Below, piece after piece: positions 1-64,000 of a DNA stretch of 64,000 nucleotides. The stretch spans positions 544,001-608,000 of the forward strand of contig CAWIBO010000005.1 in the NCBI GenBank assembly GCA_963834385.1. Direction: 5' to 3'. The stretch is from an uncultured Verrucomicrobiae bacterium (GTDB lineage: Bacteria; Verrucomicrobiota; Verrucomicrobiia; Chthoniobacterales; UBA10450). The notes under the pieces were generated by a model. That model was not told the origin of the DNA. It worked only from the letters and a program-made list of their open reading frames with translations, and made no database searches. Position 1 is the stretch's first letter. Every line of letters begins with the position of its first letter. The translations under genes and the position numbers were made by a program.

Positions 1-1464
1 AACCCTCCTGGTCACGCGGCCTTCGCCGTCATACTCCAGGCGCTCCCAGAAGCCGCCCGGGCCCACGGAATTCCGCAAACGACTAAAGCTCCCCGTCTGC
101 GCCGAGTCGGTGAAGAATTCCCAGGTTGAGATTTGTTGTTGATCCGGTGGAAGCGAAGGGCCCAGGACCCGCCGGATGCGTTCTTCGCCCCAGGGAAATG
201 CGCGGTAAACGTTCAGTTCCTCGTGCACGGCGGTGTTGGCGGCGTTGCGGACGAGGTAAAGCTCGCTTCGCTCCAGTTTGTCCGGGCTCCAGGTTTTGGT
301 GACTGTCTCGTTGTCGCCATCCCCTTCAACCGACGACCATTCCTGTGTCACGGCGTTATACTGATAATCCGTCACGGAGGTTTCACCCCGGGTTCTCGTC
401 ACCCTGACCTTGGCAAACTGAAGCTGGCCATTTTCCAAGGGATGCTCGAGCAGCACCCGTTCAAGGGGCGGGGCGATGGGCTGATACAGGCCGCTCCCGT
501 TCTTGGTCCCGCGATCGGAGGCCAGATACTGTTTAAACTCAAGACTGCCACTGCTGGGAACGTTGACCTCTGTGAGCAGGGTGGACGAAAGAGTCTGCCT
601 GATCTGGCCGCTGATCCTGATCACCTCAACACCGGTATTCGCCGAGAGGAATAGCTTTGCGCGATCGAGCACGCCGCTTTGAAGACTGTCGGCTTGAAAG
701 GAGATGGAGCCGGCGGGCTCGCCATGCCGGATCTTGCCGAGCCCGATGGGAACGCCCAAACCGCTCCCCGTGCCACCGTTCCCACCGCCTCCGGAGGATC
801 CGGACCCTCCCGAGCCGACCGCTGGCGCCCAACCGGGGGAAGTCGGACCAATGCGTCCCTGACCCGTTTCCTCCACCCCGCTCACGCATGACGAACAACT
901 GTCGCACTCGACGGTCGCGGAGAGCTTGATCTTCCAGGTCACTTCCAGCGGTGTGTCGTCATAGGCATTGTATTCTGCAAAACTGACCGTGCGCTGACTC
1001 GGATAGAAAAACAGCTCCTCCGACGAGGCGTGCGATTCGAGCAAGGGAACGCCGTTCCGTTTCAGCTCTCCCGTCGCCATCTGCGTGTGCGTCCACCCGT
1101 TACCGCCCGAGGGAGGCCAGCCAAAACGATCGCGCTGCAGGGTGGTCATGGGACTGTTCACCACCACGCGATTGTTCCGGATTTCGACCGTATGTGAGCT
1201 GGTCACACTGCCGTTCGGGGTATGCGCCAGGGTGAACCCGTAAACCCCATCGGGAACGCTGCCGCGAAACTCATACTGCGGTGTCACCCAGTAGTTCCGC
1301 TGCTTTTGACCGCCAACACCGTGCGTCCAGACGACGTCGATCTTCAGGCTCGTGGCCCTGGCGCTTCCCGCGAGGAAAACGGAGGCCAGCAGGCAACAGG
1401 CCCAGGTGATGCCGTCCCATGTCGCTCTCTTTCGACATGACCGGAATTGCACCGCGGGTTTCAC
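1..1464 (-). CDS. Secreted RHS/YD-repeat-type protein, N-terminal part (runs off window start)
   Basis: Not in the ORF track because it has no stop in the window. My translation from GTG at 1464 (AGGAGA RBS just upstream) stays open to base 1: hydrophobic leader (WACCLLASVFLAGSARA), CDSCSSC, Gly-rich linker, then TDYQYNAVTQEW...YRAFPWGEERIRRVLGP...WERLEYDGEGRVTRRV (YD-like). Confidence 0.7.
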   Translation of the reverse strand, partial: MKPAVQFRSCRKRATWDGITWACCLLASVFLAGSARATSLKIDVVWTHGVGGQKQRNYWVTPQYEFRGSVPDGVYGFTLAHTPNGSVTSSHTVEIRNNRVVVNSPMTTLQRDRFGWPPSGGNGWTHTQMATGELKRNGVPLLESHASSEELFFYPSQRTVSFAEYNAYDDTPLEVTWKIKLSATVECDSCSSCVSGVEETGQGRIGPTSPGWAPAVGSGGSGSSGGGGNGGTGSGLGVPIGLGKIRHGEPAGSISFQADSLQSGVLDRAKLFLSANTGVEVIRISGQIRQTLSSTLLTEVNVPSSGSLEFKQYLASDRGTKNGSGLYQPIAPPLERVLLEHPLENGQLQFAKVRVTRTRGETSVTDYQYNAVTQEWSSVEGDGDNETVTKTWSPDKLERSELYLVRNAANTAVHEELNVYRAFPWGEERIRRVLGPSLPPDQQQISTWEFFTDSAQTGSFSRLRNSVGPGGFWERLEYDGEGRVTRRV

Positions 1465-1471
1465 TCGTCTC

Positions 1472-2168
1472 CTATTCCAAGGGTGTGTAAACAACCAGCT
1501 GAGTCACGCCAGGGTCGTCGATGACACCGGCGCGAGGATTTCGACCGTAGCGATGTTCGTCGATGTTGCTCATGCCATCGCTGTCCGGATCGTCGTCCGC
1601 GTCGTTAGCTTGTCAGGCTCAGCCCGAAACGAAACTCCCATAGATCAGGAAGGCCATCGTTCTCCGAGTCGGCGGCCTGGTCATTCGAGCCGAGGATCCA
1701 CTCATCCCACGCGCTCAAACCATCGCCGTCGAGGTCGGCTTCACCCACATAGCGGCTTCGATAAAAGCGTCGCAGACCCGAATCAGGCAGATTGCGCTCA
1801 GCCACGGACCCATCTCCGGCCACGTCCCCCGCCCCTTCCCACATTCGAAAATCGTCGGTGGCCTCCAGTCGATACATTTTCCCGAAGACCGTTTGAAACC
1901 GGAGCGCGCTCGTCCCAGGCGCGCTGCGCGTAATCAAGAGCACAAAACGGGCGTCAGGATCGCGGGGATCCAGGCCGAGGAGGCTCTTGTCACGATTACG
2001 AAGCCCGTTGCCGGTGTAATCTTCATCGGCGTGGTCCGCGGGCACGGCGAAGTGCTGTTCCCAGACGTCGTTCATGCCGTTGCCGTTGAAATCGACGGTG
2101 GCGAAGGCCGACGCACCAAAGAATAGCCACGCGCCCAGACAGGCGAGAACGTGAGCGCGAATCGGCAT
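1472..2168 (-). CDS. Secreted protein with Asp-rich (thrombospondin type 3-like) DxDGDG repeats; one frameshift near 1607
   Basis: Signal peptide MPIRAHVLACLGAWLFFGASAFA; DFNGNGMNDVWE, DLDGDGLSAWDE, DSENDGLPDLWE; after a frameshift continues NDADDDPDSDGMSNIDEHRYGRNP...QLVVYTPLE-stop at 1472. Confidence 0.7.
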
Positions 2169-2618
2169 AACCGGCGAAAACGGGGCGGAGTCTGACATGC
2201 CGGGAGAACCGGACGAAAGCAAAAAAGCGGTCCGGAAGCGTGATTTCGCGGAAGTCGGGGCGGCAGAAGGATTTGCCGCGTCGATTTCGTCCGGCATTTT
2301 TCCCGCAGTCCCTCCTGCGCCCACATGTTGGCCGGCGAACCGGTTTCGGGAGACGTTTCTTTGGGGTCTCGTGACGGCTGATTTTCGACGCGGAAACAGG
2401 GCCGAATCAGGTCAAAAAAATCAGGGGAATTGGAGCCGCACGCGGCGCCCCTTTAGACGTGCTTGACGCGGAATCGTGTCGACCACCAGATATTGTGCCA
2501 AGGGGGCCTGTGGGCCGCAATTTCTTGCGCAAAATGGGGGTTGTTTCGGTCGAAAAACTTATTGTTTCCAGGCCGGTTCTCTCCTATCTTCCTGACCGGT
2601 CACGTCGACCGCATTTTT

Positions 2619-5205
<2,587 letters not shown>

Positions 5206-5206
5206 G

Positions 5207-5243
5207 GAATGACGAAGGACGAATGGCTAATGACGAAGGAATG
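5207..5243 (+). repeat. Left arm: degenerate heptamer tandem repeat (GAATGAC)x5
   Basis: GAATGAC GAAGGAC GAATGGC TAATGAC GAAGGAA TG; starts 1 nt after the gyrB stop. Confidence 0.9.
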
Positions 5244-5670
5244 CCGAAACACGAGCGCCGCGATTCGCGGGAGGTCGAGTTTTGGGAGGGCGATTCCGGT
5301 GTCGTCCGGGAAGAGCCGACGCCTCCGGGCAAATACGATCTGGAAGAGCGAACGGCTCGGTTTGGGGAAGCTGTGATCGATTTCGCCCAAACCATTCCGC
5401 AAAGTCCGGTCACCAATCGCCTGATCAATCAGTTGGTCGGCTGTGGCGACGAGTATCGGCGCGAACTACTGCGAAGCCGACGACGCCGTCTCCCGCAAGG
5501 AATTCTTTCTGCGCATCGGGACCTGTAAGAAAGAGGCCCGGGAAACGAAACATTTCCTGCGCATGATCGTCCGCGCTGTGCCTGATTTGAAGCCCATCGC
5601 CCGGGATCTCTGGCGGGAAGCGCGCGAGCTCCACCTGATTTTCGCCAAAATCCACCGCAGCAAAAGCTAG
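5241..5670 (+). CDS. Four-helix-bundle protein (23S rRNA IVS protein / Avd-like family); frameshift near 5445
   Basis: YDLEERTARFGEAVIDF...NRLINQLVGC, then TSIGANYCEADDAVSRKEF...KKEARETKHFLRM...EARELHLIFAKI; the SIGANYxEA and ExxET motifs are typical of the family. Confidence 0.88.
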
Positions 5671-5721
5671 TCATTCATTTCAGCCATTCCTTCGTCATTC
5701 GACATCCGTCATTAGTCATTA
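5670..5721 (-). repeat. Right arm: reverse-complement heptamer repeat (GTCATTC)n
   Basis: 5685-5699 CATTCCTTCGTCATT is the exact reverse complement of 5229-5243; pairing extends to about 37 nt with about 6 mismatches. Confidence 0.9.
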
Positions 5722-5727
5722 CCCACC

Positions 5728-8344
5728 GTGTATAACCCGAACGAAAAAATAGAACCGATCAACGTCGCGGAAGAGATCTCGAGGTCGTTCCTCGATTACT
5801 CGATGTCCGTCATCATCTCGCGCGCCCTGCCCGATGCGCGCGACGGCCTGAAACCGTCCCAGCGCCGCATCCTTTACGCGATGAACGATCTGTCGCTCTA
5901 CCCGAACCGGCAGCACCGGAAATGCGCCAAGATCTGCGGCGACACCAGCGGTAACTATCATCCCCACGGCGAAGCGGTCATCTACCCCACCCTCGTCCAC
6001 ATGGCCCAGCCGTGGGCCATGCGCGAAAGGCTCGTGGACGGCCAGGGCAACTTCGGGTCGGTCGAAGGCGATCCCCCCGCGGCCATGCGTTACACCGAGG
6101 CGCGCATGACGCATCTCGGCGCCGCGCTCATGACCGACATGGACAAGGACACGGTCGATTTCGTCCCGAACTACGACGAGACCCGGACGGAACCGACCGT
6201 TTTCCCGGCCGCTTTCCCGAACCTCCTCGTCAATGGCGGCACCGGCATCGCCGTCGGCATGGCGACCAACATCCCGCCCCACAACCTGGGCGAAGTCATC
6301 GACGGCATCTGCGCGCAGATCGATGACCCGGACATCGACCTCGAAGGCTTGATGAAGTTCGTCAAGGGACCCGATTTTCCCACGGGCTGCGCCCTGCTCG
6401 GCCTCGCCGGCATCCGGCAATATCTCGAGACGGGCCGCGGCAGCATGAAGGTGCGCGGCAAAGCCGGCGTGGAGGAGCTGAAGGGGAACCGGGAGCAGAT
6501 CGTCATCACCGAGATCCCTTACAACGTCAACCGGGCCACCCTGGTCGAGCGCATCGCCGAACTCGTCAATGACAAGGTGCTGACCGACATCAGCGCGATC
6601 CGCGACGAATCGGACGAGAACACGCGCGTGGTCATCGAGTTGAAGCGCGACGGCAATCCCAAGGTCGTCATCAACAATCTTTACAAGCACACCGCGATGG
6701 AAAGTTCCTTCGCGGCCTCGATGCTGGCGATCGACCACGGCCGGCCGAAGCTTCTTTCGCTCAAGGAGGCCAACACCGCCTACATCGAGCATCGGCGCGA
6801 GGTCGTCCTCCGCCGGACCCGCTACGAGCTGCGCAAGGCCGAGGACCGGGCCGAAACCCTCGAGGGTTATCTCATCGCGCTGGCCAACCTCGATGAATTC
6901 ATCCGGATCATCCGCGGCTCCGCCAACCGCGACGAGGCCCGGGTCAAGCTGCTGGCCTTCGAGTTCACCCGGAAACAGGTGGAGAAGATCGGCATCCTCA
7001 TCCGCAACGAGGCGCGCCTGATCGACGGTCGCTACGCCTTCAGCGAACACCAGGCCAACCAGATCCTTGATCTTCGCCTTTACCAGCTGACCGGCCTCGA
7101 GAGCGAGAAGATTGCCGGTGAATACAAGGACCTGATCGAGCTGATCAAGGACCTGCGCGACATCCTGGCGAAGGAGTCGCGCGTTTTCGACATCGTGAAG
7201 AAGGAGCTGCGCGAGCTCCAGGCGAAGCACGCCACCCCGCGCCTGACGCAGCTCATCCCCGACGAGGGCGAGATCAACATGGAGGATTTGATCGCGAACG
7301 AAGGCTGCATCATCACGATCACCCACGGCGGCTTTATCAAGCGCACCGCGGTCAGCGCCTACCGGGCGCAGCGGCGCGGCGGCAAAGGGGTGCGCGGCAT
7401 GGCCACGCGCGAGGGCGCCACGGAGGAGGACGAGGGCGACTTCGTCGAGCATCTCTTCACCGCGACCACGCACGATTATCTCGTTTTCTTCACGGAATCA
7501 GGACGCTGCTACGTGGAAAAGGTCTACGAGATCCCCGAGATGGGCCGCGCGGCCAAGGGGCGTTCCATCGCCAACCTTCTCGAACTGCGTTCCGACGAGA
7601 AGATCGCCGCCACCATCCGCGTTCAGTCGAAGCGCAGCGGCACCGGTCCCAGCGCTGTCGACACGACCTGGGACGAGAACCTGCACATCGTCTTCGCCAC
7701 CCGCACCGGCATCGTCAAGAAATCGAACCTGGGTGATTACGCCAACGTGCGCAAAGGAGGCATCATCGCCATCCAGATCGAGGAGGGCGACTGCCTGATC
7801 GATGCCAAGCTGACCGAGGGGGACAACGAACTGGTCCTGATCACCAAGGACGGCATGAGCCTGCGCTTCCACGAGGAGCAGTTGCGCGATCAGGGGCGCA
7901 ACACCGTCGGCGTCTGGGGCATCCGCCCCGGCAAAGGCGACGTCGTGGTGGCCCTCGCCATCGTTGACCTTGAGCGCCATGCTTTTGGTCGCGGGCGAGA
8001 ACGGGATCGGCAAGCGCACCCCGTTCGACGATTACCGTTCCCAATCGCGCGGCGGCAAGGGAATCATCACCATGAAGACCGGCGAGAAAACCGGCAGTGT
8101 GGTCGGCGCGCTCACGGTTGTTGAGAACGATGAGCTGATGTTGATCACGACCAAGGGGCAGATGGTGCGGACCCGGGTCTCGGAGATTCGGGCCGTGGGC
8201 CGCAACACCATGGGCGTGAAATTGATGGACCTCCGCGGCAGCGAAAAACTTCAGGCCATCGCCCCGGTCGTCAGCCAGGAAGCCGAAGAGGAAGAAGAAG
8301 CTCCGGAAGAACCGGAAACACCGGCCGGCGACCGCAAGAAATAA
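5728..8344 (+). CDS. gyrA: DNA gyrase subunit A (frameshift near 7970)
   Basis: SRALPDARDGLKPSQRR, YHPHG, AAMRYTEAR (catalytic Tyr), GyrA-box QRRGGKG, beta-pinwheel repeats, acidic tail. Confidence 0.97.
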
Positions 8345-8531
8345 GGTAATCCCGGCCGCGTAGAGCGCGGCGGGAGAGGAGTGCGGGCGCTTCCCGGAAG
8401 ACTGCGCCCGGGCCGGTGCGGGCCTTCCCTGCACAGCAAATTCCCGCGCCCGGCTGCCTCCGTGAGGAGCCGGGTCGCGGGAATCGTTGCTGAATAATCC
8501 GAACCCTTGCGGGATTCGGTCGGGTGCCGCC

Positions 8532-8711
8532 CTAGTACTGCCCGCTTGTCCGCGTCGTGGTCGTGCTGGTCGAGGATGGCGTCCGCACCACCGACGATTC
8601 CGTCGTGGTCGTGGTCACCGCGGCCGGCTCTTCCTTGACCACCGTGGTGCAGGAAGGAAGCGAGATCGCGAGGGCAATGATAACAGGGCTGAGAATAAGT
8701 AGTTTTTTCAT
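8532..8711 (-). CDS. Small Thr/Ser-rich putative lipoprotein (59 aa)
   Basis: Absent from the ORF track; my translation is MKKLLILSPVIIALAISLPSCTTVVKEEPAAVTTTTTESSVVRTPSSTSTTTTRTSGQY, with a lipobox-like LPSC. Confidence 0.7.
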   Translation of the reverse strand: MKKLLILSPVIIALAISLPSCTTVVKEEPAAVTTTTTESSVVRTPSSTSTTTTRTSGQY

Positions 8712-8871
8712 ATGTTGTGGCTGTCACCCTCCAATCGACGCAAGTCGCTCCCCCAGATGTATTAAGTCGCGTCTATTTTTCCCAGGGGACCTCTTCCCCG
8801 GGGGGCCCAGAGGGAAAAACGCACCAGCACGGGCGAGGGATCTTCCCGCGGCGGTGTCCCCGATGCGGACC

Positions 8872-9274
8872 TCACTCCACCACGCGGCCCCGCAGCCGTT
8901 TCAACTTCGAGTGTTCCCGTTTCTTTCTCCAGCATCCGGCGCTTTACCCCGGCCGGTCGCCGGGCTTTCTGGCGGCGCGCCTTTTCCCTGGCCGCGATTT
9001 TTTCCGCGCGTTCCGCCGCTCTTTTCCTCTTGATCAGGTCCAGCAGACGCTGACGGGCCAGTGCGCGGTTCTGGGCCTGCGAGCGCGAATCCTGCACCGT
9101 TACGCCAAGACCGCTCGGACGGTGCCGCAGGGTGACGGCGGTGGAAACCTTGTTGACGTTTTGGCCGCCCGGACCGCCGGCGCGGGCGAAGCGTTCCTCG
9201 ATCGTCGCGGGATCGAACCCGAGACCGACCAGACGCTGCTCGAATTCCTCTCGCGTCACGAAAACGTCTCCCAT
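8872..9274 (-). CDS. arfB: Alternative ribosome-rescue peptidyl-tRNA hydrolase (ArfB/YaeJ-like); frameshift near 8920
   Basis: [31 protein letters not shown], basic C-terminal tail; corrected frame ends [21 protein letters not shown] at 8872. Confidence 0.85.
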
Positions 9275-9338
9275 GGTGGTGCCTTTCGCTCAATCCCTCC
9301 CTTCGGAAACTCTGGCACGGAGGATCTGGCCTTTGTGC

Positions 9339-9917
9339 TCAAAGAGGCGCGACGTTTTCCCGGCCGTGCCGAAGAACCCGGGCCATCCAGACAAGTTCGT
9401 TCAGGAACTTGGCGACCCGGCCCACATATTTTTCGTCCTTGAGAGAGCCGTCCTCGGCAAAAGCGTCGCCCACCCGGCTGAAGTTCACATCGGTGAAGGT
9501 CACGGCCAGCCCGAGCTCCCGCATTACCGGGACGAGGTTCTCGATCACGCGGGCGCCACCGAAAGGCCCGGCCGAGACGCCGACCAAACCGGCCGGCTTG
9601 TGAATGTATTCCTCGAGACACATGTCGAGCGCCTGCTTCAATGCGCCGGGATACCCGTGATTATACTCGGGAGTGACAATGACCAGCCCATCGCAGCGTT
9701 TGATCTTTTCGACGTAATCGGGATCGGCCATTTCCTGCCCGGCATCCTGCAGGGTCATCTTCAACGAGCGCACGTCGATCAACTCGGTCTCGATCTCCGG
9801 GCGTTTTTTCATTTCCTCGACGAGGAAGCGCGCAACGTTCCCGCTGCGCCGGCCCTGCCGGGGCGTGCCCAGCAAAACGGGAAGGTAAAGGGGCCGATCG
9901 CTCTGTTTTTCAGGCAT
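9339..9917 (-). CDS. NADPH-dependent FMN reductase family flavoprotein
   Basis: LGTPRQGRRS, VTPEYNHGYPGALKQALD, SAGPFGGARV. Confidence 0.9.
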   Translation of the reverse strand: MPEKQSDRPLYLPVLLGTPRQGRRSGNVARFLVEEMKKRPEIETELIDVRSLKMTLQDAGQEMADPDYVEKIKRCDGLVIVTPEYNHGYPGALKQALDMCLEEYIHKPAGLVGVSAGPFGGARVIENLVPVMRELGLAVTFTDVNFSRVGDAFAEDGSLKDEKYVGRVAKFLNELVWMARVLRHGRENVAPL

Positions 9918-9968
9918 GGTCTACCGTAGCCGAAGATGGCGTGCGGCGCCGCCCCGGAATTCGGGCGC

Positions 9969-10184
9969 CTAGCGGCGCCGCAGGAGCATGACGAAAAAGA
10001 GGGTGCCGCCGGCGAGAAGCGCAAGACCGAGACCAATGGGACCGGCCGTGGCCTGCCCTTTCGCGGCCACCTGCGGGCCGGCTCCCGGGGCCACCGTCGC
10101 GTCGCCTGGCAAAAACCCAAGTGCGATGAGGTAGATGCCGAGGCCCACCAGCAACGTCGCGAAAATCGCCAGGCCAATGCGCAT
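9969..10184 (-). CDS. Small membrane protein (2 TM)
   Basis: MRIGLAIFATLLVGLGIYLIALGFL...GPIGLGLALLAGGTLFFVMLLRRR; the longer ORF-track start overlaps the tRNA. Confidence 0.6.
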   Translation of the reverse strand: MRIGLAIFATLLVGLGIYLIALGFLPGDATVAPGAGPQVAAKGQATAGPIGLGLALLAGGTLFFVMLLRRR

Positions 10185-10239
10185 GCCGTCATCCTTGCGG
10201 AAAAAGGTTTCCGATTCCAGAACGAAGAAGAAGCGAATC

Positions 10240-10324
10240 TGCCGATGGCCGGACTCGAACCGGCACGGGCCGTTAAGCCCAACGGATTTTAAGTCCGTTG
10301 CGTCTGCCATTTCGCCACATCGGC
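10240..10324 (-). tRNA. tRNA-Leu(TAA)
   Basis: GCCGATGTGGCGAAATGGCAGACGC-AACGGACTTAAAATCCGTT-variable arm-GCCGGTTCGAGTCCGGC-CATCGGCA; anticodon TAA, long variable arm, CCA not encoded. Confidence 0.95.
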
Positions 10325-10424
10325 CTCTCTTTGCGCGTGCAGTTTACGCGCTTCGCCCCGCGGACCAAGATGTTTTACATCCACCCGGCGGGGACCGACC
10401 GTATCGTTTTGAAAGGACAATCTT

Positions 10425-11036
10425 ATGGCAAACGAACTTTCAGGTAAAAAAGTCGCCATCCTCGTGGCGGACGGGTTTGAGCAGGTGGAGATGACCAAGC
10501 CGCGCGAAGCGCTCGAGGAGGCCGGGGCCGAGACCTTCATTGTCTCCCCTTGTGAAAAAGAAGTGCAGGGAATGAATCACGCCGACAAAGGCGAGAGCTT
10601 TCCCATCGACGTGGCGCTCGAGAAAGCGTCCGCGGACGACTACGACGCCCTGCTTATCCCGGGCGGCCTTCTCAATCCCGATGCGCTGCGCTCCAACGAG
10701 ACCGCCCTTGGTTTCGTGCAGGGATTCGCGGGCGCGGGCAAACCGATGGCCGTGATTTGCCACGGAGCCTGGGTTCTTATCGACGCCGGCCTGGTGCGCG
10801 GTCGCACCCTGACCTCATGGCCCGCCATTGCCACCGATGTGCGCAACGCGGGCGGCGAATGGGTCGACCAGGAGGTCGTGGTCGACAACGGCCTGGTCAC
10901 CAGTCGCAAACCGGATGACATCCCCGCTTTCAACCGCAAGATGATCGAGGAATTCGCCGAGGGTAAACATGATCGTCCGGCCGCGTCCAAACGGGGCGGT
11001 CCGCCGGCCAAGGCCACGGTCGAGCTCGAGACCTGA
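10425..11036 (+). CDS. PfpI/DJ-1 family type 1 glutamine amidotransferase-like protein
   Basis: KKVAILVADGFEQVE, LIPGG, AVICHG, LVTSRKPDD. Confidence 0.92.
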   Translation: MANELSGKKVAILVADGFEQVEMTKPREALEEAGAETFIVSPCEKEVQGMNHADKGESFPIDVALEKASADDYDALLIPGGLLNPDALRSNETALGFVQGFAGAGKPMAVICHGAWVLIDAGLVRGRTLTSWPAIATDVRNAGGEWVDQEVVVDNGLVTSRKPDDIPAFNRKMIEEFAEGKHDRPAASKRGGPPAKATVELET

Positions 11037-11106
11037 GTTCGCTCGCAACTACGACGAAGCGGCAATTTGCCTTGCCTCGCTTCCAGAGTGGCTTTCACTC
11101 TCCGTC

Positions 11107-11724
11107 ATGGCCGACCGGCTCATGACGACCGCCAACAAAATCACGATCGTCCGGATCCTCCTGATCCCGGCCTTCGTCACCATGGCCATTTACTATGGCC
11201 AGAGCGTGTCGCGCGGGGAGCCGATCGAATGGCAGCGGTTCGCCGCCATCCTGATCTTCTTCGTGGCCGCCATCAGCGACGGCCTCGATGGTTATGTGGC
11301 CCGGCGTTACAACCAGCGAAGCTCCCTCGGCGTCATTCTCGACCCCATTGCCGACAAGGGGTTGCTCCTGGCCGCCCTGATCACCCTTAGCATCAGCAAC
11401 TGGAGCGCGGGTGGCGGTGAATACGCGCAGTTCCCCGCCTGGTTCCCTGTCCTCATCATCTCGCGGGACATCGTTATCCTCGTCGGGAGCGTGGTGCTGC
11501 ATCTTCTCGTCGGCAAGGTTCGCGTCCGGCCCAGTCTTTTCGGGAAGGTCGCCACGGTCCTGCAAATGATCGCTATTGCCTGGGTTATGCTGCAGCTTCG
11601 TTTTATTCCTCTTATCTACGTTGCGGGAGCGGCGGCTCTCTTCACCCTTGTTTCGGGCGCGCAATATGTCCGCGACGGCGTGCACCAACTCCAGGCCGAA
11701 GGGCACGCCAACCCCAGCCCGTGA
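11107..11724 (+). CDS. pgsA: CDP-alcohol phosphatidyltransferase (PgsA-like)
   Basis: ANKITIVRI, DGLDGYVARR...G..LDPIADK motif. Confidence 0.85.
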   Translation: MADRLMTTANKITIVRILLIPAFVTMAIYYGQSVSRGEPIEWQRFAAILIFFVAAISDGLDGYVARRYNQRSSLGVILDPIADKGLLLAALITLSISNWSAGGGEYAQFPAWFPVLIISRDIVILVGSVVLHLLVGKVRVRPSLFGKVATVLQMIAIAWVMLQLRFIPLIYVAGAAALFTLVSGAQYVRDGVHQLQAEGHANPSP

Positions 11725-13127
11725 AAGACCACGCCGTAGGAACCAGCGCCGGCCGAGTCGCCATCGTCGGCCGGCCAAACGTGGGCAAATCCGCTCTCTT
11801 TAACCGGCTGGTCGGCCGCCGAATCGCCATCGTTCACGACCAGCCGGGCATCACCCGGGACCGATTGCTGGCCCTCTCCGACCGCGGAGCCCGCCCGTTT
11901 GAAGTCTGGGACACGGGCGGGATCGGCGGGGCGGGCGAAAAAGACCTGGCCGCCGAAGTCCGGCAGGCCGCCGACGCCGCCCTGAAGGAAAGCGATCTTA
12001 TTCTCTTCGTGGTCGACGCCCAGCAGGGACTGACCCCGGTCGACGCGGAGCTGGCCCGCATGCTCAGGCGCGCCCGCACGCCCGTGATCCTGGTGGTGAA
12101 CAAGATCGACCATCCGAACCACGAAACGCTTGAAGCCGATTTCGCCTCCCTGAACTTCGACCATCTCGTCCCGCTCAGCGCGGCCCATGGCCGCGGCTTG
12201 AGCGATCTCCTCGCCACGATCGACCAGGGTCTGCCGGCTTCCGCCGCCGTCGAAGAACCCGAACCGCAGATCGAGAAACCGATCGCCCTCGCCATCGTCG
12301 GCCGGCCGAACGCGGGCAAATCCTCGCTTATCAATGCCATCATGAAGGACGAGCGCACGATCGTGAGCGCTCTCCCGGGCACCACCCGGGACGCCGTCGA
12401 TATCAATTACGAACGCGAAGGCCAACAGTTCCGCCTCATCGATACCGCCGGGATCCGCGCCCGCAGCAAACATTCCACCTCCGTCGAAGTCTTCAGCGTC
12501 ATGCGCGCCGAAAAAACGATCAAGCGTGCCGACCTCTGCGTCCTCGTGGTCGACATCACCGGCGGCGTGACCGCGCAGGATAAAAAAATAGCGGGGCTCA
12601 TCCAGCAGGCCCGCAAACCCTGCATTGTCGTCCTCAACAAATGGGACCTCGTCCAGCCCGCGCGCGGCCGGATCGAGTCCATCACCGAACATGCTGCGGA
12701 AGCGCGCGAGCGGCTCTTCTTTCTCGACTACGCCCCGGTCCTCGTCGCTTCCGCCCTCAAACGCGAGAACGTTGAGCGTCTTTTCAAGCTGATCACCCGC
12801 ATCCGCAAAGCCGCGTCGAAACATGTCGGCACCGGTCTGCTCAACCGTCGCCTCCGCGCCGCCTTTGAAACACACCCACCTCCGATGGTCTCCAACCGGC
12901 GGCTCAAGCTCTTTTACGCCGCGCAGGCACGAAGCCCCGACCAGCGCGCCATCGCGCCCCCGGAGTTCATTCTTTTCGTCAATGACCCGGCGCTCCTCAC
13001 CGAACCTTACCGGCGATTTCTCGAGGCGCGGCTCCGCGAGGCCGAGCCGTATCCCGGACTGCCCGTGCTGGTTTCGCTGCGACCACGCAGCGAGGAACGC
13101 AAGGCGGGGGCCCGCCGCTCCGGCTGA
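11721..13127 (+). CDS. der: Ribosome biogenesis GTPase Der
   Basis: Two G domains (GRPNVGKS and GRPNAGKS, DTGG/DTAG, NKID/NKWD) plus KH-like tail. Confidence 0.96.
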   Translation: MKDHAVGTSAGRVAIVGRPNVGKSALFNRLVGRRIAIVHDQPGITRDRLLALSDRGARPFEVWDTGGIGGAGEKDLAAEVRQAADAALKESDLILFVVDAQQGLTPVDAELARMLRRARTPVILVVNKIDHPNHETLEADFASLNFDHLVPLSAAHGRGLSDLLATIDQGLPASAAVEEPEPQIEKPIALAIVGRPNAGKSSLINAIMKDERTIVSALPGTTRDAVDINYEREGQQFRLIDTAGIRARSKHSTSVEVFSVMRAEKTIKRADLCVLVVDITGGVTAQDKKIAGLIQQARKPCIVVLNKWDLVQPARGRIESITEHAAEARERLFFLDYAPVLVASALKRENVERLFKLITRIRKAASKHVGTGLLNRRLRAAFETHPPPMVSNRRLKLFYAAQARSPDQRAIAPPEFILFVNDPALLTEPYRRFLEARLREAEPYPGLPVLVSLRPRSEERKAGARRSG

Positions 13128-13202
13128 CCTTACCGGACGAGACCTGCTCCGGCCGGGGCGATGATCGAACATCCGGGCCGCTCGCGTGTCTCATTTCTCT
13201 CT

Positions 13203-14185
<983 letters not shown>

Positions 14186-14189
<4 letters not shown>

Positions 14190-14227
14190 TTGGGAATGTG
14201 ATCAGTGAACCGTGAGCAGTGATCTGT
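14186..14227 (+). repeat. Left arm: heptamer tandem repeat (GTGATCA)n
   Basis: GTGATTG GGAAT GTGATCA GTGAACC GTGAGCA GTGATCT; overlaps the moxR stop. Confidence 0.85.
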
Positions 14228-14668
14228 ATGTCCGCTGTAAAATCGTTTCGAGAACTCAATGTGTATCGTACTGCCCGTGAGGCGGCGGGGCTGATTTTTT
14301 CTCTTTCAAAGCAGTTTCCCGCTGAAGAGCGCTTCTCCCTGACCAACCAAATTCGGAGAAGTTCACGAGCCATCAAGGCCATGCTCGCCGAAGCATGGGC
14401 CCGGCGGAGATACAAGGCCGCTTTCATCAACAAGATCGACGAAGCGTTGGGCGAAACCTATGAAACGCAGTCATGGCTGGACGACGCTCTCGATAGTTCT
14501 TACATCACCCGCGCCGATTTCGACATTCTCGATCAGCACTACGACGCAATCGGCGGAATGCTTTCGCGGATGATCGATCGTGCAGAAGATTTCTGCAAAA
14601 ATCTGCCGGCGACCGATTACCGCTCCGTCGTCCGCGAGGAGGAGGTCAGTCCGATCACCGACCCCTGA
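14228..14668 (+). CDS. Four-helix-bundle protein (IVS/Avd-like family)
   Basis: SFRELNVY...FPAEERFSLTNQIRRSSRAIKAMLAEAW.RRRY..AF..K...A.GE..ETQSWL. Confidence 0.92.
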   Translation: MSAVKSFRELNVYRTAREAAGLIFSLSKQFPAEERFSLTNQIRRSSRAIKAMLAEAWARRRYKAAFINKIDEALGETYETQSWLDDALDSSYITRADFDILDQHYDAIGGMLSRMIDRAEDFCKNLPATDYRSVVREEEVSPITDP

Positions 14669-14681
14669 TCACCGTTCACAT
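14651..14681 (-). repeat. Right arm: reverse-complement heptamer repeat
   Basis: Reverse complement reads ATGTGAACG GTGATCA GGGGTCG GTGATCG; overlaps the four-helix stop and the DUF58 start codon. Confidence 0.8.
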
Positions 14682-15564
14682 GGAGACAACAGAGATCCTC
14701 AAGAAAATCCGCGCCCTGGAACTCAAGACCAAGGGTCTCGTCCAGACCGCCTTCGCCGGCGAATACCATTCCGTTTTCCGCGGGCGCGGGATGAACTTCG
14801 AGGAGGTGCGCGAGTATCAGCCCGGCGATGAGATCCGCGCCATCGACTGGAATGTGACCGCACGCCTCGGTACGGCCTACGTCAAAAAATTCACGGAGGA
14901 ACGCGAGCTGACCGTGCTCCTGGTCGTGGACGTGAGCGCCTCGGGTGATTTTGGCTCGCGCAGTCAGTCGAAACGCGAGCTCGCCGCCGAAGTGGCCTGC
15001 CTTCTTGGCTTCAGCGCTATTCGCAACAACGACAAGGTCGGTCTTCTCCTCTTCACCGATGTGGTCGAGCTCTTCATCCCGCCAAAGAAGGGACGCTCGC
15101 ACACCCTGCGCATCATTCGCGAGATCCTCTTTCATCAGCCCCAGCGCCGCGGCACTGCCCCGGCGGAGGCCCTCGATTACCTGAACAAGGTGATCACGCG
15201 GCGCGCCGTCGTCTTTTTCATTTCGGATTTTCAGGCGCCCGACTTTTCCCAAGCGCTCGCCATCAGCGGCCGTCGTCATGATTTCATCGCCGTCCACGTC
15301 GAGGACGAGCGGGAGGTGGACCTGCCTGATGTCGGCATCATCATGCTCCAGGACGCGGAGACGGGGGAACAGATCGAGCTGAACACCGCCGATAAGTCCG
15401 TCCGCGCGCGTGTCCGCGCCCAGGCCGAGGCCGAGCGCGAAGATCTCTTTCGCCTCCTGCGCCGGAACAACATCGACGCCATCTCCCTCCGGACCGGGCA
15501 GGATTACCTCCCGGCTCTCCGGGCCTTCTTCAAGCAGCGCGAGCGCCGTCTCGCCATCCGATGA
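14680..15564 (+). CDS. DUF58 (vWA-like) protein of the moxR/bat operon
   Basis: GEYHSVFRGRGMNFEEVREYQPGDEIRAIDWNVTAR, EERELT. Confidence 0.93.
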   Translation: METTEILKKIRALELKTKGLVQTAFAGEYHSVFRGRGMNFEEVREYQPGDEIRAIDWNVTARLGTAYVKKFTEERELTVLLVVDVSASGDFGSRSQSKRELAAEVACLLGFSAIRNNDKVGLLLFTDVVELFIPPKKGRSHTLRIIREILFHQPQRRGTAPAEALDYLNKVITRRAVVFFISDFQAPDFSQALAISGRRHDFIAVHVEDEREVDLPDVGIIMLQDAETGEQIELNTADKSVRARVRAQAEAEREDLFRLLRRNNIDAISLRTGQDYLPALRAFFKQRERRLAIR

Positions 15565-15571
15565 CACCCCG

Positions 15572-16060
15572 ATGCACCTGGCCCAGCTTCACGACATCGC
15601 GCCACCGGTTGATTATTCCCTTGTGCCCACGTGGGCTGTGTTCGTCGGGTCACTTCTTGTCCTTTCCCTGCTCGGCCTTGTCGTCTGGCTTCTCGCCCGT
15701 CGCCGACGACCCTTGCCGCCCCCGCCCACTCCGCGGGAAAAAGCGCTCGCGGCCCTGGCCCTTCTCCGGCCTGAGGCGGAAACGCCCTACCAATTCAGCA
15801 TCCGCGTCTCCGATGTCCTGCGCCGGTATGTTTCTGAACAGTTCCAAATCCCGTCCACCCGCCAGACTTCGATCGAGTTTCTCGCGGCCCTGGCCTCGCA
15901 GCCGGGCTTCTCCGAGCCGGAGCGGGCGCTGCTGCGCGATTTTCTTGACCGTTGTGACCTGATCAAGTTTTCCCGGTATGAGGCCACCGTGGAGGAGAGC
16001 CGCCTCCTTCTCGGCGAAGCGGAACAGTTCGTTAAAGGAGAGGCTCTTGCCCGTGTTTGA
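15572..16060 (+). CDS. Membrane-anchored bat-operon accessory protein (DUF4381-like)
   Basis: LHDIAPP, one TM, S.VLRRY..., TSIEFL, CDLIKF; lies between DUF58 and batA. Confidence 0.75.
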   Translation: MHLAQLHDIAPPVDYSLVPTWAVFVGSLLVLSLLGLVVWLLARRRRPLPPPPTPREKALAALALLRPEAETPYQFSIRVSDVLRRYVSEQFQIPSTRQTSIEFLAALASQPGFSEPERALLRDFLDRCDLIKFSRYEATVEESRLLLGEAEQFVKGEALARV

Positions 16061-17102
16061 CTGGTGGCCGGATGACACCGGCTTTTCGTTTCAGCGCCCC
16101 TGGCTTCTGCTTCTGCTCGCCCTGATTCCGCTCATCGCCTGGCTGCGCGGGCGGCGTGGACCGTCGGCCGCCCTCGTTTTTTCCTCGACCGCCCGGGTGG
16201 CTGCCGCCGGCAGAAGCAGCGCCACGCGGGTTGGCCGCCTGCTGCGCAGTCTCCTTTTCCTTGTTCTGGCGGCGTTCATCATCGCCCTGGCCCGACCCCA
16301 ACTCGGGAAAAGCCTTACCCAGGTGGAAGCGAGCGGCATCGACATCATCATCGCGCTCGATGTTTCCACCTCGATGTTGACGAAGGATTTTACCGTCGGC
16401 GGCGATCCCGCGACCCGGCTCGAAGCCATCCGCGAAGTCACGGAACGCTTCATCGAAAGCCGGCCGAACGATCGGATCGGCCTCGTCGCCTTTGCCGGGC
16501 GACCTTATGTCGTCAGCCCCATGACACTCGACCACGACTGGCTTCTGCAGAACCTCGAGCGGGTTCGCACCGGGCTGGTCGAGGATGGCACCGCGATCGG
16601 GTCCGCCATTGCCTCGGGGTCCACCCGCCTGAATGACAAACGTTCGAAGAGTCGTGTCCTGGTTCTGCTCACCGATGGCGAAAACAACGCCGGGAGAGTC
16701 CCGCCCAACACGGCGGCGGAGGCAGCCAAGGCACTCGGCATCCGCCTTTACGCGATCGGCGCCGGCACCAACGGCATCGCGCCCGCGCCAATATTTCAGC
16801 AGACCGGCAAGCCTTACACCGACATCATGGGCAACATCATCTACCGGAACCAGCCGGTTCAGTTCAACGAAGCCGGCCTGCGTGAAGTGGCGCGCATCGC
16901 CGATGGTAAATTTTTCCGCGCCACCGATACCGCATCGCTCGAGGAGATTTACGCCGAGATCGACCGGATGGAGAAAACCACCGTCTCGGTCAACAAATAC
17001 CAGGAGTATCGCGACCTGTTTCCCGCCGTCCTGATGGCGGGCTGCGCCTTGCTTGTGGCGCAGTCGCTTCTTGCGCAGACCATCTGGAAACGGCTGCCAT
17101 GA
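16053..17102 (+). CDS. batA: BatA-like vWA domain protein
   Basis: N-terminal F..PWLLLLL, ALARPQ, MIDAS DVSTSM, DRIGLVAFAG, GTAIG, LLTDGENN. Confidence 0.88.
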   Translation: MFDWWPDDTGFSFQRPWLLLLLALIPLIAWLRGRRGPSAALVFSSTARVAAAGRSSATRVGRLLRSLLFLVLAAFIIALARPQLGKSLTQVEASGIDIIIALDVSTSMLTKDFTVGGDPATRLEAIREVTERFIESRPNDRIGLVAFAGRPYVVSPMTLDHDWLLQNLERVRTGLVEDGTAIGSAIASGSTRLNDKRSKSRVLVLLTDGENNAGRVPPNTAAEAAKALGIRLYAIGAGTNGIAPAPIFQQTGKPYTDIMGNIIYRNQPVQFNEAGLREVARIADGKFFRATDTASLEEIYAEIDRMEKTTVSVNKYQEYRDLFPAVLMAGCALLVAQSLLAQTIWKRLP

Positions 17103-19222
17103 TCGATCTCTCGCAGCTTTCCTTCGGCGCGCCCTCCTGGTTCTGGGGACTGCTCCTCCTGCCGCTTCTGCTGTTCCTTTTCTGGCGCGCAGAACGGCGC
17201 GGCACCCGGCGCCTGCGAGAATTTGTTTCGCCCCGCCTTCTCCCGCAGCTGGCGGCGACGGTTGATCGCTTTCGCCGCACGGCCAAGTTCGTTCTCCTCC
17301 TGCTCGCCCTCGCCCTCGCCCTCGTCGCCCTGGCCAAACCTCGCTGGGGTTACACCTACGATGAGACAAAGCGAAAAGGCCTCGATCTCCTCCTGGCCGT
17401 GGACACCTCGCGCAGCATGCTCGCAAACGACATCGCGCCCAACCGGCTGGAGCGCGTCAAGCTCGCCACCCAGGATCTCCTGGCCGCCCTCGAGGGCGAT
17501 CGCATCGGCCTGATTGCCTTTGCCGGGCGCGCCTTTCTCCAGGCACCGCTCACCATCGATTACGGCGCCGCCCTCGAGGCCATTCGCGATCTCGACACCG
17601 ACACCATCCCGGAGGGCGGAAGCAATCTGGCGGCGGCGGTCAAGCTCGCCATCACTACCTACGGGAAAAGCGCGGTCGGTAATCGCGCCCTCATCATCTT
17701 CAGTGATGGCGAGGAACTGAGCGGCGATGCGGCCAAAGCCGCAAAAGAGGCGGCTGACGCCGGGGTTCGGATCTTCGCCGTCGGCGTCGGCACGCCGGAA
17801 GGATCGCTCATCCCCTTGCAGGGAGAAGGCGGAACTTCGTTTGTGAAGGACAGCAAGGGTGCGGTGGTGAAAACCCGCCTCGAGGAAGGCAGGCTGCGCG
17901 AAGTCGCGCAGGCCACCGGCGGATTCTACACCCGGCTCGAGGGCGGCCCGGCTACCATGGGCCGGATCGTCCGGGAAGGCCTCGCGGGCATGCAGGCAGG
18001 CGAGATTGATGTGCGCATGGCGCGCCGGCCGATTGAGCGCTACGAATGGCCGTTGTCCGGTGCCGTGGCGGCTCTGGCCCTTTCCTTCCTGCTGCGTGAC
18101 CGCCGGCGGCGACCCGCGCCCTCCGCCGGGGCCGCCCTGGCTTCCGTCGCCCTGCTTTTGCTGGCGCCGCCCCTTTTCGCCCGCGCCCCGGGGCTCGAGC
18201 TTTACGACCAGGAGAAATATCGCGAGGCCTACGAACAGTTCCTGCAAACGCTGCAGAAAGATCCCTCGACGAAAGCCACCGGTCGCCTGCAGTTCGATGC
18301 CGGCGCGGCCGCCTACAAGATGAAGGAATACAACAAGGCGCTCGAGGCCTTCAGCCAGGCCTTGCTTTCGCCCGAGAAAACCGTGCAGGAAGACTCGCAC
18401 TACAACCTGGGGAACACGCTTTACCAGCGCGGCGAAGGCCAGAAGGGCACCGGGCAAAAACGGGGCGACTGGCAGGATGCCATTAAGCACTACGACGAGG
18501 CGCTCAAGCTCGACCCGGCAAACAAGCAGGCGGAGGAAAACCGCGAGTTTGTGAAAAAGAAGATCGAGGAGCTAGAAAAAGCACAGGACCAGCCGCAGCC
18601 ATCGCCGCCACCACAGGACCAGCAAAAGAAGGACAAGGAGAAACAGGACCAATCGCAGGATCAGTCTGGTCAGTCTCAAGATCAGCAGCAGCAGCAACAG
18701 GGCGAGCAGGACCAATCAGAGCAGGAAAAAGGACAACAGGATCAATCCGGCCAGGGCGAACAGTCGCAGGACAACAAGGAACAGCCGGAAGCCGGGGCTT
18801 CGCCTTCGCCCGGACCGGGCGAAAGTCCGTCGCCCTCCCCTGGCTCGTCGCCGGGAGAATCCCCTTCGCCCGGCGAAGGTTCCCCTTCTCCTTCACCGGG
18901 CGGTCCGAGCCCATCGCCCTCATCCTCGTCTGACGGTGAGGCTTCTCCTTCCCCGACTGCCGGCGAAAACAAGGGGGAGACCGAAGGTTCGCCTTCCCCT
19001 TCGCCGCGTCAGGATTTGTCCGGTGAACTCCAGGAGGCTGGCGAACCCTCGGACCAGGAATCGGAGGGCAGCGCCGGAGCCATGGCCGCGACGGAACAAC
19101 CCCCGGAGGGCGAGATGACCAGGGAACAGGCCGAGCGCCTTCTCCAGTCGGTCAGGGACGAGGAAGACAGGGTCCGGCTTGATGAACGCAAAGCCTCGGG
19201 GCATGTCTATAACGACTGGTAG
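17099..19222 (+). CDS. BatB-BatC fusion: vWA + TPR + Gln/Ser-Pro-rich linker
   Basis: DTSRSM, NRLERVK, FSDGE; TPR YNLGNTLY; ends EQAERLLQSV...VYNDW as in BatC. Confidence 0.85.
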   Translation: MIDLSQLSFGAPSWFWGLLLLPLLLFLFWRAERRGTRRLREFVSPRLLPQLAATVDRFRRTAKFVLLLLALALALVALAKPRWGYTYDETKRKGLDLLLAVDTSRSMLANDIAPNRLERVKLATQDLLAALEGDRIGLIAFAGRAFLQAPLTIDYGAALEAIRDLDTDTIPEGGSNLAAAVKLAITTYGKSAVGNRALIIFSDGEELSGDAAKAAKEAADAGVRIFAVGVGTPEGSLIPLQGEGGTSFVKDSKGAVVKTRLEEGRLREVAQATGGFYTRLEGGPATMGRIVREGLAGMQAGEIDVRMARRPIERYEWPLSGAVAALALSFLLRDRRRRPAPSAGAALASVALLLLAPPLFARAPGLELYDQEKYREAYEQFLQTLQKDPSTKATGRLQFDAGAAAYKMKEYNKALEAFSQALLSPEKTVQEDSHYNLGNTLYQRGEGQKGTGQKRGDWQDAIKHYDEALKLDPANKQAEENREFVKKKIEELEKAQDQPQPSPPPQDQQKKDKEKQDQSQDQSGQSQDQQQQQQGEQDQSEQEKGQQDQSGQGEQSQDNKEQPEAGASPSPGPGESPSPSPGSSPGESPSPGEGSPSPSPGGPSPSPSSSSDGEASPSPTAGENKGETEGSPSPSPRQDLSGELQEAGEPSDQESEGSAGAMAATEQPPEGEMTREQAERLLQSVRDEEDRVRLDERKASGHVYNDW

Positions 19223-19250
19223 GGCGCGCCGCCCGGCCGGTTTCACCATC

Positions 19251-21101
19251 ATGACACGCAGTTCCGTCCTTGCTCTCCTCCTTGGCAGTCTGGCCCTCCT
19301 CGTGGGCAGCCTGCCCGCGCGGGCGGATCAGGCGAACGTCACGGCGGTCCTGACCAGCTCGGAAACGGAGCTGGGCCGGCCCGTCCAGCTCCAAATCAAG
19401 GTCACGGGAACGTCGAGCGCCAATCCGCCGGCCGAAATCGCGGTGGACGGTCTCGATATTCGCCCAACCGGTTCTTCCCAGAGCTTCGAGATGCGCGGGT
19501 TCAATGTCTCCTCCAGTATCACCTACAATTACACGGTGATGCCGGAGCGAATCGGCAATTTCACCATTCCGCCACAGGACGTTCGCATCGGAAGCAACAC
19601 CCTGAAAACGCCGGCCCTGAACCTCAATGTGGCGCAGGGAAGCGGCGGCACCGCCCGTTCCCGCCGCGGGACTGGCGGCAGCCCGCAAGGCGAGGCCATC
19701 GACCCCGACAAGATCGGGTTCGTTGAGCTCGTCCTGGCCCGGAATGAGGCTTACGTCGGCGAGATGATTCCGGCGCAAATCCGCATCGGGATCAGCGCGC
19801 GTGTTCCCCTTCAGAGCTTGCAGGGCATCGACATCGCCGGGCAGGGATTCACCACCCAGAAGATGCCCGATGCACGACAGAGTTACGATACCGTGGACGG
19901 GCGGACCTATCAGGTGCTGACCTATAAAACGGCGATCTCCGCCGCGCGCCCGGGAAAGTTCGATGTCGGCCCGGTGGAGGTTCGCGCGGTCGTGCGCGTC
20001 CCGCGTCCATTGCGCAACCAGCAGATTTTTCCGCGCGATCTTTTCGACATGAACGACCCTTTCTTCGATAACTTCTTCAAGGACCCGGCCTTCGCGCCGA
20101 GCGTGGCCAAGGAGGTCACCCTGAAGAGCGAGCCGATCGCGATGGAGATCAAGCCGTTGCCCGGCAACGCCCCGCCCACGTTCACCGGCGCCATCGGCAA
20201 TTTCGCAATCGAAGCCGACGCCCAGCCGCGCACGGTCAAGATGGGCGATCCGGTAACGGTGACGGCGAAAATAACCGGGCGCGGAAACTTCGGCCGCGTC
20301 AACGCGCCGATCCTCTCGGAGGAAAAGGGCTGGCATTCCTATCCTCCGTCGCCGCAGTTCACCCAGGACGATGAAGTCGGGATGAGCGGGACGAAAACGT
20401 TTGAGATGGTGCTGACCCCGAACACGGCCAAGGAGGCGGTGCCGTCGCTGGTCTTTTCATTTTTTGATCCGCTCAAGGAAACCTATCGCACGGTCAAGAG
20501 CGACCCGATCCCGATTCAGGTCACCGGGGCGCCGGCGGTTGCTCCCTCGCCCCCGGTGACGGCCCCGACGGCAGGCCCGGCCCAGACCGCCCCGCCCAGG
20601 GCAGCGGCGGATGAACTTCTGCCGCAGCTTCCACCCGGGCCGGACCCGCTCCAATCCTTCGCGCCGCTCCATGCTCGTCCCGCCTTTTGGTTCGCCCAGG
20701 TGGTTCCCCTGCTCCTCCTGCTTGGGTTCATCGTTTGGAGCCTGCGCCGTCGTCACCTGGGTGACCGCGCAGCCCGCCGGCTCGCGGCTTTGCAGGCGGA
20801 AGCCGCCGAACTCGAGCGAAGCCTTCGGCGTGATGACCTGAAACCGGATGATTATTTCGCGCAGGCCGCGCAGGCGGTTCGGCTGAAGACCGCCCTGGCC
20901 GGCAACGCCAACCCAAACGTGGTCGATCTCGATCTCGCTCTTCGCACCTTCCAGGTGGACGCGGAACAGCGCGAGCAGCTGCGCCGGCTTTTTGAGCGCA
21001 ACGACGAACTGCGCTACAGCGGCGGCGGTAACGGCCATGCCGCTCTGACCCCGGAAAACCGGCAAAGGATCAACGATCTCGTGGCCAGCTTGAAGAAATG
21101 A
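19251..21101 (+). CDS. batD: BatD-like protein
   Basis: Signal peptide, YVGE and FTGAIGNF motifs, G.GN, C-terminal TM; operon context. Confidence 0.8.
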   Translation: MTRSSVLALLLGSLALLVGSLPARADQANVTAVLTSSETELGRPVQLQIKVTGTSSANPPAEIAVDGLDIRPTGSSQSFEMRGFNVSSSITYNYTVMPERIGNFTIPPQDVRIGSNTLKTPALNLNVAQGSGGTARSRRGTGGSPQGEAIDPDKIGFVELVLARNEAYVGEMIPAQIRIGISARVPLQSLQGIDIAGQGFTTQKMPDARQSYDTVDGRTYQVLTYKTAISAARPGKFDVGPVEVRAVVRVPRPLRNQQIFPRDLFDMNDPFFDNFFKDPAFAPSVAKEVTLKSEPIAMEIKPLPGNAPPTFTGAIGNFAIEADAQPRTVKMGDPVTVTAKITGRGNFGRVNAPILSEEKGWHSYPPSPQFTQDDEVGMSGTKTFEMVLTPNTAKEAVPSLVFSFFDPLKETYRTVKSDPIPIQVTGAPAVAPSPPVTAPTAGPAQTAPPRAAADELLPQLPPGPDPLQSFAPLHARPAFWFAQVVPLLLLLGFIVWSLRRRHLGDRAARRLAALQAEAAELERSLRRDDLKPDDYFAQAAQAVRLKTALAGNANPNVVDLDLALRTFQVDAEQREQLRRLFERNDELRYSGGGNGHAALTPENRQRINDLVASLKK

Positions 21102-21832
21102 AGCGGATTATTCTGTTGCTCGCCGGCCTGATTCTTTTCGCGCCCGCTCTCAAGGCGGACCTTGCCGCGGCCATCCGCGAAGGGAACGACCAGTTCGCCG
21201 CCGGTAAATTTGAGGAAGCGACGAAGACCTACGAGGAAGCCGCCCGCAACGGCACGGTCAGCGCCGTTCTCTTCTACAATCTCGGCAACGCCTGGTTCCG
21301 CCGGGGCGACCCTGGGCGCGCCATCCTGAACTACGAGCGGGCGCTGGCCCTCGCGCCACGCCATCCGGAGGCCGCCGCGAATCTGCGCCTCGCGCGCGAC
21401 CAGGCCCGGGCCCTGACCGCTCCCCCGAATCGTTGGGAACAAGTTGTCGGGCTGAGCACGGCCGTGCATTACGCCTGGATCGGTCTTGTCGCCTTTTGGC
21501 TCGGCCTCTTTCTGTTGACCCGCCGCCTGCTCGGCGGTCCGCGCCCGCTGCTCACTGCCGGCGCGACCGCCGCCGGGTTGATGGCCCTCGCGGCCGCCTT
21601 TGCCATTTACACCCTCGAAACAGGGATCAACGGGCAGGGTCTCGCGATCATTGTGCAACCCGACGTCACCGCACGGGTGGCTACGGCGGATAACGCCCGT
21701 GGAGTCCTCCCGCTCCCCCCCGGAAGCCGGGTCAAGCTGCTCAGTCAGCGCGGCGACTGGACCTATGCCGCGCTCCCCAACGGCGAACGCGGCTGGATTC
21801 CGGCGAAAGGCGCGGAACCGGTGCGTCTTTGA
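21098..21832 (+). CDS. batE: BatE-like TPR + SH3 protein
   Basis: YNLGNAWFR.G..GRAILNYERAL; C-terminal GERGWIP SH3-like. Confidence 0.82.
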   Translation: MKRIILLLAGLILFAPALKADLAAAIREGNDQFAAGKFEEATKTYEEAARNGTVSAVLFYNLGNAWFRRGDPGRAILNYERALALAPRHPEAAANLRLARDQARALTAPPNRWEQVVGLSTAVHYAWIGLVAFWLGLFLLTRRLLGGPRPLLTAGATAAGLMALAAAFAIYTLETGINGQGLAIIVQPDVTARVATADNARGVLPLPPGSRVKLLSQRGDWTYAALPNGERGWIPAKGAEPVRL

Positions 21833-21913
21833 GGCAAACGGCCCGGCTGAATTTTTCACCGGGTCGGCGCGGTCCGGGTTGAGAAGCGGCGCAATCGCTC
21901 CCATCTTCAGGCG

Positions 21914-23326
21914 ATGAATGCCGAGATGGATGTTGGGACGAACAAAAAAGCGTTCCAGATCAACCTCGACGCCAAGAAGTACGGCACCTTCGCCGAGATC
22001 GGCGCCGGGCAGGAAGTGGCCCGCCGCTTCTTCCACGTCGGCGGTGCCTCCGGCACGATCGCCAAGACCATGTCGGCCTACGACATGACTTTCAGCGACG
22101 CCATTTACGGCACGGCCGAGCGCTACGTCAGCCGCGGGCGCCTCCAGACCATGCTCGACCACGAGTACAACCTCCTCCTCGAGCGTCTCGACGAGAAACT
22201 GGGCGACGAGCGCACCTTCTTCGTTTTCGCCGACACCGTGGCGGCGCGCAGTTTCAAACAGCACAACGAAGCGCATGGCTGGCTGGGGGTTCGCTTCCAG
22301 ACCCATACCCGCGGCGAACCGAGCCAGATCATCGTGCACGTGCGCATGCTCGACGAAGGCAACGTCGACCAGCAGGAGGCTCTCGGCGTGATCGGGGTCA
22401 ATCTCCTTTACGGCGCCTTCTATTATCACCAGCCCGAGAAGCTCATCTCCTCGCTGCAGGAGAACCTCGCCCCCGGCCGCATCGAGGTCGACATGATCAA
22501 ATTCTCCGGGCCGGCCTACGAAGGCGTCGATAACCGCCTGATGAGCCTCCAGCTCGTCTCGCAGGGACTGACCAACGCCGTCATGTTCACCGCCGACGGC
22601 GAGACGGTGCAGCCGGCCGAGGTCTTCTATAAAAAATCGATCCTGGTCGAGCGCGGCAGCTTCCGCCCGGTCACCCGCGCCACCAACGACATGCTCGACG
22701 GCGCCCGGCGGGCTTTCACGGGACGGGAAGAAATCGAGGAGAGCGACCTCGTTGTCCTGATGGAAATGACGCTGGAAAACCTGCTTTCCGAAGGCCAGCT
22801 CAACCACGCCGATTTCCTCGCCCGCGTTGACATCCTCGGCGCGCTTGGCCGAACCGTTCTCATCTCAAAGTTCGGCGAATACTATCGCCTGGCGGCTTAT
22901 CTCGCCCGTTACACGCGCGGCACCATCGGTCTGGTCATGGGTGTCCCGAGCCTGATGCAGATTTTCGACGAGAAATATTACCTGAATCTCGAGGGCGGCA
23001 TCCTGGAGGCCCTCGGCCGCATGTTCAAGGGAGGGCTTAAGCTCTTTGTTTATCCGAAAGTGGATGAGGCCACCGGCGAGACCATCTCCGCCACCAACCT
23101 CGATGTTTCCGATAATTTGCGGTCGCTCTACCGTTATTTGCTCGAGAACGAGTTCATTATCGAGATCACGCATTATCGGCCGGAATATCTGCGCATTTAT
23201 CCGCCCGACGCCCTGGCCAAGTTGCAGGCAGGCGACCCATCCTGGGAGCAAATGGTCCCGGCAGAAGTGATGAAAATTATAAAAGAGCGCGGCTATTTCG
23301 GTTATCAGCCCTCCCCGGCCGCGTAG
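21914..23326 (+). CDS. Conserved protein, nicotinate-nucleotide adenylyltransferase-like family
   Basis: KKAFQINLD...YGTFAEIGAGQEVAR.FF..GGASGTIAKTMSAYDM, ERGSFRPVT; family recognised from recall, function uncertain. Confidence 0.7.
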   Translation: MNAEMDVGTNKKAFQINLDAKKYGTFAEIGAGQEVARRFFHVGGASGTIAKTMSAYDMTFSDAIYGTAERYVSRGRLQTMLDHEYNLLLERLDEKLGDERTFFVFADTVAARSFKQHNEAHGWLGVRFQTHTRGEPSQIIVHVRMLDEGNVDQQEALGVIGVNLLYGAFYYHQPEKLISSLQENLAPGRIEVDMIKFSGPAYEGVDNRLMSLQLVSQGLTNAVMFTADGETVQPAEVFYKKSILVERGSFRPVTRATNDMLDGARRAFTGREEIEESDLVVLMEMTLENLLSEGQLNHADFLARVDILGALGRTVLISKFGEYYRLAAYLARYTRGTIGLVMGVPSLMQIFDEKYYLNLEGGILEALGRMFKGGLKLFVYPKVDEATGETISATNLDVSDNLRSLYRYLLENEFIIEITHYRPEYLRIYPPDALAKLQAGDPSWEQMVPAEVMKIIKERGYFGYQPSPAA

Positions 23327-23408
23327 GGTCCCGGTTCATCGTCCCCAGAGGGGGAAAAAGGAAAAGTCCGGAGGCAGGCACGCTTCCGGCTACAGAATCC
23401 GCAGCATC

Positions 23409-24458
23409 ATGGCCAGACGCGGAAATTCTGTTATTGGGATCGACCTCGGGAAGCACCAGTTCAAGGGCGTTCTGCTGCAGCGCAAGAGCGAGACACGCTA
23501 CGTGCTGACCAGCTACGCCTCGCGCCCGGTGCCGGAGGAGATCAAAACTGCCGACGAACTTGCCCAGGAGATCAAGGGATTGGTCAAGGAACTCGGTGGC
23601 GGAAAAACGTGCGCCATCGCCGTGTCCGATCCTGATTCCCTGCTGCGCATCATTGAGCAGCCGGAAACGCCCACCGACCTGCTCCGCAACGCGCTGCGCC
23701 TGAACGGCCTCGCCCTGCTCAACCAGGAGTGCAAGGACTACGTCCTCGATTGCGCACCCATCGGCGCCCAGGGCCAGAATGGAACTGAGAGCGTGCCCGA
23801 CTCGAACGGCGGACCACCGAAGAAGAAGTATCTCGTCGCCGGAATGCTTCGCCCCACGGTGAAACAGATCTCCGAGGCCCTGACCAAAAGCCGCATGCAG
23901 GCCGAGCTCCTCCAGCTCGCCCCGATCTGCTCCTTTAACGCCTTCGAACTCGCCTACCCCGAGACATTCAACAACGAAACCTTTCTCCTGCTCGACATGG
24001 GCCACCTGCAAAGCACGGTCATGGTCGGCCGGCGCCGCGAGCTCGCGCTCGTCCGGAGCATTGATTACGGTGGCCGGTCCCTTGGACAGGCCCTGACGGC
24101 CGACGGCGCGCTCGATGCCGAGGCGGCTCAACTCATGGTGGCGGAAGGCGACGCCGGCATGAAGGAAATCTGCCGCGACTCCCTTACCCGTCTTGCCATT
24201 GAGGTGCGCAATTCCATCGGCTTCTTCGAGGGACAGCACGAGGAAAGCATCCACCGCGTCTTTGTCTCCGGCGGCCTGGCCCGGACGGAAACCATTCTGC
24301 AAACCCTGAGCGACGAACTTGGTCTTCCCTGCGAGATCTGGGACCCGCTCGAGACCTGCGAGGTGGCCCTCCCCCCGGCCAAGCGCCAGGCGCTCCCGAG
24401 TGAGTTTGTCTCCCTGAACGTGGCCTGCGGCGCCGCCTTCGAATACCTGCGCAACTAG
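23409..24458 (+). CDS. pilM: PilM-like actin-fold pilus/T2SS assembly protein
   Basis: IGIDLG, LLDMG, EVRNSIGFF, VFVSGG, WDPL. Confidence 0.75.
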   Translation: MARRGNSVIGIDLGKHQFKGVLLQRKSETRYVLTSYASRPVPEEIKTADELAQEIKGLVKELGGGKTCAIAVSDPDSLLRIIEQPETPTDLLRNALRLNGLALLNQECKDYVLDCAPIGAQGQNGTESVPDSNGGPPKKKYLVAGMLRPTVKQISEALTKSRMQAELLQLAPICSFNAFELAYPETFNNETFLLLDMGHLQSTVMVGRRRELALVRSIDYGGRSLGQALTADGALDAEAAQLMVAEGDAGMKEICRDSLTRLAIEVRNSIGFFEGQHEESIHRVFVSGGLARTETILQTLSDELGLPCEIWDPLETCEVALPPAKRQALPSEFVSLNVACGAAFEYLRN

Positions 24459-24460
24459 CC

Positions 24461-25093
24461 ATGGCTCTCCATCTCAACCTCCTTCACGAAGAAATCCACG
24501 AGGAACGGCAGCGCCGCCGCGATCCGCTCAAGATCGGTCTGCTCGTCCTCATCTGCCTCGGCGGCCTCATGTTCATCTATTACATGTGGAACGCCTACCA
24601 GACGCTCCAGATCAAGGGCCGTCTCGGCCGGGTCCAGGCGGACTGGGCGCAGATCGAGCCAAAAGTCACCGCGGCCCAGAAACGCGCCGCGGAGTTGAAC
24701 GGCATCATCAAGACGATGAAGCTCCTCGACGAGCGAATTGAAGGCCGGTTCTACTGGGCCCCGTTTCTCCAGCAGGTTGCCGCCTGTGTCGCCCCGAACA
24801 CGCAGGTGACCACCCTGCAGGGCGAGGTGAGCGAGGAGAAGAAAACGGTTTCGATCTCGCTCGAGGGCGTGGCCGCCGGCCGTGAACCTCGCGCCGCCGC
24901 CGAGGATCTCCGGCAGCTTTTGCAGGAACAGCTCGGTGGCACCTACAAAGGGGCCAAGGTCCAGTTCCGCACCCTGGAAGACCTCGACACCCTGGTGAAC
25001 GTGGGCGGTGCCAATGTGCCCATGGCCCGCTTTGTCGTCACCATCGATCTGGCCAAGCCGGAAGCAGACCGCGAGGCGGCCCCCAAGAAATGA
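24461..25093 (+). CDS. PilN-like protein
   Basis: LNLL N-terminal motif, TM, coiled coil, RFYW, ferredoxin-like region. Confidence 0.65.
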   Translation: MALHLNLLHEEIHEERQRRRDPLKIGLLVLICLGGLMFIYYMWNAYQTLQIKGRLGRVQADWAQIEPKVTAAQKRAAELNGIIKTMKLLDERIEGRFYWAPFLQQVAACVAPNTQVTTLQGEVSEEKKTVSISLEGVAAGREPRAAAEDLRQLLQEQLGGTYKGAKVQFRTLEDLDTLVNVGGANVPMARFVVTIDLAKPEADREAAPKK

Positions 25094-25674
25094 AACCCAT
25101 GAACATCGGCGGCACCACTCTCAGCAAGGATCAGGTCCAGAAGCTTCTTCTCGGCGCCGTCGGCGTCGCCGCCCTGATCTACATCTATTTCAGCTTCTTT
25201 CTCGGGCCCCTCAACAAGAGCCGGAAGGACGCGAACTGGGCCATCGAAAATCTCCAGGGCAAAATCGCCAATTCGGAGACGGAAATGAACAAGGCCAAAA
25301 AACTCGAGCAGCAGGCCGGTGCCGCCACCCAGCGTTTCGCCGCCCTGAAAGCCTACTCGCCCGAAGGCGCCCCGATTGCCTGGTTCCCGCCCCGGATCAA
25401 ATCGTTCTTTGCCGGGCATCAGGTCGACAAGGCCACCGCGCGGATGGAGACCACTGGCGCTTTCAAGGAGGAAGAACTGGCCGATTGGACCAATTATGCC
25501 TGGCTGATCGAGGTTCCCCAGGCCGGTTTCGCCGAGATGGGCACCGCCCTGGCCGCGCTCGAAAACGCCGAGCCGCTTCTCACCATCAACAAGATCAACA
25601 TGCGGACCCTGGAGGAGGCACCTGAAATGCAGGCCACCACCATCGCCGCCAGCACCGCCCTGGTGAAACAATGA
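25090..25674 (+). CDS. PilO-like protein
   Basis: TM + coiled coil + LAALEN..PLL.I; follows the pilN-like gene. Confidence 0.6.
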   Translation: MKPMNIGGTTLSKDQVQKLLLGAVGVAALIYIYFSFFLGPLNKSRKDANWAIENLQGKIANSETEMNKAKKLEQQAGAATQRFAALKAYSPEGAPIAWFPPRIKSFFAGHQVDKATARMETTGAFKEEELADWTNYAWLIEVPQAGFAEMGTALAALENAEPLLTINKINMRTLEEAPEMQATTIAASTALVKQ

Positions 25675-26093
25675 AAACGATTTCCCTTCTCTGCTTCCTC
25701 GGTTTCGCCACCATCGTCCTCGCGGAGGAAACCGCGCCCCCGGCGGCCACCCCTCCCCCCTTTGAATTGAAGAACAAATCTTCCTTCAATGCCGAGGTCG
25801 CCTCCCGCAGCCCGTTCTGGCCCATCGGTTACCGCCCCGCGATCAGAAAAGCGGGCGACGCCGAGCGTTCCGGCCCCGAAATTCCCTCCTCGGCCTTCAC
25901 CGTCACCTCGATCATGCTCGATCCCGGCGCCCACTTCGCCATCGTCAACGGCAAGATCATGCAGGAAGGCCAGCAGTTTGGCCTCAAGTTCGGGAACCAG
26001 GTCTACCAGATCACCCTCAAGGCCATCCAGGACGGGCAAATCGTTCTGCAGCGGCGCGACGAGGAGATCATCGTCCCGCTCACCCGCAAGTAG
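25671..26093 (+). CDS. PilP/GspC-like periplasmic protein
   Basis: Signal peptide, RSPFWP, FAIVNGKIMQEG...I.DGQIVL. Confidence 0.55.
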   Translation: MKTISLLCFLGFATIVLAEETAPPAATPPPFELKNKSSFNAEVASRSPFWPIGYRPAIRKAGDAERSGPEIPSSAFTVTSIMLDPGAHFAIVNGKIMQEGQQFGLKFGNQVYQITLKAIQDGQIVLQRRDEEIIVPLTRK

Positions 26094-26097
26094 GGCT

Positions 26098-28141
26098 CTA
26101 CCCGCCGGCCGATTCGAGCTGCGCCACCGGCACGAACTCGCTTTCGTGCAGCACCACCGGCTTTTTCCCGCGCAGCAGCCGCCACCATTCCCGCACGCAC
26201 CCGGCCACGATCAGGCAGACGAGCACCAGGAAAAGCAGGGCCACCACCGCGTCGATCCGCCAGACGCCGGCCTGCCGCACCATCCCCGCGGCCGCTTCGG
26301 GCGCCGCACTTTCCGCCTGTTCAAGCAGGCCCCGGGCGCCGCTCAGGAAACCGATCCGTGGGTTCGGCGAAAAGACCTTGAGATAGCCGGCGGAGAACGT
26401 CACCGCCACCATGAAGCAAAGCGGCGCCAGCGTGACCCAGATGTATTTCACCCGCCCCATCTTGATCAGGAGGGTGGTGCCGAGACAAAGCGCGATGACG
26501 GAAAGAAGCTGATTGGAGAGGCCAAAGAGGGGCCAGAGCGTGTTGATCCCGCCCAGGGGATCAATCACTCCCTGGTAAAGGAACCAGCCCCAGGCCGACA
26601 CCAGCAAAACGCTGGTCAGGAAATTGGCCGGCCACGACCTCGTATCGCCGAGCGGCCGCCAGACGTTCCCCAGCAAATCCTGGAGCAGAAACCGGCCTAC
26701 CCGCGTCCCGGCATCCAGGGTCGTCAGGATGAACAAGGCCTCGAACATGATGGCGAAGTGATACCAAAGGGCCAGCGCGGTCGGGCTCTTCGTCAGGCCG
26801 GCAAACATCTGCGCCATCCCCACGGCAAAGGTGGGCGCGCCGCCGGCCCGCCCGAACATGGTGTCCTCCCCGAGATTGCGCGCCAGTTGCTCCATCCCCT
26901 CCTCCGTCACCGGAAAACCCTGCGCCGTGATGGAGGCCACCACCTCGGCCGGTGCGCCCTTGGTGTTGATCGCGAAATACTCGCCCGGCTGGAGCACGCA
27001 CGCCGCAATCACCGCCATCAACGCCACCATCATCTCCGTCACCATGGCGCCGTAGCCGATGTCGCGAATCCGCCGTTCGTTCCCGATCATCTTGGAGGTG
27101 GTCCCCGAGGCGATCAGGGCATGGAAACCGGACACCGCGCCGCAGGCGATGGTGATGCAGACAAACGGAAACACCGGGCCGGCAAATACCGGGCCGGTAC
27201 CGTCGATGAACCGCGTCACCGAGGGCATCAGGAGCGTGGGCCGCAAAACGATGACCGCTCCGGCGAGGGCCGCCACGGTTCCCAGTTTCAAAAAGGTGCT
27301 GAGATAATCGCGCGGGGTCAGCAGCATCCAGACCGGCAAAATGGAGGCCGCCAGGCCATAAGCCATGATGGCCCAGGCCAGCCAGCGCCCGTCGTGCCGG
27401 AACCAGCTTTCGATCTCGGGATAGTTTGAGAGGAACTGCCCGCCCCAGACGCCAAAGGCAAGGCCGACCAGGCCGAAGGCGGTGATCCAGCCGACGTTGA
27501 ACCGCCCGGAGCGGAGCCCGAGACCCATGAGCAGCGCCACCGGGATGGTGGTGGCAATGGTGAACACTCCCCACGGACTCTTCGCCAGCGCCTGCACCAC
27601 CACGAGCGCCAGCACGGCCATGAGCATGATCATGATCAGCAGGACACTGATCAACGCGAGCGTGCCCACCCACGGGACCGATCTCTTCCCGCACCATCTG
27701 TCCCAGCGTCTTCCCGCGCCGGCGGACGGAGGCAAAAAGGATGACCATGTCGTGCACCGCCCCGCCCAGGGTGGCGCCGACCAGGATCCAGAGTGTCCCG
27801 GGGAGAAAACCGAATTGCGAGGCGAGCACCGGTCCCACCAGGGGACCCGGTCCCGCGATGGCGGCGAAATGGTGGCCGAAAACCATCCAGCGATTTGTCG
27901 GCACGAAATCCTTCCCGTCCTTCAGGACATGCGCGGGCGTGGCCCGTTCGTCGTTCAGGGTGAGAACGCGCGCGGCAATCCACGCGCTGTAAAAGCGGTA
28001 ACTGATGGCCGCGGTGCACAACCCGGCCACGATGATCCAGAGCGCGCTGATCGGTTCCCCGCGGGAAAGCGCCAGCACCGCTACCGAGCCGGAACCGGCC
28101 AGCGCCACTAAAACCCAAAGCAGCTTTTTCCAGACGCTCAT
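26098..28141 (-). CDS. cstA: Carbon starvation protein A (peptide/pyruvate transporter); frameshift near 27672
   Basis: DGKDFVPTN, FGHHFAAIAGPGPLVGP, PVWMLLTPRDYLS, ITIACGAVSGFH, FILTTLDAGTRVGRF. Confidence 0.95.
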
Positions 28142-28192
28142 GCGACGGGAGGCACCGTAGCAAACCGGATCGGGCCGCGCCACTCCGCTCGC

Positions 28193-30832
28193 TCAGTCCA
28201 GCGCCCCGCGCGCCTCCCGCAGCTGCGCCAGTCGCCCGGCAAAATCGGCTTTCCGTTTCTCATGCTCCTGCACCACCGCCGCCGGCGCCCGGTCAACAAA
28301 GGAACGGTTGCCCAGCTTTTGCGTGACCGTTTCCAGCTCTTTCTCCATTTTCGCGATCTCCTTGTCGAGCCGTTCGCGCTCGCCCGCGCGATCCGCCGCC
28401 GCGATCTCGAGGAACAGTTCACCGGCACTGGTGGCCGCCACCGGAAATCCGTCCCGGCCCGCATACTCCGGCTGCAGGGCGATCGCCTCGGCATTGAGAA
28501 GCCGGGCGATGGTTTCGACCTCCTGCGCGATCGCCGGTCTTACCCCTCGCAAGATGTATCGGCCCTTCTTGTTCGACGGAAGTTTCGCCTCCGCCCGCAG
28601 GTTGCGCCCGGCCTGCACCAGCGCATACACGCCGGTCACGGTTTCGCTCGCGCCCCCATCGCGGTCAGGCAGGTCCACCGCCTGGGGCGGCGCCGCGAAC
28701 TGGATCGAATCCCCGCGGCTGCCGTCGGTGGCCGATCCCGCGAAACCCAGGAGATGCCACAGCTCCTCGGTCAGATGCGGCATGAACGGGTGCAACAGGC
28801 GCAGCACACCGGACAACACCAGGTCCATCACCTCGAGGGCCGCCTGTTTGCGGCCGGGGTCCTCGGAGAAAATCTCGGCCTTGGCGGCCTCCACGAACCA
28901 GTCGCAGTAATCGCTCCAGAAAAAATCGTAGAGGCGTTGCGCGATCTCGTTGAAGCGATACTCGAGGTAGGCGTTGGTCACGCCGGCAATCAGCTCGTTG
29001 TAACGCACCAGCACCTCGCGCGCGTAGATCGAGAGGCGCGCCCCGTCGATTTCCACCCGCGCCGCACTGGGACCGTGCATCTGCCGGAACCGCGCCGCAT
29101 TCCAAAGCTTGGTCGCGAAATTCCGGCCTTCCTCGATCTGCTTCTCGTCAAACCGCACATCCTGTCCGCTGGGCGCCACCCGCATCAGCCCGAAGCGCAG
29201 GCCGTCCGCCCCGTATTTCGCCATGAGCTCGAGGGGATCGGGCGAGTTCCCCAGCGATTTGCTCATCTTCCGGCCGGAGCGATCCCGGATCAGGCTGGTG
29301 AAATAAACGTCGCGAAACGGAATGTTATCCTCCGCCTTCTCGCCTTGGCCCGGGCGAAACTCGAGGCCGGCAATGATCATCCGGGCCACCCAGAAGAAAA
29401 TGATGTCGGGCGCCGTCACGAGCACGTTGGTCGGGTAGAACTTGCGGCGCGTCGCCGGGTCCATCGTTTCGTAGGCCCAGATCCAGGAGGAAAACCAGGT
29501 GTCGAGCGTGTCGGGATCGCGCGTCCAGCCTTCCCCCGGCGACTCAACCTGCACCTTCATTTCCTCGCCTTCGCGATACCAGGCCGGGATCCGGTGCCCC
29601 CACCAGACCTGGCGGCTGATGCACCAGTCACGGATGTTCTCCAGCCATTGCGCATAGACCTTCTCCCAGTGCGCGGGAAAAAAGCGGATGAGGTGATCGC
29701 GCACCACGGCCAGTGCTTCCTCGGTTTTCGGGTAACGCAGGAACCATTGTTCGCTCAGGCGCGGTTCAATCGGGACATTCGCGCGTTCACTGAACCCGAC
29801 CGTGTTCTCGTAAGGCTCCTCCTTCGCCAGCAACCCCTGCTCGTGCAGGAGTTCCGCGGCTTTCTGCCGCGCGGCAAAACGCTCCATCCCATGCAGCTCG
29901 GGCGCGTCCGGGCAGTTGATTTTTCCGTCCTCGGTCAAAACGTCGACCGCCGGCAGGCCGTGACGTTCGCCTATTTCAAAATCCACCTTGTCGTGCGCGG
30001 GCGTGACCTTCAGTCCGCCGGTGCCAAATTCCGGGTCGATCGCCTCGTCAGCGATCACAGGGATTTGCGCGCGCGCCAGCGGACGCCAGGCCATTCGCCC
30101 CACCAGGTCGCGGTAGCGTTTGTCCCCCGGATGCACCGCCACGGCCGCGTCCGCCATGATGGTTTCCGGCCGGGTTGTCGCCACCTCGAGAAACCGCCCG
30201 GGTTCATCGACCATCTCGTAGCGCACGTAATACAGGCTCCCCTTTTGCCGGGTCGGGATGACCTCCTCGTCGGAGAGCGCGGTCCGCGCCGCCGGGTCCC
30301 AGTTGATCATGCGCCGGCCCCGGTAAATCAGACCCTTGCGGTGAAGGTCGACGAAGACATCCTCGACCGCCCGCACGTAACCGGCGTCGAAGGTATAACG
30401 AAGCCGCGCCCAGTCGCACGAACAGCCAAGACGCTTGAGCTGTTCAATGATGATGCCGCCATGTTTGTCCTGCCATTCCACCACCCGCCGGAGAAACTCT
30501 TCGCGTCCATATTCGCGCCTCCCCTTTTTTTCCGTGCGCCAAAGGTGCTTCTCCACCGCGGTCTGCGTGGCCACCCCGGCGTGATCGGTCCCCGGCAGCC
30601 AGAGCACCTCGTGTCCCGTCATGCGTGCCCGCCGGGCCAGGATGTCCTGGATGGTATTGTTCAGGACGTGCCCCAGGGTCAGCACGCCGGTGATGTTGGG
30701 CGGGGGAATGACGATTGAGTAGGCCGGCCGGCTCGAGGCGGGATCGGCGTGGTAATCGCCCCGCTCCAGCCAGCGGGCATACCAGCGCGGCTCCACCCCC
30801 GCGGGTTCATACGTTTTCGTCAGTTCAGCCAT
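28193..30832 (-). CDS. valS: Valine--tRNA ligase
   Basis: PPPNITGVLTLGH, PGTDHAG, DWCISRQ.WWGH, KMSKS, C-terminal coiled coil. Confidence 0.97.
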   Translation of the reverse strand: MAELTKTYEPAGVEPRWYARWLERGDYHADPASSRPAYSIVIPPPNITGVLTLGHVLNNTIQDILARRARMTGHEVLWLPGTDHAGVATQTAVEKHLWRTEKKGRREYGREEFLRRVVEWQDKHGGIIIEQLKRLGCSCDWARLRYTFDAGYVRAVEDVFVDLHRKGLIYRGRRMINWDPAARTALSDEEVIPTRQKGSLYYVRYEMVDEPGRFLEVATTRPETIMADAAVAVHPGDKRYRDLVGRMAWRPLARAQIPVIADEAIDPEFGTGGLKVTPAHDKVDFEIGERHGLPAVDVLTEDGKINCPDAPELHGMERFAARQKAAELLHEQGLLAKEEPYENTVGFSERANVPIEPRLSEQWFLRYPKTEEALAVVRDHLIRFFPAHWEKVYAQWLENIRDWCISRQVWWGHRIPAWYREGEEMKVQVESPGEGWTRDPDTLDTWFSSWIWAYETMDPATRRKFYPTNVLVTAPDIIFFWVARMIIAGLEFRPGQGEKAEDNIPFRDVYFTSLIRDRSGRKMSKSLGNSPDPLELMAKYGADGLRFGLMRVAPSGQDVRFDEKQIEEGRNFATKLWNAARFRQMHGPSAARVEIDGARLSIYAREVLVRYNELIAGVTNAYLEYRFNEIAQRLYDFFWSDYCDWFVEAAKAEIFSEDPGRKQAALEVMDLVLSGVLRLLHPFMPHLTEELWHLLGFAGSATDGSRGDSIQFAAPPQAVDLPDRDGGASETVTGVYALVQAGRNLRAEAKLPSNKKGRYILRGVRPAIAQEVETIARLLNAEAIALQPEYAGRDGFPVAATSAGELFLEIAAADRAGERERLDKEIAKMEKELETVTQKLGNRSFVDRAPAAVVQEHEKRKADFAGRLAQLREARGALD

Positions 30833-30950
30833 GAGAGAGGGAACCATCGGAAGCCGTGCCTCCTTTGCAAAACGAATTCCTGCGACGCCCTCCGTTTTTC
30901 CCGACGTTGCCACCGCCCACGCCGACGTTAAGGATTGAAACCTCGTCCTC

Positions 30951-32069
30951 ATGTCGAAAAAGATCCTTCTGCTCCTTCTTCTCGCCAGCCTGGCCGCCGC
31001 AGGGGCCGGCGCCGCTGACTGGGCGGTGCACCGTCACCGCGGACGCGATTACGTTTCTTTTGCCAACGTCGGGCAATTTTACCAGATGCCTCAGCACCAC
31101 CGCGATCTTCGCTCGGTTTCGCTCCGCTCGGACCGGCGCCGGCTGCGCGCTTCCATCGACAAGAGCGAGGTGTTCATCAACGGCGTTCGCTTCTTCACCC
31201 ATTTCCCGATTATCAGCAGTGACGGGCGCGAGCTTATTTCCTCCATCGACGTCACCAAGATCCTTGACCCGATTCTCCGGCCCCACCAGATCGAGGCCAG
31301 CCGCCGCATTGATACCGTCATCCTCGATCCCGGGCATGGGGGGATGGACCAGGGCACCCATAACCGCTGGGGCACGGAGAAGGAGTTCGCGCTCGATGTC
31401 GCCCTGAAAGCCCGCGCCTATCTCATGCAGGCCGGGTTCCGGGTGGAGATGACACGGGTGAAAGACGAGGCGAAATCGCTCGACGAGCGCCTTGCCTTTG
31501 CTGCCCGTTTCCCCAATGCGGTCCTCATCAGCATTCATTTCAATACCGGGGGCGGCAGCGGGGTCGAAAGCTATGCCCTGGCCCCGGCGGGAGTCCCTTC
31601 CAGCAGTTCCGGCGAGGACAATGCTTCCACCAGCGACATGAAGCTCTTCGAGGGCAACCGGCGCGATTCCCTAAACGTGGCCCTGACCGCCGCGGTGCAT
31701 GCTTCCATCCTTTCCCGGCTGCCCATGATCGATCGCGGCGTGCGCCATGCCCGTTTCCGCATCCTGCGCGAGGCGCCCGTCCCGGCCGTCCTGATCGAGG
31801 GCGGTTTCCTGAGCAACCCGGGCGATGCGTCGCGCATCGCCACCGCCCAATATCGCCAGCAACTCGCCTTTGCCATTGCCCAGGCAGTGCGAAGCTTCGA
31901 CGCAGCCGTCAATTACCGGACGTCGGGCGCAAACTTTGCCGTTGCCATGAGCACGCTCCCACCACATTCAGAAAGCATCGCCGAGCCGCTCCTCACACCC
32001 GAGCCCGGCCGCCTCCGGGAAGAACAAACGCCGTCAGTCACCATTCAGGGAGGCCCGCGTTCGCGATGA
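30951..32069 (+). CDS. N-acetylmuramoyl-L-alanine amidase (Amidase_3)
   Basis: Signal peptide, ILDPGHGG.D, EKE, SIHFN, PAVLIEGGFLSN. Confidence 0.92.
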   Translation: MSKKILLLLLLASLAAAGAGAADWAVHRHRGRDYVSFANVGQFYQMPQHHRDLRSVSLRSDRRRLRASIDKSEVFINGVRFFTHFPIISSDGRELISSIDVTKILDPILRPHQIEASRRIDTVILDPGHGGMDQGTHNRWGTEKEFALDVALKARAYLMQAGFRVEMTRVKDEAKSLDERLAFAARFPNAVLISIHFNTGGGSGVESYALAPAGVPSSSSGEDNASTSDMKLFEGNRRDSLNVALTAAVHASILSRLPMIDRGVRHARFRILREAPVPAVLIEGGFLSNPGDASRIATAQYRQQLAFAIAQAVRSFDAAVNYRTSGANFAVAMSTLPPHSESIAEPLLTPEPGRLREEQTPSVTIQGGPRSR

Positions 32070-32881
32070 ACGATTCGCGGCCCATCGGTGTTTTCGATTC
32101 CGGCATCGGCGGCCTGACCGTGGCCGCCGCTCTCCGGCGCCTGCTTCCCCACGAATCGATTGTTTATCTCGGCGACACCGCGCGCGTCCCTTACGGCGGA
32201 AAAAGCGCGGCCACGGTCGAGCGCTACAGCCTCGAGCTGGCGGACATTCTTCTGGCGGACAATTGCAAAGCCATGGTGGTGGCGTGCAACACCGCCTCGG
32301 CCCTGGCCCTGCCCGCGCTCCAGCGAACGCTCCCTGTGCCGGTCCTCGGCGTGATCGAGCCGGGCGCCGCCGCGGCCGTCGCCGCCACCCGTTCCAACCA
32401 CGTCGGCGTTATCGGAACCCGCGCCACCATTCGGAGCGGTGCCTACGAGAAAGCCCTGCGCCTGCTGCGGCCAGAGATCAGGATCACCGTCCAGGCCTGT
32501 CCTTTGCTGGTGCCGTTGATCGAGGAGGGCCGACTCGAAAGCGATCTGACCAACATGGCCATTGCCGAGTATCTCGAACCGCTCCTGCGGGATGGGGTCG
32601 ATACCCTCGTTCTCGGCTGCACGCATTATCCGTTGCTTGCGCCCGCCCTCGGCCGCGCCGCGCGCGGCATTCAGCTGGTCGATTCCGCGCAGAACTGTGC
32701 GGCCGCCACGGAGCGACTCCTGCGCGAGAACGGTCTCAGCGCCTCCCCTTCGGCTCCGGGCCGGTTGCAGGTCGCGCTGACTGATCCGCCCGACCATTTT
32801 CTTTCCGTGGCGCGCGACGCGCTCCGTCTCGAGATCGGCGAAGTCGCGCTCCGCGAGGTGCTGCACCCGGCGAAGGCCTGA
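32066..32881 (+). CDS. murI: Glutamate racemase
   Basis: IGVFDSGIGGLTV, PYG, VVACNTAS, LVLGCTHYP. Confidence 0.96.
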   Translation: MNDSRPIGVFDSGIGGLTVAAALRRLLPHESIVYLGDTARVPYGGKSAATVERYSLELADILLADNCKAMVVACNTASALALPALQRTLPVPVLGVIEPGAAAAVAATRSNHVGVIGTRATIRSGAYEKALRLLRPEIRITVQACPLLVPLIEEGRLESDLTNMAIAEYLEPLLRDGVDTLVLGCTHYPLLAPALGRAARGIQLVDSAQNCAAATERLLRENGLSASPSAPGRLQVALTDPPDHFLSVARDALRLEIGEVALREVLHPAKA

Positions 32882-32908
32882 GCGCAGCGTTGTTTGTTGA
32901 GCAGTCTG

Positions 32909-33923
32909 TTAGGAGGAGCCCGCGGCAGGCTGCCCGCTCCGGCGTCTCAGGAAGCCGGGCGAGGCGAGATGAAAAATGGCGGCGCCAATCAGCGAACGCA
33001 CTTCGCCGCGCTCCATCTTGATTTTCCGGGCGATCATCATCCGGCCCGGCCTGGCGCATGAGCTGGATGGTGCGGACCCCGATCAGCGCGGGCAAAGCCG
33101 TGGCGAAACGGAGCCGCACCGGGCGCACCGCACAGGCGTAATCAATTCCGCGGGCGAGACCCTCCTCCGCCCGGTCGAGCCAGCGCATGATCACCGGCAG
33201 CGCGGCCTCGGGCCGGTCCATGATTTCTTCCGGGCGCACCCCGACCGCGGCCAGCTCGTCCGCCGGCAGATAACAACGCCCGTTTCGCAGGTCCGCGCCA
33301 AGATCGCGCAAAACGTTTACGAGTTGCAGTCCCTGACCATAGGCCCGGCCCCATTCTTCCATCTCGGCGGCTGATCGATCGGCAAACCGCGGCAACTTGC
33401 GCGAAGCGATCCGTGTCCAGAATTCGCCGACGCATCCCGCGACAAGATAGGTGTATTCCTCCAGCTCAGCGGCCGTGGCCAGCGCCTGCACTCCGCCGCC
33501 GGGAAACCGTTCCAGGTCGAGCCGCTGACCGCGGGTGATATGCCCGAGCACCTCCCGGATGTCGCGCTGGTCGGCGGCCTCGGAGCGCTCCAGCCAGCGA
33601 ACGATTGCCGGCAGCTTTTCCAGCAAAACCCTTTCCCCGGGGTTTCCTTGCGGCGGTGCGAACCGGTCCGCCAGCGGTTGCGTTTCGGCGGCCGACCCGT
33701 TCCCGGCAAACACAGCGGCCAGGGCGGCCAAACCCTCGCGTCGCGCGTCCGGCTCGATCGCGCCGGTATCGGCGATGGTGTCACTCGCGCGCGCCAGCAG
33801 GTAGGCCAGGGTCACCGGATCACGCATCGGCCCCGGCAGCCACCGGATCGACAGGTAAAAGGAACGCGAGACCTCCCGCAGGACCGGGCCGCGCAGGGGG
33901 GCAATGTTATCGGGGTTGTTCAC
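32909..33923 (-). CDS. Squalene/phytoene synthase family protein; frameshift near 33040
   Basis: LREVSRSFYLSI, YLLARASDTIAD, YTYLVAGCVGEFW, GLQLVNVLRD...GRCYLP. Confidence 0.88.
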
Positions 33924-33944
33924 GTGCTATTCTGGCCTGGGAGC

Positions 33945-35043
33945 ATGGAGCCAATCCGCCACATTTACGCGCACATTCCGTTCTGCGCACGTCTCTGCCC
34001 TTATTGCGCCTTTTACAAGACCCTGCCCGATCGCGCCCTGGCCCGGCGCTTTTGCGAGGCGCTGGTGGCCGAGACCGCGGCTCCCGCCTGCCCGCTCCAG
34101 CCGGAAACGATCTTCTTCGGCGGAGGAACGCCCACGGCTTTGTCCCGGGCGGATCTCGATTATCTGCTCACCGGTTTCCGGCAGGCCCTCGACCCGGGGC
34201 AGCTCGCCGAATGGACGTTTGAAGCCAATCCCGGCAGCGTTTCGCGCGCCAAAGCGGAACTCCTGCGCGGACACGGGGTCAACCGGCTCAGCCTGGGTGT
34301 GCAATCGTGGGACGACGATCTGCTTCGTCTGCTCGGCCGCGAACATAACGCCGCCCAGGCGGACGAATCGTTTCACGAGATCCGCGCCGCCGGTTTCAAA
34401 AATATCAGCATCGACCTCATGTTCGGTTTGCCCGGGCAGACCCTGGCGCAATGGCGTGCGTCACTTGAGCGGACCGTGGCTCTTGGCCCGGAACATATCT
34501 CCACCTATTGCCTGACCTACGAGGAGGACACCGACTTTTTTCTGCGCCACCAGCGAGGCGAACTTAGGCAGGATCCCGATGCGGACGCCGGCTTCTTCGA
34601 GCTGGCGGCAACCCTTCTCGGCGAAGCGGGCTACCATCATTACGAAGTCTCGAACCATGCCCGGCCGGGCTTCGAGTCGGCCCATAATCGTGCCTATTGG
34701 GCCGGCGCGAATTATCTCGGGCTTGGCCCGAGCGCCTTCTCGACCGTCGGAGTCGCGGCGGTGGCAAAACGTGCCCGATTACCGGGCGTATACCGATCGG
34801 GTCCTGGCCGGGGAATCGGCCATTTCGTCGGTGGAACATCTCTCCGAGGAAGCGAAGCGCGCCGAGCGGATCGCCCTTTCGCTGCGCACGTCGTCGGGCG
34901 TCCCTGCGGACTGGCTCGCGGACGAGTCTGCGCAACAGGAAGAGTTTCTGTCGCTTGGGCTGCTCCGGCGGGAGGCCGACCGGATCATTCTGACCGAGCG
35001 CGGACGACTCCTGGCGGATGAAGTCGCCGGGGCTTTCGTCTGA
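33945..35043 (+). CDS. hemW: Radical SAM heme chaperone HemW (HemN-like); frameshift near 34755
   Basis: YAHIPFC..LCPYC.F, FFGGGTP, EANP, YEVSN, HN..YW, ends LTERGRLLADEV. Confidence 0.9.
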
Positions 35044-35059
35044 GGCGGCGCTGTGGATT

Positions 35060-35268
35060 GGACGCGCGAAGCGCGTCCCTCCGGAGGGACATGCTTCCGC
35101 ATGTCCACGTTTGCCGTTAAACCCCGCCGTAACGACGGCTTCGCCGACCAAAGCTCCGACGCCACCCAATTTCCGTTGCCTCGGACGCGCGGAAGCGCGT
35201 CCCTCCGGAGGGACATGCTTCCGCATGTCCACGATTGCCTAAACCCCGCCGTAACGACGGCTTCGCCG
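35060..35268. repeat. Two GGAG-type REP-like doublets in a ~123-bp tandem unit
   Basis: GGACGCGC(G)GAAGCGCGTCC-CTCC/GGAG-GGACATGCTTCCGCATGTCC at 35060-35106 and 35183-35230; plus a 29-nt exact repeat at 35118-35146 and 35240-35268. Confidence 0.85.
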
Positions 35269-35955
35269 GCCGTACTCGGCCACCGCCTCAAACAGGTCGG
35301 TCTTCGTAAAATCCGGCCAAAGCTTCGGCGTGACCCAGATTTCCGTGTAGGAAAGTTGCCAGAGCAGAAAATTGGAGAGACGCATCTCACCCGAGGTGCG
35401 AATGAGCAGATCAGGATCGGGATACGCCCGCGTGTACAAATGTTTGCTGAACATCTCGGGATCGATCATGGCGCTGTCGATGTGACCCGCCTTGACCTCG
35501 TGCACGATGCTGCGGATGCCGTCGATGATCTCGAGCCGGCCACCATAGCTCAACGCCAGGATCAGGGTGAGCCCGTTGTTCTGCGCGGTCTCCTCGATCG
35601 AACGATGCAACTGCCGCTGGCAGGCCTCCGGCAGGTCGGTCAGTCGCCCAATGGCCTGTAGCTTCACGTTCTTCTCCAGCAGCTCCGGCGTTTTCTCCTT
35701 CAGAAAACGTTCGAGCAGCTCCATCAGCGCGAAGACTTCCGCCTTGGGCCGCTGCCAGTTCTCGGCCGAGAACGCGTAAAGGGTCAGAAACTCGACCTTC
35801 AGTTCGCCGCAGGCTTCCACGCACTCGCGCACCGCCTGCGCCCCCTGCTCGTGCCCCTTGATCCGCGGCAGCCCGCGCGATTTCGCCCAGCGCCCGTTCC
35901 CGTCCATGATCACGGCGATGTGCCGCGGGATCTTGCTGGGAGAATCGGCGGCCAT
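35239..35955 (-). CDS. uppS: Undecaprenyl diphosphate synthase (isoprenyl transferase)
   Basis: PRHIAVIMDGNGRWA, YAFSAENW.RP, DPDLLIRTSGEMRLSNFLLWQ, RRYGG. Confidence 0.96.
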   Translation of the reverse strand: MAADSPSKIPRHIAVIMDGNGRWAKSRGLPRIKGHEQGAQAVRECVEACGELKVEFLTLYAFSAENWQRPKAEVFALMELLERFLKEKTPELLEKNVKLQAIGRLTDLPEACQRQLHRSIEETAQNNGLTLILALSYGGRLEIIDGIRSIVHEVKAGHIDSAMIDPEMFSKHLYTRAYPDPDLLIRTSGEMRLSNFLLWQLSYTEIWVTPKLWPDFTKTDLFEAVAEYGRRSRRYGGV

Positions 35956-35966
35956 GGCGGGAGGCG

Positions 35967-37646
<1,680 letters not shown>

Positions 37647-37647
37647 T

Positions 37648-38514
37648 CTAGAGGCGCCCCAGCGAAATCAGGATCAGCAGGACCAGGCCGAGCACGATCC
37701 GGTAGATCGCGAAGGGGGTGAATCCGCGGGCGCGCACCCAACGCATGAACCACGCCACCACCGCCAGCGCAACGATAAAAGAAACAACAAACCCGATCCC
37801 GAGGACGATCCAGCGATGGGTCGTCATGACCAGCGGCACCAGGTCGGCGTCGGCCGCGTTCCGCGAGGGCAGCACCGCCTTGAGCAGGTCGTAGCTCGTC
37901 GCCACCACCATCGTGGGGATCGAGACAAAAAAGGAGAACTCGAGCGCGGCCGCCCGCGAGAGCCCGGCCACCTGCCCGGCCGCAATCGTGGACATCGAGC
38001 GGGAGGTGCCCGGGAAAACCGCGGAAAGAATCTGGACGACGCCGATCCAGACCGCCTGCGGCAGGGTCATCTGCTCCATGCGGTTGGTGCGCGGCCGGGT
38101 GAAATACCAGTCGACCGCCCACATGATCACACCGCCCACGAGCAGCGCCCACGCCATGATGGTAAGGCTCTCGAGGTTCTGGCCGATCTGCCGTTTAAGC
38201 AGGAAAACCGGGAAGGCGGTGACGACAAACGCAATCATCACCAGGCTGAGCGGATGGGTGAAGAGGGTGCGGTCCCCGTTCTCGCCCCGCGGAAAGGTGC
38301 GGACGAACTGCCAGAGCCGGTCGCCGAAATAGACAAAGAGGGAGAGGATCGCGCCCAGCTGGATGACGATGGTGTACATCTTCCAGAAGTTGTCCTGCAG
38401 GTCGATGTGCAGCAGCGCCTCGACAATGCGCAGGTGCGCCGTCGAGCTGATCGGAAGAAATTCAGTCAGTCCCTCGATGATCCCGAGCAGGACGGAAAGC
38501 AGATAATCTCTCAT
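37648..38514 (-). CDS. uppP: Undecaprenyl-diphosphate phosphatase (BacA)
   Basis: LGIIEGLTEFLPISSTAH, IQLGAIL, PGTSRSMSTI, EFSFF, FAIYRI. Confidence 0.95.
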   Translation of the reverse strand: MRDYLLSVLLGIIEGLTEFLPISSTAHLRIVEALLHIDLQDNFWKMYTIVIQLGAILSLFVYFGDRLWQFVRTFPRGENGDRTLFTHPLSLVMIAFVVTAFPVFLLKRQIGQNLESLTIMAWALLVGGVIMWAVDWYFTRPRTNRMEQMTLPQAVWIGVVQILSAVFPGTSRSMSTIAAGQVAGLSRAAALEFSFFVSIPTMVVATSYDLLKAVLPSRNAADADLVPLVMTTHRWIVLGIGFVVSFIVALAVVAWFMRWVRARGFTPFAIYRIVLGLVLLILISLGRL

Positions 38515-38538
38515 CTCCGCAACAGAAAGGGCCGGGCT

Positions 38539-38886
<348 letters not shown>

Positions 38887-38922
38887 TTAGAACCCGGTGG
38901 TTAAAGCGCAAGCTCGCCCGGT

Positions 38923-39919
38923 TCAGCCGCCGCCCGGCCTCTCGCCCAGCGCGTCCATTTCCGCCGCCACCATCTCCGCCACCAAGGTGCGAAAATCGCC
39001 CGCCGGACGCCAGCCCAGTGTTTCCCGGATCTTCTTCGCGGAACCCACCAGCGTCGCCGGGTCGGCCGGCCGATCAAAGGCCGGATCACGGCGCACATGA
39101 TCCCGCCAGTTCAGCTTCACCGCCGCGAAGGCGGCCTCGACAAATTCCTGGACGGAATGCGTTTCCCCCGTGGCCACCACATAATCGTCCGGGGTGTCGT
39201 GCTGCAGCATCAGCCACATCGCCTGCACGTAATCCTGTGCCCGCCCCCAGTCGCGCCGCGCTTCGGTGTTGCCCAGGACTCAGCTCCCGCTCCAGCCCCC
39301 GCGCAATCCGCGCCGCCCCCCGCGCAATCTTCCGGGTAACAAAATTCTCACCGCGGCGCGGCGACTCGTGGTTGTAGAGAATGCCGTTGCAGACAAAAAG
39401 GCCGTAGGACTCCCGGTAAACGCGCACGAGGTTGGTGGCAAAGGCCTTGGCACAACCGTAGGGGCTCGCCGGGCGCATCGGCGTTTCCTCCGTCTGCGGC
39501 GATTCCGTGGCGTGCCCGAAAATCTCGGAGCTGGAGGCATGGTAAAACCGGACCGGTTGCGGCTGGTCGCGCGTGATCTCGAGCAGGCGCAGGGTGGCCA
39601 TGCCGATCTCGTCGCAGGTCGATTCCGGAATTTCAAAGCTGAGGCCGACGTGACTTTGCCCGGCCAAATGATAAACCTCGCCCGGCTTCACCTCGGCAAA
39701 GATCCGGCGCATGGTGGTGCCATCCGAGAGATCGCCGTAGTGCAGCGACAACTGATGGGCGCTGTCGATTTCCCGCAGATGTTCGATGCGCGACCGGAGG
39801 AGGTTGCTGGTTCGCCGCACAATGCCGTGCACCGCGTAGCCCTTTTCCAGGAGCAACTCGGCCAGGTAAGAGCCATCCTGACCCGTGATCCCGGTAATCA
39901 ATGCAACCTTCGACGCCAT
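38923..39919 (-). CDS. gmd: GDP-mannose 4,6-dehydratase; frameshift near 39280
   Basis: ALITGITGQDGSYLAE, QSHV..SF, PASPYGCAK, NHESPRRGENFVTRKI, DDYVVATG. Confidence 0.93.
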
Positions 39920-39999
39920 CCGGCCCCATCAACCACTGTGATCACCCGCGAGACAAGCGCGAAGTTCGGCCGTTCCCCTCCCTCCTACTGCTCCGAATA

Positions 40000-40531
40000 G
40001 ACAGGATTAACAGGATGAACAGGATTCGAACAAGTCTTGTGCGTTCTCCGCCCTTCCACTGTCAGCTTTTCAGTTGTCAGCGTTTCAGCATTTTCCGTCA
40101 CGTGATCAGTGATCCGCGACCAGTGATCAGCTTCTCCCCGCCATCCTCCATCCTCGATTCTCCATCCTCCATCCTCGTTCCCCCTCCCCCGGTAGGGCGA
40201 GACTCCGTCGAGCCTGGGAGCAGGCCCGGAAGTTCACCACAGAGATCGCAGAGGGCACAGAGGAAAGTGAGGGGTGTGTGAAGACAGGATGAACAGGATT
40301 AGAGGAGGCTCCGGCGGCCGAGGGCCGCTTCCCTCTGTCAGCGTTTCAGCTTCCTCTTCACGCTCCGTGCCTCCGCGCCCCAATCCTCCATCTCCTATCT
40401 CCAGGATGAACAGGATTAGAGGAAGGCTCCCGCGGCCGAGGGCCGCCCTTGTCAGCGTTTCAGCTTTCCCCCCCCGTGATCCGTGATCGGTAATCAGTGA
40501 TCAGCCTCAATACCGTCAGACCATTCACGAT

Positions 40532-40550
<19 letters not shown>
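40000..40550. repeat. Mosaic of at least 6 short tandem-repeat families plus a GTAG REP
   Basis: ACAGGATTA-type 9-mers (40000, 40283, 40402); TCAGCTTT 8-mers (40061, ~40336, ~40451); GTGATCA (40102, 40476); CCATCCT (40141); REP (40191); CACAGAG-containing 9-mers (40235); ACCATTC (40520). Confidence 0.9.
40191..40214 (+). repeat. GTAG-type REP-like palindrome, copy 1 of 3
   Basis: GGTAGGGCGAGACTCCGTCGAGCC, identical at 45993 and 47262. Confidence 0.85.
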
Positions 40551-41656
<1,106 letters not shown>

Positions 41657-41718
41657 CTCCGCGCACCTGTGTAATTCGGCATTTCAGCTTTGCTCTCTTT
41701 GGGCTACGATAGCCCTCC

Positions 41719-43497
41719 TTGTCGAGCCGATCGCACTTATCTCTGCCCGCTGGCGAGGCCCCCCGCAAGTTGCTTCCGGGCGCCCTGGCCCTGGTCGCCC
41801 TCGCTTTCCTCTGGTTTATCCTCATCCGTCACCTCAGCAATGAATGGTCGGTGAACGAGCAATACGGCTACGGCTGGTTTGTCCCGTTCTTCGCCGCCTT
41901 CCTTTTCTGGCTGCGCTGGGAAGATCGCCGCCGCCCCTTCCCCTCCTGCTCTTGCTCCTGATCCTGCTCCTGCTCCTGATCCTGCTTCTCCTCGCGATCG
42001 TGCTCCTGCTCGTGCTCGTGCTCGTAATCCTGCTTCTGCTCCACCATTCACGATTCACCATTCACGATTCACGCTCCTGCTCCCCGCGGCCGCGGCCGCG
42101 CTGCTCCTGCCGGTCCGCGTTTTCGAGATCGGCAACCCCGATTGGCGCCCGCTCGGCTGGGTTCACGCCGCCATCGTCGTCGGGCTCACGCTCGCTTTCA
42201 TCCACTCGATCGGCGGCCGGTCCTGGCTTCGGCACTTCGCTTTCCCCGTTCTTTTCTTCCTCATCGCGGTGCCGTGGATCACGCCGGTGGAAGCGCCCGT
42301 GGTCCAGGGTCTCATGCGCATCGTCGCAATTGTCTCCACCGAAGTCGTCACGCTGCTCGGCATCCCCGCCCAGCTCGAGGGCAGCCTCATCCGCATCCAA
42401 AATGGCCTCGTCGGCGTCAACGAAGCCTGCAGCGGCGTGCGCTCTCTCCAGACCTCGCTCATGATCGGCCTTCTCTTTGGCGAACTGAAACGGTTCACCG
42501 TCGGTCGTCGGCTCGGACTGATCGTGGGAGCCGTCGTCATCGCCATGATCTTCAATTTCCTGCGCGCGATTATCCTGGTCTGGCTGTCCGCCACAAGAGG
42601 GGCGGAGGTGGCCAATTCCTGGCATGACGCACTCGGCTACGCCATCGTCGGCGGCGTTTTCCTTGGCACCATGGCCCTCGCCGCCGCCTTCGGACGCTCC
42701 AAAACCCCAATCGAAAATCGAGAATCGAAAATCGAAAATCCGTCACCATTCACGGCCCTGACCGCGACGCCGGCCGTCGCCGCCCTCCTCTGGCTCGTGG
42801 CCGTCGAGTTCGGCGCCGCCGCCTGGTATCGCGCCAGCGAAACCGATCTGGTCGCGCGCGAAAGCTGGACCGTGCAACAACCGACCGACGCTCCCGGTTT
42901 TCGCCCGATCGAGATCGACGATCAGGTTCGCCAAACCCTCCGTTACGACTCACGGCTGGCAGGTCGCCTGGACCGGTCCGATCCCCACCGATAACGGACA
43001 ACCGATCACCGATCACCACCGGAAACTCGCTCCGAGTTTCCAGCTCTTCTATCTTCCGCTGGGAACCCGGCACTTCCACCATCCTGCGGGCGCGGGCGCA
43101 TCGCCCGGATGTTTGTCTGCCGAACGTCGGCTGGCGCGAAGCGGCCGACCACGGCATCCGCTTTTACCAGGTGGGCGGCGGCCTCTCTCTTCCGTTCCGG
43201 CATTTCACCTTTGTCCGCGATCTGCCAGGGCGACGCGCACTCCAGGCCGAGGCTTTCTTTTGCATTTACGAAGACCGGGTCCGCCCCTCTTTGCAAACCA
43301 GCGCGGCCGACCTGACCGCCGGCGATGTGGGCGGGTGGATGCCGGCCGAACGGTTCCGCGTGGTCCGCGAAGGCCTGCGCAACCCCGGCCAGCAGGTAAT
43401 GGAATTGGTCATGCTCACGCCTGATGCCCTTTCGCCCGCCGACGCCCAGACACGCTTCGCCGAGATGCTCCCAAGCCTTGTCCAGACCAGCCGCTGA
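41719..43497 (+). CDS. Exosortase/archaeosortase family protein with C-terminal EpsI-like domain; several frameshifts and repeat-derived loops
   Basis: W..NEQY.YGWFVP, multiple TMs, NEACSGVRSL (Cys), N.LR (Arg), WHD (His); C-terminal HRPDVCLP..GW. Confidence 0.88.
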
Positions 43498-43527
43498 CCA
43501 TTTTCCGCCCGCCTCCGCCGAACAGAG

Positions 43528-43772
43528 GACAGGATTAACAAGATTAACAGGATGGGATTGCTGGCTCTTCCGTCTCCCTAAGAATCCTGTCCATCCTGTA
43601 AATCCTGTCCAAATTCGACCTCCGGGAACCGCAAGCGCCGCCGCGTGCCCGTATCGACGCGCCGCGAAAAACGCCCTGCCAGGGAACTCAGAAAGACAGG
43701 ATTAACAAGTTTAACAGGATTTGCTGGCTCATCCGTCTCCCAAAGAATCCTGTCCATCCTGTAAATCCTGTC
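43528..43772. repeat. Two ~80-bp hairpin elements with inverted 9-mer repeat arms
   Basis: GACAGGATTAACAAG(A/T)TTAACAGGAT-[TGCTGGCTC..CCGTCTCCC]-AATCCTGTCCATCCTGTAAATCCTGTC at 43528-43609 and 43695-43772. Confidence 0.92.
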
Positions 43773-43847
43773 TAAAAAACTCATCACCCCGCTCGCTGCT
43801 TTGGCTTACCATCACAGAACCACCACCGCCTGATGCCCAGCGATTTC

Positions 43848-45900
43848 ATGATGACGCCGGAAGAGCTCCGGCTGCGCACCCGCAAACGCCGCCGCCTTTT
43901 CCTGATCCTCGGAATCGGCCTCGCGCTCGGGCTCATCATCTTTTTCGCTGCCCGCCCGACCGGTCGCGCCATCAAATCCTGGCAGGCCCGACGTCACGCC
44001 GAGAAAGCCTTTGCCTATCTCGACCAGGAGAAATGGGAGGAGGCGAAAAACTCGGCCGTGTCCGCCTATCAGCTTTCACGCAACGAGCCGCAGGCGATCC
44101 GCGCCATTGCACGGCTGCTTTCCCGGACCCGACAGGCGGAGGCACTCGAATTCTGGAAGCAGTTTCGCGCCGACAACAAGATGTCCGCCGACGATCTCCG
44201 CGACGAGGCAAGCATTGCGCTTCTGGCCGGGATCACGCCGCGGGCCGAAACCGCTATGATCGAGCTGCTGGCCCTGCCCCAGCCGGAACCACGCGACCAT
44301 CTGCTGGCCGCCCAGCTTGCGGCCCAGAAAGGATCGGCCGCCGAAGCCACCGCCGCGATCGACCAAGTCCTCGCCCATCCCAAAACCGACGAACGCGAAC
44401 GTCTCCAGGCCGCCATCCTCCTTCTCGGCGGTCGCGCCCAACGAAGAAACCCGCCAGCGAGCCTGGTCAGAGATCGAGAAGATCGGCCAGGGCCAGACCG
44501 CCCCCGCCCTCGACGCCCTCGTCCTCCTCGCGCAGCGCGCCATCTCCTCGCCGACTCCCCCCAATAACCAACAACCAATAACCAATAACCGCGCCGCCCC
44601 CGGCGCCACCCCCAATAACCAACAACCGATAACCGATAACCGCGCCGCAGGCGCCACCCCCAATAACCAACAACCAGTAACCAATAACCGCGCCGCCCCC
44701 GGCGCCACCGCCCTCGCCCAGGCCCTCACCGCTCATCCCCTCGCCGGCGCCTCGCAAAAACTCATCGCGCGCGACCTGATCATTCGCGACGCGCCCGACC
44801 AGCGGGAGACGATGATCACCGAAGCGATCGCCGAATGGAAACAGGGCAGCCCCGCTGACCTGGCGGCGCTCGCCATGTGGCTCAACGGCAAACAGGAGCA
44901 CGACCGGCTCCTGGAGATCGTTCCGCTCGAGACGGCGCTCCGGTCGCGCGAGCTTTATCTTCAATACCTGGACGCGCTCGGGCGCACTCGGACGCTGGGG
45001 CGAGATCAAGACCCTTCTCGAGGCCGAACGTTTCCCGCTCGATCCCGTGGTGCAGTTCATGTATCTGGCCCGGGCCACGACGCAGCTCGGTGAAAAGACC
45101 GCCGCGGAGAATAGCTGGCTGCGCGCGCTCGACGCCGCTCACGGCAATCCCGGCAAACTCATGAGCGTGGCCGCTTACGCCGAAAAGAACGGGATGATCG
45201 CGGTGGCCGACCAGGCCTATGCGACCACAATCGCCGAGGCCCCGAAACTCCGCGCGGCCCATCAGGCGCGGCTCCGCCTGGCCCAGGGCGAGCGTGACAC
45301 GCGCAAGATGAACGAGACCCTGCGCGTCATGCTCGAGCATTGGCCAAACGATCCCGCCGTGCAGAACGACGAAGCGTATACGCGGTTGCTCCTGTTGGGA
45401 GCGAACCGCGAGGAGTCAGAAGCCGGAAGTCGGGAGTCGGCAGAGTCCGCAGCCGAAGCGGCTTCTCCAACAACCAATAACCAACAACCAATAACCAATA
45501 ACAGCGCCGTCCGGCGCCACCCCCCAAACTTCAATCTCCCATCTTCCATCTCCCGGCGAGGTCTCCTCGCCGTCGCCACCTCAACAACCAATAACGGATA
45601 ACGGAGAACTCGACCAAATCGCAGCCCTCGCTGAGCGCTTGGTCGCCTCCAACCCCACCAGCCTCCCGCATCGCACCCTCCTTGCGCTGGCCCGGCTGAA
45701 GCAAGGCCGCCCCGCCGACGCCCTTAAGGTTTACGAGAACATTCAGGTGCCGCCCGGGGCCCTGACCGCCTCCGCCCTGGCCGTCCACGCCGCCGTCCTG
45801 GCCGCAAACGGCAATCTCGACGAAGCCAGGACCGAAGCCGGCACCGCCGCCCGGTCCGCCCTGCTTGCCGGAAGAGCGCGCACTTCTGACTAACATTTAG
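43848..45900 (+). CDS. Membrane-anchored TPR-like protein of the exosortase locus; several frameshifts and repeat insertions
   Basis: Basic N-terminus + TM, Ala/Leu-rich helical repeats, WPNDPAVQND.AY; corrected end LLPEERALLTNI-stop at 45900. Confidence 0.75.
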
Positions 45901-45992
45901 CCCGGCTCGCAAAGGCATTTGTTCAAGGAAGCCGGGCGAATCTCCTCTTTGTCGACCCAGTCAATATTTGTGGACATTTTGGGCTCTCCCCC

Positions 45993-46329
45993 GGTAGGGC
46001 GAGACTCCGTCGAGCCTGGGATCGATAAGGGTGCAGACAGACAGGATTTACAGGATGAACAGGATTAGGTGAAGGCTCCCGCGGCCGAGGGCCGCTCCCC
46101 TTTCAGCTTTTCAGTTGTCAGCATTTCAGTTTTTGCCTTTAGGCTCCGCGCCCCACGCCCCATGCTCCGTGCCCGACCCTGTCAGCTTGTCAGCGTTTCA
46201 GCTTTTCAGCTTTTTTCTTCAAGCTCCCAGCCCCTGCTCCGCGCCCCTAGCTTCCAACTTCCATCTCCAATCTTCCGCGGCCGGCAGCCGCTCCCTTTCA
46301 GCTTTTCAGTTGTCAGCGTTTCAGCTTTT
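45993..46329. repeat. GTAG REP copy 2 plus repeat mosaic
   Basis: REP 45993-46016; ACAGGAT 9-mers at 46040; GGCTCCCGCGGCCGAGGGCCGC; three TCAGC 8-mer runs; CCATCTC-type 7-mers. Confidence 0.85.
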
Positions 46330-46345
46330 CTCTTAACTCCCAACA

Positions 46346-46678
46346 ATGTCCCGCGGCCAACACCTCATCGTTCTGCTCCTTTCCGCCGCCTGTCTCATCC
46401 TCGCGGTCGCTGCGCTCGCCACCGCCCGGTCTAATCAGGATCTGCAAACCGAGCTGCAAGCCCAGCAAACCGAGATCAACAAAGGCGTGCTCAGCCAGCA
46501 GATCGGGACCAATCTCATCCGCGACATTGCCGGGTCCGCCATTCAAAACGAGAACCTGCGCGCCCTGCTCGCGCGTCACGGCTTCACCATCCAGGAAACA
46601 CCGGGACCGGCCGCCGCGCCCGCAAACGCCGCCACCCCTTCGTCGACGCCTGGCACTCCGCCGCCGCGCCGCCGCTGA
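46346..46678 (+). CDS. Small TM + coiled-coil protein A1
   Basis: Clear paralog at 53735 (shared ELQAQQ.EINKG..SQ..G.NL.R...N.NL..LL.RHG); Pro-rich tail. Confidence 0.85.
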   Translation: MSRGQHLIVLLLSAACLILAVAALATARSNQDLQTELQAQQTEINKGVLSQQIGTNLIRDIAGSAIQNENLRALLARHGFTIQETPGPAAAPANAATPSSTPGTPPPRRR

Positions 46679-47070
46679 TGATGCGCCCGCCCCAACACCT
46701 TCCCCCGCAGCCACACCGTGACCTCGCCCATGGACGATCCGCCGTTGTTCAATCCGCCCCGGTCCGAACCGCGTTTTGGCCGCTCTTTTTCATCTCCCTC
46801 ACCCTGATCACCGTGCTCGGCTGGGAACTGGCCATGGCCGGCCAGGCCCGGCGCACCGCCCAGCAACTGCGCACCCAGCAAAACAGCGTGGTCGAACAGT
46901 CACAGCAGGTTCAACTCGCCCTCGAAAAGCTGGCGCGCGACCTGGTCGAGCTCGGCAAAACCGACCCCGCCGCCCAAGCCTTGGTGACGAAGTACAATAT
47001 CAGCGTAACCGGCGTCCCCTCGTCGCCCGGCCACGGCGCCCTCCGCGACCCCTCAGTAGCGGCCGTGTAG
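46678..47070 (+). CDS. Small TM + coiled-coil protein B1
   Basis: Paralog at 54093 (shared AFWP, ALE.LARDLVELGKTDP.AQALVT). Confidence 0.85.
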   Translation: MMRPPQHLPPQPHRDLAHGRSAVVQSAPVRTAFWPLFFISLTLITVLGWELAMAGQARRTAQQLRTQQNSVVEQSQQVQLALEKLARDLVELGKTDPAAQALVTKYNISVTGVPSSPGHGALRDPSVAAV

Positions 47071-47097
47071 CGTCGGCCGTCCGCGTGTCCCCTCGGG

Positions 47098-47290
47098 AGA
47101 TCAGTGATCGGTGATCGGCGATCCGTAGTCGGAGATTAGCCCCTCCTGCTCCTGCTCTTGATTCCTGCCCTCTAAGGAGATCAGTGATCGGCGATCAGTT
47201 CCTCCCTTGGCTGCCGACCATTCACGGTTCACCATTCAACCATTCACGCACCCTTCCCCCCGGTAGGGCGAGACTCCGTCGAGCCTGGGA
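47098..47290. repeat. Repeat mosaic plus GTAG REP copy 3
   Basis: GTGATCG 7-mers (47098, 47177), CTCCTG 6-mers (47143), ACCATTC (47217), REP 47262-47285. Confidence 0.85.
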
Positions 47291-47430
47291 GCAAGCGTGG
47301 CTGCTCAGAGACAGAATCTTCAAAACTAACCCCCTTCTGCGCTGAAAGGTGACGTAATAGATTGCGAATATACCACTTACACGACTTCTTACGCGCGCAT
47401 AACTTTTCTCGGAAAATTGTGGAAATTCCT

Positions 47431-47459
47431 TTGACAGAAAACCGATAAACAGGTCTACT
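47431..47459 (+). promoter_or_regulatory. Putative sigma70 promoter for the PEP-CTERM gene
   Basis: TTGACA-17 nt-TCTACT in an AT-rich stretch about 95 nt upstream of the ATG. Confidence 0.4.
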
Positions 47460-47553
47460 GCGCCTCAGCTTTTCCACGTCCCCTTCCCCCCGCAGAACCT
47501 CTCCTCCCCCCAAGTCGCGAAATTCATCGCCCTTCGTTTGTACCTGATCCCCC

Positions 47554-50500
47554 ATGGATTCTGATCTCTCCTCGCGTCCACTAGACGAGCGCCAGCTCTC
47601 CACCAAAGGATTCACCATCCTTTGCATCGTCTTCCTCCTCCTCGCCGCCGCCGCGGCTTCGTATGGGCAGACATGGACCGGCGGAGGTTCCAGCGATGAT
47701 TGGGGCGATGGTGGTAACTGGTCCGGCGGTGCCCCCAGCTCATCAGGGAGCGCGATCCTAAACTTTGCAGGGACCGCGAGGCTGCAACCTTGGAACAACT
47801 ACGCGAACTACACCCAGTTTCAGTCGATCTTTTTCAATGCAGGTGCAGGGGCATTCACGCTGCGCGGGAATGCAATCAAGCTTTTCGGGAATATCCAAAA
47901 CGACAGTTCGAGCTTGCAAACAATCAACTTCGGATCGTCGGGCGAAGGTAAATGGGGCTTTGTTGGTGGAAATAATGCGGACAGACAATCGTTTCACCCT
48001 GAACAGCGGTAACATAACTGTTAGCCAGTCCATTTTCCTCGATAACGGGGCTGGCATCAATGTCTATGGCTCGAATCGTAACACGTTGACTCTGGATGCA
48101 GTGGTCTTTGACGGCATTGGCGCGAGCGGAGATTTCACAATCAATACCGATCAGCTTGTTATCTTCAATGCTGCGAATACGTATTCGGGACAAACACGCA
48201 TCAAAGCGGGTGAGTTGCGCCTTGGTAACAGCGGTGGGATCAAGAGCGGCACCACCTTCTTTCTGGGTAATTCATCCGGGTCAGCAAATGCTACGCTTAG
48301 CCTAAACGGCTCCAGCCAGACGATTTCGAACGCGGTGAATGTCGAGTCGGGGAATACCGGCACGATGACCGTTCAGTCTTTGAATAATTCGGGGACGAAC
48401 ACTCTTAGTGGGACGCTCACCTTGAATAAGGCGACAACAATTTCTGCGGTCTCCGGTGGCACGTTAGCAGTGAACACGATCACTGGTGTTAACACGAGCA
48501 ACACGCTGACCATTGGCGGAGCGGGAACGGTCAAGTTGGGTGGGACCGTCGACAACACCAATCTCAGCATCAATGCCGCGAGTGGAACATTGATTCTGGA
48601 AAAAACGAGCAGCGGACCCGGCGGGCTCGTCGCAGGCGTTCGTTCGCTGGGCGGCACTCTGACGCTTTCCGGGGGAACCGTCCAGATCGGCGGCACCGGA
48701 CAGGGCGGGAGCACGACCAACGTCGACCAAATCTATAACGGGGCGGACGTAGTGGTGAACAGTGGCACCCTTGATCTGAATGGACGCAACGAGACGATCA
48801 ACGGCTTCAGCGGGACGGGCGGGTATGTGACCAACAATGCCACCGGAACCAGCACCCTTACGGTCGGGTTTGATGGCGCTACTGGCACCTTCGCTGGCAC
48901 AATCCAGGACGGCGGCAGCGGCAAAGTCCTTGCCCTGACAAAGACCGGCAGCGGCACGGTTACTCTCTCGAACACGACCAACACTTACACCGGCGGCACC
49001 GTAGTTTCCGGCGGCCTCGTGGCTATCCGAGAAGGTACAAGCTGGGGGCGTCGCCAGGATCGTTTCAGGCAGCAAACGTCACGTTGAATGGCGGCGGATT
49101 GACCGTCGATTGGACTGCGACGTATGCCGTTGCGTTGCAGACGAACCGGGGTGTTACAATCGGCTCAGGCGGCGGGTCCGTAGGTGCCGGCACCGCCCAC
49201 AGTTCGTCACTAACAATCAACGGTGCCATCGTGAATAACGCCGGCGCCGGCCAGTCTTTCTTCCTCGGGGGCACCAACGCTATCACCATCGGCGGCGCCA
49301 TTTCTGGTTCCGGTCTTGTCCAGGTAAATGGCAGCAACGTCGCCTTCAGCGGAACGAACACTAATTCTGGTGGAACGCAGATCGATAGCGGGGCGCTGCT
49401 AAAGATGAATGGCGGGCAGCTTCAGTCGACAACGGTCGGCTCGCTGGCTGCGAATGGCACGTTTGATCTGAATGGCACGTCTCAGACTGTCGCCGGCCTG
49501 ACGGGAGCAAGTAGCGGCAGTATCCGAAATAACAATGGCACCGCAGGTTCGCTGACGATAAGCGTCGCCACTGGGAACAATACGTTCAACGGCACAATCG
49601 GTAACACAGGCCAAAATGATCTAAGCCTCACGAAAGGGGGGAGCGGCACCCTCTCTCTCACCGGAGTCAATACGTTCACTGGTGGGATCGTAGTGAACGG
49701 CGGGACCCTTTCCGTAAACTCGAATAGCGCGCTTGGCGATACAGCAGGCGTCGTTACTCTGAACGACGGGGCCACGTTCAACAACACTGCGATTGTGAGC
49801 ACCGCCAACGGTATGCGCCTCTTTACAATCACGAATGCTGCCAATGCTACCATCACTTTCAACACCGGAGCGGACTGGAGTTTTGCCTCTAGCGGGACGC
49901 GTGGGATCAGTGGCGGCTCTTCTACCACAACTCTGATCAAAACGGGCGCTGGTACGCTCACCATCAACAACAACTCCCAGTCCCTGACCGGCAACTGGCG
50001 GATCGATCAGGGGACACTTTCGAATTCCTTCGCGAACGCTAATTCATTGGGCACGGGCAACGTGACGCTAAACGGCGGCACGTTTCTAATGAGTTCCTCA
50101 CTGTCGAGAACTGCCGATCGGATTTTCACCTTCAACAATGTCGCGGGCAACGTCATGGACGTGGCCACGAGCGGCATATTCGTCTTTGACGTGGCGAATC
50201 GACTTACAGGCGCAGGTGGGTTCTCGAAGACTGGCAATGGCACACTCCAGATCGCTGCCGGGCAAAATTATGCCGGCACTACCCAAATCACTGGTGGCGT
50301 GATCTCGATAACAGGCGCGGGCAGCATCGCCAACGGAGCGTCCGGTTCCCGTGTGAATATATCGTCTGGTGCGCAACTCGACATCAGTGGCAGCACGTCG
50401 GGAGCGAGTGTCTCAATTATTTCGGAAACCGGCGGGACCAACGGGGGTGCAGTGAAGCTTGGGGCGCGAACCCTCACGATGAACGGAGGAGCGGCGAGCA

Positions 50501-53500
50501 CGACTTACCAGTTCGACAACCTCGGCATTGCTGGCGACACGGGCGGGTTCACTTTGAATGGTGCGAACGCCAGCACGACGCTGCGACTTTACGGGGCCTC
50601 TGCGTATACGGGCGCGACAAGCATTCAGCAGGGCACCTTGGTCCTGGCAGGCACAGGAGCGTCCTCCGGTTATACTCTCTCGGGCGGCGGCCTGACGACC
50701 GAAGGAGCGAATCGTCTTACCAGCGCCAGCAACATTACTGTGTCGAATAGCGGCAGTACCTTTACAGTTGGCGGGGCTACGGAAACGGTCGGGGCACTCG
50801 CGGGCAGCGCAGGCACGATTGCGATTGGTGCAAACACTCTGACCACCTCTAGCGCCAGCTCGACGACATATAGCGGTGTCTTCACCGGTATCGCGGCTGG
50901 CCGGCTTGAGAAAGGCGGAACTGGCACGCTGACCCTCGGCGGAAGCGGAAGCGCGTTCCTCGGGCAGCTTAAGTTGGCAGAGGGCACAGTCGTTGTGAAC
51001 AGCGCTTCAGCTTTGGGCAATAACACCTCGACTTCGACGCGCGCGATCGACCTAGGCCTTAACGCTGCGAACACCTCTCAAGCAAACAACGTTTCGCTGC
51101 TCGCGAGCAACGGCGTCACGTTCAGCCAGTCCATCTACGTTGCGCCGAACACGTCCAACGCCACGCGCACCATCGGCTTGAATGGCGGCGCCGGCTCTGC
51201 CACATTTAGCAACGAAATTTTTCTTGCTGGCAACGCGACGCTCGATGCCACCGGCGGCGCGACGACCGTCAGTGGCAGGTTGACTGGCGCTGGCGGCATT
51301 ATTGCCAATGCCGGAAACATCTCCTTGAATGCGGCAAACAATTATACGGGATCTACCGCAGTCAATGCCGGAACTCTCACCATCAAAAACAATAGTGCTT
51401 TGGGAACGACGGCAGGTGGCACCAGCGTCGCTGGCGGCGCGACTCTGAAGCTTGATGGCACGGGCAGCTCGCTTTCAGTGGGCGCGGAGGCTCTCACCCT
51501 TAACGGGAGCGGCGTCGCCAACGGTGGCGCCCTGGCAAACGTCGGCACGAACTCCTACGCTGGCGCCATCACTTTGGGCAGCAACGCGTCGATCCACGCC
51601 GGCGGAGGAACGCTGAATCTCACGGGCGGAATTACGAAAGATGCCAAAATTCTTACCCTTACCGGTGGCGGTACGATCACCCTCAGCACCTTCGGAATTT
51701 CCGGCGCGTCAGCCGGTTCCGACCTGATCGTGGATGGCGTTACTTTCAATGCCAACGTCGCCAACGACTACAACGGTCCGACGTCGATCATCAACGGCGG
51801 TGTCTTCAACGCGAACGTCGCCGATGCCCTCCCCCCCGCGAACGGCCGCTCGGCTGTCAGCATGGATGCGACCGGCTCCGGCAGTTCGCAGCTAAACCTG
51901 GGTGCAAATCAATCCATTGCCTCGCTGCTCGGACTCAGTTCTTCGCTGATCAATTTGAACGCGTTTACTCTCACGTTCGGCACCGGGGCAGGTACCTTCC
52001 GATTTCGCCGGTGTCATTTCTGGCAGTGGTAAACTCGTGAAGGATGGTGCCAGCACCCAGTCGCTCTCCGGAAACAACAACTTCAGCGGGGGCACTGATC
52101 TTGCCGGAGGAACGCTGGCCATTAACAGCGCCTCTTCGCTCGGAGCCGTGGGCGGTGCTCTCGCTTTCACCGGGACCAGCACTCTCCGGACGGATGCAAG
52201 CTTCAGCTCCGCTCGTAATTATTCGATCAATTCCGGCGTCACAGGGACCATTGACACCAACAACAACACCTTCACGCAAACCGGCGTCATTTCGGGCGAT
52301 GGCAACCTGAGCAAGTCTGGTGCGGGATCGCTGATCGTGACCGGCACCAACACCTACCTTGGTGCAACCACCATCAACAGCGGGATCCTTCAGGTCGGAA
52401 ATAACGGCACAACGGGAACGCTCGGTGCCGGGCAGGTGAACATTGGCGATGCCGCCACGTTGCGTTTTGACCGCTCCGATCCGTTTTCGGTCAGCAACAG
52501 CATCAATCTCGCGGGCGTTGGCGGTCAGCAGGGCTTTGTTAATGTCTTCAGGAGCGGGCAGCAGGTAACGCTTACCGGGGCGATCACCAGCGCCGGCGCC
52601 GGTCTGACCAAATCGGGACTGGGCAAGCTCGTGGTCGATAATGCCTCGAACAGCTTTACGTCAGATGTCCGTATTCAGAGCGGGATCCTGGAGACCGCAA
52701 CTCTCTCATTCGGCGGTTCCAACAGTTCCCTCGGGAAAGGCAGCATCTTTATTGGCGACGACGGAAGTGCCGGCACATTGCGTTACACCGGCACAACGGC
52801 CAACACAGACCGGCTGCAATTCAACGCCCTTCAGGCGACCGGCACAAACAACATCATCGACGTGGTTTTCTTCCGGGACCACCCTCACGGTCACCTCAAA
52901 TATGACCGAAGACGCTGCGGGCAATGGCCTAGCTAAGGAGGGCGCGGGCGCGCTTAGTCTGACTGGAGCCAACAACTATAGCGGCGCTACTTCGGTTAAC
53001 GCTGGCTCGCTGTTCGCGAATAATTCGTCGGGTTCGGCTACGGGCACCGGAAACGTGACCGTGAACAATTCCGGCACAACCCTGGGCGGCACTGGCGTGA
53101 TCACGGGCACCGTGAACGTTGGGGCAGGCGCCAACCTCGTCGTCGGTAGCACGGCAGCCGCAGGAACAACCGAAACCCTTCACATCGGTTCCCTCACCCT
53201 GGCTTCCACTTCTAACTTTACCGTCGACCTGATGGGCACGGCGGTTGGCTCAAGTTACGACCAACTCCTCGTCATGGGTGCGGTCAATCTTGGAGGAGCA
53301 AACCTGATCGTGAACGCAGGGGCTGGACTTAACCTTCTGGATAAGTTCTTTATCGTTTCGAATGACGGTGTCGACGCCATCAACGGAATTTTTAGCCAGA
53401 ATGCGACGGTTAGCTCCGGGAACTACCTTTTTGCCATTAATTATCTCGATAATTTCGGTGGGGTCGGTCCCGGAAACGATATCTCGTTAACCGTGACCGC

Positions 53501-53597
53501 CGTCCCCGAGCCCGGCACGTGGATCGGCGGCTCGCTCGCGTTCCTCGCGATCGGCTACACCCAGCGCCGCCGGTTCCTGAAGCGCCGCGCTTCTTAG
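47554..53597 (+). CDS. Large (~2000 aa) PEP-CTERM surface protein with autotransporter-associated beta-strand repeats; frameshifts near 47950, 49050, 51997, 52868
   Basis: Signal peptide; many LTK.G.GTL.L...NTY.G.T.V..G.L repeats; C-terminal VPEPGTWIGGSLAFLAIGYTQRRRFLKRRAS. Confidence 0.9.
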
Positions 53598-53603
53598 CCG
53601 TAG

Positions 53604-53654
53604 GGAGCACGGCTTTGTAAGCCGTCCATTAGCCGGGTTACGAACCCGGCCTCC
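53604..53654. repeat. GGAG REP-like doublet (second family)
   Basis: GGAGC-ACGGCTT-TGT-AAGCCGT and CCGGGTT-ACG-AACCCGG-CCTCC; related copy at 54472. Confidence 0.7.
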
Positions 53655-53697
53655 TAACCGAATAAGTGAACGCGCGCACCTGCGCGCTACTTTCTCC

Positions 53698-53729
53698 TTT
53701 CGACTTTCGACTTTCGACCTTCTACTTTC
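53698..53729 (+). repeat. Heptamer arm (TTTCGAC)n
   Basis: TTTCGAC TTTCGAC TTTCGAC CTTCTAC TTT, directly before the A2 start. Confidence 0.85.
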
Positions 53730-53734
53730 TCCAA

Positions 53735-54085
53735 ATGTCCCGTTCCCAGTTCACCATTCTCCTGATCATCGCCCTCGCCTGCCTCGGGCTGGCCGCCGCG
53801 GGGATTGTCGTCGCGCACGGGAACCAGGCGCTCCAGGCCGAGCTCCAGGCGCAACAGGCTGAGATCAACAAGGGCACGACCAGCCAGAGGGTGGGTTTGA
53901 ACCTGGTGCGCGCCATGGCGGTGTCAGCACGGAAGAATGACAACCTCAAGAGCCTGCTCGACCGACACGGCTACAAGCTGAGAGAGGACGAGCCTGCGGA
54001 GACGTCGGCGGACGAACCGGAGCCGGCCGCGTCCCCCTCGCCCACTCCAACTCCTTCCCCGACGACAACGCCGCGCCGCCGCTAG
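53735..54085 (+). CDS. Small TM + coiled-coil protein A2
   Basis: Paralog of 46346; ends in a SPSPTPTP tail and PRRR. Confidence 0.85.
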   Translation: MSRSQFTILLIIALACLGLAAAGIVVAHGNQALQAELQAQQAEINKGTTSQRVGLNLVRAMAVSARKNDNLKSLLDRHGYKLREDEPAETSADEPEPAASPSPTPTPSPTTTPRRR

Positions 54086-54092
54086 AAACATC

Positions 54093-54470
54093 ATGGAAGA
54101 TCGCGACACACCCCACCACGACCCGGCCCCGGCGCCCGCGGCGGTCCGCCGGCCGCTGAACGCCTTTTGGCCGGTCTTGATCCTGTCGCTCAGCATCCTG
54201 GCCATGTTCGGCTGGATCGTTTGGACCGGGGTGCAATCGCGACAAAAAGCTCTCGAGGTGCGCGAGCAGCAGGAGAAATCAGTCGAACGCGCCAGGGAGA
54301 TGCAGCGCGCGCTCGAACGTTTGGCGCGCGACCTGGTGGAGCTTGGAAAGACCGATCCCGACGCGCAGGCGCTCGTGACCCAGTTCCGTATCAATGTGGT
54401 GGCGCCGTCCGGAGCCGCTCAAGCCCCGTTTTCGAGTGCCACCGACACCCCGGCTGGAGCGGGCCCTTAA
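54093..54470 (+). CDS. Small TM + coiled-coil protein B2
   Basis: Paralog of 46678. Confidence 0.85.
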   Translation: MEDRDTPHHDPAPAPAAVRRPLNAFWPVLILSLSILAMFGWIVWTGVQSRQKALEVREQQEKSVERAREMQRALERLARDLVELGKTDPDAQALVTQFRINVVAPSGAAQAPFSSATDTPAGAGP

Positions 54471-54471
54471 T

Positions 54472-54790
54472 GGAGAACGGATTTGTAATCCGTTGAGCCA
54501 GGTTACAAACACCGGCCACCGAAGACTCAGCAGCGAGAGTATCCCAATACAGGTGATCAGTGATCAGCCGCTCCGCTCCCCCAACTCCCATCTTCAAGCT
54601 TCCGCGGCCGAGCCGCCACGCTCCCGTCCCGCTCCATGCTCTAGCCACCGCATCTTCTAGCCTCCCCGCTGTCTCGCCGCTGCTTCATTCCGCAGTCCGA
54701 GATGGGCAATCTTCTCCACCGAACGGATAACCGAAACCCGCGCGTCAGCGCGCTCCCGCCCGCTTTCAGCTTTTCAGCTTGTCACCTGCC
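54472..54790. repeat. GGAG REP-like doublet plus degenerate repeat mosaic
   Basis: GGAG-AACGGATT-TGT-AATCCGTT at 54472; GTGATCA at 54553; CCATCTT-like at ~54580; TCAGCTT at ~54765. Confidence 0.7.
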
Positions 54791-55382
54791 CGCAGCGCTC
54801 GCGCAGCGATTGCGGGCGTGGGCGTCCCCGCTCCAAGCCCCGCTCCCCCTCGCCTTCCAATTTCCATAGTCGTTGGACGTCTGGTCGACCACCAGCGGTA
54901 GGGGTGAAGTTGTTCACCGCTCTTCACAGGCCGCAACATGTCGGCATTTTCTTTGCGGAGACCCTCTTTTCTTGTTGACGAGTGGGAGGCGACTTTGGTC
55001 TTATCCGCCGTTCTCATTCGCGTTCTCCCCCGGCCAGCGCCTTAACCCCTCCCCCAAATCTGAAAACCCGCGTTTCCATCGCCCTGGCCGGATTGCGCCC
55101 TAACGCCGGGCCGACCGGTCCAAAAACCTCGCGCCGTTACAGTTTCTACAACGCCAACTCGATCGGGTGCGCCAGCAATCAGACCCCTTTTCGAGGAGGC
55201 GGTCGTGACGAATCCACGAGCCGTTCGTTCGACATGCTAACTGCGCAGTCCTTTCTCATGAGAAGCTTTCCTGCCCTTGCTCTGCACTCTTGCGGTCTGC
55301 GCTCTCTCGCGCGGCTGTGTGATCGCTTCCCATTTTTCGGTGCGGTGAACTCGGCTGACATCCAATCGGAGGTTTCCGGCAA

Positions 55383-58300
55383 ATGACTTTCCAGCCTCTT
55401 TCTTTCCTCAGCCGCGTGCAGCAACAGCCTTTGACGCGGCTTCGCGCGGCAGCCTCCTCCCTCGCTAAAACCTTCGGCGCCTCGCTTCCGCGCCGCATTT
55501 CCGCCTTTCACTCCCTCTTCTGTTTGATGATGGTCGCTTCCTCGTTCTTTGCAGTGGCGAGCACAACTTTAGGAGCAACCTACAATTTATGCACCTCTAC
55601 TGCTGACCTGACCGCTGGTTCCAAATATATTGTTGTTTCAACAGGGACCAACGGATCCGGCGTTGCGCTGAGCTATCAAGCTGCGAGTAACAGACCTCAG
55701 TCCGCCTCGGTTACTGTAGCCTCAAGTGCGATTTCAACGACGGCGGCATCCGTCTCATCGGATACAACCTCAGCGTACGAGATCACTCTCGGCGGGAGCA
55801 CCGGGGCGTGGACCCTTTATGATGCAGTTAACGCTGGATATCTGTATGCCGCTAGCTCATCTAATAATCACCTTAAGAATCAATCGACCTCAACGACTTG
55901 GACAATAACTTTTTCTTCAAATGCTGCAATCATGACCAGTGCGGCGCAGGCGACTCGTAACGTATTACAATACAATTCCACCAGTTCTTTATTCTCGTGC
56001 TATACCTCGGGTCAGTCTTCCGTTTACCTGTATAAGTTGGCAGCCGGCCCCTCTGCCCCGGTCGTCACGACCGGCACCGCCGGCACCTTCACCACCACTT
56101 CCGCAGCAATTACCGGCAACAATGTGACTTCAGATGGTGGCTCCGCTGTGACTGAGCGCGGCATCGTCTATAACACCAGCGCAACACCGACTACAGCGAA
56201 CTCGAAGGTCACGGTCGCAGGTACGACCGGCAGTTACGACGCAAACATGACCGGTCTGACGGCTGGCACCACTTATTTTGTAAGGGCCTACGCGATCAAC
56301 GCCATCGGCACGAGTTACGGTTCCGAAATCAGCTTCCCCACTTTGCCCTCAGCGCCGGTGGCGAGCGCGGCAACGGCCATCACCTCCAATAGTTTCAGCG
56401 CGAACTGGGCGGCCGCGACCGGAGCGACCAAATATCGCCTGGATGTATCGACTGATAACGCATTCGGCAGTTTCGTTTCCGGCTTTAGCAGCTTGGATGT
56501 CGGAAACGTAACGACGAAGTCGGTTACGGGCTTGGCGGTCGGAACAACTTATTATTACAGAGTCAGAGCAGAAAACGGCTCAGGCCAGAGCGCAAACTCC
56601 GGCACGATCACGACCGCCACCACCACGCCGACCATCGTCATCACCGGCTCCTTCACCCCGTTTACCACAACCTTTGGCACAGCCAGCGCAGCGCAATCAA
56701 TCAGCGTTTCAGGGTCCAACCTTCTGGCCAACATCACGGTCACCGCCCCCACCAACTACGAGGTATCGCAAACGGCTGGCGGAGCCTCTGGTTATGCGGC
56801 TTCACAGGTATTAACGCAAAGCGGCGGGACAGTTCCCAGCACTACCGTCTATGTGCGGATCGCTGCTTCCGCGCCGGTTGGATCTCCGGCCGGCAATGTC
56901 TCCGCCTCGAGTACGAGCGCGACTACCCAAAATGCGGCGGTGAGCGGAACGGTGTCGGCCGCGGCGCCGACCGTGACGACGACCTCTCCCGCAACGAACA
57001 TCTCTACAACTTCAGTGACGTTGGGTGGCAATATTACCAACACGGGCGGCTCGAATGCGACAGTGCGCGGCTTCGAATACAGCACGACCAACGGGTTCGC
57101 CAATGGAAGTGGAACACCGGTTTCTGAAAGTGGCAGTTTCTCAACGGGTGCCTATACCCTGCCTGTGACCGGCCTCACCCCTGGAACGATCTATTACTTT
57201 AAAGCCTTCGCCACGAATCCCGGTGGAACCAGCTACGGAGCGCAAGTCTCCTTCACGACAGTGCAGGCATACTCGGGTTCTTATAGCGTAGGAACAGGCG
57301 CACCGCTCTACACCACTCTGAAATCGTTCTTCGACGCGGTGAATGCCGGTGTAGTGACAGGGAACATCACCGTAAACATTGTCGGCGATTGCGCCGAATC
57401 AGCTGCTGCCGTCCTGAACCAATGGACGGAATCACCCGCGAGTTCGAATTTCACCATGTTGATCCAGCCCTCGGGCGGAGCGGCCAGGACGATTTCCGGA
57501 AGCATCTCGGGAAATCCATTGGTCAATTTCAACGGCGCGGACAACGTCACCATCAATGGCTTAAATTCGGGTGGGAATTCGCTCACGATTTCCAACACTG
57601 ATTCGGGCGCGACCTCCGGCACTTCTACGATCAAATTCATCGGTGGTGCAACCAACAACACCATCACCAACGCGAGCGTGCTCGGATCGAGCAGCATGGC
57701 CGTGGGGACGAATGGCGGCAACATCTGGTTCAGCACTGATGCCGTTACTTCCGGCGGCAACGACAATAACACCGTCTCCAACTGTAATATAGGTCCAGCG
57801 GGCGCCAATCTACCTACGAAGGGAATCTTCGGAAGCGGGTCCACCGGCACAACCGCGATTGGCAACAGTGGCATCGCCATTAACAATAATAACATCTTTG
57901 ACTTCTTCGGCGCGGCGACGACAAGCGCCGGTGTTTACACGAGCGGCGGCTGCAACACCTGGACAATTACCAATAATCGCTTCTATCAAACCGGGACGCG
58001 CACTTGGACAACCGGCGCGAACCATTTTCCGATCGACATCAACAATACCTCCGCCACATCCGGAGCCCAAGGTTTCACGATTACCGGCAACACAATCGGC
58101 TACGCCTCGAACACACAAACTGGCGCTTACACTCTGACTGGTTCAACGGGCAAATTTGTTGGCATTCACTTTAACGGAATTACAGGCGGGACGAGCAGTG
58201 ACATTTCGAGTAATACGATCGCATCGGTCAGTCTGAGCGGGGTTACGTCCTCCGGCACCAGCACCAGTAGCCCTTTCATCGGCATATACATTGAAACCGG

Positions 58301-61300
58301 TGTCACCGCCACGAACAGCAACGTCCTGGGCAGTCAAGCGGTGACTGGCTCTCTGACGTTCTCCACTACCACAACGACTGCCACAGATGTTCACGGCATC
58401 TACAATTTCAGCTCAGACGTGTGGACGTCCAGCAGCAATAACATCGGCGGCATTTCTGTAACCAATGCAGGAGCCTCTGGAACGTTTACCGTGTATGGCC
58501 TGAGAGCCAATACCCTGACCAGCGTGGCCTGGACCGCCGCCTCGAACCTCGTTGGCGGAACCGTTGCCGACTCGATTCAATTGAATGCGACAGGCGCGGC
58601 CTCGCAGGTCATAGGCATTCACACGAGCAACGCACCCTCCACCCTGACCTCCAACACCGTGAGGAATCTCTCGTCGAACATCGGCACCGGAACGACTACG
58701 GGCGCCTCTGTGATCGGGATGAATTTAACGACCACTTCATCCAACCACACTCTTTCCCAGAATACGATTCATAGCCTCGCCAATACGAGTGCTGCGACAG
58801 CGACCACGGTGACGGGAATCCAATACACCGCGTCAACGGGCCCCAACCTAATCAACAGGAACTTCATCCATTCTTTATCGGCCGCCAGCACTACGGGGAC
58901 ATTGAATGGAATTCAAGTAAGCGGCGGCACCTCCACTTACCGGAATAACATGATCCGCCTGGGAGCGACCACCTCTACCGCGCTCACCATTAACGGAATT
59001 AACGACGCTGCCGGAACCAATAATTTCTATTTTAACAGCGTCTACGTCGGCGGCAGCGGAGTCGGCACGACGGCCAGCAACACATTTGCATTTCGTAGCC
59101 TTGTGACAACCAACACCCGCGCGTTCGTTGACAACATTTTCATGAATGCGCGCTCCAATGCGACCACCGGGGGCAAACATTATGCCGTGCAGGTCGGGGG
59201 CACCACTTCGAATCCAGCGGGCCTGACCATCAATTACAACGTTTATTTCGTCTCCGGAACCGGCGGCGTTTTCGGTCAATTTAACGGCGCGGATGTCGCT
59301 ACCCTCACGGCTTGGCGCACAGCAGTCGGCCAGGACCTTAACAGCATCAGCGGAGACCCTCAGTTTATCAATCCAACCGGCAACGCTACCACCGTTGATT
59401 TACATATCAGCCCAAGCGTCGCTACGCCGGTAGAAAGCGCGGGAAGCCCGATCGCCGGCATCACGATCGACTTTGATGGTGATACCCGAAATGCGACCAC
59501 GCCGGATATAGGCGCGGATGAGGGGACCTTCATTTCGTCTGTTACGGCTGCAATCAACGTGTCGCCGAGTAGTCTCTCCGGATTTTCTACGAACTTTGGC
59601 ACGCCGTCGGCCGCGCAATCGTTTGACGTATCAGGCACCGACTTAACAGGCGACATTTCGATCGCGGCGCCGGCGGGATACGAGGTGTCGAAAACCTCCA
59701 GCACATCTGGATTTTCCGCCTCTCAATCCTTGACTCCTTCGAGCGGCACGGTGCCGACGACGGCTATCTTCGTGCGACTGACAAACGCCGCTCCGGTGGG
59801 TTCTGTTGCGGGCAACGTTATTGTGAGCAGCCCCAGCGCAGCCACCCAGAATGTGGCGGTGAGCGGCAACGTGACAGCCAATGCGCCAGCCGTGACAACC
59901 GGCACGGCAACATTGATTACCACGACAGGAGCCACCCTGGGCGGCAACATCACGGCAACCGGGGGTTCGAATGCGACCGAACGAGGCGTTTACTACAGCA
60001 CAACGAGCGGCTTCGCTAATGGAACCGGAACCAAGGTTTCTACGACCGGTAGCTACACCACTGGCGCTTACACCGTGGCCGCGAGCGGCCTGAGTGACAG
60101 CACGACTTACTACTTCAAAGCCTTCGCCACGGGTCCAGGGGGGACGAGCTACGGCTCGGAGGGCACGTTTAGTACCCTTGAAGCCCGAGCCGGCGGCACA
60201 TGTCACCAGCTTTACGACTGGAACAATCACCACCACGAACATCCCGGTGCAATGGACGGGCACAACGGCTGACGGGTACCTGTTAAGGGTAAGTTCCACG
60301 ACTCCAGCTGATCCAGTGGATGGAACAGCCGTGTCGGATAAGGCGGCGATTACCAGTGGGACCGGCAATATCAATCTTCCCGCCGGGACTACCTCGTACT
60401 CCGGCTTCACCGGGTTTCTCGCTGGAACGACTTACACGTTCAAGATCTACCCCTACAACAACAGCGGAACGGCCATTGACTATAAGACAACGGGTGCGCC
60501 GAGCGTTTCTGCCATACTTGTCCCGGCTGCGCCGGCCACGCCGACATTCACCGCAGTAACCTCGACCGGCTTCACGGTGAATTGGGGCGCGGTCAATGGC
60601 GCAGCGAGCTACCGACTGGATGTTGCTACCGACAACACCTTCACGAGCTTCGTTGCGGGTTATAGTGATCTGACCGTGTCTGGAACGAGTCAAGCCGTGA
60701 CGGGTCTCGGCGCGAATACTCCCTACTACGCACGCGTCCGGGCCGTTAATGCCAGCGGCACAAGCGCTAATTCGAGCGCGGGAACCCTGACAACTGCCCA
60801 GCTGTCGGCTCCGGTAACCCTGCCAGCCTCAGCCATCACCACGACCGGATTTACGGCCAATTGGAATCCCGTTACGGGCGCGACGGGTTACGAAGTGGAT
60901 GTATCGGAGCCTGGTCCCGTGCTGGCTGAGGACTTTACCGACGGTGATTTCACTGCTGCTCCGGTTTGGTCAGGGGACACGGCGAGTTTCGCGATTCTCT
61001 CTGCAGCTACCTTGCCGAGTGGATCTGCGGCGACTGATGGAAATTATCTGGGAAGCAATGGGAGTGTAGGGAGTGCCATTCTTACGACTCCAAGCACCGA
61101 GACCTCAGAGTGGAGGTTTTCATGGGGATCGCCCAGCTTCAGTCCATCTGGCGCGAATCATTTCGGCGTTATCCTAATGTCCACTGCCGCAGTGACGGGA
61201 GACATCGCTACTGCATCATTTAACGGCTATTATCTACGACTTGGGGCCAACGGGAGCGCCGATACTGTAGAACTGTGGAGAAGCACGGCGACCACTAAAA

Positions 61301-63108
61301 CGAAAGTGGGAGATTTTCCCAGCGCGCCGGGGCTCGACACCGCCGCGTTGCAAGATGGTCTCGACGTGCGCGTTACTCGTAACGCGGCCGGCGTATTTCA
61401 GCTGTTTTATGCCACGGGCTTCCAGTACGGAGCCACCCCAACTACGTCCGCTGGGACTCTGACGGACGCCACCTACTCCTCCAGTGCATACTTCGGCGTC
61501 TACACTTCGTTTGGCAATCCTTCGGCAACGCGCCGCGTCTATATCGATAATATCGTATTCGCTACTCCGAGCCAGGTGTTTTTGACCGGCGGCACCACCG
61601 CGGGAACCAGCTTGAGCTTCTCCGGGCTGTCAGCAGGAACTGCTTATTCCTACGTTGTCCGGGCGACGAGCGCGAACAGCACCAGTCCAAATTCCGACAC
61701 CCGCTCTGTCGCTACTACAGCGACACCAACCATCGAGATCAGCGGGACGCTAACCGCCTTCACCACCACTTATGGAGCCGCCTCCTCTGCCCAAACACTG
61801 AACGTCTCCGGCTCAAATCTAACCACTGACATCACGGCAACGGCTCCCGCCGGATACGAGGTCTCCAATGGCGGGCCTTACGGTCTGACCACAACCTTCT
61901 CTCAAAGCGGTGGCTCAGCCACCGGCACCCTGAGCACACGTCTCGCGGCCCTGACCAAGCCGTCGGATTCGCTCGGAACAAATCTGGCCGTCGCCAGCAG
62001 TGGCGCGTCCACGCAGAACGTCACTGTCTCAGGCACGGTGAACAAGGCCACGCCCACTGTGACCGTCGACGCACCGTTCACCTTTACCTACAACAACACC
62101 GCCCAAGGGCCGAACAGCGCCACGGTTACCGGTGTTTCCGGCGGGGTGGCCCCGTCTGGCACCTTGAGCTTCAGCTATGCCGGCAGCGGGATGACCACCT
62201 ACATGGCCAGCGCCACAAGGCCGACCGACGCCGGCTCGTATGACGCCACCGCCAGCATCACAAGTGACGCGAATTACCTGGCGGCCTCCTCCGCAGCCAC
62301 CGCCTTCTCCATTGCCAAGGCCGACCAGACCATTTCGTTCACCCTGCAATCGAGCGTGGCGAAATCCGCCGGCTCACTCGGGTTGAGCGCCTCCGCCACG
62401 TCCGGATTGCCGGTCTCGTTCGCCTCAGGCACACCGAGCGTCGCAGGAGTCACAGGCTCGACGCTCAATCTCCTCCAGGCCGGCACGACCATTGTCACCG
62501 CCAGCCAGGCCGGCGGCACCAATTACAACGCCGCTCCCAACGTCGACCGGACCCTCCATGTCACCGGGCCCATCGCGGCCAACGACATCAACATCACCCG
62601 GCCGGCCAATAGTTCGGACTTCAAAATCCCGATCAGCGATCTCCTGGAGAACGACCAACGCGTTGACGCCAACGGGAATCTCCTGCCCACCGGCATCAGC
62701 CTGAGCTCGGTGACTGCCGGTATGGACAACTTTGTCGAGATTGCTGGCTCCTATGTCTACTTCGAGCCGGTCGATCCGGCCGCCTCGCCGCTCTCCTTCA
62801 CTTACACCATCACCGACGGCAGCTCGGAGGACACGGCCACCGTCACGGTCACGACCGCCGCCGCCGAGAACTTCACGCTCAACATCGTGAGCGCCGGCGC
62901 CCTCTCCTACGACTCCATGGCCGACGAAACGACCGTGACCGTCCAGCTCATTGGCGTCCCGAATCAGACCTACACCATCGAATATTCCAATAACATGATG
63001 TCCTGGACAAACCTGGGGTCGACCGCCACCGGCTCGACCGGGTCGTTCCAGGTGACCGTTATCGCTCCCGGCAACCAGAACTCCTTCTTCTTCCGGGCAC
63101 GCAAATGA
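55383..63108 (+). CDS. Giant (~2570 aa) secreted Thr/Ser-rich surface protein with fibronectin type III and Ig-like modules and a beta-helix-like region; frameshift near 60180
   Basis: Extended signal peptide; repeated Fn3 (GL..GTTYY.RA.A.N..GTSYG); three copies of FTT.FG..SAAQ...VSG..L...I...AP..YEVS; parallel beta-helix-like I..N.I runs; ends QNSFFFRARK. Confidence 0.85.
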
Positions 63109-64000
63109 AGATCAAAGCGCTCCCCTTCGTGAAACCGCTCCTGCTTGCGGGAACAGCGATGCTCTTCGCCCTGACCGCCCGCGCGGAACTGGTGGTGGAC
63201 TACAACTTCACGGTCAATGCCAATATCCCGGATGGGGTCGGCCAATATTCAAATACCCGGACACTGGGCGGTTTTTCGAGCTACTCGGATGTGAATGCTC
63301 GCATCAACCTGACCAGCGCGCCCGGGAGCACGATGTGGCTCGGTGATCTATATTCGACGCTGACCCTCGGCACCGCCGCTGAAAACGAGCGCGTGGCGGT
63401 CCTTCTCAACCGCCCAGGCCGCAGCAACGCCGCGGGGAAAGGCGCCGGCAGCAGCCTCAGTTCTCTCAATATCACCCTCGACGACGCCGCCACCTACAAC
63501 GTCTTCCATGCCACCGACCACCCGACGGAGCTCTTCCTCGAATCTGATGGACGACTTGGAATCAGCCCGACCGGTCCCCGCGTCGCCTTTAATGAAGCCG
63601 ACCGCAACGCCACCCTCACCGCCTTGAACGGCTCCGCTCTCTCCAGCAACACCTTCACCATTCTTATGGCCGACGTTTCCCAGGGCGGACAGGCGAACCT
63701 GGCCGCCTGGGGACTTACCATTACCGGCACCGCTGCGGGGAGCGGTACCCTGAGCGCCGACGGCGGCACCATGGTCATCCGCGACACCAGCAGCGGCGAC
63801 AACAACACCCTGGGTGCGCAGGTTGTGACCACGCAAGCCGGTGGTGGCCCGCTCGTGGTGAACATTGCCGGCAGCATGACTTTTGCGGGCGGGGTCAGCG
63901 GCAGCAGCGGCTTGACCAAACAAGGAGCGGGCACCCTGATTTTGGGCGCGGGCAATACGTATGCGGGTCCGACCACCATCACTTCCGGTATCGTCGAGGT
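63105..64000 (+). CDS. Secreted protein with an N-terminal IPDG/GDLY/VLLNRPG domain followed by an autotransporter-associated beta-strand repeat (partial, runs off window end)
   Basis: Not in the ORF track. ATGA overlap with the upstream stop; MKIKALPFVKPLLLAGTAMLFALTARA signal; ...GLTKQGAGTLILGAGNTYAGPTTITSG. Confidence 0.8.
   Translation, partial: MKIKALPFVKPLLLAGTAMLFALTARAELVVDYNFTVNANIPDGVGQYSNTRTLGGFSSYSDVNARINLTSAPGSTMWLGDLYSTLTLGTAAENERVAVLLNRPGRSNAAGKGAGSSLSSLNITLDDAATYNVFHATDHPTELFLESDGRLGISPTGPRVAFNEADRNATLTALNGSALSSNTFTILMADVSQGGQANLAAWGLTITGTAAGSGTLSADGGTMVIRDTSSGDNNTLGAQVVTTQAGGGPLVVNIAGSMTFAGGVSGSSGLTKQGAGTLILGAGNTYAGPTTITSGIVE

Follow-up and report, generated by a model that had tools for sequence, protein, structure and literature searches.

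The window, the whole stretch of 64,000 nucleotides that was analyzed, belongs to the 89.6%-complete Chthoniobacterales genome of a soil bacterium; all coordinates refer to its plus strand. At the junction of gyrB and gyrA, a GAATGAC array (×4.4, TRF, 5207..5237) directly follows the gyrB stop codon, and an arm of the complementary GTCATTC type (5670..5722, recognized from the sequence and the duplex) ends just before the gyrA start. These arms form a predicted duplex of −46.5 kcal/mol (z −5.2) around a four-helix-bundle (4HB) gene (5223..5670) that lies in two frames, with the change near 5450 and a TIGR02436 match of 31.7 bits in the second half. The orthologue at the same junction of genome G003 has an open frame. 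Between MoxR and DUF58, an intact 4HB gene (14228..14668; PF05635, 92.4 bits; TIGR02436, 83.1 bits) is flanked by a GTGATCA-family arm after the MoxR stop codon (14189..14224, by eye; pattern match at 14198) and a GATCAC-type arm (14645..14680, by eye and duplex) that overlaps the end of the reading frame and abuts the DUF58 start. These two arms pair weakly here (−29.9 kcal/mol, z −1.5), and clear arms are seen in the same-site orthologues of other Chthoniobacterales. Both inverted pairs that an earlier note had described around 4HB genes are therefore real, with the qualification that the gene at gyrB|gyrA is not read in one frame.

Further arrays lie in and between an exosortase and a TPR gene. 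Within the exosortase gene, the first loop contains CTCCTG (×16.7, 41943–42042) and ACCATTC/CACGATT arrays (together 41943..42073, TRF), across which the frame changes. An AATCGAA array in the exosortase–EpsI linker (42709..42755, TRF) is read in frame, and a CACCGAT array (×4.6, reversed GTGATCA-like, 42986..43017, TRF) in the EpsI-type domain contains a stop codon, after which the frame changes. Of the three inserts in this gene, only the one at 42709–42755 is thus translated through, which narrows the translated inserts of the earlier note. A candidate cassette around the exosortase core gains no support (duplex z −1.1). Two empty hairpins with ACAGGATTA arms separate the exosortase and TPR genes, one at 43518..43616 (−36.9 kcal/mol, z −4.37, matched by 0 of 200 shuffles) and one at 43692..43778 (−31.4 kcal/mol, z −7.15). 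The TPR gene itself contains three tandem units, each with a CCAATAA arm in frame (44558..44709, TRF consensus period 51 or 48 nt), and carries AGTCGGA, CCAATAA, CTTCCAT, and ATAACGG arrays in its second variable linker (45414..45610, TRF), a position at which relatives have other in-frame arrays. Exosortase and TPR orthologues from four or five other genera likewise hold in-frame arms with different units in the same linkers, whereas the frames of the window's two genes are broken there. These frame changes may be assembly indels, because the TPR frame also changes outside the repeats and an independent metagenome contig has one letter fewer at 44982.

Arms also occur alone and in mosaics. 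The mosaic before tRNA-Pro (39990..40560; TRF, pattern matches) opens with ACAGGATTA, TCAGCTTT, GTGATCA, CCATCCT, a 31-nt REP-like element (40188–40218), and CACAGAG. It continues with two composite copies of ACAGGATGA, a GC hairpin, and TCAGC, whose folding is no better than that of shuffles, and then GTGATCA and ACCATTC. A second mosaic (45988..46335, TRF) comprises the 31-nt element, ACAGGATTA, a GC hairpin, and three TCAGCTTT arrays, the last of which stops at 46330, ∼15 nt upstream of ORF 46346. The third (47097..47290; TRF, pattern matches) consists of two GTGATCA arms, CTCCTG, and ACCATTC, followed by the 31-nt element, which is present in 76 copies, often between an ACCATTC arm and a ACAGGATTA or GCAGAGAC arm. 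A solo ACTTTCG array (×5.9, 53689..53729, TRF) ends 6 nt upstream of ORF 53735, and weak solo arms of GTGATCA (×2.1, 54553) and TTTCAGCT (×2.6, 54764) lie at 54553..54784 (TRF). By their translations, ORF 53735 is a paralogue of ORF 46346.

The repeat arms of the earlier note are confirmed, as TRF finds every named family at or next to its assigned position. Besides the GAATGAC (5207–5237), CTCCTG, and ACTTTCG (53689) arrays, these are GTGATCA (40102–40130, 40476–40504, 47099–47123), its reversed relative CACCGAT (42986–43017), ACAGGATTA (40001, 43529, 46041), TCAGCTTT (40062, 46101, 46182, 46296, 54764), CCATCCT (40141), ACCATTC (40520, 47217), AATCGAA (42709), CCAATAA (44561, 44660, 45467), and AGTCGGA (45414). 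The GTGATCA solo arms are present at 40102, 40476, 47098, and 47177, and the one at 54553–54567 is weak (2.1 copies). A GTGATCA ×3 pattern with at most three mismatches gives seven matches at five places in the window (14198, 40102/40109, 40476/40483, 47097, and 47177), compared with none in 100 shuffles.

Such arrays abound in the whole genome, with 236 period-7 and 59 period-8 arrays of at least three copies against 24 and 12, respectively, in a third-order Markov simulation. Predicted genes cover ∼85% of the genome, and 335 of the 375 period-7/8 arrays lie outside them. Just over half of all arrays (277/532, against 2/105 in the simulation) use a unit found in the flanks of a resident cassette gene. 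We consider it rather likely that these sequences form a genome-wide family of hairpin elements, whose arms are inverted arrays of a 6–9-nt unit and of which the window holds many members. Twelve copies carry a gene in the loop, nine of them a 4HB gene (23S-IVS/Avd family) and three a GxxExxY gene (nuclease fold). Several hundred are gene-less, as empty hairpins, solo arms, or mosaics with the separate REP-like element, and some sit inside variable linkers of protein genes.

By eye, inverted short-repeat arms are present at all 12 4HB and GxxExxY loci of the genome. The association that the earlier note had drawn between arrays and these genes also emerges by strict TRF, which places an array at one end or both of 8/12 loci compared with 153/2611 predicted genes, and at both ends of 4/12 compared with 10/2611. 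Flank complementarity exceeds that of shuffled sequence at 46 of the 66 4HB loci compared (59 from relatives and seven from this genome) and at 25 of 40 GxxExxY loci in relatives, whereas 1 of 150 random genes shows it. For these 46 4HB loci, the stem has a median length of 30 nt and 88% identity; its left arm stops 20 nt upstream of the start codon, and in 25 of them the right arm and the stop codon overlap. Arms and gene are inherited together, and the two arms remain complementary while their repeat unit changes: same-site orthologues with differing units retain left–right complementarity, for example in groups D and E. The genes for rsmE, trmD, and an aldo-keto reductase, identified from their ORF translations, are also bracketed by inverted arms of one family; arms around such ordinary genes may merely be neighboring hairpins.

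The orthologous junctions vary in content. Across 15 genomes, this one included, gyrB|gyrA holds a 4HB gene with GAATGAC arms in two, gene-less GAATGAC hairpins (88 and 130 nt) in two, a GxxExxY gene (125.6 bits) with ACAGGATT arms in one, and tight spacers of 17–35 nt in two, the others numbering eight. MoxR|DUF58 contains, depending on the genome, a 4HB gene with one of two different arm units, a GIY-YIG cassette, a lone remnant repeat, or a bare spacer of 21–35 nt, and exosortase|TPR is empty in this genome and 4HB-filled in G003. Tight spacers, empty hairpins of the same family, and 4HB-, GxxExxY-, or GIY-YIG-filled hairpins are all found at orthologous junctions of other genera, which therefore supports insertion and loss at the DNA level; as all compared relatives belong to other genera, this support applies to differences between genera. 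The elements are DNA insertions located at junctions within operons, and they vary from one genus to the next; the interpretation in the earlier note is partly supported. Its transposase-free cassettes that leave arm scars fit the comparisons, and the cassettes contain no transposase; however, help in trans may be involved, since the genome encodes homologues of REP-associated tyrosine transposases (RAYTs).

Their predicted stem of ∼30 bp, which extends from ∼20 nt ahead of the start codon as far as the stop codon, gives the elements the same anatomy as an ORF-bearing intervening sequence (IVS) of rRNA. Since this anatomy is shared, the stem in an operon transcript would most likely be an RNase III site that releases a small mRNA. 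Movement most likely proceeds via a DNA hairpin, probably helped in trans by a RAYT-type enzyme or the cargo nuclease, and switching of template from one arm to the other, rather than selection, could maintain the complementarity. Several observations weigh against this explanation. Arm similarity is higher within a cassette than between orthologues in only 15 of 35 same-site pairs; 31 of 53 close 4HB pairs (at least 60% identity) occupy the same site, indicating old vertical inheritance; the arms of the intact window cassette (14189/14645) pair weakly; and no target-site duplication is evident at the orthologous junctions compared. The different hairpin at the RAYT gene examined, the inverted arms around ordinary genes, and the lack of a sense-strand G·U excess in the stems count on the same side.

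Alternatively, each 4HB or GxxExxY paralogue might bind its own unit, as RNA or DNA, with solo and empty arms as sites read in trans, which we regard as unlikely. Protein pairs of at least 60% identity have a common unit in 32/53 cases (12/982 below that identity), and such pairs at different sites in 9/22 (12/960 for unrelated different-site pairs). The cargo types also differ in vocabulary, the left arms of 4HB genes having G.37, A.29, T.24, and C.09 and those of GxxExxY genes A.41, C.23, G.23, and T.13. Half of the genome's arrays are built from units of resident cassettes, and the solo arrays ending before start codons (53729, 46330) recall TAACTGA repeats as presented in the available part of PMC4679880. 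However, co-inheritance of arms and gene accounts, without binding, for the association of unit and clade, or at least for most of it, as 31/53 pairs share a site. Numerous GTTGAGA-type arrays occur in genomes in which a search did not find the corresponding 4HB clade (matches: G021, 124; G017, 29; G012, 27; G035, 25), although this test is not clean, with three mismatches allowed and variant units also caught. Stem mismatches exhibit no sense-strand G·U excess (92 versus 81, p = 0.45), so that selection on an RNA stem finds no support here. The RNA code of the earlier note, in which each paralogue recognizes its own repeat, gains no support from these results.

REP systems generally have one REP per RAYT, and BIMEs are mosaic arrangements. 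As in REPs and REPINs, the elements here are high-copy, intergenic, hairpin-forming, non-autonomous doublets that join other short elements in mosaics. Arms could accordingly be spread or maintained by the genome's RAYTs, with the small genes as loop passengers. Against the NF047646 cut-off of 80, two RAYT-like ORFs reach 85.3 and 77.1 bits, the 31-nt element between arms gives a mosaic syntax resembling BIMEs, and the empty hairpins are doublets of inverted arrays. Yet the arms are tandem arrays of 6–9-nt units from more than 10 unrelated families, the RAYT gene examined is flanked by GGAC...GTCC hairpins instead of tandem-repeat arms, and cargo genes in the loop are, to our knowledge, not a REPIN feature. 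The gene-plus-arms layout also occurs in distant phyla, and we find a REP-like origin quite unlikely.

It seems improbable that slippage-prone simple repeats arose locally, in disordered linkers and in spacers that are richer in AT, with the gene link as a terminator or attenuator by-product. The different units at the same place in the exosortase and TPR linkers of four or five other genera could be local turnover, and heptamer copy number varies among Coxiella strains (PMC4990558, available part). Against this, complementary flanks are nearly absent at random genes (1/150), identical units turn up at many unlinked sites, and gene-less hairpins of the same family lie precisely where relatives hold a gene. 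An artefact of the long-read metagenome bin is extremely improbable: several genes of the region change frame, also outside repeats, and an indel separates the window from the independent contig at 44982, but the repeats are no artefact because dozens of independent assemblies show the same architecture and positions 44569–44719 are matched, with three differing letters, by a 151-nt contig from another run, which leaves the frame changes alone to this explanation.

Cyanobacterial STRR heptamers are short tandem heptamer repeats comparable to TAACTGA. The latter forms direct repeats of unknown function in Beggiatoaceae, Cyanobacteria, and Bacteroidetes, and the available part of the source (PMC4679880) describes them, like the arrays here, as tandem heptamers that are nearly all intergenic, often end just before a start codon, and occasionally occur in frame within ORFs. 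They comprise one dominant unit with 169 direct-repeat sets and a single indirect repeat, whereas the arms here are inverted and use many units; that part of the text links them to neither 4HB nor GxxExxY genes, and the terms intervening, four helix, and S23 occur nowhere in the text. The 4HB proteins are also homologous to Avd of diversity-generating retroelements (PMC10053308, available part), with a 4HB protein of the window matching NF033474 (E 2e-5) and bAvd (E 2.8e-4). Unlike these retroelements, the elements here have no template/variable repeat pair, and no reverse transcriptase was found in the 89.6%-complete genome.

The closest known system is the ORF-bearing 23S rRNA IVS. According to the available part of PMC4990558, the Coxiella burnetii IVS in helix 45 has a 28-bp terminal stem, carries tandem GACAGAT heptamers upstream of its S23p ORF, is cleaved by RNase III, and is regarded there as a selfish element that arrived by horizontal transfer and was then retained vertically. 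Both systems place a PF05635/S23p 4HB ORF in the loop of a terminal-inverted-repeat stem, with tandem heptamers of variable copy number just upstream of the ORF. In contrast to the IVS in its rRNA helix, the elements here reside in operon spacers between protein genes, their arm units vary from copy to copy, their arms are also found without a gene, as parts of mosaics, and within coding linkers, the design is shared by a second cargo, GxxExxY, and RNase III cutting is predicted. We infer their movement and function, and the comparisons support hairpin units that come and go between ordinary genes, like rRNA intervening sequences.

The window carries two small genes of the four-helix-bundle (4HB) family (PF05635/TIGR02436), each enclosed by inverted arms made of tandem arrays of a 6–9-nt unit. 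Cassette 1 (5207–5722) lies between gyrB and gyrA and consists of GAATGAC arms around a 4HB gene in two frames, the second half of which matches TIGR02436 with 31.7 bits; a frame change is seen at 5450. The arms of this cassette (5203–5250 with 5662–5724) form a duplex of −46.5 kcal/mol (z −5.2). Cassette 2 (14189–14680) is located between the genes for MoxR and DUF58 and holds an intact 4HB gene (14228–14665; 92.4 bits for PF05635 and 83.1 bits for TIGR02436) within GTGATCA arms. The pairing of these arms is weak (z −1.5); same-site orthologs of cassette 2 in many Chthoniobacterales bins possess clear GTGAATG/GTGATCG arms. Metagenome bins of the Chthoniobacterales (Verrucomicrobiota) also provided the close relatives of one window protein.

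The association of arms with these genes extends to the whole source genome (2.91 Mb in five contigs, 63% G+C; the window is positions 544001–608000 of contig C5), which harbors nine 4HB loci (TIGR02436/PF05635), two of them split over two frames, and three loci of a second cargo family, GxxExxY (TIGR04256), one of them broken and none within the window. When the flanks were read by eye, inverted short-repeat arms stood hard against the ORF at all 12 loci, with an arm unit that differs from locus to locus. A strict TRF array was present at one end at least of 8 of the 12 loci, compared with 153 of 2611 predicted genes, and at both ends of four, compared with 10 of 2611. We also aligned each upstream flank locally to the reverse complement of the downstream flank and flagged loci that outscored the best among 20 shuffles by a margin above 6. 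The test was positive at 46 of 66 4HB loci (59 from the genomes of 23 relatives and seven from the source genome, one further locus with too little flank being left out) and at 25 of 40 GxxExxY loci of the relatives, but at only 1 of 150 random genes of the source genome. In the 46 flagged 4HB loci, the paired stretch has a median length of 30 nt and an identity of 88%; 20 nt separate the end of the left arm from the start codon, and in 25 cases the right arm extends over the stop codon.

Orthologous junctions were compared in relatives that all belong to other genera, with 15 genomes for each of the two cassette sites. At the gyrB–gyrA junction, the source genome (G000, counted among the 15) shares a 4HB gene with GAATGAC arms with one relative (G003), whereas in two others (G008 and G012) the GAATGAC hairpins, 88 and 130 nt long, contain no gene, and two (G010 and G006) have bare spacers of 17–35 nt. 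In G005, the junction is filled by a GxxExxY gene (125.6 bits) with ACAGGATT arms. Spacers of 113–152 nt without scored arrays are found in G001, G011, and G027, and a sulfotransferase-like ORF occupies the site in G013, G004, and G015 (the family was checked in G013 only). In G029, gyrB does not lie within 1.2 kb. The remaining genome (G028, locus L040) carries a phd antitoxin and PIN toxin pair, so that small selfish modules in general seem to land at the gyrB–gyrA junction.

At the MoxR–DUF58 junction, 4HB genes with differing arm units are present in G000 (GTGATCA) and G012 (AGAGGTG). Four further genomes (G006, G009, G013, and G003; loci L042, L044, L051, and L049) possess a GIY-YIG gene of ∼100 amino acids, assigned by Pfam in G006 and by similar N termini in the other three. 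This gene is flanked by non-tandem inverted repeats of the GTCATCCCGAGCGAAGTCGAGGGATC type and adds a third type of cassette with a small gene to this site. A lone remnant of the GTCATCCCGAGCGAAGTCGAGGGATC-type repeat remains in G001, five genomes have bare spacers of 21–35 nt, and three show other arrangements. The junction between the exosortase and TPR genes holds two empty ACAGGATTA hairpins in the window (fold z −4.4 and −7.2), a 4HB gene with GAAGTAA arms in G003, 82 nt with arrays in G006, another ORF in G005 and G015, and no spacer in G012 and G029.

Together, these three junctions show filled, empty, and bare states, a series of the kind that the earlier note had asked for, and the series argues for gain and loss at the DNA level. 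With regard to MITEs, which combine terminal inverted repeats with a target-site duplication and a related autonomous IS, comparison by eye of occupied with bare junctions revealed no evident duplication, and none of the cassettes contains a transposase. Of the proposed transposase-free insertion and loss of cassettes leaving arm scars, the gain and loss of hairpin units is supported; how these units move and what the stem does are inferred.

Pairwise comparison of the 46 flagged 4HB cassettes shows that gene and arms are largely inherited together. The dominant arm unit is common to 32 of 53 protein pairs with at least 60% identity versus 12 of 982 pairs below this value. Among the 53 close pairs, 31 are located at the same site (23 sharing the unit) and 22 at different sites (nine sharing the unit), compared with a common unit in 12 of 960 unrelated different-site pairs. 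Because the close pairs are mostly same-site pairs, most cassettes are old and vertically kept, and in some cases gene and arms have relocated together. In two groups of same-site orthologs (D and E), the units are quite different, with left and right arms that still match each other. Within-cassette arm similarity exceeded the similarity between orthologs in 15 of 35 same-site pairs, a comparison that is biased toward the orthologs because conserved coding ends are included.

All repeat families named in the earlier note were recovered by TRF at or adjoining the positions assigned to them. Three copies of GTGATCA (up to three mismatches) match at 14198, 40102/40109, 40476/40483, 47097, and 47177, with no match in 100 shuffles. 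A genome-wide tandem-repeat scan, as suggested in the earlier note, yielded 236 period-7 arrays of at least three copies versus 24 in a third-order Markov simulation, and 59 versus 12 for period 8. Outside predicted genes, which cover ∼85% of the genome, lie 335 of 375 period-7/8 arrays, counts that are approximate because our crude, purpose-built gene caller overlooks genes where the window is lower in G+C. The arrays are clustered, and the 40–47-kb stretch of the window is among the dense patches. In the first genome-wide scan, partners within 1.5 kb were direct in 192 and inverted in 80 of 666 cases at score 14 (25 for the reversed-query control), so that most arrays are not simple hairpins. 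Genome-wide, 76 inverted pairs were listed. Composite units of ACAGGATGA, a GC hairpin, and TCAGC were considered as arm hairpins and rejected (z +0.2 and +0.3, one at −2.1); they are solo arms flanking a small GC stem.

Inverted arms also surround other sequences. On contig C2 of the source genome (2725–3273), CACGATT/ACCATTC arms enclose, as judged by eye, a tRNA-like sequence together with a small ORF whose N terminus is hydrophobic. ORFs that resemble ordinary genes by their translations, rsmE (C2, 421700–422833) and trmD (contig C5, 805897–807264), are likewise bracketed by inverted arms of one family; such genes were left out of the cassette count. Within the window, two small-gene pairs (46346–47070 and 53735–54470) appear paralogous by eye. 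In both, one gene encodes a small protein that, as read by eye, has a hydrophobic stretch at its N terminus, a second ORF accompanies it, and neither Pfam nor NCBIfam gave a match. A solo array lies ahead of each pair and ends ∼6 or 15 nt 5′ of the start codon. The stretch from 48000 to 62000 has a G+C content of 0.56–0.60 (compared with ∼0.63), was scored poorly by the gene caller, contains very long ORFs (55383–60272, 1629 amino acids; 60094–63108, 1004 amino acids), and may be acquired DNA.

Arrays are also found within genes. The exosortase–EpsI fusion, a single ORF of 553–642 amino acids in seven relatives, is spread over three frames in the window, where it has three inserts (41943–42073, 42709–42755, and 42986–43017) and changes frame across two of them, the first and the third. 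Arrays occupy the loop that follows the first membrane helix in G000 and four of the seven relatives, and the interdomain linker in G000 and five of the seven. The units of the relatives always differ from those of G000 and are always in frame; two relatives from other families have no arrays in the exosortase. The TPR gene follows the same pattern, with arrays in one of its variable linkers, both in G000 and in three of six relatives, and a second in-frame block that only G000 has. Frame changes of the TPR gene also lie outside the repeats (44420 and 44960–44982), and one letter at 44982 is absent from an independent contig, pointing to some indel errors in the assembly. The frame changes in both genes may reflect pseudogenes or assembly indels. 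A cassette formed by the exosortase catalytic core between CGATTC and GAATCG arrays was rejected (duplex z −1.1).

Among described systems, the cassettes come closest to the ORF-bearing intervening sequence (IVS) of 23S rRNA. According to the Coxiella study (PMC4990558), the IVS of this organism has a 28-bp terminal stem and three tandem GACAGAT heptamers 5′ of the S23p ORF, strain-variable in copy number, and is cleaved by RNase III at the first repeat. For the window, no RNA run covering 39900–47300 was found, and the one DNA run searched yielded only fragments of relatives. The window cassettes share this anatomy, a PF05635/TIGR02436 ORF inside a stem of terminal inverted repeats, but lie between protein genes (gyrB/gyrA and MoxR/DUF58) instead of in a 23S rRNA helix; the only RNAs that Rfam finds in the window are two tRNAs. 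The three GxxExxY loci resemble them in that the gene is bracketed by inverted short-repeat arms. The passages of PMC4679880 on TAACTGA direct repeats place them just 5′ of start codons and describe no link to 4HB or GxxExxY genes. In full-text literature outside subscription journals, we found no report that connects 4HB or GxxExxY genes beyond rRNA with inverted arms of short repeats, and heptamers appeared only inside the Coxiella IVS or as unexplained direct repeats.

REP/REPIN-RAYT systems are similar in their inverted doublets that fold as hairpins and in their high copy number. Two ORFs of the genome match the model of the REP-associated tyrosine transposase (85.3 and 77.1 bits; cutoff 80). 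The RAYT-like gene that we read is flanked by GGAC…GTCC hairpins and not by heptamer or tandem-repeat arms. A 31-nt element, CCCGGTAGGGCGAGACTCCGTCGAGCCTGGG, has 76 copies in the genome with up to four mismatches, three of them in the window (40188–40218, 45990–46020, and 47258–47288), often between an ACCATTC arm and a ACAGGATTA or GCAGAGAC arm; we take this mosaic syntax to resemble that of REP mosaics. Often, the next feature after the element is a GGAGGGACCTGCTTCCGCAGGTCC-type hairpin, which also flanks a RAYT-like gene. This is probably a REP/RAYT system in its own right, intermingled with the heptamer arms.

The earlier note had alternatively proposed an RNA code in which each paralog reads its own repeat. 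A stem selected as sense RNA should show more G·U-type than A·C-type mismatches, and no such excess was found (92 versus 81, p = 0.45; 73 of 85 cassettes). The arms are strongly strand-asymmetric relative to the gene. Left arms of 4HB cassettes (G.37, A.29, T.24, C.09) differ in composition from those of GxxExxY cassettes (A.41, C.23, G.23, T.13), and the two kinds of cargo therefore use different vocabularies. The unit of a resident cassette gene is used by 277 of 532 arrays in the genome versus 2 of 105 in the simulation. GTTGAGA-type arrays number 25, 20, 21, 3, 4, 54, 55, and 10 in eight genomes with the matching 4HB clade (including one unpublished genome, G007), and 124, 29, 27, and 25 in G021, G017, G012, and G035, where this clade was not found. 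These counts speak against strict dependence on the clade, albeit not cleanly, because the three mismatches allowed also caught variant units. The built-in control is void in this comparison, the reversed pattern being a rotation of the same repeat. Unpublished genomes contribute to tallies only, and all loci read individually come from published ones. With no G·U excess and with GTTGAGA arrays not confined to clade-holding genomes, a paralog-specific RNA code is not supported. A link to diversity-generating retroelements, to whose Avd protein PF05635 is tied in PMC10053308, was rejected, since no reverse transcriptase (PF00078) was found in the 89.6%-complete genome and no template/variable repeat pair is present.

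To our knowledge, neither the 4HB (PF05635/TIGR02436) nor the GxxExxY family has a known function. With confidence short of even, we propose that rRNA IVSs, the excess of heptamer repeats in bacterial genomes, and these two large orphan families would be joined in a single cross-phylum class of gene-carrying hairpins. The arms of this class would be cargo-specific (C-poor for 4HB; A-rich and T-poor for GxxExxY), binding or cutting of the arms would fall to the cargo protein that they enclose, and the class would seed genomes with empty hairpins, mosaics, and even new in-frame linker peptides in proteins such as the exosortase. Arrays read in frame at conserved positions within linkers point to a possible route from mobile repeats to protein linkers. 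If the proposal is true, it would provide a biological context for the 4HB and GxxExxY families, explain a large share of intergenic heptamer repeats, with half of the arrays of this genome using cassette units, and place rRNA IVSs within a wider family of elements for which rRNA is one landing site.
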